DNA of 64,000 nucleotides from Okamejei kenojei (GCA_035221665.1 CM069160.1:8556001-8620000), one strand, 5' to 3'; positions 1 through 64,000 are shown, counted from the stretch's first letter. A program made the numbers and translations. The notes: generated from the letters alone by a model not told the origin.

Positions 1-235
1 GGGTGCCCTATGGAGACAGCATATTTTACAGATCCTTTCGATAGTGGGAAGGTCAGTACCCATGATGGATCGAGCAGTGTCTACCACTCTCTATAATCTC
101 CTCCATTATTATGCATCAAGTTGCCAAACCTGGCCGTGATGCAACCAGTCAATATGGTCCCCTCCGTACACCTGTAGAAGTTGAAGAGCACACTAGCTGA
201 CCTGCCGAATCACCTCAATCTTCCAAGGAAGTAGA
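1..235 (-). mobile_element. Old LINE relic (Rex1/Babar- or L2-like ORF2 C-terminus) in the long spacer; repeated at ~3570-3800 and ~10175-10410
   Basis: The minus strand reads as a degenerate 'LYFL.RLR.FG...NFYRC....LTGCITA.FGN' segment, typical of the C-terminus of these LINE ORF2 proteins. Confidence 0.6.
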
Positions 236-834
236 GTCTTGTGGACACAAGGAACTGCAGATGCTGGAATCTTGCGAAGAACACAATGTGCTGGAGTAAT
301 TCAGTGGGGCGGGCATCAAATCCGGAGAAGATGGAAAGGTGATGTTTCTGGTTGCGACCCTTCTACTCAGAGAGAAGAGGTGGTGGTGGGCTTTATTTGT
401 GATCACATCGTAGTGCCGGGCCTAGGACAGATCCTCACAGATAATACCATCCCAGGAACTTGAAGTTGTTGCCTCTCTGTATCGCAGGCCGACCGGCGTT
501 CCATGTAGTCTCATGACCTCGGTTTAAGGTGTAGAAAGGAACTGCAGATGCTGATCTAAACCAGCACATGTAGTTGCTTCATACACCCGAGTTTAAGGGG
601 TCCATCATGAATTGCATATGGGACCAGGCCTCACCTCGATCTGCTCCAACTGCCGTCACCTCCACCCCACACCCCTCCACTCAATACACCACCCCTCAAA
701 TTCCCACCCCTTCCAACACTCCACACCCCGACCATCATCTCCACCGCTCCCCACACCAATGAGTTCAGAGACTATATTTCATTGGAAGGTTTCCTTTATT
801 GATATGTCAACACCCACCGTGTCACGGTACGTCT

Positions 835-1556
835 TCAGTCTAAATTTCCTGTATTCAGAGGATACAACCTCATCTCGCAGAGGTAGATGCGGGTGACCCA
901 GGAAAGCAGGGCTTGTCCGGGCAATGGCACCTTCTCCCTGGTCACCCGAAAGCCCTGGGCCTGGTTGAGCCGGCTGGCGGGCTGCTGGTCTGTGTAGGTG
1001 TACAGCACGCACTCTCTGAAGCCGTTGTCCCGGGCGAACTCCAGCACCCGGCGGGTCAGTCTGCGGCCCAGGCCTAAGCCCCGGCATCGCCGGTCGACAG
1101 CGAGACGGAGGAGCTGGCAGCATCCCGGCTGTCCCTCGGCCACCTGTGCCGCCACCACCCCTCGCAGCCCACCTACTCTCCCCTCTTCCTCCACCACCCA
1201 GAACCTCGCCCCCGGCCTCCCCATGTACATCCCCTCGATGTCCGCCATGTCCGCCTCCAGCATTTTCCTCAGGTAGTTGGTATAGACCATGCGACAGGCC
1301 AGGTAGAGCAGGGCTAGCAGTGCGGCGACGGTCAGAAACGACCCAGGCCCAGCGCCCGGCTGGCTACGTAGACGGCGGCCCCAGCAACCAGCAGGAGGCA
1401 GGGCGCGGGTGGCGACCGCAGGGCCCGGCGGAAGGCCGGCCAAGGCTGGTCCCAGCTGACCCTCCGAGAATATCCTGCGGGCCTCCGGCGAGTCGCCGGC
1501 CCGGAACGGGCGCACGGTGAATCGGGGTCATCTCCGTCCTTGTGGGCGGCCGCCAT
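835..1556 (-). pseudogene. NAT8: NAT8/camello-like N-acetyltransferase copy 1, frameshifted as assembled
   Basis: Kozak ATG (GACCATGG) at 1556, TGA at 835-837, AATAAA at 795-800 (minus). Relative to copy 2 there is one -1 indel near 1525 and three +1 homopolymer insertions between ~1335 and 1452, which may be consensus errors. The symbol is family-level only. Confidence 0.75.
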
Positions 1557-1834
1557 GGTCCCAGGGAGCCAGAGTGAGATGGAGAAGCTTCGGCCTGAAG
1601 AAAGGACATGCAGGGGAGAGGGGTCCGGATCTGCGGAGAGAGAAAGGTCAATTGAGACAGAGATTCACACGCATCTCCTCTAACCTCATAGAGACAGTGA
1701 GCAGAGAAACAGACACCTCGGCCCAACTGTCCCATGCACACCAGGTCCCATTTACGTAGGTCTCACCTCCCCACATTTTGCCCATATTGCTCCAAACCAT
1801 TCCTATCCATGAACCTGTGTAAATGTGTTTTAAT

Positions 1835-2050
1835 TGTCATCTATAATCTTCGTTTTCCCAATGTGGCTTTCAAAACCTCGGCAAGACAGACAAGGAAACC
1901 GCTTCGTCGAATACTTGCACTCGTTCTGCCAAAACCTGCTGGGTCTCCCAGTTGCTAAACCTTTTAACTCCCCTTCCAATCCCTACTCCACCCATTCTGT
2001 CCCGAGCTTCCTTCTCCGCCCGAGTGAGGCCGCACCCAAACTGCAGGAAC
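1835..2050 (+). mobile_element. Penelope-like element GIY-YIG relic in each NAT8-like intron (best preserved at ~18040-18270)
   Basis: The copy-6 version translates as VIYTIWCSQCGFHYIGQHRLGNRFAEYL...DLPVAKPFDSPS, matching the PLE GIY-YIG endonuclease C-terminus. Confidence 0.8.
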
Positions 2051-4401
2051 AGCATTCCCTTGCACCTGAATCAGGGGACAGCTTCGTCCCCTCTGTTACC
2101 AGGCTTCTGAACAGCCCTTCCATAAGCTGGGGTACAGTCCCGATTCTCCGACTTACACCATTATGGACAATTGTTTTAGAAATAACAGCAGATGCTGGAA
2201 AAATAGAAGGTATGCAAAAATGCAGGAGAAACTCAGCGGGTGCGGCAGCATCGTTTGAGCGAGGGAATATGCAACGTTTCTGGTCGAGACCCTTCTTCAG
2301 ACAATTCGCCTATTCCTTCAGATTACTTCGCCTATTCCATCACTCCGTAGATGCTGTCTCACCCGCTGAGTTTCTCCAGCATGTTTGTCTACCTTTCATT
2401 ATGGACAGTGAACTTTACCTGCAACTGCAGCGCTATGACGCCGAGAACTTTGCACCTTTCTCGTTGCTCTACCTGTCGAGCGAGTTTGGATTGTTTGTAT
2501 ATGTGTCCCCTGTTGCCTGACCTGCTTTGAATGCATGGAGAGAGGGGTGGGCAGGAGGAAGGGTGAGAGGGAGCATGGACTGTGACGATGCGGAGATTGT
2601 GTCGAGACTTACCTACTGGTTGCTCCCCTCTCCTTGAGGACAGTCCAGAGACTGGCTCCCGCTCGATGCTGGTACCGGCATGGAGATGCGACGCTGCTGC
2701 AAGCAATGTTTTCAATGGAGCTGTACCTGTGCAAATGGCAATAATCTCCACTCGATTTGACTATCCCCGCATGATTTAAATTCCCCTGCCATCAAAGGTT
2801 CAAAGGTTCAAAGGTTACTTTATTGGTCACATACACCAATGGGTGTAGTGAAATGTTTCCTGCCAATTCAGGGAAAACGGCTGTGACCGTCCCCCTTGTT
2901 TACGACACTCCTGATTTCATCAACTTATTTCTGATCACTCCATGGAAAATAATCCCAGCCTATCCATCGTATCCATTGGTGCCACATTGGTGATCCATTG
3001 GTACCACAAGCCTCGAGATCCGGCAACAACCTGGTGAATCATTTCTGCATCCTTAGCAGCTCAACGACATCGTTCCCACATCAATGCTCCAAGTGCCTGT
3101 TTCATAACTTCATAAATGATCGGAATAGAATTAGACCATTCGGCCCATCAATTCTACTCCACCATTCAATCGTGGCTGATCCATCTCTCCCTCCTTACCC
3201 CATTCTACCGCATTCTCCCCATAACCCCTCACACTAGTATGATGGTCATTAACTTCTTGTATTTTTTACTATTATATATTCTGTGAGTTATTGGGTTCAC
3301 GGGCCTGTTTGGAATAATTAAGTAATCAAGCATCTTTAATTCTCACTCATACGAAGAATGGATCAATTAAATTCTTACTTGCAAAAGCATAGCGCATCTG
3401 AAAACACAAAACACCTAAATAATCTATAATCTAGCACAAATTATTATGTTGATCACCACAATACATGCAAACAGACACCCAATGTTCTTAATGCAACCAA
3501 AATAATTCAATAGAAGTTCCTAGTTGAGGTTGGTGCAGTGTCGGGTTCATCATCTTGAACCTGACAGGGGTGCCCTATGGAGACAGCATATTTTACAGAT
3601 CCTTTCGATAGTGGGATGGTCAGTACCCATGATGGATCGAGCAGTGTCTACCACTCTCTATAATCTCCTCCATTATTATGCATCAAGTTGCCAAACCTGG
3701 CCGTGATGCAACCAGTCAATATGGTCCCCTCCGTACACCTGTAGAAGTTGAAGAGCACACTAGCTGACCTGCCGAATCACCTCAATCTTCCCAGGAAGTA
3801 GAGTCTTGTGGACACAAGGAACTGCAGATGCTGGAATCTTGCGAGAACACAATGTGCTGGAGTAATTCAGTGGGGGGGGGCATCAAATCCGGAGAAGATG
3901 GAAAGGTGATGTTTCTGGTTGCGACCCTTCTTCTCAGCGAGAAGAGGTGGTGGTGGGCTTTATTTGTGATCACATCGTAGTGCCGGGCCTAGGACAGATC
4001 TTCACAGATAATACCATCCCAGGAACTTGAAGTTGTTGCCTCTCTGTATCGCAGGCCGACCGGCGTTCCATGTAGTCTCATGACCTCGGTTTAAGGTGTA
4101 GAAAGGAACTGCAGATGCTGATCTAAACCAGCACATGTAGTTGCTTCGTACACCCGAGTTTAAGGGGTCCATCATGAATTGCATATGGGACCAGGCCTCA
4201 GCTCGATCTGCTCCAACTGCCGTCACCTCCACCCCACACCCCTCCACTCAATACACCACCCCTCAAATTCCCACCCCTTCCAACACTCCACACCCCGACC
4301 ATCATCTCCACCGCTCCCCACACCAATGAGTTCAGAGACTATATTTCATTGGAAGGTTTCCTTTATTGATATGTCAACAGCCACCGTGTCACGGTACGTC
4401 T

Positions 4402-5121
4402 TCAGTCTAAATTTCCTGTATTCAGAGGATACAACCTCATCTCGCAGAGGTAGATGCGGGTGACCCAGGAAAGCAGGGCTTGTCCGGGCAATGGCACCTT
4501 ATCCCTGGTCACCCGAAAGCCCTGGGCCTGGTAGAGCCGGCTGGCGGGCTGCTGGTCTGTGTAGGTGTACAGCACGCACTCTCTGAAGCCGTTGTCCCGG
4601 GCGAAATCCAGCACCCGGCGGGTCAGTCTGCGGCCCAGGCCTAAGCCCCGGCATCGCCGGTCGACAGAGAGGCGGAGGAGCTGGCAGCATCCCGGCTGTC
4701 CCTCGGCCGTCTGCGCCGCCACCACCCCCCGCAGCCCACCGCCTCCCCCCTGCTCCTCCACCACCCAGAACCCCGCCCCCGGCCTCCCCATGTACGTCCC
4801 CTCGATGTCCGCCATGTCCGCCTCCAGCATTTTCCTCAGGTAGTTGGTATAGACCATGCGACAGGCCAGGTAGAGCAGGGCTAGCAGTGCGGCGACGGTC
4901 AGAACGACCCAGGCCAGCGCCCGGCTGGCTACGTTGACGGCGGCCCCAGCAACCAGCAGGAGGCAGGGCGCGGGTGGCGACCGCAGGGCCCGGCGGAAGG
5001 CCGGCCAAGGCTGGTCCAGCTGACCCTCCGAGAATATCCTGCGGGCCTCCGGCGAGTCGCCGGCCCGGAACGGGCGCACGGTGAAGCGGGGACCATCTCC
5101 GTCCTTGTGGGCGGCCGCCAT
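4402..5121 (-). CDS. NAT8: NAT8/camello-like membrane-anchored GNAT N-acetyltransferase copy 2 (239 aa, intact)
   Basis: MAAAHKDGDGPRFTVRPFRAGDS..., a long hydrophobic segment, DMADIE..YM.RPG.GFWVVE, motif A 'LSVDRRCRGLGLGRRL', FARDNGF and 'A.RLYQAQGF', all colinear with NAT8/Cml proteins. Kozak ACCATGG. Acceptor ttcttcag at 5159-5161, donor GTAAGT at 6167, AATAAA ~35 nt past the stop. The longer ORF-track start lies in the intron. Confidence 0.92.
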   Translation of the reverse strand: MAAAHKDGDGPRFTVRPFRAGDSPEARRIFSEGQLDQPWPAFRRALRSPPAPCLLLVAGAAVNVASRALAWVVLTVAALLALLYLACRMVYTNYLRKMLEADMADIEGTYMGRPGAGFWVVEEQGGGGGLRGVVAAQTAEGQPGCCQLLRLSVDRRCRGLGLGRRLTRRVLDFARDNGFRECVLYTYTDQQPASRLYQAQGFRVTRDKVPLPGQALLSWVTRIYLCEMRLYPLNTGNLD

Positions 5122-6167
5122 GGTCCGGGGAGCCAGAGTGAGATGGAGAAGCTTCGGCCTGAAGAACGACATGCAGGGGAGAGGGGTCCGGATCTGCGGA
5201 GAGAGAAAGGTCAATTGAGACAGAGATTCACATGCATCTCCTCTAACCTCATAGAGACAGTGAGCAGAGAAACAGACCCCTCGGCCCAACTGTCCCATGC
5301 ACACCAGGTCCCATTTACGTAGGTCCCACCTCCCCACATTTTGCCCATATTGCTCCAAACCATTCCTATCCATGAACCTGTGTAAATGTGTTTTAATTGT
5401 CATCTATAATGTTCGTTTTCCCTATGTGGCTTTCAAAACCTCGGCAAGACAGACAAGGAAACCGCTTCGTCGAATACTTGCACTCGGTCTGCCAAAACCT
5501 GCTGGGTCTCCCAGTTGCTAAACCTTTTAACTCCCCTTCCAATCCCTACTCCACCTTTTCTGTCCCGAGCTTCCTTCTCCGCCCGAGTGAGGCCGCACTC
5601 AAACTGCAGAAACAACCTCTTGCACCTGAATCAGGGGACAACTTCGTCCCCTCTGTTACCAGGCTTCTGAACAGCCCTTCCATAAGCTGGGGTACAGTCC
5701 CGATTCTCCGACATATCTCATTATGGACAATTGTTTCAGAAAGAACGGCAGATGCTGGAAAAATAGAAGGTATGCAAAAATGCTGGAGGAACTCAGCGGG
5801 TGCGGCAGCATCGTTTGAGCGAGGGAATATGCAACGTTTCTGGTCGAGACCCTTCTTCAGACAATTCACCTATTTCTTCAGATTACTTCGCCTATTCCAT
5901 CGCTCTGTAGATGCTGCCTCACCCGCTGTTTCTCCAGCATGTTTGTCTACCTTTCATTATGGACAGAGAACTTTACCTGCAACTCCAGCGCGATGACGCC
6001 GAGAACTCTGCACCTTTCTCGTTGCTCTACCCGTCGAGCGAGTTTGGATTGTTTGTATATGTGTCCCCTGTTGCCTGACCTGCTTTGAATGCATGGATAG
6101 GGGGTGGGCAGGAGGAAGGGTGAGAGGGAGCAGGGACTGTGACGATGCTGTGTGTGTCGAGACTTAC

Positions 6168-6235
6168 CTACCGGTTGCTCCCCACTCCTTGAGGACAGTC
6201 CAGAGACTGGCTCCCGCTCGATGCTGGTACCCTGG
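6168..6235 (-). other. Putative non-coding 5' exon of NAT8-like copy 2 (equivalent donors at 2612, 9214, 12781, 15791, 20002, 21126)
   Basis: AG|GTAAGT donor is conserved in these units and appears as AG|GTGAGT in the divergent copy 8. The 5' boundary is unknown. Confidence 0.65.
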
Positions 6236-7446
6236 CATGGAGATGTGACGCAGCTGCAAGCAATGTTTTCAATGGAGCTGTACCTGTGCAAATGGCAATA
6301 ATCTCCACTCGATTTGACTATCCCCGCATGATGTAAATTCCCCTGCCATCAAAGGTTCAAAGGTTCAAAGGTTATTTTATTGGTCAAATACACCAATGGG
6401 TGTAGTGAAATGTTTCCTGCCAATTCAGGAAAAGTAGAGAGGAAAGTAGAAAGGTACATTGAAAGTAAAAGCTCAACTAGGCAACTTCTATTGAATGAAT
6501 TTAGACCATTGCCCTCAGAACATTCAATCGGGCTGAGTGTTTGCATGTGTTGATGGGTGATTAATTTTATTAATTTGTGTTTGATTATAGATTATTTATG
6601 TGTTTTGTGTTGCATAGAATATAGGTGCAGAAAGGAGGCCATTCAGCACCGCCATTCATTGTGATCATGGCTGATCGTCCGCTATCAATAACCCGTGCCT
6701 GCCTTCTCCCCCTATCCCTTGATTCCACAAGCCCCTGGAGCTCTATCCAACTCTCTCTAAAAACCTTCAGGTGATTTGGCCTCCACTGCCCTCTGTGGCA
6801 GGGAATTCCATAAATTCACAACTCTCTGGGTACTCCCAGGAAGTAGAGTCTTGTGGACACAAGGAACTGCAGATGCTGGAATCTTGCGTAGAACACAATG
6901 TGCTGGAGTAATTCAGTGGGTCAGGCATCAAATCCGGAGAAGATGGAAAGGTGATGTTTCTGGTTGCGACCCTTCTACTCAGAGAGAAGAGGTGGTGGTG
7001 GGCTTTATTTGTGATCACATCGTAGTGCGGCCTAGACAGATCTTCACAGATAATACCATCCCAGGAACTTGAAGTTGTTGCCTCTCTGTATCGCAGGCCG
7101 ACCGGCGTTCCATGTAGTCTCATGACCTCGGTTTAAGGTGTAGAAAGGAACTGCAGATGCTGATCTAAACCAGCACATGTAGTTGCTTCATACACCCGAG
7201 TTTAAGGGGTCCATCATGAATTGTATATGGGACAGGCCTCACTCGATCTGCTCCAACTGCCGTCACCTCCACCCCACACCCCTCCACTCAATACACCACC
7301 CCTCAAATTCCCACCCCTTCCAACACTCCACACCCCGACCATCATCTCCACCGCTCCCCACACCAATGAGTTCAGAGACTATATTTCATTGGAAGGTTTC
7401 CTTTATTGATATGTCAACACCCACCGTGTCACGGTACGTATTCAGT

Positions 7447-8163
7447 CTAAATGTTTCCTGTATTCAGAGGATACAACCTCATCTCACAGATGTAGATGCG
7501 GGTGACCCAGGAAAGCAGGGCTTGTCCGGGCAATGGCACCTTATCCCTGGTCACCCGAAAGCCCTGGGCCTGGTAGAGCCGGCTGGCGGGCTGCTGGTCT
7601 GTGTAGGTGTACAGCACGCACTCTCTGAAGCCGTTGTCCCGGGCGAAATCCAGCACCCGGCGGGTCAGTCTGCGGCCCAGGCCTAAGCCCCGGCATCGCC
7701 GGTCGACAGAGAGGCGGAGGAGCTGGCAGCATCCCGGCTGTCCCTCGGCCGCCTGTGCCGCCACCACCCCTCGCAGCCCACCTACTCTCCCCTCTTCCTC
7801 CACCACCCAGAACCCCGCCCCCGGCCTCCCCATGTACATCCCCTCGATGTCCGCCATGTCCGCCTCCAGCATTTTCCTCAGGTAGTTGGTATAGACCATG
7901 CGACAGGCCAGATAGAGCAGGGCTAGCAGTGCGGCGACGGTCAGAACGACCCAGGCCAGCGCCCGGCTGGCTACGTTGACGGCGGCCCCAGCAACCAGCA
8001 GGAGGCAGGGCGCGGGTGGCGACCGCAGGGCCCGGCGGAAGGCCGGCCAAGGCTGGTCCAGCTGACCCTCCGAGAATATCCTGCGGGCCTCCGGCGAGTC
8101 GCCGGCCCGGAACGGGCGCACGGTGAAGCGGGGACCATCTCCGGCCTTGTGGGCGGCCGCCAT
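7447..8163 (-). CDS. NAT8: NAT8-like N-acetyltransferase copy 3 (238 aa, intact except last codons)
   Basis: Uninterrupted ORF from the Kozak ATG at 8163 with the same motifs as copy 2. A small insertion near the stop changes the C-terminus to ...GNI. Confidence 0.9.
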   Translation of the reverse strand: MAAAHKAGDGPRFTVRPFRAGDSPEARRIFSEGQLDQPWPAFRRALRSPPAPCLLLVAGAAVNVASRALAWVVLTVAALLALLYLACRMVYTNYLRKMLEADMADIEGMYMGRPGAGFWVVEEEGRVGGLRGVVAAQAAEGQPGCCQLLRLSVDRRCRGLGLGRRLTRRVLDFARDNGFRECVLYTYTDQQPASRLYQAQGFRVTRDKVPLPGQALLSWVTRIYICEMRLYPLNTGNI

Positions 8164-11008
8164 GGTCCAGGGAGCCAGAGTGAGATGGAGAAGCTTCGGC
8201 CTGAAGAAGGACATGCAGGGGAGAGGGGTCCGGATCTGCGGAGAGAGAAAGGTCAATTGAGACAGAGATTCACACGCATCTCCTCTAACCTCATAGAGAC
8301 AGTGAGCAGAGAAACAGACCCCTCGGCCCAACTGTCCCATGCACACCAGGTCCCATTTACGTAGGTCTCACCTCCCCACATTTTGCCCATATTGCTCCAA
8401 ACCATTCCTATCCATGAACCTGTGTAAATGTGTTTTAATTGTCATCTATAATCTTCGTTTTCCCAATGTGGCTTTCAAAACCTCGGCAAGACAGACAAGG
8501 AAACCGCTTCGTCGAATACTTGCACTCGTTCTGCCAAAACCTGCTGGGTCTCCCAGTTGCTAAACCTTTTAACTCCCCTTCCAATCCCTACTCCACCTTT
8601 TCTGTCCCGAGCTTCCTTCTCCGCCCGAGTGAGGCCGCACTCAAACTGCAGGAACAACAGTCTCTTGCACCTGAATCAGGGGACAACTTCGTCCCCTCTG
8701 TTACCAGGCTTCTGAACAGCCCTTCCATAAGCTGGGGTACAGTCCCGATTCTCCGACATATCTCATTATGGACAATTGTTTTAGAAAGAACGGCAGATGC
8801 TGGAAAAATAGAAGGTATGCAAAAATGCTGGAGGAACTCAGCGGGTGCGGCAGCATCGTTTGAGCGAGGGAATATGCAACGTTTCTGGTCGAGACCCTTC
8901 TTCAGACAATTCGCCTATTCCTTCAGATTACTTCGCCTATTCCATCGCTCTGTAGATGCTGCCTCACCCGCTGTTTCTCCAGCATGTTTGTCTACCTTTC
9001 ATTATGGACAGTGAACTTTACCTGCAACTGCAGCGCTATGACGCCGAGAACTCTGTACCTTTCTCGTTGCTCTACCTGTCGAGCGAGTTTGGATTGTTTG
9101 TATATGTGTCCCCTGTTGCCTGACCTGCTTTGAATGCATGGGGAGGGGGTGGGCAGGAGGAAGGGTGAGAGGGAGCAGGGACTGTGACGATGCTGTGAGT
9201 GTGTCGAGACTTACCTACTGGTTGCTCCCCTCTCCTTGAGGACAGTCCAGAGACAGGCTCCCGCTCGATGCTGGTACCGGCATGGGGATGTGACGCTGCT
9301 GCAAGCAATGTTTTCAATGGAGCTGCACCGCACCGTACCTGTGCAAATGGCAATAATCTCCACTCGATTTGACTATCCCCGCATGATTTAAATTCCCCTG
9401 CCATCAAAGGTTCAAAGGTTCAAATGTTATTTTATTCGTCACATACACCAATGGGTGTAGTGAAATGTTTTCTGCCAATTCAGGGAAAACGGCTTTGACC
9501 GTCCCCCTTGTTTACGACACTCCTGATTTCATCAACTTATTTCTGATCACCCCTAAGGCTCATTCACTCCATGGAAAATAATCCCAGCCTATCCATCCAA
9601 TCCTGGTACCACAAGCCCTCGAGATCCGGCAACAACCTGGTGAATCATTTCTGCATCCTTAGCAGCTCAACGACATCGTTCCCACATCAATGCTCCAAGT
9701 GCCTGTTTCATAACTTCATAAATGATCGGAGTAGAATTAGACCATTCGGCCCATCAATTCTACTCCACCATTCAATCGTGGCTGATCCATCTCTCCCTCC
9801 TTACCCCATTCTACCGCATTCTCCCCATAACCCCTCACACTAGTATGATGGTCATTAACTTCTTGTATTTTTTACTATTATATATTCTGTGAGTTATTGG
9901 GTTCACGGGCCTGTTTGGAATAATTAAGTTATCAAGCGTCTTTAATTCTCACTCATACGGAGAATGGATCAATTAAATTCTTACTTGCAAAAGCATAGCG
10001 CATCTGAAAACACAAAACACCTAAATAATCTATAATCTAACACAAATTATTATGTTGATCACCACAATACATGCAAACAGACACCCAATGTTCTTAATGC
10101 AACTAAAATCATTCAATAGAAGTTCCTAGTTGAGGTTGGTGCAGTGTCGGGTTCATCATCCTGAACCTGACAGGGGTGCCCTATGGAGACAGCATATTTT
10201 ACAGATCCTTTCGATAGTGGGAAGGTCAGTACCCATGATGGATCGAGCAGTGTCTACCACTCTCTATAATCTCCTCCATTATTATGCATTACCTGTTGCC
10301 AAACCTGGCCGTGATGCAACCCGTCAATATGTTCCCCTCCGTACACCTGTAGAAGTTGAAGAGCACACTAGCTGACCTGCCGTATCACCTCAATCTTCCC
10401 AGGAAGTAGAGTCTTGTGGACACAAGGAACTGCAGATGCTGGAATCTTGCGTAGAACACAATGTGCTGGAGTAATTCAGTGGGGCAGGCATCAAATCCGG
10501 AGAAGATGGAAAGGTGATGTTTCTGGTTGCGACCCTTCTACTCAGAGAGAAGAGGTGGTGGTGGGCTTTATTTGTGATCACATCGTAGTGCCGGGCCTAG
10601 GACAGATCTTCACAGATAATACCATCCCAGGAACTTGAAGTTGTTGCCTCTCTGTATCGCAGGCCGACCGGCGTTCCATGTAGTTTCATGACCTCGGTTT
10701 AAGGTGTAGAAAGGAACTGCAGATGCTGATCTAAACCAGCACATGTAGTTGCTTCGTACACCCGAGTTTAAGGGGTCCATCATGAATTGCATATGGGACC
10801 AGGCCTCACCTCGATCTGCTCCAACTGCCGTCACCTCCACCCACACCCCTCCACTCAATACACCACCCCTCAAATTCCCACCCCTTCCAACACTCCACAC
10901 CCCGACCATCATCTCCACCGCTCCCCACACCAATGAGTTCAGAGACTATATTTCATTGGAAGGTTTCCTTTATTGATATGTCAACAGCCACCGTGTCACG
11001 GTACCTCT

Positions 11009-11728
11009 TCAGTGTAAATTCCCTGTATTCAGAGGATACAACCTCATCTCGCAGAGGTAGATGCGGGTGACCCAGGAAAGCAGGGCTTGTCCGGGCAATG
11101 GCACCTTATCCCTGGTCACCCGAAAGCCCTGGGCCTGGTAGAGCCGGCTGGCGGGCTGCTGGTCTGTGTAGGTGTACAGCACGCACTCTCCGAAGCCGTT
11201 GTCCCGGGCGAACTCCAGCACCCGGCGGGTCAGTCTGCGGCCCAGGCCTAAGCCCCGGCATCGCCGGTCGACAGCGAGACGGAGGAGCTGGCAGCATCCC
11301 GGCTGTCCCTCGGCCGCCTGTGCCGCCACCACTCCTCGCAGTCCACCTACTCTCCCCTCTTCCTCCACCACCAGGAACCCCGCCCCCGGCCTCCCCATGT
11401 ACGTCCCCTCGATGTCCACCATGTCCGCCTCCAGCATTTTCCTCAGGTAGTTGGTATAGACCATGCGACAGGCCAGGTAGAGCAGGGCTAGCAGTGCGGC
11501 GACGGTCAGAACGACCCAGGCCAGCGCCCGGCTGGCTACGTAGACGGCGGCCCCAGCAACCAGCAGGAGGCAGGGCGCGGGTGGCGACCGCAGGGCCCGG
11601 CGGAAGGCCGGCCAAGGCTGGTCCAGCTGACCCTCCGAGAATATCCTGCGGGCGTCCGGCGAGTCGCCGGCCCGGAACGGGCGCACGGTGAAGCGGGGAC
11701 CATCTCCGGCCTTGTGGGCGGCCGCCAT
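11009..11728 (-). CDS. NAT8: NAT8-like N-acetyltransferase copy 4 (239 aa, intact; FWV->FLV)
   Basis: Uninterrupted 720-nt ORF from the Kozak ATG at 11728. GNAT motif A reads 'LAVDRRCRGLGLG'. Confidence 0.9.
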   Translation of the reverse strand: MAAAHKAGDGPRFTVRPFRAGDSPDARRIFSEGQLDQPWPAFRRALRSPPAPCLLLVAGAAVYVASRALAWVVLTVAALLALLYLACRMVYTNYLRKMLEADMVDIEGTYMGRPGAGFLVVEEEGRVGGLRGVVAAQAAEGQPGCCQLLRLAVDRRCRGLGLGRRLTRRVLEFARDNGFGECVLYTYTDQQPASRLYQAQGFRVTRDKVPLPGQALLSWVTRIYLCEMRLYPLNTGNLH

Positions 11729-14029
11729 GGTCCAGGGAGCCAGAGTGAGATGGAGAAGCTTCGGCCTGAAGAAGGACATGCAGGGGAGAGGGGTCCGGAT
11801 CTGCGGAGAGAGAAAGGTCAATTGAGACAGAGATTCACACGCATCTCCTCTAACCTCATAGAGACAGTGAGCAGAGAAACAGACACCTCGGCCCAACTGT
11901 CCCATGCACACCAGGTCCCATTTACGTAGGTCTCACCTCCCCACATTTTGCCCATATTGCTCCAAACCATTCCTATCCATGAACCTGTGTAAATGTGTTT
12001 TTAATTGTCATCTATAATGTTCGTTTTCCCAATGTGGCTTTCAAAACCTCGGCAAGACAGACAAAGAAAACCGCTTCGTCGAATACTAGCACTCAGTCTG
12101 CCAAGACCTGCTGGGTCTCCCAGTTGCTAAACCTTTTAACTCCCCTTCCAATCCCTACTCCACCTTTTCTGTCCCGAGCTTCCTTCTCCGCCCGAGTGAG
12201 GCCGCACTCAAACTGCAGGAACAACAGTCTCTTGCACCTGAATCAGGGGACAACTTCGTCCCCCCTGTTACCAGGCTTCTGAACAGCCCTTCCATAAGCT
12301 GGGGTTCAGTCGCGATTCAACGACTTACCTAATTATGGACAATTGTTTTAGAAATAACAGCAGATGCTGGAAAAATAGAAGGTATGCAAAAATGCAGGAG
12401 AAACTCAGCGGGTGCGGCAGCATCGTTTGAGCGAGGGAATATGCAACGTTTCTGGTCGAGACCCTTCTTCAGACAATTCACCTATTTCTTCAGATTACTT
12501 CGCCTATTCCATCGCTCTGTAGATGCTGCCTCACCCGCTGTTTCTCCAGCATGTTTGTCTACCTTTCATTATGGACAGAGAACTTTACCTGCAACTCCAG
12601 CGCGATGACGCCGAGAACTCTGCACCTTTCTCGTTGCTCTACCCGTCGAGCGAGTTTGGATTGTTTGTATATGTGTCCCCTGTTGCCTGACCTGCTTTGA
12701 ATGCATGGATAGGGGGTGGGCAGGAGGAAGGGTGAGAGGGAGCAGGGACTGTGACGATGCTGTGAGTGTGTCGAGACTTACCTACCGGTTGCTCCCCACT
12801 CCTTGAGGACAGTCCAGAGACTGGCTCCCGCTCGATGCTGGTACCGGCATGGAGATGTGACGCAGCTGCAAGCAATGTTTTCAATGGAGCTGTACCTGTG
12901 CAAATGGCAATAATCTCCACTCGATTTGACTATCCCCGCATGATGTAAATTCCCCTGCCATCAAAGGTTCAAAGGTTCAAAGGTTATTTTATTGGTCAAA
13001 TACACCAATGGGTGTAGTGAAATGTTTCCTGCCAATTCAGGAAAAGTAGAGAGGAAAGTAGAAAGTAGAAAGTAAAGCTCAACTAGGAACTTCTATTGAA
13101 TGAATTTAGTTGCCCTAAGAACATTGGGTGAGTGTTTGCATGTGTTGTGGTGATTAATTTATTAATTTGTGTTTGATTATAGATTATTTATGTGTTTTGT
13201 GTTGCATAGAATATAGGTGCAGAAGGAGGCCATTCAGCACCGCCATTCATTGTGATCATGGCTGATCGTCCGCTATCAATAACCCGTGCCTGCCTTCTCC
13301 CCCTATCCCTTGATTCCACAAGCCCCTGGAGCTCTATCCAACTCTCTCTAAAAACCTTCAGGTGATTTGGCCTCCACTGCCCTCTGTGGCAGGGAATTCC
13401 ATAAATTCACAACTCTCTGGGTACTCCCAGGAAGTAGAGTCTTGTGGACACAAGGAACTGCAGATGCTGGAATCTTGCGTAGAACACAATGTGCTGGAGT
13501 AATTCAGTGGGTCAGGCATCAAATCCGGAGAAGATGGAAAGGTGATGTTTCTGGTTGCGACCCTTCTACTCAGAGAGAAGAGGGTGGGCTTTATTTGTGA
13601 TCACATCGTAGTGCGGCCTAGACAGATCTTCACAGATAATACCATCCCAGGAACTTGAAGTTGTTGCCTCTCTGTATCGCAGGCCGACCGGCGTTCCATG
13701 TAGTCTCATGACCTCGGTTTAAGGTGTAGAAAGGAACTGCAGATGCTGATCTAAACCAGCACATGTAGTTGCTTCGTACACCCGAGTTTAAGGGGTCCAT
13801 CATGAATTGCATATGGGACCAGGCCTCACCTCGATCTGCTCCAACTGCCGTCACCTCCACCCCACACCCCTCCACTCAATACACCACCCCTCAAATTCCC
13901 ACCCCTTCCAACACTCCACACCCCGACCATCATCTCCACCGCTCCCCACACCAATGAGTTCAGAGACTATATTTCATTGGAAGGTTTCCTTTATTGATAT
14001 GTCGACACCCACCGTGTCACGGTACCTCT

Positions 14030-14742
14030 TCAGTGTAAATTCCCTGTATCAGAGGATACAACCTCATCTCGCAGAGGTAGATGCGGGTGACCCAGGAAAG
14101 CAGGGCTTGTCCGGGCAATGGCACCTTATCCCTGGTCACCCGAAAGCCCTGGGCCTGGTAGAGCCGGCTGGCGGGCTGCTGGTCTGTGTAGGTGTACAGC
14201 ACGCACTCTCCGAAGCCGTTGTCCCGGGCGAAACTCCAGCACCCGGCGGGTCAGTCTGCGGCCCAGGCCTAAGCCCCGGCATCGCCGGTCGACAGCGAGA
14301 CGGAGGAGCTGGCAGCATCCCGGCTGTCCCTCGGCGCCTGTGCAGCCACCACTCCTCGCAGTCCACCTACTCTCCCCTCTTCCTCCACCACCAGGAACCC
14401 CGGCCTCCCCATGTACATCCCCTCGATGTCCACCATGTCCGCCTCCAGCATTTTCCTCAGGTAGTTGGTATAGACCATGCGACAGGCCAGGTAGAGCAGG
14501 GCTAGCAGTGCGGCGACGGTCAGAACGACCCAGGCCAGCGCCCGGCTGGCTACGTAGACGGCGGCCCCAGCAACCAGCAGGAGGCAGGGCGCGGGTGGCG
14601 ACCGCAGGGCCCGGCGGAAGGCCGGCCAAGGCTGGTCCAGCTGACCCTCCGAGAATATCCTGCGGGCGTCCGGCGAGTCGCCGACCCGGAACGGGCGCAC
14701 GGTGAAGCGGGGACCATCTCCGGCCTTGTGGGCGGCCGCCAT
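14030..14742 (-). pseudogene. NAT8: NAT8-like copy 5, frameshifted as assembled
   Basis: 713 nt versus 720, from three single-base indels (~14048, ~14232, ~14335) and a 6-nt deletion (~14400). Could be partly sequencing error. Confidence 0.75.
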
Positions 14743-17041
14743 GGTCCAGGGAGCCAGAGTGAGATGGAGAAGCTTCGGCCTGAAGAAGGACATGCAGGGG
14801 AGAGGGGTCCGGATCTGCGGAGAGAGAAAGGTCAATTGAGACAGAGATTCACACGCATCTCCTCTAACCTCATAGAGACAGTGAGCAGAGAAACAGACAC
14901 CTGGGCCCAACTGTCCCATGCACACCAGGTCCCATTTACGTAGGTCTCACCTCCCCACATTTTGCCCATATTGCTCCAAACCATTCCTATCCATGAACCT
15001 GTGTAAATGTGTTTTAATTGTCATCTATAATCTTCGTTTTCCCAATGTGGCTTTCAAGACCTCGGCAAGACAGACAAAGAAACCGCTTCGTCGAATACTT
15101 GCACTCAGTCTGCCAAGACCTGCTGGGTCTCCCAGTTGCTAAACCTTTTAACTCCCCTTCCAATCCCTACTCCACCTTTTCTGTCCCGAGCTTCCTTCTC
15201 CGCCCGAGTGAGGCCGCACCCAAACTGCAGGAACAGCATTCCCTTGCACCTGAATCAGGGGACAGCTTCGTCCCCCCTGTTACCAGGCTTCTGAACAGCC
15301 CTTCCATAAGCTGGGGTTCAGTCGCGATTCAACGACTTACCTAATTATGGACAATTGTTTTAGAAATAACAGCAGATGCTGGAAAAATAGAAGGTATGCA
15401 AAAATGCTGGAGAAACTCAGCGGGTGCGGCAGCATCGTTTGAGCGAGGGAATATGCAACGTTTCTGGTCGAGACCCTTCTTCAGACAATTCACCTATTTC
15501 TTCAGATTACTTCGCCTATTCCATCGCTCTGTAGATGCTGCCTCACCCGCTGTTTCTCCAGCATGTTTGTCTACCTTTCATTATGGACAGAGAACTTTAC
15601 CTGCAACTCCAGCGCGATGACGCCGAGAACTCTGCACCTTTCTCGTTGCTCTACCCGTCGAGCGAGTTTGGATTGTTTGTATAGGTCCCCTGTTGCCTGA
15701 CCTGCTTTGAATGCATGGATAGGGGGTGGGCAGGAGGAAGGGTGAGAGGGAGCAGGGACTGTGACGATGCTGTGTGTGTGTCGAGACTTACCTACCGGTT
15801 GCTCCCCACTCCTTGAGGACAGTCCAGAGACTGGCTCCCGCTCGATGCTGGTACCGGCATGGAGATGTGACGCAGCTGCAAGCAATGTTTTCAATGGAGC
15901 TGTACCTGTGCAAATGGCAATAATCTCCACTCGATTTGACTATCCCCGCATGATGTAAATTCCCCTGCCATCAAAGGTTCAAAGGTTCAAAGGTTATTTT
16001 ATGGTCAAATACACCAATGGGTGTAGTGAAATGTTTCCTGCCAATTCAGGAAAAGTAGAGAGGAAAGTAGAAAATAGAAAGTAAAGCTCAACTAGGAACT
16101 TCTATTGAATGAATTTAGGTGCCCTAAGAACATTGGGTGAGTGTTTGCATCTGTTGTGGTGATTAATTTGTTAATTTGTGTTTGATTATAGATTATTTAT
16201 GTGTTTTGTGTTGCATAGAATATAGGTGCAGAAGGAGGCCATTCAGCACCGCCATTCATTGTGATCATGGCTGATCGTCCGCTATCAATAACCCGTGCCT
16301 GCCTTCTCCCCTATCCCTTGATTCCACAAGCCCCTGGAGCTCTATCCAACTCTCTCTAAAAACCTTCAGGTGATTTGGCCTCCACTGCCCTCTGTGGCAG
16401 GGAATTCCATAAATTCACAACTCTCTGGGTACTGCCAGGAAGTAGAGTCTTGTGGACACAAGGAACTGCAGATGCTGGAATCTTGCGAAGAACACAATGT
16501 GCTGGAGTAATTCAGTGGGGCAGGCATCAAATCCGGAGAAGATGGAAAGGTGATGTTTCTGGTTGCGACCCTTCTACTCAGAGAGAAGAGGTGGTGGTGG
16601 GCTTTATTTGTGATCACATCGTAGTGCGGCCTAGACAGATCTTCACAGATAATACCATCCCAGGAACTTGAAGTTGTTGCCTCTCTGTATCGCAGGCCGA
16701 CCGGCGTTCCATGTAGTCTCATGACCTCGGTTTAAGGTGTAGAAAGGAACTGCAGATGCTGATCTAAACCAGCACATGTAGTTGCTTCGTACACCCGAGT
16801 TTAAGGGGTCCATCATGAATTGCATATGGGACCAGGCCTCACCTCGATCTGCTCCAACTGCCGTCACCTCCACCCCCACCCCTCCACTCAATACACCACC
16901 CCTCAAATTCCCACCCCTTCCAACACTCCACACCCCGACCATCATCTCCACCGCTCCCCACACCAATGAGTTCAGAGACTATATTTCATTGGAAGGTTTC
17001 CTTTATTGATATGTCAACACCCACCGTGTCACGGTACGTCT

Positions 17042-17763
17042 TCAGTCTAAATTTCCTGTATTCAGAGGATACAACCTCATCTCACAGATGTAGATGCGGG
17101 TGACCCAGGAAAACAGGGCTTGTCCGGGCAATGGCACCTTATCCCTGGTCACTCGAAAGCCCTGGGCCTGGTAGAGCCGGCTGGCGGCTGCTGGTCTGTG
17201 TAGGTGTACAGCACGCACTCTCTGAAGCCGTTGTCCCGGGCGAACTCCAGCACCCGGCGGGTCAGTCTGCGGCCCAGCCCTAAGCCCCGGCATCGCCGGT
17301 CGACAGCGAGACGGAGGAGCTGGCAGCATCCCGGCTGTCCCTCGGCCGCCTGTGCCGCCACAACCACTCTCGCAGTCCCACCTACTCTCCCCTCTTCCTC
17401 CACCACCCAGAACCCCGCCCCCGGCCTCCCCATGTACGTCCCCTCGATGTCCACCATGTCCGCCTCCAGCATTTTCCTCAGGTAGTTGGTATAGACCATG
17501 CGACAGGCCAGGTAGAGCAGGGCTAGCAGTGCGGCGACGGTCAGAACGACCCAGGCCAGCGCCCGGCTGGCTACGTAGACGGCGGCCCCAGCAACCAGCA
17601 GGAGGCAGGGCGCGGGTGGCGACCGCAGGGCCCGGCGGAAGGCCGGCCAAGGCTGGTCCAGCTGACCCTCCGAGAATATCCTGCGGGCCTCCGGCGAGTC
17701 GCCGGCCCGGAACGGGCGCACGGTGACGCGGGGACCATCTCCGTCCTTGTGGGCGGCCGCCAT
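17042..17763 (-). pseudogene. NAT8: NAT8-like copy 6, frameshifted as assembled and lacking its own adjacent 5' exon
   Basis: 722 nt, with -1 G at ~17187 and net +3 around 17360-17380. The intron diverges from the array after ~18001. Confidence 0.72.
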
Positions 17764-18479
17764 GGTCCAGGGAGCCAATTTGAGATGGAGAAGCTTCGGC
17801 CTGAAGAAGGACATGCAGGGGAGAGGGGTCCGGATCTGCATAGAGAGAAAGGTCAATTGAGACAGAGATTCACATGCATCTCCTCTAACCTCATAGAGAC
17901 AGTGAGCAGAGAAACAGACCCCTCGGCCCAACTGTCCCATGCACACCAGGTCCCATTTACGTAGGTCTCACCTCCCCACATTTTGCCCATATTGCTCCAA
18001 ACATTTCCAATCCATGAACTTGTCCAAATGTATTTTATTTGTCATCTACACCATCTGGTGTTCCCAATGTGGCTTTCACTACATCGGCCAACATAGACTA
18101 GGAAACCGCTTCGCCGAATACTTGCTCCCGGTCTGCCAAGACCTGCAGGATCTCCCAGTCGCTAAACCTTTTGACTCCCCTTCCAATTCCCACTCCACCC
18201 TCTCTGTCCCGAGCTTCCTTCTCCGCCAGAGTGAGGCCGCACGCAAATTGCAGGAACAGCAACTCACATTCAGACTCACGAACAGCATCTTCCCCCCTTT
18301 TGCGTAGCAAATGACTCGTAGAAACTTCCGCAGATGCACCAGAGGAAGCTTCCGGTTGCGATGCATCACAGCTTCGTTTGCGAACAGCTCTGCCGAAGAC
18401 CGCAGGATATCATAAAGATATCATAGATTCAGCCCGGACACTCCCCACCATTGATTCAATCTCCACTTCATGCTTGCTA

Positions 18480-20058
18480 ACCGTTTCCCTTCCCGCACTC
18501 CCCACCTCACCTGCATCGCCATCGCTCCCCACACCAATGAGCTCACAGACTATAACTCGTTGGAAATTTTCCTTAATCGATATGCCAGCACTCCCCGTCC
18601 CGCTGTCCCGGGCGATCTCCAGCACCCGGCGGGTCAGTCTGCGACCCAGGCCCCGGCATCGCCGGTGAACCGAGAGGTGGGGGAGCTGCAGCAGCCCGGT
18701 TCAGGGTCATGAACCCTACACAGCAACCAGCGGGACAGGTTGCATTCATGGAAAGAAACGCTGCGGATCCAACCCCTTCTTCAGGCATGTCAGGGGATAG
18801 TCTTGACCTGAAGAAAGGTCCAGACCCGAAACGTCACCCATTCAGCCTGAAGAAGAGTCTCGACCCGCAACGTCACCCATTCCTTCGCTCCATAGATGCT
18901 GCTTCAGCCGCTGACTTTCTCCAGCTTGTCGTCTACCTCTTGAACCCGAAATGTCACTCACTCGTGCGTATCAGTGATGGGGGTGGAGGAGCTGCGGCCT
19001 GAAGAAGGAGATGCAGAGGGGTCCGGATCTGCAGAGAGAGAAAGGTCTATTGAGACAGAGATACACATTCATCTCCCCTAATCACATCGAGTCAGCGGGC
19101 AGAGAAACAGGCCATTCGACTCATCTTTCCCATCCACACCAGATGTCCCATTTACGCTGGTCCCACCTGCCCACATTTTGCCCATATTGCTCCAAACCAT
19201 TCCTATCCATGAACCTGTGTAAATGTGTTTTAATTGTCATCTCCAACGCTCGGTTTTCCCAATGTGGCTTTCAAAACATCCGCAAGACCGACAAGGAAAC
19301 CGCTTCGTCGAATACTTGCACTCAGTCTGCCAAGACCTGCTGGGTCTCCCAGTTGCTAAACCTTTTAATTCCCCTTCCAATCCCTACTCCACCCTTTTCT
19401 GTCCCGAGCTTCCTTCTCCACCCGAGTGCGGCCGCACCCAAACTGCAGGAACAGCATTCCCTTGCACCTGAATCAGGGGACAGCTTCGTCCCCTCTGTTA
19501 CCAGGCTTCTGAACAGCCCTTCCATAAGCTGGGGTACAGTCCCGATTCTCCGACTTACACCATTATGGACAATTATTTTAGAAAGAACTGTAGATGCTGG
19601 AAAAATCGAAGGTTGACAAATATGCTGGAGAAACTCAGCGGGCGAGGCAGCATCGTTTGAGCGATGGAATAGGCGACGTTTCTGGTCGAGACCCTTCTTC
19701 AGACTATTCACCTATTCTTTCAGACTACTTCGCATATTACTTCACTCCATAGATGCTGCCTCACCCGCTGAGTTTCTCCAGCATGTTTGTCTACCTTTCA
19801 TTATGGACAGTGAACTTTGCCTGCAACTGCGGCGATGTGACGCCAAGAACTCTGTATCTTTCTCGTTGCTCTACCTGTCGAGCGAGTTTGGATTGTTTGT
19901 ACACGAAACCTTTGTTGCCTGACCTACTTTGAATGGATGGGCAGGAGGAAGGGTGAGAGGGAGCAGGGACTGGGACCTTGCTGTGACTGTGTCGACACTT
20001 ACCTACCGGTTGTTCCCCTCTCCTTCCCCTGTCCAGAGACGCTCGAAGCTGGTACCGG
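18480..20058 (-). pseudogene. NAT8-like copy 7: deleted coding exon remnant plus retained acceptor, intron and 5' exon
   Basis: 3'UTR and motif-A remnant at 18480-18700 (ctccagcacccggcgggtcagtctgcg...), acceptor region at ~18990-19010, array-like intron at 19170-20002, donor at 20002. Confidence 0.8.
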
Positions 20059-20539
20059 AGTGAGAGGGGGAGTGGAGATGATCCACCCCCACCCCACCCC
20101 CCACCCCACCAGGACAACCCATCCGCCCCACACCGCGCCCACCCCCAAACCTTCACCTCCTCCCACACCTCCCCCACCATCCCCTCCCTCACCCCCCCCC
20201 CCCCCCCCCCCCAATACCTGGCCCTCCCTGCCCACACCTCCCACTCCCGTCCTCCTGTGATGAATAGGAACGGCCCCCAAGCTTATGGAAGGTCTGTCTA
20301 AGAGTGTGATAACAGAGGAGAAGCTGTTCCTGGGTCTGCTGGTGCCTGCATTCAAGCTTCTGTACCTTCTATCAGACGGGTGCAAGAAGAAGGAATGGCT
20401 CGGAAGTTTGACAAGTTTTTTGATTATGTTGGCTGCATTTCTGATGCAGCGTTAAATGTAGATCAAACCTCATTGCGAAACTTCCCTTCCCTACACGACA
20501 CGCATTCCCCACGCCTGACCCGACCGTCCCTCGTCATCC

Positions 20540-21140
20540 AGCGCTGCCACCATCTCCCGCAGCCCACCGCCTCCCACCTCCTCCACCGCCCAGAACCCCA
20601 CCCGCGACCACCCCACCTACGTCCACTCAATGTCCGCATCCTGGTTCTGCCTCACGATCACGGCGCAGACCTGGCGGCAGGCCAGGTAGAGCAGGGCTAG
20701 CAGCCCGGCGACGGGGAGAGCGGCACCAGGTCAGGGGCCGGCCGGATCCGTAGACCGCGGCCCCGACAGCCAGGAGGAGGTAGGGCCCGGCGGGAGGCCG
20801 GCCAAAGCAGGTCCAGCAGACCCTCCGAGAGATCCTGCGGGCCGCCGGCGAGTCGCCCACTCGGAACCGGCGCACGTCCAGGAAGCCGCTGGGTGATGGG
20901 GGCGCTTCGGTCTGAGGAAGGAGGCGCGGTGGAGAGGGGTCTCCGACTCTGAGAACTCTGTACCTTATTTGACTTGTCTGTGTTGTGTGTCGCCTGTACC
21001 TGTCTGACTTGTTTGCGTTGCGTGTTGCCTCACAGACTTGGAATTCATGGAGAGGAGAGGGGAGTGTCTGGATGGAGGATGAGATGAGCAGGGACTGGGA
21101 CGGTGCTGGGGTATGTCCACACTCACCTATGGGTTGCTCC
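20540..21140 (-). pseudogene. NAT8-like copy 8: older divergent pseudogene
   Basis: Translates in pieces as DVRRFRVGDSPAARRI...PYLLLAVGAAVYGS... and GFWAVEE. No ATG is seen. Acceptor cctcag at 20912-20914 and donor GTGAGT at 21126. Confidence 0.8.
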
Positions 21141-21249
21141 CATCTCCGCAGATGAATACGATCATGAAGAATATGTACTCCAGTTGCAAAGAAAGTGCAG
21201 GTAAAATAAATAATGCTAGGGCAGGGACGAGGTAGATTGACAGATTGGG

Positions 21250-21530
21250 AATACATTCTTATGGACCTTCACTACACTGAATCCACGTCGACCACTGATC
21301 GCCCGTTCACACTAGTTCTGTGTTATTCAATTTTCCCATCCACTCCTACACACCAGGGCCAATTAACCTATAAACTCTTATGTCTTTGGGACGTGCGAGG
21401 AGACCAGACCCTCCGGAGAAAACCCATTTGGTCACAGGGAAAACGTGCAAACTCCACACGGACTGCTCCTGAGGTCAGGGTCGAACCTGGTTCTATCGGC
21501 AGCTCAATCAGCTGCGCCACTGTGTCACCA
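21250..21530 (-). mobile_element. tRNA-derived V-SINE (HE1-like); further copies at ~34780-35060, 35213-35520, 40905-41205, 43997-44315, 44997-45200, 45448-45742, 45922-46200, 54478-54840, 58385-58662, 59205-59510, 63540-63720
   Basis: A-box GGTGGCGCAGC and B-box GGTTCGATCC/GGTTCGACC heads, central GTGGGTTTTCTCCGG...CTCCCACA domain, and a CR1-like 3' end GGGCCGAAGGGCCTGTTTCC...(CTAAA)n. Confidence 0.85.
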
Positions 21531-22945
21531 GCATTCCATGTGGAAATTGAAACTTTGAACGGATATTTAAACATTTCCTTGGATCGGATTTAGAGAGATA
21601 TGGGTCAACTGCAGGTAAATGGGTCTTGCCCAGAGGACAATATGTAGAAAGGAACTGCGGGTGCTAATTTACGCCGAAGATAGCCACAAAGCGCTGGGAT
21701 ATCTCGGCGGTACAGGTTGCATTTCTGGAGAAAAACGTTGAGGGTCAAGATCATTCTTCAGACATGTCAGCGGATATTCTTGACCCGAAATGTCACATTC
21801 TTGCTTTTCAGAGATGCTGCCTGTCCCGCTGAGTTACTCCAGCATTTTGGGTCTTTCATCAGCCCGATTGGCAACTAGGTCGGCGTGGACAAGCTGGGTC
21901 GAAGCATTACAATCCATGCTGTATGGCTCCATGACTCAGACTGGAGCCTAGCCTTTGGAGATGTAATATGTTGCCTGCCACAATCCTGCTGCACTCCAAC
22001 TTTGCTTGGAAGACAAAAGAAGGAGAAAGACACTTAATAAAGTGGAGTAACTCAGTGGGACAGGCAACATGTCTGGAGAGAAGGAATGGGCGACGTTTCG
22101 GGTCGAGACCCTTCTCAGACTAGTCAAGTCAGGGGAGAGGGAAACGAGCGATATAGCTGATGATGTTGAGAGACACAATACGATGAAATAAATAAATGCA
22201 AAAATGTAACTATGATAAAGGAAACAGGCCCTTGTTACCTGTTTGTTGGGAGAAAACAAGGAGCTGGTGCGACTTGGGTGGGCGAGGGATGGAGAGGGAG
22301 GGAATGCCAGGGTTACTTGAAGTTAGACTCCAGATCCGAAACGTCACACATACATTATCTCCATAGATGCTGTCTGGCCCGGCGAGTTACTCCAGCTATT
22401 TGTGTCTATCTTCAGTTTAAACCAGCATCTGCAGTTCCTTCCTACTCAATATTCATACCGCTGGGCTGCGGTCATTGGAATTGACCTGCTTTGGTCTAAC
22501 CAGGTGCTCTGCCTCTCTTCTTGATAAACTTATTAGTGCTAACAGCAGATAAAAAAAAATACTTATTTCCTTCATTCCCTAATTCTCCGAATAGTCAAGC
22601 GATAGTCATTCAGCACGGAAACAGGCCCCTTGCCCCAACTTGCCTATGTCGGCCAAGATGCCTGTTCTCACTAGTCCCAGCTGCCTGCATGTGACCCATA
22701 CCCTCTACGTCTTTCCTAACCATGCACCCGTCTAAATGTATTTTTAATGTGTTAATACTATTGGCCTCAACTACCCTCCTTTCATATTCCTGACAGATTT
22801 GTTTGTATCTTCTGTAATTGTAGAGCTAATAAAGTACACGCCAACTAAAGGTCCAACAAGTTTATTAGCATATAGTAAAGTTACACTGCAAGTGGTCACC
22901 ACCGTGACTACATCCCGACTAACCACTAGTGGCTAAAAACATTAG

Positions 22946-24067
22946 TAACATATAACCATATAACCATATAACAATTACAGCACGGAAACAGGCCCTCTCG
23001 GCCCTTCCAGTCCGTGCCGACCATTTGTTTTCCCCTAGTCCCATCTACCTGCACTCAGACCATACCCCTCCATTCCCTTCACGTCCATATACCTATCCAC
23101 TTTACTCTTAAATGTTAAAATCGATCCTGCCTCCACCACTTCTGCTGGAAGCTGATTCCACACAGCCACCACCCTCTGAGTAAAGAAGTTCCCCCTCATG
23201 TTACCCCGAAACCTCTGTCCCTTAATTCTCATGTCATGCCCTCTTGTTTGAATCTTCCCTACCCTCAATGGGAAAAACGTATCCACGTCAACTCTGTCTA
23301 TCCCTTTCATCATTTTAAAGACCTCAATCAAGTCCCCCCTTAACCTTCTGCGCTCCAAAGAATAAAGACCTAACTTGTTCAACCTTTCTCTGTAACATAG
23401 TTGCTGGAACCCTGGCAACATTCTAGTAAATCTCCTCTGTACTCTCTCTATTTTGTTGACATCCTTCCTATAACTAGGCGAACAAAATTGTACACCATAC
23501 CCCAGAATTGGTCTTACCAATGCCTTGTACAATTTTAACATTACTTCCCTACTCCTATATTCAATGCTCTGATTTATAAAGGCCAGCACACCAAAGGCTT
23601 TCTTTACCACCCTATCTACATGCGATTCCACCTTCAGGGAACTATGCACAGTTATTCCTAGATCCCTCTGTTCCACAGCATTCCTCAATTCCCTACCATT
23701 CACCATGTACGTCCTATTTTGATTTGTCCTGCCAAGATGTAGCACTTCACACTTATCAGCATTAAACTCCATCTGCCATCTTTCAGCCCACTTTTCCAAA
23801 TGGCCCAAATCTCTCTGTAGACTTTGAAAATCGACTTCATTATCCACAACACCACCTATCTTAGTATCATCTGCATACTTACTTATCCAATTTTCCACCC
23901 CATCATCCAGATCATTGCTGTACATGACAAACAACAGTGGACCCAACACAGATCCCTGAGGCACCCCACTGGTCACCGGCTTCCAACCTGACAAACAGCC
24001 ATCCACCATTACTCTCTGACATCTCCCATTCAGCCACTGTTGAATCCATCTTGCTACTCCGCCATTA
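22946..24067 (-). mobile_element. CR1 LINE (family A), 5'-truncated, young
   Basis: ORF 23035-24171 contains SGVPQGSVLGP, YADD and the CR1 C-terminus. 3' tail (TATATGGT)n. Confidence 0.95.
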
Positions 24068-24099
24068 TATGGTGACTTTAAGGTAAGACACGGACCTGA

Positions 24100-25950
24100 T
24101 TTGTGGATCCGGGAGGTGTATAACATACGTGTGTTAATATTTGAGTGGTAGCTTGCCAAGCTTATTGTCAAAAAGTTCCATAAACTGAGCGGGAATTTGT
24201 TCAGTGGATTCTTGGGTGGGGGAAAGTTGGTGCACCTCTTCTGCTATGACTATCAATCCCGTATCCAGGCAGGCATCAATACCAAGTCGAATCGTTACCT
24301 TGCCTGAAACAATAAAAAAAAAAGTTCCTTGCCTTGCGTGAAACAAAAAAAACAGCTTGTGGGCATTAATATGAATAAATATGAATAAAACAGCTTGTGG
24401 GCATTAATATATATTGTAAATAGCTGGGGTCCCAGCACTGAGCCCTGCGGTACCCCACTAGTTACTGCCTGCCATTGTGAGTAGGAGTAAACGGGTCCTT
24501 TTCACAATGGCAGGCAGTAACTAGTGGGGTACCGCAGGGCTCAGTGCTGGGACCCCAGCTATTTACAATATATATTAATGATCTGGATGAGGGAATTGAA
24601 GGCAATATCTCCAAGTTTGCGGATGACACTAAGCTGGGTGGCAGTGTTCGCTGTGAGGAGGATGCTAGGAGACTGCAAGGTGACTTGGATAGGCTGGGTG
24701 AGTGGGCAAATGTTTGGCAGATGCAGTATAATGTGGATAAATGTGAGGTTATCCACTCTGGTGGCAAAAACAGGAAAGCAGACTATTATTTAAATGGTGG
24801 CCGATTAGGAAAAGGGGAGATGCAGCGAGACCTGGGTGTCATGGTACACCAGTCATTGAAAGTAGGCATGCAGGTGCAGCAGGCAGTGAAAAAAGCGAAT
24901 GGTATGTTAGCTTTCATAGCAAAAGGATTTGAGTACAGGAGCAGGGAGGTTCTACTTCAGTTGTACAGGGTCTTGGTGAGACCACACCTGGAGTATTGCG
25001 TACAGTTTTGGTCTCCAAATCTGAGGAAGGACATTATTGCCATAGAGGGAGTGCAGAGAAGGTTCACCAGACTGATTCCTGGGATGTCAGGACTGTCTTA
25101 TGAAGAAAGACTGGATAGACTCGGTTTATACTCTCTGGAATTTAGGAGATTGAGAGGGGATCTTATAGAAACTTACAAAATTCTTAAGGGGTTGGACAGG
25201 CTAGATGCAGGGAGATTGTTCCCGATGTTGGGGAAGTCCAGGACAAGGGGTCACAGCTTAAGGATAAGGGGGAAATCCTTTAAGACCGAGATGAGAAAGA
25301 CTTTTTTCACACAGAGAGTGGTGAGTCTCTGGAACTCTCTGCCACAGAGGGTAGTTGAGGCCAGTTCATTGGCTATATTTAAGAGTGAGTTGGATGTGGC
25401 CCTTGTGGCTAAGGGGATCAGAGGGTATGGAGAGAAGGCAGGTACGGGATACTGAGTTGGATGATCAGCCATGATCATATTGAATGGCGGTGCAGGCTCG
25501 AAGGGCTGAATGGCCTACTCCTGCACCTAATTTCTATGTTTCTATGTTTCTATGTGTCGCCAGATGGCGCTGAAGGTCAACCCTGCCAACTGGGCGAACC
25601 TCTCATCCCCCAAACGGAATTAATGCAGCTTTCGTGTTTACGACAGTTGCAGTGTTCTTGACCCTGGAAAACTCAGCCAGAGACATAATATTACTGCGAG
25701 TTCCAGTGTCGATCTTTGCCACAGCTGTAGTGTTGTTGATTGGAAATGTAACTTCTCGATCGCTTAGCTTACATGTAATCTCGGATAGAGAATGTATTTT
25801 TAGGCTGGAAGTGTCAGGATCCGACATATTCTCACAAGATGCGACACGGCTTGAGCTGGATTGGACAGGCCGTCGGAAATATCTTGCTGGGGCAGATTTG
25901 CCTGCTGTCTGGGTTCTGAGCAGATCTACAGTGATCACTGACACAAACCA
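24100..25950 (-). mobile_element. Ty3/Gypsy pol relic (aspartic protease region) split by a CR1 insertion
   Basis: AKIDTGTRSNIMS...LIPFGG at 25603-25760 continues after the CR1 as FFIVSG...LGIDACLDTGLI...FDNKLGKLP at 24134-24346. Confidence 0.7.
24481..25555 (+). mobile_element. CR1 LINE (family B), 5'-truncated with fold-back 5' end
   Basis: ORF 24544-25455 (FADD RT and C-terminus) and tail (TTTCTATG)n. Near-identical to 47176-47820. Confidence 0.95.
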
Positions 25951-26166
25951 GTTATGTAATTCCCACAAAAAGCTGGAGAAGCTCAGCGGGTGCAGCAGCA
26001 TCTAAGGAGCGAAGGAGATAGCGTCTCATTGTCTGTAACTTGCTGTAATTGTTATATGGTTATATGGTTATATGGTTATATGGTTATATAGGCGACTTTT
26101 CGGGTCTCATTGTCTGTAACGTGCTGTAATTGTTATATGGTTATATGGTTATATGGTTATATAGGC

Positions 26167-26194
26167 GACGTTTCGGGTCGAGACCCTTCTTCAG
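26167..26194 (-). ncRNA. Minimal hammerhead-ribozyme-like motif in a Penelope-type terminal repeat (many degenerate copies across the window)
   Basis: Minus strand CUGAAGA-A-GGGUC-UC-GACCC-GAAA-CG-UC: core boxes, stem II, palindromic ACGU in place of stem III and a GUC triplet. Confidence 0.6.
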
Positions 26195-27388
26195 ACTGGT
26201 CAGGGATCAGGGAAACGAGAGATATAGACGGTGATGTGGAGAGATAAAGAACAATGAATGAAAGATATGCAAAAAAGTATCGATGATAAAGGGAGCCCTG
26301 CCTTGTCATTATATGAATATTGATTTCTCTAACTTCAAGTAAACCTTGCATCCCCTCTTTCTCCATTACTCCCCCTCTCAAGTCGTACCAGCTTCAAGGT
26401 CGTCTTGTTGCGTCCTCATTGTCTGTAACTTGTTTTCATCCAGCACAGCTAACATTGGCCTGTTCCCCTTTTCATCATTACGTTTCTGCATATCTTTCAT
26501 TCATTTGTTCTATATCTCACTACATCGCCATCTATATATCTCATCCCCCCTTCCCCTGACCCTCACTCTGAAGAAGGGACTCGACCCGAAATGCCACTTC
26601 TTCCTTTTCTCCAGAGATGCTATCTGACCTTCTGAGCTAGTCCAGCTTTTTCTGACTTTCCCCAGTTTACATTTGCCTGCCTCTCTGTTTATGATAATCA
26701 CATTTACCTTCAGCCACCTTTCTCCTTTACATAAGTTCATGTTTTTCTCACTGGTTATGTGAGACACATATTCTATTACAATGCATATTCAAGGCACGAT
26801 TCATACATAGAAACGACAAACTGCAGATGTTGGTTTGCATAAACGTGCTGGAGTAACCCAGCTGTTCAGACAGCATCTCTGGAGAACATAACTAGTTGAC
26901 GTTTTGTGGTGGGACCCTTCTTCAGACTCCTCACAAAAGTAGTCATAAAGGGCTGGAGTAACTCAGCGGGTAAGGCAGTATGTCTGGAGGACATGAAAAG
27001 GCAACATTTTGGGTAGGGAGCCTTCTTCAGACTAATTATGGGGAGGGGGGGGCGGGAAACCAGGGAAGAAAGTTAGAAGAGTGGCGGAGCTGGATAAAGC
27101 TTGACATCCTCTGTTTAAATGTAACTACGTCACTTTCAGACACAATGTAAAACCCCATCACATTATGAACACTCTTCCCCATACGCCCACTTTACAGAAA
27201 GATTATCAAGTAACCCCTTTTTATTTCAGAAACAAGGCCTAAAATTATAATTTATCTGGGTTTGTCTTCCAGTTGATCCATATACACTGGACAATTATGG
27301 GGCGACATGGTGTAGCGGTAGAGTTGCTGCCTCACAGCGCCAGAGACCCAGGTTTGAACCTGACCCTGGATACTGTCTGTCTGGAAGT

Positions 27389-30188
27389 TTTTGTCTCCTA
27401 ATTTGAGGAAGGACAGCCTTGTGATTGAGGCAGTGCAGCGTAGGTTCACGAGATTGATCCCTTGGGATGGCGGGACAGACATATGAGGAAAGATTGAAGA
27501 CTAGGCTTGTAGTCACTGGAGTTTTGAAGGATGAGGAGGGATCTTTTAGAAACATATACAATTATAAATATGCATTCAATATAATTATGGAGAGAGTCAG
27601 AACTGGACCTAGGGTGGAGATTTTTGATTGGAGAAAGGCTAACTTTGAGGGAATGCGTAAGGATTTTAAAGGAGTGAATTGGGACACTTTGTTTCATGGG
27701 AAGGATGTAGAAGAGAAATGGAGGACATTTAAAGGGGAAATTGTAAGAGTACAGAATCTTTATGTCCCTGTTAGGTTGAAAGGAAATAGTAAAAATTGGA
27801 AAGAGCCATTGTTTTCAAGGGAAATTGGACACTTGTTTCGAAAAAAGAGAGATATCTACAATAATTATAGGAGGCATGGAGTAAATGAGGTGCTAGAGGA
27901 GTATAAAGAATGTAAAAAGAATCTTAAGAAAGAAATTAGGAAGGCTAAAAGAAGATATGAGGTTGCTTTGGCAAGAAAGGTGAAAGTAAACCCAAAGAGT
28001 TTCTACAGCTATATTAATAGCAAAAGGATAACAAGGGATAAAATTGGACCATTAGAGAACCAGAATGGACAGCTATCTGCAGAGCCAAAAGAGATGGGGG
28101 AGATATTTAACAATTTCTTTTCTTCGGTATTCACCAAGGAGAAGGATATTGAACTCGGTGAGTTAAGGGGAAAAAGTAGAGTAGCTATGGAAACTATGAG
28201 ATTCAAAGAGGAGGAAGTACTGACACTTTTGAAAAATATAAAAGTGGATAAGTCTCCAGGTCCTGACAGGATATTCCCTAGGACATTGAGGGAAGTTAGT
28301 GTAGAAATAGCAGGAGCTATGACAGAAATATTTCAAATGTCATTAGAAACGGGAATAGTGCCGGAGTATTGGCGTACTGCGCATGTTGTTCCATTGTTTA
28401 AAAAGGGTTCAAAGAATAAACCTAGCAATTATAGACCTATTAGTTTGACGTCAGTGGTGGGCAAATTAATGGAAAGGATACTTAGAGATAATATATATAA
28501 GCATCTGGATAAACAGGGTCTGATCAGGAACAGTCAACATGGATTTGTGCCTGGAAGGTCATGTTTGACAAACCTTCTTGAATTTTTTGAAGCGGTAACT
28601 AGGGAAATTGATGAGGGTAAAGCAGTGGATGTTGTCTATATGGATTTCAGTAAGGCCTTTGACAAGGTTCCCCATGGAAGGTTGGTTAAGAAGGTTCAAT
28701 CTTTGGGTGTTAATGGCGGAGTAGCAAGATGGATTCAACAGTGGCTGAATGGGAGATGTCAGAGAGTAATGGTGGATGACTGTTTGTCAGGTTGGAAGCC
28801 GGTGACCAGTGGGGTGCCTCAGGGATCTGTGTTGGGTCCACTGTTGTTCGTTATGACATCAATGATCTGGATGATGGGGTGGAAAATTGGATAAGTAAGT
28901 ATGCAGATGATACTAAGATAGGTGGTGTTGTGGATAATGAAGTCGATTTTCAAAGTCTACAGAGAGATTTGGGCCATTTGGAAAAGTGGGCTGAAAGATG
29001 GCAGATGGAGTTTAATGCTGATAAGTGTGAAGTGCTACATCTTGGCAGGACTAATCAAAATAGGACGTACATGGTAAATGGTAGGGAATTGAGGAATGCT
29101 GTGGAACAGAGGGATCTAGGAATAACTGCATAGTTCCCTGAAGGTGGAATCGCATGTAGATAGGATGGTAAAGAAAGCCTTTGGTGTGCTGGCCTTTATA
29201 AATCAGAGCATTGAATATAGGAGTAGGGAAGTAATGTTAAAATTGTATAAGGCATTGGTAAGACCAATTCTGGAGTATGGTGTACAATTTTGGTCGCCTA
29301 GTTATAGGAAGGATGTCAACAAAATAGAGAGAGTACAGAGGAGATTTACTAGAATGTTGCCAGGGTTCCAGCAACTATGTTACAGAGAAAGGTTGAACAA
29401 GTTAGGTCTTTATTCTTTGGAGCGCAGAAGGTTAAGGGGGGACTTGATTGAGGTCTTTAAAATGATGAAAGGGATAGACAGAGTTGACATGGATACGTTT
29501 TTCCCATTGAGGGTAGGGAAGATTCAAACAAGAGGGCATGACATGAGAATTAAGGGACAGAGGTTTCGGGGTAACGTGAGGGGGAACTTCTTTACTCAGA
29601 GGGTGGTGGCTGTGTGGAATCAGCTTCCAGCAGAAGTGGTGGAGGCAGGATCGATTTTAACATTTAAGAGTAAAGTGGATAGGTATATGGACGTGAAGGG
29701 AATGGAGGGGTATGGTCTGAGTGCAGGTAGATGGGACTAGGGGAAAACAAATGGTCGGCACGGACTGGAAGGGCCGAGAGGGCCTGTTTCCGTGCTGTAA
29801 TTGTTTTCTGGTTATATGGTTATAAAAGGACTGGACAAGCTAGATGCAGGAAAAATGTTCCCAATGTTGGGTGAGTCCAGAACCAGGGGCCACACTTAGA
29901 ATAAAGGGAAGCCATTTAAGACTGAGATGAGAAAAAACGTTGTCACCCAGGGAGTTGTGTATCTGTGGAATTCCCTGCCACAGAGGGCAGTGGAGGCCAA
30001 ATCACTGGATGGATCTAACAGAGAGTTAGATAGAGCTCTAGGGGCAAATGGAATCAAGGAATATGGGGAGAAGGCAGGCACGGGATATTGATAGTGGACG
30101 ATCAGCCATGATCACAATGAATGGCGGTGCTGGCTCGAAGGGCCGAATGGCCTCCTCCTGCATCTATTTTTGTACGTTTCTATGTTTC
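27389..30188 (+). mobile_element. Older CR1 3' fragment (27389-27568 + 29821-30188) inserted in a V-SINE and itself split by CR1-A
   Basis: The sequence is continuous across the inner insertion at TATAAA|...|TATAAA. SINE halves lie at 27300-27388 and 30189-30396. Confidence 0.85.
27573..29820 (+). mobile_element. CR1 LINE (family A), ~2.2 kb ORF2 3' part, frameshifted
   Basis: ORFs 27467-28894, 28792-29133 and 29144-29740 contain KSPGPD, NYRPISLTS, QHGF, DFSKAFD and YADD. Tail TATATGGT. Confidence 0.95.
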
Positions 30189-30916
30189 TGTACATTCTCC
30201 GTGTGACCACGTGGATTTCCTCAGGGTGCTCCGGTTTCCTCCCATATTGAGACTAAAAGGCTTGTAGATTAATAGATTTGAGTAAAGTGTCTCTGGTGTG
30301 GATGATAAAACTTGTGTATGGGAGATCGCTGGTCGACACGGACACGTGACCCAAAGGGCCTGTTTCCATGAGGTATCTCTAAAGTAAACTAAACTACACT
30401 CTCCTGTTGGTTCACGAGTCAAGAGTGATTTGTAGTCATATTTCCCAGGCAGAACAATGACATTCTTATTTGCAACAGCACAACATTTCCCCATGTTGAT
30501 CCAGAAAAAAAATCTCATATACATTGCACAGGTTGTCCCTTCACTGCTAATTCAGTCAAAGTGCAGTTTAAGTTTTTGCCATGTACATAACTATGTAACT
30601 CCTGTTTACACATTAAAAAAAAAAATTATTCATGTCCAGTGTTACAAACACAATTCGGATCATATAAATAAATCCTAACAATATTAAATCCAACCAACAT
30701 CTCTATTGTTAACTTGGAACATGACCACCAGATGGCGCCAGCAATGGCTGCCTCGCCAACAGTCTGTCTGCCCCTTCCTTCTAAGTTGTTTCAATAGTAC
30801 GTGTTAAATGTATGCTTTTAGTGTTCTTTAGTTTGTTTTATGGGGGGGGGGGGGGATTGGGCGAAACTTTTTTTAATCTCTTAACTGGATGGAGATGCAA
30901 TCTTTTTCCGTATTGT

Positions 30917-31186
30917 ATAAGGGACAGAAGTTTTGGGGTAACGTGAGTGGGAACTTCTTTACTCAGAGGGTGGTGGCTGTGTGGAATGAGCTTCCAGCAG
31001 AAGTGGTGGAGGCAGGATCGATTTTAACATTTAAGAGCAAAGTGGATAGGTATATGGACGTGAAGGGAATGGAGAGGTATGGTCTGAGTGCAGGTAGATG
31101 GGACTAGGGGAAAACAAATGGTCGGCACGGACTGGAAGGGCCGAGAGGGCCTGTTTCCGTGCTGTAATTGTTATATGGTTATATGG
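30917..31186 (+). mobile_element. CR1 family A 3' end fragment
   Basis: GNFFTQRVVAVWNELP...GRWD* followed by the 3'UTR and TATATGGT tail. Confidence 0.9.
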
Positions 31187-31736
31187 TATCTCCGTCCGTG
31201 CTGTGGCCTAACATCGAGGAGTTGGTGGCCTTTGCTGGAGACCGAATTTGCAAGCTCCAGCCGTGGGAGTCTGCGGACATATCATCCCGAAGCTCGCGAT
31301 CCCTTTGCCAGGGATTGACCTCGGAGCTCCAATCGCGGGAGCCTGCAGACTTTAACATTGTGGCGCTCGCGGTCCCTGGTTAGAGACCGACTTCGGGAGC
31401 TCCAAGCCGCAGGAGCTTCGACCACCCCGACACGGGAGCTTCGTCATGCCGCGTGGGATCTTCGATCGCCCCGACCGCGGGAGAATAAAGAGGAAGAAAG
31501 ATTGGACTTTATTGCCTTCCATCACAGTGAGGAATGTGCGGAATCCGCTGTAGTGGATGTTTATGCTAACCTTGATGTAGTTGTGTGTCTTGTTGCTTTT
31601 TTTGCATGGCTGTATAGTAATGTGCATATTACTCTACCTTAATCGGTACACGAGACAATAAATGACCTTTGAAACATTTGAAGCACTGATTCTAACTGGG
31701 CGTGCAGGGTGGCGCATCTGTAGAGTTGCTGCCTTA

Positions 31737-32017
31737 TGCCCCTGTCCCACTTAGGAAACCTGACGGAAACCTCTGGAGACTTTGTGCCCCACCCAAGGTT
31801 TCCGTGCGGTTCCTGGAGGTTTTTTTTTATCAGTCTCCCTTAGGTCGAAAGTGGTTTCCGTTTTAAAAATCGGTAATTATTTAGCCGAAGCCGGTTGCGA
31901 TGCTAGTTGAAGGTGGTTGCCGGAGGACAAAAACCTCCGGGAACCGCACGGAAACCTTGGGTGGGGCGCAAAGTCTCCAGAGGTTTCTGTTCAGGTTTCC
32001 TAAGTGGGACAGGGGCA
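31737..32017. mobile_element. PIF/Harbinger-like MITE inserted in a V-SINE
   Basis: ~90-bp imperfect TIRs (TGCCCCTGTCCCACTTAGGAAACCTG.../...CAGGTTTCCTAAGTGGGACAGGGGCA) with TTA TSD at 31734-31736 and 32018-32020. Confidence 0.85.
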
Positions 32018-32269
32018 TTACAGTGCCAGTGTCCCGGGTTCGATCCTGATTACTATGGAGTTTGTATGTTCTCCCCTTGCGTGGGTTTTCTCTGGTATCT
32101 CCAGTTTCCTCCCACATGCCAAAGACGAACAAGTTTGTAGGTTAATTAGCTTGGTAAAATTGTAAATTGTCCCCAGTGTATGTAGGGTAGTGTTAATGTG
32201 CGCAAATCGCTGGTCAGTGCAGACTCGGTGTGCCGAAGGTCCTGTTTCTCTAAATGAAACTAAACTAAA

Positions 32270-32750
32270 CATCGCCTTCCGCAGAGACCATGCCCTCTGC
32301 AACTCCCTGGTTAACCCATCCCCTCCCATCCAAACCACCCCCTCCCCAGGTACCTTCTCCTACAACCGCAGAAGATGCAATACCTGACCCTGTACCTCCT
32401 CCCTCGACTCTATCCAGGGACCCCGACAGTCCTTTCATATTCGGCAGAGGTTCACTTGTCCCTCCTCCAACCTCATCTACTGTATCCGATGTTCAAGATG
32501 CGGACTCCCACATCAGTGAGATTATCCCCCACCAAAGTCACACCAGCTTCTCGTTTTCATCCAACAAACAGTTATCATCATCACTTTTTTGCATGCTTTC
32601 ATTCATTGTTCTTTATCAATACACCATCGTCAATATCTCTAGTTTCCTTATCCCTAACTAGTCTGAAGTGTCTCTCGCTGAGTTACTCCAACTTTTTGTG
32701 CTTATCTTTGGTTTTAACCGGCATCTGCAGTTCCTTCATACCCATTTAAA
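32270..32750 (+). mobile_element. Penelope-like element relic (linker/GIY-YIG plus terminal repeat); another relic on minus at ~51550-51700
   Basis: IAFRRDHALCNSLV...GTFSYNRRRCNT, followed by SSNLIYCIRCSRCGL. Confidence 0.75.
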
Positions 32751-33138
32751 GCAAACTAAACCAAACCCTATGTTATGATCTATAATCCGATCATTTCTCA
32801 CCATTTTACTGATGTCCTTTTTAATATCGATGCACCACCTCCCCATTCCTCCAACCTCTTCTTCCTCTCGGTGCAACACCCTTATGAATACAGACGTAAG
32901 TTCTGTACTGGCATTGAGATCATACCCATTTTATGTTTTGCTATTAATTTGCTCACTTAGTTAAGCATTTAGTTAAGAGTCACGAGTATTTAATTGTCAT
33001 ACGTAGAGAAATGGAACAAGGATATTCTCACTTGCAGCAACAGAACAGGTCTGTGAACATGGCACTCAATAGGTAATGTAATAAAAACAAACATGGAAAG
33101 GAAGCTCAGTAGATTTAAAAAAATATTAGTGTCAATAT

Positions 33139-33715
33139 ACAATAGACAATAGGTGCAGGAGTAGGGTATTAGGCCCTTCGAGCCAGCACCGCCATTCTAT
33201 ATGATCATGGCCGATCATCTCCAATCAGTACCCCATTCCTACCTTCTCCCCATATCCCCTGACTAAGCTATTTTTAAGAGCACTATCTAGCTCTCCCTTG
33301 AAAGCATCCAGAGATCTTGCCCCCACCGTCCTCTGAGACAGAGAATTCCACAGACTCACCACTCTCTGTGAGAAAAAGTGTTTCCTCGTCTCCGTTCTAA
33401 ATGGCTTACTCCTTATTCTTAAACTGTGGCCCCTGGTTCTGGTCTCCCCCAACATCCGGAACATGTTTCTTGCCTCTAGCGTGTCCAAGCCCTTAACAAT
33501 CTTATATGTTTCAATGAGATCCCCGCTCATCCTTCTAAACTCCAAAGTGTACGAGCCCAGCTGCTCCATTATCTCAGCATATGACAGTCCCTCCACCCCG
33601 CGAATTAACCTTGTAAACCTATGCTGCACTCCCTCAATAGCAAGAATGTCCTTCCTCAAATTAGGGACCAAAACTGCACACAATACTCCAGGTGTGGTCT
33701 CACTAGGGCTCTGTG
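33139..33715 (-). mobile_element. CR1 3' fragment (family D, tail ATTGTCT)
   Basis: ORF 33225-33722 encodes the CR1 C-terminus. Confidence 0.9.
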
Positions 33716-35539
33716 CAAACAAAATAGAAACCCTGATTCAAACAAGACAGATCGTAGTTTTAAGTGTAGTTGGCAGTGTTCAATAGCCTGATGGTGTTGG
33801 GAAGAAGCTGTACGTGAACCTGGAGGTCATGGTTTTAACACTCCTATACCTTCTCACCAAGGGAAGGAGTGAAATGAGAGCATGGCCAGGGGTGCATTTT
33901 AGTAGCAGCACCTACCTACCATTGGTTTCCTGCGATGGTGGGGAGGTCAGCATCTGTGATGGAGTGGGCAGTGTCTCCTTTGTTCCTGGGCTAAGGATGC
34001 TGCCCTTGCAGACATTGAGGAAGTGTGTCCACACATACAGTGGGATATACATCGGCCACATGAGAATTGGCGGGTGGGGTTTAATCCGAGCAAGTGTGAG
34101 GTGTTGCACTTTGGGAGGTCGAATACCCCAGAATCTATCGCAATAAATCAGTGCCACCCCAAGTTTGCTGAGTTCAACATGACTCAGATGTGCATCCAGA
34201 CCATCGGGTTCTAAGGTGAAAATGTCTTTCTTTAATGGCCCACCCACAATGTAAGAGTCCCTTGGCACCAAACTGAAGGGTCACCCAAGAATCCAATCTT
34301 AGGTGGCCATTCAGGGAATGGAAGGAATAGATTAGTTTAACCTGGTTTGGTACAGACATTCCTGTCATACGGTCATAAGGAATAGTAGAATTAGGCCATT
34401 CTGTCCAACAAGTCTATCCGCCATTCAATCATGGCTGATCTATCCCTCCCTCTTAACCCCCTTCTCCCCATAACCTCTGACACCTGTACTAAACAGGAAT
34501 CGATCTATATCAGCCTTAACAATATCCACTACCTTGGCCTCTACAGCCTTCAGTGGTGTCGAATTTCACAGATTCACGACCCTTTGACGAATGAAGTACT
34601 GTTCTTTGCTCAATGCAAATACCTGGCCTGCTCAGTCACACATATATAAAACCATTAGTCAGTGTGGGAACGGTGAAGAAATGGGAGCTTATTGCCACCA
34701 GGCGGCAGCCAGCACACTGCCCCAACACAATCACAGATAGAACAGGCAGTGACAAACATCACTTGTGGAATTTTAGAAGTGGCGCTGCAGCAGATTTGCT
34801 GCCTTACAGCACAAGAGGCATGGGTTCAATCCTGACTATGAGTGCTGTCTGTACGGAGTTTGTACGTTCTGCCTGTGACCACGTGGGTTTTCTCTGGGTG
34901 CTCCGGTTTCCTCCCACACTCCAAAGACGTACACATTTTTCGGGTAATTGGCTTGGAATAATTGTAAAATTGTCCCCAGTGTGTGTAGGTTCGTGTACGG
35001 GGTGTTCACTGGTCGGGGTGGACTCGATGGGACGTAGGGCCTGTTTTCCCGTTGTATTTCCAGATTGAAGTCACCCACCCTGCGTCGTTATGTTCTACAG
35101 CAGAAGCAGTGATAGTAACACAGACGTGCACCTCTCATAATGAAGTACTGATCCCAACACATCTCTCTATCCCACTCCCATCCCATCACATAGTACTGAT
35201 CCCAAACACATCCGGGTGGCAAGGAGGAGCAGCGGTAGAGTTGCTGCCTTACAGCGTCGGAGACCCCAGTTCGATCCTGACTATGGGTGCTGTCTGTATG
35301 GAGTTTGTGCGTTCTGACCTGCGTGGGTTTCCTCTGAGATCTTCGGTTTGTTCCCACACTCCAAAGCTGTACAGGTTTGCAGGTTAAATGGCTTGAGATA
35401 ATTGTAAATTGTCCCTAGTGTGTGTAGGGTAGTGTTAATGTGCTGTGATAGCTGGTCAGTGCAGACTCAGTGGGCCGAAGGGCCTGTTTCCGTACTGTGC
35501 CTCTAAACTAAAATAAAACAAAACATCCCTCTATCGGGG

Positions 35540-38500
35540 CAGATGAGACAGTGTGAGGCTTGCAGAATGTGGGAGCCCAGGGACACAGATGGAGCCTCTG
35601 GCTGCTACAGCTGTGGCGAGTGCGTCCAGCTTCAGCTCCTAAAGGACCGTGTTGGGGCACTGGAGAAGCAGCTGGTTGACCTCAGGGCCATCTGGGAAAA
35701 TGAGAGTTTCCTGGACAGGACCTACAGTGAGGTTACGGGAAGAACCAAGGTGTGTGACGGAGAGAAAGGGTGGAAATCATGGAGTGCAGAAGACTCAGGT
35801 GGCTGTGCCTAATGAAAACGGGGTACGCCCTCTTGGGGACTGTCTGGGGAGACGATGTTTCCAGCCAAGTGGCGGACACGTCGGTGGCTCCAATCCTGGA
35901 GATGGGACTCGACCGGCGAGACCGACGTCGGGCAGAGCCCTAGTGGTTGGTGACTCCATTGTCCGAGGAGTGGACAGGAGATTCTGTGGAGGCAGACGAG
36001 ATGCGAGGATGGTCTGTTGCCTCCCTGGTGCCAGGGTTCAGGATGTCATGAGCCGATTTATGAACATCCTTGAGAGAGAAGGTAAACAGCCAGCAGTAGT
36101 TGTGCGCGTAGGCACAAACAACATCGGGAAGAACAGGAAGGAGGTTCTCCAACATGACTTCAGAGAGTTGGGAAGAAGACTAATGCTGGACTTCTAGGGT
36201 GGTTATCTCTGGATTGCTTCCAGTACCATGTGCTAGTGAGGACAGGAACAGGGAGATAGGGAATCTGAATGTGTGGCTGAGGGGCTGGTGCAGGGAGCAA
36301 GGATTTAGATTTATAGACCACTGGGATCTCTTCTGGGGCAGGTGACCTGTACAAAAGGGACGGGTTACACCTTAACTGGAGGGGGACCGACATTCTGGCA
36401 GGCAGGTTTGCTAGGGCTACACGTGTGGGTTTAAACTAAATAGTGGGGGGGAGGGATTGACAAATTGGGAGTATAAAGATGGAGTTGAAGGGGAAGTGGC
36501 TACAGGAAAAATTACAAAAGATGCTCGAATTAATGGGGAGGAAAGTTTGAGAATGGGCAACAGAGTAAGGTCAGGGCCAATTGCGGGCGGTGCGAGAGGG
36601 GAAGTGAATACGAAAGTGAAAGCGCTGTATATGAATGTGCGAAGTATAAGGAATAAAGTGGACGAGCTTGAGGCTCTGTTAGAAACGGGCAAGTATGATG
36701 TTGTGGGAATTACTGAGACATGGCTGCAAGAGGGCCGGGGCTGGGAACTGAATATTCAAGGGCATACCTCCTATCGAAAAGGCAGACTGGTGGGCAGAGG
36801 GGGTGGGGAGGAATGTTGGTGAGGAATGAAATTCAGTCCCTTGCAAGGGGTGACATTGAAACAGGAGATGTGGAGTCAGTATGGATAGAACTAAGGTATT
36901 GTAAGGGTAAAAATACCTTAATGGGAGTTATCTACAGGTCCCCAAATAGCAGCCTGGACATAGGGCGCAAGTTGAATCAGGAGTTAAAATTGGCATGTAG
37001 TAAAAGTAATGCTCTGGTTGTTATGGGAGATTTCAACATGCAGGTAGACTGGAAAAATCAGGTTGGTACTGGACCCCAAGAAAGGGACTTTGTAGAGTGC
37101 CTTCGTGATGGATTCTTTGAACAGCTTTTATTGGAGCCTACCAGGGAGAAGTCAATTCTGGATTTAATGTTATGTAATGAACTGGATTTGATAACCAACC
37201 TTGAGGTTAATGAGCTATTAGGAGGCAGTGACCATAACATGGTCAGGTTTAATCTACAATTGGAGAGGGAGAAGAGTAGATCGGAGGTGTCAGTGTTGCA
37301 GTTGAATAAAGGGGACTATGGGTCCATGAGGGAGGAGTTGGCCAAAGTTGACTGGAAAGATACCCTAGCAGGGATGACAGTGGAACAAAAATGGCAGGTG
37401 TTTCCAGGAATAATACAGAAGGTGCAGGATCAGTTCATTCCTAGGAGGAAGAAAGATTCCAAGGGGAGAAAGGGACGACCATGGCTGACAAGGGACGTCA
37501 CGGACAGTATAAAAATTAAAGCAAAGAAGTACAACGTAGTAAAGATGAGCGGGAAGCAAGAGGATTGGGTAATGCTTAAAGAACAACAGAAAATATCCAA
37601 AAAGACAATACACGGAGAAAAGATGAGGTACGAAGGTAAGCTAGCCAAGAATATAAAGCAGGATAGTAAAAGCTTCTTTAGGTATGTGAACAGGAAAAAA
37701 TTAGTTAAGACCAAAGTTGGACCCTTGAAGACCGAAAAAGGGGAATTTATTATGGGTAACAAGGAAATGGCAGATGAGTTGAACAGGTACTTTGGATCTG
37801 TCTTCACTAAGGAGGACACAAACAATCTTCCTGATATCATAGTGGCCAAAGGATCTGGGGTGACAGAGGAACTGAAGGAAATCCATCAGTCTACCTAACA
37901 CCATAGGCAGGAAATGGTGTTAGGTAGACTGATGGGACTGAAGGCTGATAAATCCCCAGGGCCTGATGGTCTGCATCCCAGGGTACTTAAGGAAGTGGCT
38001 CTAGAAATCGTGGATGCGTTGGTGATAATTTTCCAATGTTCTATAGACTCTGGATCCGTTCCTGTGGATTGGAGGGTAGCTAATGTTATCCCACTTTTTA
38101 AGAAAGGCGGGAGAGAGCACACGGGGAATTATAGACCAGTTAGCCTGACATCGGTGGTGGGGAAGATGCTGGAGTCAATTATAAAAGATGAGATAGCTGC
38201 ATATTTGGATAGCAGTAACAGGATCGGTCTATGTCAGCATGGATTTACGAAGGGGAAATCATGCTTGACTGATCTTCTGGAATTTTTTGAAGATGTAACT
38301 GGGGAAAATGGACAAGGGAGAACCAGTGGATATAGTGTACCTGGACTTTCAGAAAGCATTTGATAAGGTCCCACATAGAAGATTAGTGGGCGAAATTAGG
38401 GCACATGGTATTGGTGGTAGATTGCTGACATGGATAGAGAAGTGGTTGGCAGACAGAAAACAAATAGTAGGGATTAACGGGTCCCTTTCAGAATGGCAGG

Positions 38501-39523
38501 CAGTGACTAGTGGGGTACCGCAAGGCTCGGTGCGGGGACCACAGCTATTTACAATCTACATCAATGATTTGGATGAAGGGATTCAAAGAAACATTAGCAA
38601 ATTTGCAGATGATACAAAGCTGGGTGGCAGTGTGAACTGTGAGGAGGATGCTATGAGAATGCAGGGTGACTTGGACAGGTTGGGGGAGTGGGCAGATGCA
38701 TGGCAGATGAAATTTAATGCGGATAAATGTGAGGTTATCTACTTTGGTAGCAAAAACAGGAAGGCAGATTACTATCTAAATGGTGTCAAGTTGGGAAAAG
38801 GGGAAGTACAATGGGATCTGGGGGTCTTTGTAAATCAGTCTATGAAAGTAAGCATGCAGGTACAGCAGGCAGTGAAGAAAGCGAATGGCATGTTGGCCTT
38901 CATAATAAGAGGAATCGAATATAGGAGCAAAGAGGTCCTTCTGCAGTTGTACAGACCTAGTGAGACCACACCTGGAGTATTGACGTGCAGTTTTGGTCCC
39001 CTAATTTGAGGAAGGACATTGAGGGAGTGCAGCATAGGTTTACAAGGTTAATTCCTGGAATGGTGGGTTTGTCATAGGCTGAGAGAATGGAGCAGCTGGG
39101 CTTGTGCACTCTGGAGTCTAGAAGGATGAGAGGGGATCTCATTGAAACATATAACATTGTTAAGGGCTTGGACACACTAGAGGCAGGAAACATGTTCCCG
39201 ATGTTGGGGGAGTCCAGAACCGGGCGCCACATTTTAAGAATAAGGAGTAAGACATTCAGAACAGAGACAAGGAAACACGTTTTCTCAGAGTGGTGAGTCT
39301 GTGGAATTCTCTGCCTCAGAGGGCGGTGGAGGCAGGTTCTCTGGATGCTTTCAAGAGAGAGCGAGATAGGGCTCTTAAAAATAGCGGAATCAGGGAATAT
39401 GGGTAGAAGGCAGGAACGGGGTACTGATTGGGGATGATCAGCCATGATCACATTGAATGGTGGTGCTGGCTCGAATGGCCAAATGGCCGACTCCTGCACC
39501 TATTGTCTATTGTCTATTGTCTA
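35540..39523 (+). mobile_element. Near full-length CR1 LINE (ORF1 Zn-finger/coiled-coil + SGNH esterase; ORF2 APE + RT), inactivated
   Basis: ORF1 QCEACRMWE...CGECVQLQLL and VVGDSIVRG...CCLPGARVQDV. ORF2 YMNVRSIRNK...GITETW, MGDFN, SDH, KSPGPDG, FADD. Tail (ATTGTCT)n. Several frameshifts. Confidence 0.95.
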
Positions 39524-39719
39524 TCCTACTCCCCTCTCATCACATAGTAATGATCCCAAACACACCCTTCCATCCTGCTCCCCTCTCATCACACAGTGCT
39601 GATGACAAATCGCACTGTCCACCTCTCCTGCCACCGTATAGTGTGAACCCAAACAATACTGCACTGTCCCATTCCCCACCCATTGCGTAGTGTTGATCCC
39701 AAACTCTGCCAGCCTGCAC

Positions 39720-40685
39720 GTTGGATGGATGGCAGAAGACAAAGTGTGGCAATAAAGGATGCTTTTTCTGGTTGGCTGCCAGTGACTAGTGGAGTTCCGC
39801 AAGGGTCGGTGCTGGGGCTGCCACTCTTCACGTTGTATATTAATGATTTGGACGAGGGGAATGAAGTCTTTGTCGCAAACTTTGCGAATTATATGAAAAT
39901 AGGTGGAGGGGCAGGTAGTGTCGAGAAAGCAAGGACTCTGCAGAAGGAGTTAGACAGGTTTGGAGTGGGGTGGGAAGTGGCAGATGGAATTTAGTGCAAC
40001 AAAGTGTGGAGTCATGCATTTTGGTAGTAGGAATAAAAGCATAGACTGTTTTCTAAATTGGATGAGAATCCAGAAATCGGAGGTGCAAAGAGACTTGGCA
40101 ATGTCGGTGCAGGATTCACAAAAGGTTAATCTGCAAATCCATATCGGTAGCAAAGAAAATAGGGGCTTGCATACAAAAATAGGGAAGTAATTTTAGGAAG
40201 GCAATGAGGGGAAATTTCTTCTTAGACTAAATTATCATGATGAACGCCCCATGATGAGCTATTGTCGGCACTGGACGTGTACTCGCTGGCATTTAGTAGA
40301 TGAGGGGGGACCTCATTAAAACAGACAGAATAGTGAAAGGCTTGGATAAAGTGGATGTGGAGAGGATGTTTCCACTAGTGGGAGAGCCGAGGACTAGAGG
40401 TCATAGCCTCCGAATTAAAGGACTTCTTTTAGGAAGGAGATGAGGAGAACTTTCTTTGGTCAGAGGGTGAATCTGTGGAATTCTTTGCCACAGCAAGCTG
40501 TGGAGGTCGTCAGTGGATATTTGTAAGGCAGAGATAGATAGATTCTTGATTGGTACAGGCTATGGAGAGAAGGCAGGAGAATGGGGTTTGGAGGAAGATA
40601 TAGATCAGCCATGATTGAATGACAGAGAAGACTTGATGGGCTGAATGGCCTATTTCTACTACTATTCCTCATGACCTTATGATCC
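39720..40685 (+). mobile_element. Older degraded CR1 RT/3' fragment
   Basis: SGVPQGSVLG...INDLD and KWQMEF..KCGVMHFG pieces. Confidence 0.85.
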
Positions 40686-40743
40686 CACTGCCTTGCTCTC
40701 CCCCTCTATCTCTATAATTATAGAACTCTGATCTTGGCTGTGG

Positions 40744-40744
<1 letters not shown>

Positions 40745-40815
<71 letters not shown>
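40745..40815. repeat. (TG)n microsatellite
   Basis: ~35 perfect TG units. Confidence 0.98.
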
Positions 40816-40817
<2 letters not shown>

Positions 40818-41229
40818 TTATTTGTTTGTGTGTTGTCACATCTTCTCGAAAAAACGACGCGCTAACTCCATGCTCTGTTATTAAAGAAAACCCAGCAAAG
40901 GGAGACACTACCTGCTGCGGCCTCACAATTCCAGTGAGCTGTTCGGTCCTGACCTCAAGTGCTGTCCGTGTGGAGTTTACACGTTCTGCCTGTGACCGCG
41001 TGGGTTTTCTCAAGGAGGCGAGATATCCTGCAATGGCCAAAGAGACATCTGGGTTTGTAGGTTAACGAGCCCTCTGTAAATTAGCCCTGAGTATGTGGGA
41101 GTGAATGGGACAATGGGATAACATAGAACTGGTATGAATGGGTGATTGATGGTCCACGTGGACTCATAGCTGGGCTGAAGGACCTGTTTCCATGCTGTTT
41201 TCAATCAATTAACCAATCCCAGTGACTGT

Positions 41230-42927
41230 TGGATCTTTTTTCTCCACTTTAGTTTTGATTGCTTTTATGTATACACAAATAAAACACAAATATAACAACG
41301 AAACATACAACAATACAATGAAACGTACAACAATGTAGCGGGGGGGGGGGGTTCAGTTTACAATTAATGATGCAGTATACAGAACTATTTTCATATTAAA
41401 ACATTTTCCAATAACTTACATTATTGTCAATAAAATTATACAGTGTTGATGTCTTTATTTCTATACCTAATCCATTTTCCCATTTTCTGTTAAACTCGTC
41501 TTCTTTCACTCTTAGAGAATATGTCATTTTCTCCATGAGAAATATTTCCAGTACTATGTCTAACCATTGTCTAAGTCCGGGTGTGCCCGCTGCAAGCCAG
41601 TTTCTTGTAATGGCCTTTCTGCCAGCTGTGAGTAGGATTTTAACCAAGTAATGGTCTTCCTTCAGCACCACTGTATTTGTATTACCTAGCTATAAAATGG
41701 AACACTTCTTGGAGACTATATATCCTAATACCTCCGTTAATTCTGAATTTACTCTGTTTCAAAATGGTTCTATTTTTGGGCAAGTCCAGAAGATATGTGC
41801 ATGATTTACATCTGTTTGACCACATTGCCTCCAGCATGTTTGCTGCCTTAGAATTTGCTTGCTTTTTATGTTAGGCGTAACAAAGAAACAAATCAAATTT
41901 TTCCAATTCAATTCTCTCCAGTTTTGTGAATTAGTGGATGTCTGCAGTGTTACACACATATGATGCCATTCTTCTTCTGAGATTGTAATGTTCAATTCCT
42001 TTTCCCACTTAAAATTTACGCCAAATGTAGTTTTAGCTTGACATTCCATTAAACTATGATAAAGTTTAGAAATAATCCTTGATGTTTTTTGATGATACGC
42101 ATTAACTATCACTTCTATCACTGGATTCTTTTCTTCTAGTGCCTCCCTTTTTACCTTTTTATTGTAATAATCTCTCAGTTGGAGGTATCTAAACAAGTCT
42201 TGGTTCCGAAGTGCAAATCTATCCTTCAAATCTTGAAAACTTCTTAGGTCTCCATTTTCAATAACAGTACAAAATGCAGTCATTCCTTTCTTCATCCACT
42301 CTTTAAATGTTGAGTCATACATCCCTGGTTTAAATTCATTATCCAAAGCTATCCATCTTAAAACTTTTTGTCGTTTATTCAGTTTAAGTTGTCTGGTAAG
42401 CGTGAACCAGGTTTCTAAAGTAAATTTCGTTATTGGATCGATTATACTCCTGATATGTCCAGGAAGCACTTTTTCTCCCAAAAGTGTTTGGATGTGGAAG
42501 TCAGGGATATATGTCTCAATCTCTTTCCACCTAGCTATATAGCTGTCCTCACACCAATTAATTAGTGGTCGAAGTTGGGCTGCATAGAAATATATCCTAA
42601 AATTTGGAAGTGCCATTCCACCTTTGTCCTTTGGCAATTGGAGTGTAGTGTATTGAATTCTGACCTTCTTTCCTCCCCAAATAAATCTAGATATTAATTT
42701 ATCCCATTCCGTGAATTGTTTTAATGGTACCTCTATTGGCAGAGATTGAAACAAGTACAATAGCCTTGACAAAATATTCATTTTCACCACATTTATCTTA
42801 CTACTAAAATCCATTGGGTAGATGGACCATCTTTCTATATCCTTTCTTATGTTTTGGTTGATGTGATTATAATTGGCCCCTTCCAACATTGATATATTTT
42901 TTGTTATATGTACCCCTAGGTATTTGA
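41230..42927 (-). mobile_element. L1-clade LINE 3' portion (ORF2 C-terminus with CCHC motif)
   Basis: KYLG...NVVKMNIL.RLLYLFQSLP...FIWGGK...KGGMALPN...CWRQCG...HIFWTCP. Confidence 0.88.
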
Positions 42928-43284
42928 CTGTTGGATCTAAGAGTCATAGAGAAACGAACAGGCCCTTCTGCCCAACTCATCCATGCCAAACAAAGTGGTC
43001 TGTCCCATTAGTCCCATTTGCCCATGTTTGGCGATATCCCACAGAAGCTTTCCTATCTATGCATCTATCCAAATGTATTTAAAAATTTTGTTATAGTATC
43101 TGTATCAATTACCTCGAGGCAGCTCGTTCTATATACCCACCACACTCTATGCGTGAAGGTTACCCCTCAGTTTCCCAGTAGATATTACCTTAACCCTGTG
43201 TCCTCGGGTTTTTGATTCCTCATCTCTGGGTAAAAGACTCTGAGCATTCACCCTATCTATTCCCATCATTTTTTTTCCCCTGAA

Positions 43285-43570
43285 AAAGGACCTTTTATTC
43301 AATTAAACACAAATTTAGAGAATAAACAGAATCAATTCTGCCATTGGCACTTTACAAACAACAATTAAAACGTTATCAGATTAAAATGTTGTCAACCTTA
43401 TCTACAATACACTCGACCCCCACCCCACCACTGCACGACGATCAGCGTTCACGGAAGGCCTCCAGATTCCTCATGGACATCGCGTGCTCTCTCTACAGGG
43501 GCACGCGGGCACTGACGTAGGCCCGGAACAGGAGCAGGCAGTCGACTCGGGTAGAACCCTCGACTGCCCG
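43285..43570 (-). mobile_element. Tx1-like LINE 3' end fragment
   Basis: The minus strand reads DCLLLFRAYVSARV..REHA....LEAFRER, followed by an AT-rich 3'UTR with AATAAA. Confidence 0.6.
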
Positions 43571-43609
43571 CTTCTATTCCCCTCATGGGAGCTGGAATGT
43601 GGGATTGAA

Positions 43610-43953
43610 TATAGAAACGTAGAAACCTATAAAATAGGTGCAGGCGTAGGCCATTCAGGCCCTTCAAGCGGTTCAATATGATCATGGCTGATCATCCAAA
43701 ATCAAAACCCTGTTCCTGCTTTCTCCCCATATCACTTGATTCTGTTAGCCCTCAAGAGTTATATTTAGCTCTCTCTTGAAAACATCCAGTGAATTGGCCT
43801 CCACTGCCTACTGTGCCAGAGTATTCCACAGATTCACAACTCTCAGGGTGAAAACGCTTTTCCTCATTTTAGCCCTATATGGTCTACCCCTTGTTCTTAA
43901 ACTGTAACCCCCTAGTTCTGGACTCCCCCAACATCGGGAACATTTTTCCTGCA
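43610..43953 (-). mobile_element. CR1 3' fragment
   Basis: Reverse complement of the CR1 C-terminus and 3'UTR. Confidence 0.85.
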
Positions 43954-46900
43954 TGTCCCTTCTAAGGCCCGTTGAAATAATAGAGGAAACTCTTAGAGGG
44001 TGGCATGGTGGCGCAGCGGTAGAGTTGCTGCCTTACAGCTCCAGATACCTGGGTTCGATCCTGACTGTGGATGCTTGTCTGTACGGAATTTGTACATTCT
44101 CCGCATGAACTGCGTGGGTTTCCTCTGGGACCTCCGGTTTCCCACCGCACTCAAAAATAAAAACGTGCAGGTTTGTGGGTTAATTGGCTTGGTATAAATG
44201 TAAATTGTCTCTTGTGTGTGTGTGTGTCAGCTACTGTTAGTGTGAGGGGATCACCGATCGGCATGGACTCGGTGGGCCAAAGGGCCTGTTTCTGTGCTGT
44301 GTCCCTGAACTAAACCATAACAGGAGCAGGATGGTAGGAGAGAAAAAGCAGCAGAAATGGGAAAGGGAGAGACGTGGCTGAAGAAGGAGAGTGTATTGAA
44401 CAGGAACTATTTCGTTGGAAATCCCCTTGTGTTGTTTGCTCAATCTGCATGACACAACCGAAATTCAGCTCTTTCACTTTCAGTTGGCACAGCTTCAGTG
44501 TCCCCACCCAGTTCTGTGCGTTGTTCACCACAGGTTCCAAACCAGCTATTCCTCTCCATTTTGTGACTTGCAGGCTATTATCAACTTGAAAAAACGAGTT
44601 GGGTGTGTAGCCCATTGGCCAGACTCGCCACCATTGGTTCCATCTGCACTTCACGCTGCATCAGAAAAGCAGCTAACATAACATAAAGACTTGTCCCACC
44701 CCGGTCATTCCTTCTTCTCCCCGCGCCCGTCCAGCAGAAAGTGCAGAAGCTTGAATGCGCGAACCACCAGACTCAGGAATAGCATTTTCCCCTCTGTTAT
44801 CAGTTAGGGTCCTTCCATAAGCGAGGGTACTGTCCGATTTATCTTTACTCCATTGCGGACACTGGACTTTGTCTATAGAACTGATGCGCAACATTGCTCC
44901 ATTTTCTTCCAAATGGCAGTCAATCCTAACCCGAAGAATCCTCTCCGAAAGCATCATCCGCCATAATTACCCAATCACATCAGCACATCTCGTTTTACGG
45001 CGGCACAGTGGCGCAGCTGCTCGAACTGTTGCTTCACAGCTTGAAAAACCCGTGTTCGATCCTGACCTCCGCTGCTGTCTGCGTGGAGTCTCTCCGTTCT
45101 CCCTGCGACTGCATGCATTTCGTCCGGGTGCTTCAGTTTCCTCCCTCATCCCAAACACATGCAGGTATTAAAGGTTAATTGGCCTTCGGTAAATTGTCAT
45201 ACAGAGGCCTACAAAACGAAAAATAAAGCTGCTACTAACCATTGCTACTTCGATAGAAACTCCCATATCGACAACTTTGTCCAGAAATAAGCAATGAGTG
45301 CACCAGGTACTCCTCCAGCAGGTTCCCGCACTCCTTTCATTGAACTATTAGCTCCATTTCTTATGACATAACTTTGACTTTATAGGGTTATTGAAGTCAA
45401 CCTTCAATAATGACAGGTCTAAGTAATTTGTAATTTCTATATCTATTAGGGTGGCACGGTTGTGCAACGGTAGAGTTGCTGCCTTATAGTGCTCACAGCG
45501 CCAGAGACCCGGGCTCAATCCCGACTACGGGTGCTGTCCGTACGGAGTTTGTACTTTCTCCGAGATCTTCTGTTTCTTCCCACAATCCAAAGGCGTACAG
45601 GTTTGCAGGTTAATTGGCTTGGTATAAGTGTGCCTAGTGTGTGCAGGGTAGTGTTAATGTGCGGGGATCGCTGGTCGGTGCAGACCCGGTGGGCCGAAGG
45701 GCCTGTTTACATGCTGTATCTCTAAAATAAATGAAACTAAACCATGTTGTTTTTGGCCAGTGTGCATTTGATTGCCTGAATAGCCTGTTTCTAAGCTGTG
45801 CAAGTCAATGACAAAACTGGAATTCCCCAGCCAGTGACACTGTCAATTAAAGCAACACACTGCGTCACGTGGCAAAGTACATTTTTTGGGAATGCAGTAA
45901 GTCTAGAATTTCCCTCATCTTTGGCGGCATGGTGACATTGCGTTAGAGCTACTGTTCTACGGGTGCTGTCTGTTTGGAATTTGTACATTCTCCTCATCAC
46001 CTGCATGGGTTTTCTCCGATATCTTTGGTTTCCCCCCACACTCCAAAGAGACAGACATACAGGTTTATAGGCTGATCGCCTTATATAAACGTAAAATAAA
46101 TTGTCCCTAACGTGGGTAGAGTCGTGTTAATGTCGTGGGTCAGTGTGGATTCGATGGGCCGATGTTTATGCGCTGTATCTCTAAACTAAACTAAACTAAA
46201 ATGCATTGTAAGAAAACCATCTAGTTATAAACACCACAACATGCAAAGGTTTGGTATGCACACATTAACAGTAGTCATACAACACTAAAACAGGCCCTTT
46301 GGCCCACCCACCCATGCTGATCTTGATGCCCGGTCTATGCTAGTCCCTTTGCCCCATACCCCTCTGGAGCCCCACCAACCAGCACCTGTGTGAAGGCCCG
46401 GAAGGGGGGGGGCCATCTAAGCCGATTCCTGATCTTCACCCGAAGACCGGCCTCAAGAAGGATGAATGACGGACGCAATGGGCGAGGAGTGAGGCCGGTA
46501 GGAGAGGAGAGGGAATGGTGTCGGGCCTACAGCGCCCTCGAGATCAGCTGTGGGAGGCTTCTCTGTGGGCACTAAGGTGGACAGGCGAGGAGAGGGATGT
46601 CGGTTCACACGTCCAAGGGACGGTGATGGGTGGAGGCCTGCAGTAGCCTGGGACTTGCCTGGAAGGTGCACCGCTCATCACAACTAGAGCACAGACTGGA
46701 CTTTGAAAATGGTGCCAAAACATGGCGCCTCTGGCACGCAGGCCCAGTGGACTATTTCTGTACACTTTGCTCATCGGGGAAGTACGTAGGTATGGCAATA
46801 GTCTACTGGACTGTTTGTAAGAAAATAATTTCACTGTGCATTTGGACTTTGCATATGTGGCAATCATCATCATCATTGGCGGTCACTCGAAACAAGTATG

Positions 46901-47175
46901 ACTGTCCTCTCCTCTCCATAGGGTCATCTACTTGTGAGTCTGCAGAGGCCGATCTGCCACCCACATACGGTGCAACGTGGGCAGTGGAAACTGGCGGTGG
47001 TTGGCGTAGATCCATTTCGTGAAGTGCAGCTCCTTCCTGCACGGATTTCCTGCAGGAGCGCCTGTCCAGTGCAATGAGCTCCCAGTTGCTCGATGTGATG
47101 CGGAATTTCTTTAGACCGTTCTTGATGTTGTCCTTGAAGCGTTTCATTGGCCCGCCGGGGGCTCGCCAACCTTCC

Positions 47176-47820
47176 TTCATAGCAAAAGGATTTGAGTACA
47201 GGAGCAGGGAGGTTCTACTTCAGTTGTACAGGGTCTTGGTGAGACCACACCTGGAGTATTGCGTACAGTTTTGGTCTCCAATTCTGAGGAAGGACATTAT
47301 TGCCATAGAGGGAGTGCAGAGAAGGTTCACCAGACTGATTCCTGGGATGTCAGGACTGTCTTATGAAGAAAGACTGGATAGACTCGGTTTATACTCTCTG
47401 GAATTTAGGAGATTGAGAGGGGATCTTATAGAAACTTACAAAATTCTTAAGGGGTTGGACAGGCTAGATGCAGGAAGATTGTTCCCGATGTTGGGGAAGT
47501 CCAGGACAAGGGGTCACAGCTTAAGGATAAGGGGGAAATCCTTTAAGACCGAGATGAGAAAGACTTTTTTCACACAGAGAGTGGTGAGTCTCTGGAACTC
47601 TCTGCCACAGAGGGTAGTTGAGGCCAGTTCATTGGCTATATTTAAGAGTGAGTTGGATGTGGCCCTTGTGGCTAAGGGGATCAGAGGGTATGGAGAGAAG
47701 GCAGGTACGGGATACTGAGTTGGATGATCAGCCATGATCATATTGAATGGCGGTGCAGGCTCGAAGGGCTGAATGGCCTACTCCTGCACCTAATTTCTAT
47801 GTTTCTATGTTTCTATGTTT
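47176..47820 (+). mobile_element. CR1 family B 3' fragment inserted in the RTE
   Basis: Near-identical to 24913-25555 and flanked by TTCCTTCA on both sides. Confidence 0.95.
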
Positions 47821-48925
47821 CCTTCAATTGAGAGTGCAGAGTTTGTTTAGGGAGACGTGGGTTGGACATGCGGATGACATGGCCAGTCCATCGAAGTTGG
47901 TGCTGCATTATTGTGGTGGCGTTGCTGGTCATGTTGGCTTCCTCCAAAGCGCTGATGTTGGTGCGTTTGTCCTCCTGGCTGATCCTCAGAATCTTTCGTA
48001 ACAATCTTTGATGGTATTGTTCCAGGGCTCAAAAGATACCTGCAGTAGGTGGTCCATGACTCGGCTCCATACGACAGGGTGGGGAGGACAATGGCTCTGT
48101 AGACCAGCAGTTTTGTTTGAGCTTTTAGGTCTCAGTCTTCAAAGTCTCTTTTCCTGAGTCTGGCGTAGGCTCGGCAGGTACTACTCAGGCGAAGGTTGAT
48201 CTCAGAGTCGACGTCAGCTTTTGAGGAAAGAATGCTGCCAAGGTTGGGGAAGTGGTCAACGTTTTCAAGAGTGGTGTCGTCCACGTTTATAGTGGGCTGG
48301 GTAGACGGTGGAGGTTGGTGTAGGATTAGGACCTGGGTCTTCTTGATATTTAAGGCTAGGCCCATGGCTCTGTATGCCTTGGCAAAGGTATTCAGGATGC
48401 CCTGGAGGTCTTCTGCAGAGTGTGCTGCAATGGCACATTTGTCCGCTTACTGAAGCTCCATGATGGCGGTGTTCCTGACTTTGCTCTTGGCCTTCAACCT
48501 ATTAAGATTGAAGAGCCCACCATCAGTTCTGTAGAGGATTGGGATCTCCTGTGGCAGCTTCCAATGAGGTGAGGTATGGCAGCAATGAAGACGATAAACA
48601 GGGTGCGTGCTATGATGTATGCCTGTTTGACCCCTGTTTCCACAGTGAAGGGCTCGGATTCAGAGCCGCACTGTGACCGACATGCCATCATGTAGAAGCC
48701 TCAATATTCTGATGTACTTGTCCTGACAACCCAACCTTGATAGTATGCTCCAAAGAGCTGCCTTTGTTCACGGCATTTTTCCTGGAGTTGGCGTACTGTG
48801 AATAACATGTCTGCTGTACCTCTGGGTGTGTGGAATCCACACTGTGATTCTGCGAGTACCCCCGCAGACAGTGGTAGAAGTAGGTTTGCGAGGACGCGAG
48901 CAAGGACTTTGCCTGTTGTTGACAG

Positions 48926-50787
48926 CAGGGCTGGCCTCAGGAGGTGCGGGGCCTAATTGGGAACACTTTTGGTGAGCCCCAGGTTCCCAGCCAAGGTCCG
49001 TAGAATCATAGAAATACAAATAAAGTCTTTATAGACTTTATTTCTCTATGGTAGAATGGAAGGTAATCAAAATGTGCGCTTAAAAAGTGCCTGCAAGTTA
49101 ATGGACCAAACAGATCTAAGCTACATTTTAACATAAAATTGCATACATGTAAGCCTACAAGTAACAAACAAAATGTGTAGATCACCTCTGAAAAGTACAT
49201 AGTTACAATACCACTTGTTTTAGTGACTGTGAAATGAAAACAAAAATTAATTAACTAGATCCTGGAAAACCAATAACTATTGGCGAAAAACCAGTCCAGG
49301 CATTACATTTTCGGGCTTCAATCCCATCCTTCCCTTTGGGCTTGTACCCCATCCAAACTTGGTTGTGTGTGTGTGTCAGTTGTGTGTGTGTTAGTTGTCT
49401 GTGCGTGATGTGCGTGCGTTAGTTGTCTGTGCGTTAGGTGTGTGTGTGGGAGGGAAGGAGAGAAGGGAGGAGGGAGAGAAGAGAGGAAGGACAGAAGGGA
49501 CTGAGCGAAGTAGAGAAAGAAGGGAGGGAGGAAAGGAGAGAAAGAAGGGAGGGAGGTGTGAGATACGCTTTGTGCTCACAATCACTGCTCAAAGACCAAA
49601 TCGTGGAAGCAAGATTCTTTTATTTTCGAGTCTGCAGAACCGGGTGCCTCTCCAAGTCGAGACACACCGAAGTCAGAGAAGTCATCCCCCTTTATACACA
49701 TGATTTTACATTCAACCTCCCCTCCGGACCCTTCTCCAATCAGGGTCTGAGGTGCACAATCTGTAGGTACATCCCCCCAGTACCTCCCATATCATACATC
49801 GCATGTCCAGACATGTTCATGGTAATGAGCAGTTTCTTGACCAGGGGTGTGTTGTAATATTCATTTATTCTATTAAGCATGCTCAGTTGCTCATGACCTA
49901 CCCTAGTTTTACTCACCTCCAAGTGAACCCTCTCAGTTCTCCTATATCAGTACTAAAGCTAAGCTATAGTGACAAGGGTCCCATCTATCACTCCATTCTA
50001 CTGATAGGGATCTCTCTACATCACTCCCTTCTACCGCTATACAATGCTATTACTTCTTACTCAAGGATGGGTCTGGTAACTTTTATACACAGCTGTGTCA
50101 GAACCCTCTCCCTGGCCCCTATCAGTTTGAATCCTCTTTAAAGCTCCTTACTATAATGGGGTTTAATCACTTTATCCCTCACAGGAGGGAAGGAGAGAAG
50201 GGAAAAGAGAGAGAGGAAGGATGGAGGGAAGGAGAGAAGGGAGGGAGGGACGGAGAGAAAGGAAAAGAGAGAGAGGAAGGATGGAGGGAAGGAGAGGAGG
50301 GAGGGAGGGAAGAAGGGAAGGGAGGGAGAGAAGGGAAGGAGAGAAGGGAGGGAGAGGTCCGGCGGCGGGAGCGGATGCCGGGGTCCGGGCGGACTGGTGT
50401 GAACTGAGGCCGAGGTTTGTAAACGTTGCTCCAACCTCCAGCCCGGCCCTCCCTGTATTGTTCACCGCGTCTTCCCGGGGCGAGAGAGGGGTGGAGCCGG
50501 GGCTGTGTGCGTGAAGCACAGCGACTGGACGGGCGAGAGCGCTGCCCCGGGACCATGAGGGAATGACCCACCTCCCCCTCTCCTCCTTTTCCATTCCCCC
50601 TCACACCCCCCTCCCCGTCTATCCCTTTCCTCCCCCTCCACCCGTCTACTCTCCCTCCACCCCTCTCTTCCCCCTCCATCCGGGGTAGATCTACCCAAGC
50701 TGAGAGTAGATTACTCTAGCGCGGGGGCCCCTTAGGCGCGGGGCCCAATTGGGAGCAATTGGTCCAATCAGCTTAAGGCCGGCCTTG
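48926..50787. mobile_element. Non-autonomous hAT-type DNA transposon
   Basis: TIRs CAGGGCTGGCCT / AGGCCGGCCTTG, exact 8-bp TSD GTTGACAG (48918-48925, 50788-50795), and subterminal GCGGGGCC(C/T)AATTGGG repeats. Confidence 0.88.
49557..50183 (-). mobile_element. Solo LTR (627 bp) inside the hAT element
   Basis: TGTGAG...CTCACA termini and GGAGG flanking duplication. Minus-strand TATAAAG (~49690-49696) is followed by AATAAA (~49619-49624). Confidence 0.75.
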
Positions 50788-53063
50788 GTTGACAGGATCT
50801 AGATGCCCCTGAAGTTTCAACATTAAGCCTTCCCCCCTTCTTAAGAATGGTCACGATTAGAGCATCCCTGAGTTCTAAGGGAAGTTCTTTTTCAACCACC
50901 ACTGCTGAACGTTTCCTGCTCATGTGCCTGTCCAATTATAGTACAAAATTATTAAATTGACAGTCAAATGTATTGAAACATCAGTGCATTATGAGATCAC
51001 AAGGTCATAAGTGATAGGAGTAGAATTAGGCCATTAAGTCTGTTCTTCCATTCAATCATGGCCGATCTATCTCTCCCTCCTAACCCCATTCTCCTGCCTT
51101 CGCCATATAACCCCTGGCACCTGTACTAATCAAAAATCTATCTATCTCTGTCTTACAAATGTCCACTGATGGCCTCTTCAGCCTTCTGTGGCACAGAATT
51201 CCACAGATTCATCATCCTCTGACTAAATAAATTTCTCCTCAACTCCTTCCTGAAATAAATCCTTTAATTCTAAGGCTATTCTAGTCCTAGGCTCTCCCAC
51301 TAGTGGAAACATCCCCTCCACATCCACTCTATCCAAGCCTTTCACTATTCTGTATATTTTAATGAGGTCCCCCCTCGTTCTTCTAAATGCCAGCGGGTAC
51401 AGGCCCAGTGCCCATGAACAAAAAAAAAAATCTATGTTTGAATATTTTCTGTGTTTTAGTCACAGTCTCCCTCCTCCCAAGCTGCAAGCACTCTGGAGTA
51501 GTGAAATATGAGAAGCTGTTCGTCCAATTAGCATTTAGCCTCATGCTGACAATGGAGGAGACCTTGGACAGAAAGGTCAGTATGGGAATGGGCAGGGGGA
51601 ATTAAAGTGTTTAGCAACCGGGAGATCAGGTAGGTGCAGGCGAACGGAGCAAAGGTGTTCAGCAAAACACTCGCCCAGCCTATGATTGGTCTTGCCGATT
51701 AATAAGAGTCCACATATAGTACAGCACACACACTTCGGCCCACAATGTCCGTGTCGAACATGAGCGCCAAGACCATTTTGTACCTGCCTGTTGCAAGGAC
51801 CCCTCCTTCTTGAAAACTGCAGATGCTGGAATCGTGAGCAAAACACACTGGACTGGAGGAACACAGTTGATCAGGCAGCGTTTTTGGATGGAACTGGACG
51901 CAACGTTTCAGGTCAGGACCCTGATCAGTCTGAAGAGAGGACCAGACCCAAAAAGTCGCCTGTCCATTTACTGCCATTACCAGTATGAAGGCACACATAA
52001 ACTGGGGGAACTGGCACCTCGTATTCTGCTTGGGTAGCTTACAACCTAACAGCATGAACATTGAAGAGAGACATAAACTGCTAAAGTAAGTCACGGGGTC
52101 AGGCAGCATCTCTGGACAAAAGGAATAGGTGAGGTTTCAGGTCGGAACACTTCTTCAGTATGAACGTTGAATTATACAATTTTAGGTATTACTACTTCCT
52201 CTCCCACCCTCACCTTTCTTTTCTGTGCCCCGCATTGGTATCTCACCCCTTTCCACAAGATCCCCTTGCACCCTTATCCCTCCGGTTTCACATTTCACTC
52301 CTCTTCTTTCCTTACCTTACCTGATACACATCTATCTCCTCAAAAACCCCCCTCATCTGCATCCACTTATCACTTGCCAGGCTTTGCCCCGCCTGCACTT
52401 TTTTTCCCACCTTTCTTCCCCCACTCCAATCAGTCTGAAGGGTCCCATTTTAAAATGTTGTCTATCCATTCATTCACAAATGCTGCCTGACTCACTTTGT
52501 TGCCCAAGCATTTTGCGCTCTACTCAAGATTCCTGCAACTACAGTTCCTTGTGTCTCTCTGCACAGATGCTGCCCGTCCCGTTGAGGCCCGTCAACATTT
52601 TGTTTTTGTTTTAAAACCAATGCCTTCCATAGCATTGGTTTCTAGGCTCAAGAGTTAGACTCATATTCGTACAGCATGGAAGCAGGCCGTTTGGCTCAAC
52701 TTGCCGAGATGTCCCATCAATGCTAGTCCCACCTGCCCACATTTGGTCCATATCCCTCGAGACAATTTCCTATCCATGCCTGTCCAAATGTCTTTTAAAT
52801 GTTGTTATAGTACCTGCCTCGATTACCTCCTTTGACAACACGTCTCAAAAACCCACCAATCTCTGTGTGAACAGGTTGACCTCACGTCCCTTTTAAATCT
52901 GCCCCCTCTCACTTTAAACCCATGTCCTCTGGTTCTTGATTCCCCTTCCCTTGTTAAAAGACTGTGCACTCACCCGATCTATCCGCTGAGTTCGCCTGAG
53001 CATTGGAAAGGAGCCAGTTGAAACAGCAAAGGTTAATCCTATTCTTGGCGAGGAAATCTGAGG

Positions 53064-53595
53064 TCTAATCTGAGGAAAGACATTCTTGCCATAGAGGGGG
53101 TACAGAGAAGGTTCACCAGACTGATTCCTGGGATGGCACGACTTTCATATGAAGAAAGACTGGATAGACTCGGCTTGTACTCGCTGGAATTTAGAAGATT
53201 GAGGGGGGATCTCGTAGAGACTTACAAAATTCTTAAGGGGTTGGACAGGCTAGATGCAGGAAGATTGTTCCCGATGTTGGGGAAGTCCAGGACAAGGGGT
53301 CACAGTTTAAGGATAAGGGGGAAGTCTTTTAGGACCGAGATGAGAAAATCGTTTTTCACACAGAGAGTGGTGAATCTGTGGAATTCTCTGCCACAGAAGG
53401 TAGTTGAGGCCAGTTCATTGGCTATATTTAGGAGGGAGTTGGATGTGGCCCTTGTGGCTGAAGGGATCAGGGGGTATGGAGAGAAGGCAGGTACAGGATA
53501 CCGAGTTGGATGATCAGCCATGATCATATTGAATGGCGGTGCAGGCTCGAAGGGCCGAATGGCCTGCTCCTGCGCCTAATTTCTATGTTTCTATG
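53064..53595 (+). mobile_element. CR1 family B-like 3' fragment
   Basis: ORF 53133-53513 and TTTCTATG tail. Confidence 0.92.
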
Positions 53596-54063
53596 AAATA
53601 CTGGATTCATGGGCGTAGGTATAAGATCACGTGGCCTGGTGCCTGCATCAGTAATTCCGGGAAGCCGTCAGCATTTACAGTTCTGAATTGTGAAACTGAG
53701 AACTATTACCAGAGGGCATCAACTTGTTTTCTGCGCTTTTCGCTGCAACTGCCACGCTTTAACACTGCACTCTGGTATTTTTCCCATTGCATTAACTGTT
53801 GTACGGCTGGATTGTACCCATGTAGAATATGATTTCCATGGAGAGCAGCTACATTTTTCACCGCGTCTCGCTACACGTGACAACAACAAGCTAATACCAT
53901 CACAAGCCAGTATAACAGCAAGTCTGAAGAATAAGAGTCGATAGTGTTTTATTGCTATTTGTCCCAGATAGAATAATGAAATTCGTACTTGCAGCAGCAC
54001 AACAGAATATGTAAACATGAACACTGCAAACAATATAATAACGAGATAAAAGTTCAGTGTGTG

Positions 54064-54206
54064 NNNNNNNNNNNNNNNNNNNNNNNNNNNNNNNNNNNNN
54101 NNNNNNNNNNNNNNNNNNNNNNNNNNNNNNNNNNNNNNNNNNNNNNNNNNNNNNNNNNNNNNNNNNNNNNNNNNNNNNNNNNNNNNNNNNNNNNNNNNNN
54201 NNNNNN
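54064..54206. other. Assembly gap (143 N)
   Basis: Run of N. Confidence 1.
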
Positions 54207-55659
54207 ATTCATTTTCCCCCCACAGGTGCTGCCTGACCCGCTGAGTTACTCCAGCACTTTGTGTTTCAATCAAGATTCCCGATTCTGCAGTTCCTTTCGC
54301 ACCCAACGCCAGCAGGTGCGCCTCTGGTCTGATCCTAACACCCAGCTTTGTATCTAAAAACTAATGCAAAAGGCTGTGTTCCAAATAAGCTTTTTTTTTA
54401 AACATTCCCCTGGACGATTTGAGCAATTGCAAATGGAAATGAGGTGTAAGTGAGTTTTTAACATCGTAATTACAATTGGGGTGCGGCTGAAACAGTTGCT
54501 GCCTCACGGTGTTAGAGACCCGGGTTCGACCCCGACCTCGGGTGCTGTCTGACCGGCGCTTGTACCTCCTCCGTCACCTCACGGTGATCAATGATCATAG
54601 AAGGTCATAGAACGAAAGATCACACTCTTGCTCTGGTATTTTTGGTGGCGATAGTCGTTTTTCCGGCTGCTCAGGTTTCTTCCTATACATTCCAAAGACG
54701 TGCAGCATTTTCTAGGTTAATTGACTTCTGCGTCTTGTCTTTGGTTTGTAGGAGAGATTCGTGTATGGGAGATTGCAGGCCGGTGATGAATCGGTAGGCC
54801 GAAGGGCCTATTTCCAAGCTGCATCTCTAAACTAAACTAATTCTGGATTTGAGCGGAAATCCAACCCCCTCGGAATAATTATTTCAAATTCACATGATTT
54901 ATAAAATTACGGCAATTGATGTTGGTGGTCTTGAGCAAAACACAAAATGCTGCATAAACTCAGTGCGGTTGGCAGCATCTGTGGAGAGAATAGCCAAGCG
55001 ACTTAATAAGAGTTCAGAGGTTTTTTTTTTATTGTCATATGTCCCGATATGGAAGAGTTACATTTTTAGCGGTCTGAGGAAGGGTCCCGACTAGAAACGA
55101 CCACCATTTCTCTCCACAAATTCCAGCATTCGCACTTCCTTGTACAAATGCTGAGTTCCTCCAGTACATTGTTTTGTTCATCGTGCCTTATGACAATCCT
55201 CTTTGTCATAGTTCGGCCTGGAACTCCTTCAAGTAACCCTTGCCTCCCAGCTCTCTTCATCTCCCACCCCCCCCCTCCCTCCCTCCACTTTCCCAGTTAT
55301 CCGACGAGTCTGACTGTTCTCTTTTACATGTTTATCTCTGTTGCCTTCTCCGAGCTAACAATTATCTATTCTACAGTTTCCTTGAACTTCATCCCCATTG
55401 TCTCGTTTTCACGCCTTACACTTCCTTTTCTCTGTATCTCCCTTTCCCCTGACTCAGTCTGAGGAGGGGTCTCGACCCGAAACCTATCCTGAGATGCTGC
55501 CTGATCCCGCTGAGTTAATCCAGCCTTTTGTGTCTCTCTTCGATTTAAACCAGCAGCCACTCGAATACAATGGTGAGGTAGATTTGTCAGTAGATTTTGT
55601 CGGTAGGCTGATCAGCAACCAGTCTGCATGCTGCCCCGCCCTGTGGTGGGGGGGACAGC

Positions 55660-55860
55660 TAGTCGGGGGAAATCCCAAGTATCAGAGTCCATTCGCTCGA
55701 ACATTGCCCGGGCAGATCTTGCTTCAAACACGCCCCGCTCGCTTGCCGGATCGCAAACTCTACAGAGCTCTTTCGCCCGGAGACTGGTGACAAGCCGTGG
55801 TGATTTTTTTGCGATTGGCTTTGTTGGGTCCGATGGGCGGGACGCCTCGGTGCTATTGGT
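55660..55860 (+). promoter_or_regulatory. B2M: B2M CpG-island promoter with kB site and S-X1-X2-Y module
   Basis: GGGAAATCCC at 55667-55676. X1/X2-like CCCGGAGACTGGTGACAA from 55776. Y box GATTGG with ATTGG at 55814, 38 nt from the X1 start. GC box at ~55835. Confidence 0.72.
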
Positions 55861-55977
55861 GCCGGGACGCCGGACTGTTGCACTCATTTGGAAGCGGAGA
55901 CAGACGGAGACAGGGTATCGGTGTATGCACCTTCGGCATTCCGGCATCTGCGCGTCTTAAACATATCGATCGGCGAG

Positions 55978-56023
55978 ATGCGCGCTTTCATCCTGCTCGC
56001 GTTGGCGATGCTCTGCGTGGCGA
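55978..56023 (+). CDS. B2M: Beta-2-microglobulin exon 1 (signal peptide MRAFILLALAMLCVA)
   Basis: ATG in the CpG island, hydrophobic leader, and a phase-1 GTAAGT donor at 56024 matching the phase of exon 2. Confidence 0.85.
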
Positions 56024-56112
56024 GTAAGTAGACTTTTTTTGTTGCTTTGGCGAAGTGTAGAATTACAGCGGGGTCCATTCGGCTCCTTGCCCCGCCGCCG
56101 TGCTCGCCCGCT

Positions 56113-56123
56113 GAAAGTGAAAG
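56113..56123 (+). promoter_or_regulatory. ISRE/IRF element in B2M intron 1
   Basis: GAAAGTGAAAG matches GAAANNGAAA, ~90 nt after the exon 1 donor. Confidence 0.6.
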
Positions 56124-59100
56124 GGCTTATTTTCCAGGATCCCATCCCAAATGGCCCAGGTCCCATCTCTCTCTCCCTGAAACCTATTTACCGCATGTCT
56201 GCTCTCTCGAAACGATCATTTGCTCGAAAACGCCTTGCCCCGTCTCTCTCTGAAAGTCCTGCCACCTGTCCTAATACTTCGTGTCGGTCAAAAAACAAAA
56301 TCCTCACACTGACCCTTGTGTCCCATATCCTCCCCTCAAAACCCTTGAATCCCATATCATCCGCCCTAAAAAACCCTAGAGCTTTATATTCCCCCCCCCC
56401 CCTCCGAAAACGTTCGAAGTCCATATCCCCCCCCCCCCCCCCTGTAACCGGCAACTGTCCTCTTTTACATGTTTATCTCTGTTGCCTTCTCCGAGCTAAC
56501 AATTATCTATTCTACAGTTTCCTTGAACTTCATCCCCATTGTCTCGTTTTCACGCCTTACACTTCCTTATCTCATCAAAAGGCCCCTCGCTATTACCCCA
56601 TTCCTTCTCTCAAAATAACCTTCCCTAATGCCCGAAGATAGACACAAAATGCTGTAATAACGCGGCGGGTCAGGCAGCATCTCTAGAGAAGAATGGGTGC
56701 CGTTTCCGGTCGAGACCCTTCTTCATTCGACCTCAGACCTCGCTCTCGCTTCCCTAGTGCCCCATTCCCTCAAAACGAATGCCCCAAACCCTAAAAAGAA
56801 AGCCCTTCCCACTAATACCCCTTCCCCTCGTTTGGAGTGCTCTCACAATTACCCCATATCCTCTCTCAAAAAGAGCCCTCCCCTCCCCCTTGTGCCCCAT
56901 ATCCTTCCTCAGAAAGAGCCTTCGCTAATACCCCACTCCCTTTCCCAAAAGAGCCCTCCTTGTTAACCCTAATTCCCTTTATCCCCTCTCAAAAAGAGCC
57001 ATCTCTAATGCCCCATGCTCTCTCCACATTAACCCAGATACCGCATACCTTTGACTCAAAAGAACCCCCTTCAAAGTTCCATATCCTCCATCTCAGAAAG
57101 AACCCTCCCCGTTTACCCGAATACTCCATAGCTTGTCGCACCATAATAACGATCCTCATTAACCCCTACTCTTTATGTCCCTTCTATTGGAATGAGACCG
57201 CTCCCCAGCCCTTTTAACCTTGATGTCCAGTGTGTGTGCTCTCTTTTGCTTGGGAAGAAGTCCCATAAAATGTACTGCGTGAAGTCGCGTCCACTCTTAG
57301 AATGAGCCCTTCCTCTGGCCTCTTGTTCCCATGTCTCTTCTCCCCTCCCCCATTTTGAGACATTGCTGAAAAGCTTTTCCCATTACCCCGAATTCTCTCC
57401 TCAAAGAGCAGCCCATAAACCCCAACACTGTGTGCCCCCTCCCTCATTCTCTCTCTCTTCAATGGACCCCCACTCCTCACGGGATTGGATAGCATTCCCG
57501 AGGCTGGAGGGATATGTGGAGAAAATGTGAACGGGGACTGAATTTGGATGATCGACTTTGATCGTGTGGTGAAAGAACATGTTCAAAGGGCTGAATGGCC
57601 TCTTGCTCCTATTTATTGTGTTCATTTAATTACCTCAGTGATCCTCTGCCCCCTCTTTCTCTGCAAGTACCTCCTCCCCATTACCATAATGTGTGATGTC
57701 ATATCTTGGGAAAGAACCCTTCCCCCAACCCCTTCAACTCTGATGCCTGATGTGCACGTGATATTCACTCTCAGAAAGAACCCTCCCACTCTGTAATACC
57801 TCTCCATCCCTTCTCTCTGCAAGAGGCACCTGTTAAAACTCTGGGCCCCCTCTTTTCCAAAGAACCACTCTCCTTTTAATCCCTCTCCTCTTTAAGTACT
57901 CCCCGTTCCCCCTACGCCCCCTTTCCCTTGGAACAAGACCCCAACCCAACCCTATTGTCCACAAATGCCCCTGCGCCCTCCCTCCCTCTCTTTTTGCAAA
58001 GAGAGTCCCTCCCCTCTCTCCGAAAGAGCAACACCCCATTAGTTCCACGTTCATTCTTTAAAAGAAAGAGCCTTCAATTAACGCTCCTTGAACACGCTTC
58101 TCTCCAGGTCGGCCCCCGTGAACAGGATACATTTGTGAAATGTAGCTGAGTTGGATTTTTAGATCTGTGCGTTTTGGAACCGACAGGGTGAACTGATTGG
58201 TTTGGATCCAAAACACTAAAAGTTTGGAATCACTCAGCGGGTCAGGTAGCATTTGTGGAGGGAATGATTGGGCGCCATTTTGTGTTGAGCTTCTTCAGTC
58301 TGAGCAGTCCTTGTGTCTCTGCTTTACCACAGGAAACTAGAAAGGGTTAATTAACAACCATGTCGTTAAGAATCTCAGATGAGATCACGGTGGCACAGCG
58401 GTAGAGTTGATGCCTAACAGCGAATGTAGCCCTGGTTCGACCCCAACTACTGATGCTGTCTGACCTGTGTGGGTTTTCTCAGAGATCTTTGGTTTCCTCC
58501 CACACTCCATAGACATAGGCTTGTCGCTTAATTGGCTTGACAAAAAAAAAATTGTTCCTTGGGGCGTGTAAGATAAACGTTAATGTGCGGGGATAGCTGG
58601 TCGGCACGGAAACAGTGGGCCGAAGGGCCTGTTTCTGCATTATATTTCTTAACTAAACTAAATCACATGATAGAGCCCTGTTAGATTTTAGTGTCATTCA
58701 AACTGAAACCAGGGTTTTCAATGGAAATACACTAAGGAGCAAATTTGTTGGGGTTAATTGGGAAAATCTATTAAACGATATAAACATGGTTTATCATTTA
58801 TTGCTTTAAACATTTTAAAGCAATAAAATGTCACATTGCAACAGATTATATTCCTTTAAGACACAAGGACTTAATGGGAAAAGTAATCCAAACAAAGGCT
58901 ACAGGAGCAATAGTTTTACATTTAAAAGCTGACAAAAAGTTGTCAGAAAAAACACCATTGAGCTTGAGGATTGAAAATTCAACTGAAGAGAATAAAAAAA
59001 TTAATGAAGAAAGATGATTGAGGTTTCAAGTGGTAGGGTATTTGTCCATTTGTGGGACTTTCTGAGTTGCTCTATAATCAGATTTTATTGTCCCTCACTG

Positions 59101-59901
59101 GGAAAGGTGCTGGCGAGCTTCCATGGTGTTGGGCGTACTTTGGGGTGTTGTACCGTGAGAAGTTTGAGCTGGTTGGTCAGGAGAGTGGAGGTACAAGAGA
59201 GTAGAGAGGGGCACAGTGGCACAGCGGTGGAGTTGCTGTCCTACAATGCCAGAGACCCGGGTTCGATCCTGACTATGGGTGCTGCCTGCACAGTTGTTTT
59301 ACATTCACCCTAAAACCGTGTGGATTATATCCGGGAGCTCCGGTTCCCTCCCACACTCCAAAGACGCACATGTTTATAGGTTTATTGGCTTATGTAAATT
59401 GTCCCTAGTGTGCCGGATAAAACTAGTGTCCAGGTGATTGCTGTTCAGCATGGACTCAGTGAACCGAAGGGCCTGTTTCCATGCTGTAACTCTACACAAA
59501 ATTAAACTAAGATGAAGTGTCTCAACCAGAAGCGTTGACTGTCCACTTCCCTTCCACTAATCCCCTCTACCTGCCCATGATCCATATCCCTCCATTCCCT
59601 GCATATCAATGTGCCTATCTGAAAGTCTCTTAAACATTACTACTGTACCTGCCTCCACCACCACCACCTCTGGCAGAGAGTTACCCATCACTCTCTGTGT
59701 AAAAAAAAACTTGCCTCGCCCATGTTCTTTAAAATTTGCACCTCTCACCTTTAAAACTTTGCCCTCTAGTCTTTGACTTTTCCACACTGGGGAAGAGCAG
59801 TAGTGAGTATGTTTTTGACGGGATTCTCAATCAGTGCAGGAGACCGTTGTTTGTGCCAGATTCTAATACGTCCTCATTGTGGTTCTCCTGTACATCCGCA
59901 G

Positions 59902-60180
59902 ATCCAAGTCCGCCACAGGTCCACGTGTACACCTTCAAGCCCTTGGAGAAAGGTGAGGAGAACACTCTCCTCTGCCATGCTAAGGAATTCAGCCCACCCA
60001 ACATCAAGCTGGAACTGTTTGAGGGCAACAAAGTTTTCGATGGGGCAAACCAAACTGATCTCAGCTTTGAGTCAAACTGGAAATTCAAATTGACCAAGTT
60101 CATCAAAATAACTCCCAAGAAAGATGCGGAGTATTCCTGCCACGTGGTGCACATGGGTAAAACCAATATTTACAAACTGG
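59902..60180 (+). CDS. B2M: Beta-2-microglobulin exon 2 (C1-set Ig domain)
   Basis: ccgcag|AT...G|gtgagt, 279 nt, phase 1/1. Encodes PPQVHVYT...NTLLCHAKEFSPPNIKLEL...DLSFESNWKFKLT...YSCHVVH. Confidence 0.97.
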
Positions 60181-61270
60181 GTGAGTAAAGCATCCATTGG
60201 TCACGAATCGTACACAGTAAAGCTTTAATCCTGCACACTTGGCACTTTGGTGGCGCAGGACTAGGAGATATTAGAAGTTATTCCCGACTAAATCACCAAA
60301 AAAATGTAATTCACTCTTTGATTTGGACGTTACATGGTATGATATACTTTCCAGTGAAGCCAGTAAGTTCAATTACATAGATTTGAGGTGAGGTCTGGGA
60401 ATCAAGAACACATGCATGAGAATGCATCTAATTTCACTTGAGGTTGCTGAACCATTGAACCACATGAACACACACAGCTTCATGCACTCTTTATCCCATT
60501 GTAGTACCAGGCCCTTCAGCCCTAAACACAATTTCCTCAGCAACTGAATCATCCTACCACAACCAGAGAGCAGTGCTAAAATACTGTATACCTCATCCAT
60601 GACTGACAGATTATCCTCGACCGGACTTTGCTGTGTTTACCTTGCACTAAATGTTATTCCCTTATCATGCATCAATACACTGAAAGTGGCTCGATTGTAA
60701 TCGTGTTTTGTCTTTATGCTTACTGGTTAGCATGCAACAAAAGCTTTTCACTGTACCTCGGTAGACATGACAATAAACTAAACTGAAACTCTCCAACTGG
60801 ACACCTAATATAAATGCTTAGTTAAATTCTACCTTTGAACATTACCAAGCATCCATTATTATATAAATCACCTGAATGTCTGGGTGAGATTCCTGCCTGA
60901 TCCTCATTTCCAGGTATCAATTTTCTGTGGATGAATTTCCAAAAACTTGAAAAGGTTAAATGTGGGTCTGTCTTTTGGTATAACATCATACTCACGCCAT
61001 TTTCAGTTCTGCACTAAACATGACTCTATGGTTCTAAACCCAGATTGAATCATAGTTAGGATGGAAGTTCAGATAAAGAAAACAAAATCAGGAAGCTAAT
61101 GAAGGCAAGTTATTTTGGACAAAGGTAATGACAGACACAAAAACCTGGATTAACTCAGCGGGTCAGGTAGCATCTCCGGAGAAGAAGGAACAGGTGATAT
61201 TACGGGTTGAGACCCTTCTTCAGACTTGGTCACAGACTAATGATGTTTTTGTTCTCTCTTTCACTTACAG

Positions 61271-61281
61271 ATTCCTTCTAG
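61271..61281 (+). CDS. B2M: Beta-2-microglobulin exon 3 coding part (D-S-F-stop; exon ends 61296)
   Basis: Polypyrimidine tract + cag| ATTCCTTCTAG and donor CAG|GTACGC at 61297. Total CDS is 46+279+11=336 nt (111 aa). Confidence 0.88.
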
Positions 61282-61385
61282 ACTGCTGCACCACAGGTAC
61301 GCAAACTGACATGTCATATGGCTACTGATTAGAATATTCCAACCTCACATTCAGACTTCTCACTCTTATTTCTTTGTTTTTGCAG

Positions 61386-61900
61386 CCATAAACATCAACC
61401 TGACTACTGAATGATTAACCGCGAAGTTGATCATCTTTGAATTTAAATTTTAATTGATTTACAGTATCAGGATAAAGCATAAAACTACCTGCAAGATTGG
61501 TTTCAGAACCTGAGATCCTTGTAATTGATGCTACTGGCCCCTTGCTCTTTCCTTCGTGGTGTGATCAATAAAGTAGCTTTTAACCGCTCGCTTATTCGAA
61601 ATGTAGTTTCCCCTCCCAACTGCTATGGAGAATTGGCCTACAAGAAGGAAACCCCCCCCCCCCCCTCCCTCCCCCCTCACTTCACAACCCTGCTTAGAAA
61701 TTTGGATAGCATTTGGCACATCCTACTCCTTGTTCAGTTTACTCAATCTCCACAAAGGAGGGATCGCAATACTCCCATCTACACCGGCATGCACTGGCCT
61801 TGCCGTCAGAAGCCCAGATGCGATGCTTATTTTTGAGGCAGCAGCTCTCATTATTTGTGTACCTGTAATAATCTTACTTTCCTTAAATAAAAAGTGGAGC
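61386..61900 (+). other. B2M: B2M exon 4 (3'UTR)
   Basis: Strong acceptor tttctttgtttttgcag|. AATAAA at 61567, ~61885 and ~62325, so the end is uncertain. Confidence 0.7.
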
Positions 61901-62689
61901 CGTTAAATGATCACAGCAATTAACCTCCATCAGTGAACCTCACAAGTACATCCCCAGAAGGACATTGAGCTGAGAACTGTACATCCAAAGTCACCTTTTC
62001 CTCCCATGGTCCACTCGCATGGTGCATCTGAAAATACAGTTATCAGTTACTCCAACATTTTGTGCCTTTTGTCAACTAGTATCTAAAATTCCTTGTTTCT
62101 ATCTTATTTTGTAATCCTTCTGGCCAGTCTTCCTGCTGCACCCTTTCCCACAGTTGCATTCCTCCCTGGCTATTTGCATGGTTAAGTTCATATTCAGCTG
62201 TTGATTTAAATAATAATTTTTAACAGGCACAAACATGTGCCTTCATTTTTGCTGATATTTTAAATAGAATTGTTGGATTTTAGGGGGGTTCTTTTTATCA
62301 ATAATTCAATTGTATTACATGCTTAATAAAGGGTGATTATTCCATTACGCTTGCGTTTGTCATTTGTGAAATTTGGGTACAAGGAACCATTGTTGACATC
62401 GGTATTGGCGATACAACAACAACTTCCAGTTACATGGTGCCTTCAACTTGTCGAGCAGGTACAGAGAACAGTAAAGCACAGTAAGGAACCTTAGCATTCT
62501 CTCTCCATCCCTCCCTCTTCCCAGTTCTCTGACCAGTCTTTCTGCCTCCGACTGTATTTTATCTGTTTGCTTTGTTGTTACCTTCTCCCAGCAAACAATG
62601 ATCTATTCTATATTTTCCTTGATCTGCATTCCCTATATCCTATTTTTATACCTTTCACTTCCTTTATGAATCTCCCTCTCACCTGACAT

Positions 62690-63263
62690 CCCACGATCCC
62701 GGGAATTAACCTCGTAAACCTATGCTGCACTCCCTCACTAGCAAGAATGTACTTCCTCAAATTAGGGGACCAAAACTGCACACAACACACCTGCAGTATT
62801 GTGTGCAGTTTTGGTCCCCTAATTTGAGAGAATGGAGCAGCTGGGCTTGTACACTCTGGAGTTTAGAAGGATGAGAGGATATCTCATTGAAACATATACG
62901 ATTGTTAAGAGCTTGGATACACTAGAGGCAGGAAACATGTTCCCGATGTTGGGGGAGTCCAGAACCAGGGGCCACAGTTTAAGAATAAGGAGTAAGCCAT
63001 ATAGAACAGAGACGAGGAAACACTTTTTCTCACAGAGAGTGGTGAGTCTGTGGAATTCTCTGCCTCAGAGGGTGGTGGAGGCAGGTTCTCTGGATGCTTT
63101 CAAGAGAGAGCCAGATAGGGCTCTTTAAAAATAGCGGCGTCAGGGAATATGGGAAGATGCAGGAACAAGGTACTGATTGGGGATGATCAGCCATGATCAC
63201 ATTGACTAGTGGTGCTGGCTTGAAGGGCCAAATGACCTACTCCTGCACCTATTGTCTATTGTC
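62690..63263 (+). mobile_element. CR1 family D 3' fragment with inverted 5' segment
   Basis: ORF 62832-63128 and ATTGTCT tail. 62690-62785 is reverse-complement CR1. Confidence 0.88.
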
Positions 63264-64000
63264 AGTCTGAAGAATGGTCTTGAACTGAAACATCACCCAT
63301 TCCTTCTCTCCAGAGATGCTGCCTGTCCCGCTGAGTTACTCCAGCATTTTGTGTCTTATCAACAGTAAAGCACCAAAACAGGCCCACCATGTCTGTTCTG
63401 AATACGATGCCAAGACCAACTTTTATCTGCCTGCACATAACTCACTTCCATGCATATTGCTCAATGCCACAGTCACTCTGGAGTGAGTTTGAAATTTGAG
63501 CAACAGGAGGCAATATTACACAGGTGAGAGGATCTGAGGATAGGCAGATGTGAGATTTCCTTACGACAGAGGAGGTGGTCAACCGCCCATCTAGTGACTT
63601 GGGTTTGATCCAGATCTTGTTACTTACGTGGAGTTTGCACGATTTTCTTGTGACCACATGGTTCTTGATGGTTGGCATGAATGTGATGGACCAAAGGGCC
63701 TGCTTCCATGCTGTATGACTCCATAAGTGATCTGCCTGCTTCCATGCTGCTTCCATGGGTCTAACTCGGAGCCCTACAGTATTAATACAGACCCTTCAGC
63801 CTTATGGTGCTGACCTTAAAACATCCATCCACATGAACCTCATCATTTATCCTTCCCGTAATGTCATCAGCTCCCCCAAGATTCTCCCATTCACCCACAC
63901 ACAATGTACAGAAGCCAATACACCCATTAACCTCACGTCTTTGGGATGTGGTAGGAAATAGGAGACCCTGCACAAAATCCACGCAGTCACAAGGAGAATG

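What the first reader, a model, noticed from the sequence alone, without database searches (positions are those of the whole stretch)
835..61281. Young, expanding NAT8/camello acetyltransferase array is the nearest upstream gene neighbour of B2M (candidate elasmobranch MHC-linked system)
Seen: at least eight NAT8-like copies transcribed away from B2M, with no other host gene recognised in the ~35 kb between them. Known: B2M is MHC-linked in sharks (shown in nurse shark), and NAT8-family enzymes are ER/Golgi-membrane GNATs that acetylate cysteine conjugates, aspartate (NAT8L) or proteins. Inference: this is a lineage-specific, copy-number-variable acetyltransferase cluster in or beside the MHC. 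It could serve detoxification, osmolyte metabolism or an immune-regulated secretory-pathway role. I am not aware of a description of this arrangement but cannot search.
Basis: partly seen in the sequence, partly recalled or inferred. Interest (0 to 1): 0.78.

Follow-up and report, generated by a model that had tools for sequence, protein, structure and literature searches.

The report
Skate acetyltransferase gene array beside B2M
A skate-like fish carries a young, partly broken tandem array of membrane acetyltransferase genes about 35 kb from its beta-2-microglobulin gene; such arrays are ordinary for this enzyme family and nothing found here ties the array to immunity.

Summary
The array and the B2M gene are both real, but the immune reading has no support.

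**The array.** It lies on the minus strand at 1-21 kb, in units of 3.0-3.6 kb that are 96-99.6% alike. It holds six full-length single-exon GNAT genes. Three are intact (238-239 aa). Three carry 1-bp indels that could be assembly errors. The array reaches the window's left edge.

**B2M.** It is complete on the plus strand, with coding exons at 55978-56023, 59902-60180 and 61271-61281. All of it lies right of the gap at 54064-54206.

**In between.** Only LINE debris was recognised: 171 ORFs were scanned in Pfam.

**Family.** The genes belong to the NAT8 family, but not to canonical NAT8/camello or to NAT8L. They fall in a third vertebrate clade, with hagfish, lamprey, sharks, rays, teleost "NAT8-like 2" and lungfish.

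**MHC link.** It is plausible. It rests on published B2M-MHC linkage in other elasmobranchs and on unchecked scan notes of MHC class I genes 112-153 kb away.

**Against an immune role.**
- The array has no exact ISRE or kappaB consensus site.
- Its coding sequence is no more conserved than its flanks.
- Expression was not shown.
- In horn shark the relative and a B2M-like gene sit on different chromosomes.

Continuity across the gap could not be tested. I read this as an ordinary new member of a known kind.

The parts
1..21147 (-). Tandem array of NAT8-family units. Long form about 3562 bp: 840-4401 and 7447-11008. Short form about 3040 bp: 4407-7437, 11019-14029 and 14040-17041. A truncated unit at 17047-18261 is followed by rearranged fragments. 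Bases 1-834 are unit sequence, so the array reaches the window edge.
   Evidence: (blastn of unit 3 against the window)
835..1556 (-). Copy c1. Full-length CDS homology, but four 1-bp indels (one deletion, three insertions) garble the first hydrophobic helix.
4402..5121 (-). Copy c2, intact, 239 aa plus stop.
7447..8163 (-). Copy c3, intact, 238 aa plus stop. A 3' splice-site motif (AG 8237-8236) lies 72 nt upstream of the ATG, and AATAAA is at 7407-7402.
11009..11728 (-). Copy c4, intact, 239 aa plus stop.
14035..14742 (-). Copy c5. It differs from c4 by only 3 substitutions but has a 6-bp deletion and three 1-bp indels. It is either frameshifted or mis-assembled.
17042..17763 (-). Copy c6, with a 3-bp insertion plus substitutions and one 1-bp deletion, so frameshifted near the C-terminus. 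Its 5' flank is about 9% diverged from the others.
18600..18699 (-). Short CDS relic, matching unit positions 185-291 at 84%.
20497..20876 (-). Old degenerate CDS relic: 72.6% nucleotide identity, 41-50% amino-acid identity, no Pfam hit.
22000..53520 (.). Retrotransposon debris: LINE reverse-transcriptase and endonuclease ORFs on both strands, plus SINE-like and short repeats. No other host gene was recognised.
   Evidence: (family D20)
44417..44639 (+). Orphan island between repeat fragments with a kappaB-like site (44417-44426), an ISRE-like site (44471-44481) and two ATTGG boxes (about 44612 and 44632). No gene follows it.
54064..54206 (.). Assembly gap of 143 N, in intergenic repeat sequence. 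It touches no exon.
55667..55977 (+). B2M proximal promoter region with a palindromic kappaB-like site (55667-55676) and two ATTGG boxes (about 55814 and 55856). An ISRE-like site lies in intron 1 at 56113-56123.
55978..56023 (+). B2M exon 1, coding part: 15 signal-peptide codons plus 1 base, followed by the donor GTAAGT.
59902..60180 (+). B2M exon 2, the C1-set Ig domain, with phase 1 at both ends.
61271..61296 (+). B2M exon 3, carrying the last residues and the stop codon at 61279-61281. An inferred 3'UTR exon starts at 61386, with AATAAA at 61567-61572.
   Evidence: the C-terminus ...YKL+DSF compares with skate ...YKLESF

Best explanation
This is a lineage-specific, birth-and-death tandem array of single-coding-exon genes for membrane-anchored, acetyl-CoA-dependent N-acetyltransferases of the NAT8 family.

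**How the array formed.** Unequal crossing-over between 3.0-3.6 kb units made it, and the same process, together with gene conversion, keeps reshuffling it. Some copies stay intact, some are breaking and two are relics. This step is inferred.

**What the proteins are.** Each is a GNAT fold with a hydrophobic helical hairpin inserted near the N-terminus. The hairpin most likely anchors the enzyme in an endomembrane such as the ER, as in NAT8, NAT8B and NAT8L; that comparison comes from established knowledge of those proteins, not from a test here. The enzymes most likely acetylate a small amine such as an amino acid or a conjugate, or lumenal lysines. The substrate is unknown.

**Which clade.** The genes belong to a third vertebrate NAT8-family clade that runs from cyclostomes to lungfish and includes teleost 'NAT8-like 2'. 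They are not canonical NAT8/camello and not NAT8L.

**Relation to B2M.** The array lies head-to-head with a normal single-copy B2M gene, 35-38 kb away across LINE debris and one assembly gap, probably within the skate's MHC-bearing chromosome region. The adjacency is most likely a neutral, lineage-specific accident of synteny, not a functional system.
For: **Array structure and age**
- Units and their identities.
- Copy state, 3 of 6 intact.

**Protein family and fold**
- GNAT: Acetyltransf_1 at E 3e-15 to 1e-13 in 4 of 4 full-length copies tested. The relic gave no hit.
- The R-x-x-G-x-G motif residues R158 and G161 are at least 90% conserved across 60 family members.
- AlphaFold model: pLDDT 92.8 and pTM 0.87, with helices 50-66 and 69-100 inserted in a GNAT fold. 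The best PDB neighbours are GNATs.
- The nearest ESM Atlas clusters are named NAT8 family, score 0.98.

**Clade**
- IQ-TREE on 66 rows gives three clades: NAT8L 100/99, canonical NAT8 100/98 and a third clade 100/94 that holds the window.
- The AU test rejects a single elasmobranch clade (p 0.0004).
- Skates keep a canonical NAT8 on another chromosome: P0147 sits on a 193-Mb contig, while the window's nearest relatives sit on a 33.3-Mb contig.

**Tandem expansion is usual in this family**
- Several members share one contig in Polypterus, Serrasalmus, Hyla, Amblyraja and Rhinoraja.

**B2M**
-.

**Neutral adjacency**
- The array has no exact ISRE or kappaB consensus site, whereas B2M has both nearby.
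- In Heterodontus the clade-III gene is on a 98.35-Mb contig and a B2M-like gene on a 74.47-Mb contig.
- Verissimo et al. 2023 (PMC10751288, sections read) state that the genes syntenic to B2M vary among elasmobranchs, except brd2.
Against: - Expression is not shown. No holder run is on record as RNA. In the laid runs only three low-depth contigs (depth 2-4) from two small runs of uncertain kind touch the CDS, and one of those runs is flagged 'probably DNA'.
- The CDS is no more conserved than its 5' flank between units (2.4-3.5% against 1.0-3.0%), and dN/dS is 0.42-1.09. Purifying selection since duplication is therefore weak or undetectable, and the whole array could be decaying.
- The three intact frames could simply not have been hit yet.
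- The adjacency rests on a scaffold join that I could not verify.
- Synteny in other skates could not be examined with the tools at hand, so a conserved skate-wide arrangement is not excluded.
- Simple consensus scans cannot exclude immune regulation.
Confidence: 0.7

Rival explanations
1. The array is a functional, MHC-embedded immune-linked system. Its acetyltransferases would be co-regulated with B2M and MHC class I, and would act in the ER on antigen-presentation components or their ligands.
For: - The array lies head-to-head with B2M.
- Scan notes, which I did not check, place MHC class I genes 112 kb and 153 kb before the window on the same piece.
- In other elasmobranchs B2M lies beside an MHC-Ib cluster (PMC10751288).
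- Mammalian NAT8 and NAT8B are described as ER-lumen lysine acetyltransferases that act in secretory-pathway quality control. I saw this only in abstracts in the search listing (PMC8041774, PMC12423556).
- An orphan kappaB plus ISRE island lies between the array and B2M.
Against: - Units 1-21 kb hold no exact ISRE or kappaB consensus site.
- The genes are not orthologues of NAT8 or NAT8B.
- The copies show relaxed constraint and half of them are broken.
- In Heterodontus the relative and a B2M-like gene are on different contigs.
- The published account says B2M's neighbours vary between species.
- No paper in the library links N-acetyltransferase 8 with MHC in elasmobranchs: 0 hits.
Confidence: 0.07
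2. The adjacency is an assembly artefact. The scaffold join at the 143-N gap is wrong, and B2M and the array are not neighbours.
For: - Every B2M exon lies right of the gap and the whole array lies left of it.
- The right flank of the gap starts in a short repeat that gave about 30 blastn hits across the window. The left flank partly matches two other places. No copy in the window joins the two.
- MHC regions of skates are known to assemble badly: A. radiata was left out of Verissimo et al. for that reason.
Against: - According to unchecked scan notes, MHC class I genes lie on the array's side of the gap within 112-153 kb. In published shark and sawfish maps B2M sits next to an MHC-Ib cluster. 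The order MHC-Ib ... B2M is therefore what one would expect.
- Gaps with an estimated length usually come from scaffolding evidence that does link the two sides. This point is an inference.
Confidence: 0.12
3. The array is a non-functional pseudogene graveyard. None of the copies is expressed or under selection, and the functional member of the family lies elsewhere.
For: - 3 of 6 full-length copies are frameshifted and there are 2 relics.
- CDS divergence is at least as high as flank divergence.
- dN/dS reaches 1.09.
- No RNA run on record holds the sequence.
Against: - Three copies keep complete 238-239 aa frames with start codon, splice acceptor, stop codon and AATAAA.
- All residues that are nearly invariant across the family are retained.
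- Most pairwise dN/dS values are below 1 (14 of 15 pairs).
- The single-base indels sit mostly in short homopolymers. The pair c4/c5 has 3 substitutions but 9 gap columns in the CDS, a ratio that points to assembly error more than to decay.
- Orthologous copies are annotated as intact in Amblyraja, Leucoraja and Rhinoraja.
Confidence: 0.15

Closest known systems
Teleost 'N-acetyltransferase 8-like 2' and the fish/cyclostome CML-like genes (third NAT8-family clade)
   Same: They share a clade with the window's genes at 100/94 support. They are of the same length (about 225-285 aa), have the same GNAT domain with a hydrophobic hairpin, and often occur as several members on one contig.
   Different: Identity to the bony-fish members is only about 27-33%. 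No function has been described for this clade in the library: 'nat8l2' is held by 2 papers, and neither title concerns a fish gene (listing only). The skate array is a separate recent expansion.
Mammalian NAT8/NAT8B (ATase2/ATase1) and the rodent Cml/Nat8f cluster; Xenopus camello
   Same: Same family and architecture, with the coding sequence in one exon preceded by a splice acceptor. Lineage-specific tandem clusters are typical: Hyla and Myotis clusters appear. The mouse Cml cluster is recalled from memory and comes from no call.
   Different: They form a different clade at 100/98. That clade has its own elasmobranch members (Amblyraja P0147, Heterodontus P0145, Pristiophorus P0101) on other chromosomes. 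The AU test rejects merging the two elasmobranch groups.
NAT8L (aspartate N-acetyltransferase)
   Same: It gave the best hits outside elasmobranchs in the word-indexed search, at 39-43% identity over about 89% of the query. NCBI labels several of the elasmobranch relatives 'N-acetylaspartate synthetase-like'.
   Different: It is a separate clade at 100/99. The NAT8L proteins seen here are longer (242-390 aa), with an N-terminal extension. The high score partly reflects shared composition, which is an inference.
Elasmobranch B2M-MHC linkage (Ohta et al. 2011, recalled and not held; Verissimo et al. 2023, PMC10751288)
   Same: B2M here is a normal gene of 111 codons. According to unchecked scan notes it lies on a piece that also carries many MHC class I genes, as published for white shark, catshark and sawfish.
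   Different: No MHC gene and no brd2 lies inside this window. Skates were left out of the published maps. The main text of that paper has 0 mentions of NAT8, acetyltransferase, camello or N-acetyl.

Membership tests
GNAT superfamily | Match to a GNAT profile above the curated cut-off | tested here: met
   PF00583 at 52-57 bits against a cut-off of 20.7 in c1-c4.
GNAT superfamily | GNAT fold and acetyl-CoA motif A (R/Q-x-x-G-x-G/A) | tested here: met
   The model has pLDDT 92.8, and its Foldseek hits are GNATs at E about 5e-8. The motif reads R158-G161-G163, and R158 and G161 are at least 90% conserved in 60 rows. The motif definition is recalled from memory.
NAT8 family (broad sense: NAT8, CML/camello, NAT8L and kin) | A protein of about 220-300 aa with a hydrophobic helical hairpin inserted in the N-terminal part of the GNAT domain | tested here: met
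   Helices 50-66 and 69-100 consist of hydrophobic sequence. The nearest ESM Atlas clusters are all NAT8 family.
Canonical NAT8/camello clade | Groups in a tree with tetrapod NAT8, NAT8B and CML | tested here: not met
   The genes fall in another clade at 100/94. The canonical clade (100/98) has its own skate and shark members. AU test p 0.0004.
NAT8L (Asp-NAT) | Groups in a tree with vertebrate NAT8L | tested here: not met
   The NAT8L clade (100/99) excludes the window's genes.
Third NAT8-family clade (fish 'NAT8-like 2' type) | Groups with cyclostome, cartilaginous-fish, ray-finned-fish and lungfish members | tested here: met
   The clade holds 36 of the 66 rows at 100/94. Of the 12 non-elasmobranch rows in it, 9 were named stayed unnamed.
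NAT8 family | Acetyltransferase activity, substrate and membrane location | not testable with these tools
   This needs enzyme assays and localisation experiments.
Beta-2-microglobulin | A single C1-set domain whose best matches are B2M | tested here: met
   C1-set at E 1.3e-15. The best PDB matches are B2M chains 8gm8_B, 6luo_A and 9ch4_B at E about 5e-31. Identity to Rostroraja eglanteria B2M is 74%.
Beta-2-microglobulin | Gene structure: a signal-peptide exon, an Ig exon flanked by phase-1 introns, and a short terminal coding exon | tested here: met
   The coding parts are 46, 279 and 11 nt, which makes 111 codons plus stop, the same length as P0032. The splice motifs are GTAAGT, AG, GTGAGT and AG. 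The exons were not joined for any search.
MHC-linked gene cluster | Physical linkage to MHC class I or II genes in this species | not testable with these tools
   The window holds no MHC gene. There are only unchecked scan notes and literature on other species.
MHC-linked gene cluster | Arrangement conserved in other cartilaginous fish | tested here: inconclusive
   In Heterodontus the relative and a B2M-like gene are on contigs of different length (98.35 and 74.47 Mb). No B2M of Amblyraja, Leucoraja or Rhinoraja was returned (4 hits in all), and no eukaryote genome collection was available.

The most novel reading that the evidence does not exclude
In skates, a recently amplified acetyltransferase family sits inside the MHC between non-classical class I genes and B2M. 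It is retained there because its ER-membrane enzymes modify B2M, class I molecules or their non-peptide ligands. That would make it a lineage-specific accessory of antigen presentation.
Probability: 0.05. Interest if true: 0.75.

Novelty: new member of a known kind. Interest (0 to 1): 0.3.

Why it matters
- **Annotation.** The genes that NCBI pipelines variously call 'NAT8-like', 'CML1', 'camello' and 'N-acetylaspartate synthetase-like' in sharks and rays form one old clade. It is distinct from both NAT8 and NAT8L. No named member in my sample is a tetrapod.
- **Skate MHC maps.** Published maps left skates out. This window gives a complete skate B2M gene model. It also shows that B2M's nearest recognised neighbour on one side is a fast-turnover enzyme array and not an immune gene. 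That fits the published remark that B2M's neighbours are not conserved.
- **Overall.** The finding opens no long-standing question. The arrangement would matter only if the array turned out to be co-regulated with antigen presentation.

Tried and rejected
**Gap continuity.** I compared 500 bp on each side of the gap with the rest of the window, looking for a repeat copy that joins them, and found none. The test is inconclusive. I did not lay reads over the gap.

**Expression.**
- The run search found no holder on record as RNA.
- Reads were laid on unit 3 (6840-9900) with X7, X18, X19 and X3. All four are contigs.
- X3 covers all 30 bins.
- X7 gave two contigs (7492-7666 and 7637-7757, depth about 2) and X18 gave one (7850-8073, depth 4.2). 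Among the listed longer pieces from these two runs outside the short repeats, only these lie on the CDS. X19 has no contig on the CDS.
- The tool itself flags X18 as 'probably DNA'.
- I do not count this as expression.
- The many 'joints' in that output join copies of a short interspersed repeat and mean nothing here.

**Copy number.** It cannot be read from depth, because contig word depth has no single-copy baseline.

**Rejected ideas.**
- I checked whether the 44.4-kb kappaB/ISRE island is a duplicate of the B2M promoter. The two share only the motif cores, a 13-mer ISRE and a 9-mer kappaB. I saw no canonical S-X1-X2-Y spacing by eye.
- I looked for a second C1-set or MHC exon and found none: tblastn with four B2M proteins and Pfam on 171 ORFs.
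- The plus-strand ORFs of 190-228 aa inside each unit have no Pfam hit and differ at their C-termini between units. I dropped them as chance ORFs.
- Rfam gave 0 matches at gathering score.
- The bacterial-type promoter scan is irrelevant to a vertebrate.

**Limits.**
- Ohta et al. 2011 is not held.
- The supplements of PMC10751288, which list genes around B2M, were closed and may already show NAT8-family genes there.
- Rows left out of trees: representatives shorter than 195 aa or longer than 330 aa (16 of 144). One search used 66 rows that I picked by hand from that tree.
- The group for the AU test was named after I had seen the tree.

Full report
**What is in the window**

The window reads as vertebrate sequence, and its closest relatives are skates. 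The best named matches of the array protein are 'N-acetyltransferase 8-like' of Amblyraja radiata (84%), Leucoraja erinacea (80%) and Rhinoraja longicauda (77%). Rays score 56-58% and sharks 44-47%.

The left third (1-21 kb) is a tandem array. The direct-repeat search shows families of five to seven copies spaced 3012-3567 bp apart. A blastn of unit 3 against the window resolves these parts:
- two long units of about 3562 bp (840-4401 and 7447-11008);
- three short units of about 3040 bp (4407-7437, 11019-14029 and 14040-17041);
- a truncated unit (17047-18261);
- rearranged pieces (18487-18699 and 18984-20058);
- an old relic (20519-20876, 72.6% identical).

Bases 1-834 are still unit sequence at 98%. 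The array therefore reaches the window's edge, and its full size is unknown.

**The gene copies**

tblastn with one copy finds six full-length minus-strand coding regions and one degenerate relic. One search adds a 100-nt CDS fragment at 18600-18699.

A nucleotide alignment of the six full-length copies shows the following:
- c2, c3 and c4 have intact frames of 239, 238 and 239 codons.
- c1 has four single-base indels.
- c5 has a 6-bp deletion and three single-base indels.
- c6 has a 3-bp insertion with substitutions and one single-base deletion.

Most of the single-base indels lengthen or shorten a short homopolymer. The pair c4 and c5 differs by 3 substitutions but by 9 gap columns in the CDS. 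That ratio looks more like consensus error in a collapsed repeat than like decay. I cannot tell which it is.

Around c3 the sequence shows an ordinary gene:
- a polypyrimidine tract with the acceptor AG at 8237-8236, 72 nt before the ATG;
- ACC before the ATG at 8163-8161;
- the stop codon at 7449-7447;
- AATAAA at 7407-7402.

As in NAT8 genes, the whole coding sequence lies in one exon behind an untranslated 5' exon, which I could not place.

**Age and selection**

Between copies dS is 0.005-0.056 and dN/dS is 0.42-1.09 (15 pairs). CDS divergence (2.4-3.5%, and 0.4% for c4/c5) is not lower than divergence of the first 500 bp of 5' flank (1.0-3.0%). The pattern is mosaic: u1 and u3 differ by 1.0% in the flank but by 2.5% in the CDS. 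That suggests exchange between units.

The array is young. I see no clear purifying selection since duplication. 'Birth-and-death' describes it better than 'expanding'.

**What the protein is**

Pfam places c1-c4 in Acetyltransf_1 (E 3e-15 to 1e-13), and the relic gives nothing. An AlphaFold model built on a 60-row family alignment is confident (pLDDT 92.8, pTM 0.87). It shows a GNAT fold with two long helices (50-66 and 69-100) of hydrophobic sequence inserted after the first strand and helices. Foldseek finds only generic bacterial GNATs (E about 5e-8). No close relative has a solved structure.

The nearest ESM Atlas clusters are named 'N-acetyltransferase family 8 member 3', 'NT8F2' and 'N-acetyltransferase 8' (0.98). 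'N-acetylaspartate synthetase-like' follows at 0.97 and NAT14 at 0.93.

**Which branch of the family**

The profile search in the word-indexed database returned mammalian NAT8L as the best hits outside elasmobranchs (39-43% identity). I therefore ran the exhaustive representative search, which gave 1311 proteins at E up to 1e-10, of which the best 150 were listed. I built a FastTree of 152 rows and named 30 representatives through their clusters. I then built an IQ-TREE of 66 chosen rows. It gives three well-supported vertebrate clades:
- **NAT8L**, 100/99.
- **Canonical NAT8/camello**, 100/98. It holds Myotis NAT8B beside TPRKB, parrot NAT8, Hyla CML and Dromiciops. It also holds Amblyraja P0147 on a 193-Mb contig, Heterodontus P0145 on a 288-Mb contig and Pristiophorus P0101.
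- **A third clade**, 100/94, 36 rows. It holds the window's copies and all skate, ray and shark hits. It also holds mormyrid 'N-acetyltransferase 8-like 2', Serrasalmus, Hippocampus, Mola, Polypterus, two lungfish genes, lamprey and hagfish.

Forcing all 27 elasmobranch rows into one clade costs 130 log-likelihood units (AU p 0.0004). I named that group after seeing the tree.

Skates have a canonical NAT8 elsewhere, and this array belongs to an older sister lineage. No named member of that lineage in my sample is a tetrapod; 3 rows in it stayed unnamed.

Inside the skates, the window's three intact copies form one clade (100/99). That clade is sister to Amblyraja P0002 and then to P0001. Other Amblyraja, Rhinoraja and Leucoraja paralogues lie outside. 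This fits recent local duplication or homogenisation.

Karmodiya et al. 2014 (PMC4133703; passages read) had already noted two groups of camello homologues in gnathostomes. A search for 'nat8l2' found 2 papers, and neither title concerns a fish gene (listing only).

**B2M**

The ORF at 59736-60188 holds a C1-set domain (E 1.3e-15). Its best solved relatives are B2M chains 8gm8_B, 6luo_A and 9ch4_B (E about 5e-31). The best named protein is Rostroraja eglanteria B2M at 74%.

Reading the sequence gives this structure:
- Exon 2 runs from 59902, after an AG, to 60180, before GTGAGT.
- Exon 3 starts at 61271 and carries the stop codon at 61279-61281.
- The C-terminus reads ...YKL then DSF, against ...YKLESF in two skate B2M proteins.

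A scan of 44000-59900 for a short hydrophobic ATG exon ending in a phase-1 donor gave one clear candidate, 55978-56023. It scores 42 against 23 for the next best, encodes MRAFILLALAMLCVA and is followed by GTAAGT. The junction codon continues as in the skate proteins.

The coding parts add up to 111 codons plus stop, the length of the Rostroraja protein.

**Between the array and B2M**

The large ORFs are LINE reverse transcriptase and endonuclease. Thirty further ORFs of 90 aa or more gave nothing above threshold. A complete scan covered all 171 stop-to-stop ORFs of 75 aa or more in 20.6-59.9 kb and 61.4-64 kb. It found only RVT_1 (6 ORFs), Exo_endo_phos(_2) (1) and C1-set (1, the B2M exon). 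Short exons of an unrecognised gene cannot be excluded.

**The gap**

The 143 N at 54064-54206 lie in intergenic repeats, 1.77 kb upstream of the B2M ATG and 33 kb from the array. No exon or frame crosses them, and the ORF that the ORF listing draws through the N run is meaningless.

The right flank begins in a short repeat that gave about 30 blastn hits across the window. Part of the left flank has two other copies. No copy joins the two flanks. Internal evidence therefore cannot show continuity.

The neighbour relation depends on this scaffold join.

**MHC linkage**

Nothing in the window is an MHC gene, and brd2 is absent. Verissimo et al. 2023 (PMC10751288; abstract, section 7 and passages read) make these points:
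- B2M is linked to the class II region, to brd2 and to a class Ib cluster in white shark, catshark and sawfish.
- The genes syntenic to B2M vary among species, except brd2.
- They left the thorny skate out, because its MHC genes lay on unplaced scaffolds.

The main text never mentions NAT8, acetyltransferase, camello or N-acetyl.

Earlier notes of this scan place MHC class I genes 112 kb and 153 kb before this window on the same piece, and more between 1.6 and 7.4 Mb away. I could not check them. If they hold, the array lies between class Ib genes and B2M, which agrees with the published order.

Against conservation of the arrangement: in Heterodontus the clade-III gene is on a 98.35-Mb contig and the only B2M-like protein returned is on a 74.47-Mb contig.

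**Regulatory hints**

The window has four exact matches to GAAANNGAAA and four distinct matches to GGGRNNYYCC. None lies in the array. Two kappaB/ISRE pairs exist:
- One is at B2M, with kappaB at 55667-55676 and an ISRE in intron 1 at 56113-56123. Two ATTGG boxes lie between them.
- The other is an orphan island at 44417-44481, followed by two ATTGG boxes.

The two regions share only the motif cores. These are consensus matches, and I did not show that either pair is functional.

**Expression**

No run that holds the CDS is on record as RNA. On unit 3 the large DNA-type run X3 covers every bin. Two small runs of uncertain kind contribute three low-depth contigs that lie on the CDS, and the tool flags one of those runs as probably DNA. 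A third run contributes none.

**Verdict**

The immune or MHC-system interpretation has no support beyond position. Tandem, fast-turnover clusters are the norm in this enzyme family. I rate this an ordinary new member of a known kind, with a small chance of something more if the array proves to be co-regulated with antigen presentation.

Noticed in passing
window 44417-44639: An orphan island of about 350 bp lies between repeat fragments. On the plus strand it carries a kappaB-like site (GGAAATCCCC), an ISRE-like site 45 bp further on (CTTTCACTTTC) and two ATTGG boxes about 130-150 bp downstream. This resembles the enhancer A / ISRE / Y-box order of MHC class I and B2M promoters, but no exon follows it. 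It shares the same 13-base ISRE core and the same 9-base kappaB core with the B2M region, and nothing else.
   Followed up: partly
window 55667-56123: The B2M gene has a palindromic kappaB-like site about 310 bp upstream of the ATG, two ATTGG boxes at about 55814 and 55856, and an ISRE-like GAAAGTGAAAG in intron 1, about 90 bp after the exon 1 donor.
   Followed up: partly
whole window: Matches to the kappaB consensus GGGRNNYYCC are far fewer than in dinucleotide-preserving shuffles: 5 observed against 31 +/- 7 expected, and all 100 shuffles had at least 5. I have no explanation; it may reflect repeat composition.
   Followed up: no
window 9489-10396 versus 6434-6833: The long and short array units differ by a replaced segment of about 900 bp against about 400 bp. 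The short form holds a piece of about 130-140 bp inverted relative to the long form. The units run long-short-long-short-short, which suggests that a two-unit block was duplicated.
   Followed up: partly
window 54227-54296, 6856-6899, 8822-8900, 9716-9800 and about 25 other places: A very abundant short repeat containing CTGCCTGACCCGCTGAGTTACTCCAGC-like sequence gave about 30 blastn hits across the window. It produces huge contig depth and spurious 'joints' when reads are laid. Other notes of this scan mention Penelope-derived hammerhead units in this genome, and this may be the same family.
   Followed up: no
window 58390-58450, 59205-59290, 54480-54545, 45000-45070: tRNA-like SINE heads (GGCACAGTGG...GGTTCGATCC) occur in B2M intron 1 and in the intergenic region. 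Rfam gave no match at gathering score.
   Followed up: no
proteins P0147, P0145, P0101: Elasmobranchs keep a canonical NAT8/camello gene on large chromosomes (193 Mb in Amblyraja, 288 Mb in Heterodontus), separate from the clade-III genes. NCBI names do not tell the two lineages apart.
   Followed up: yes
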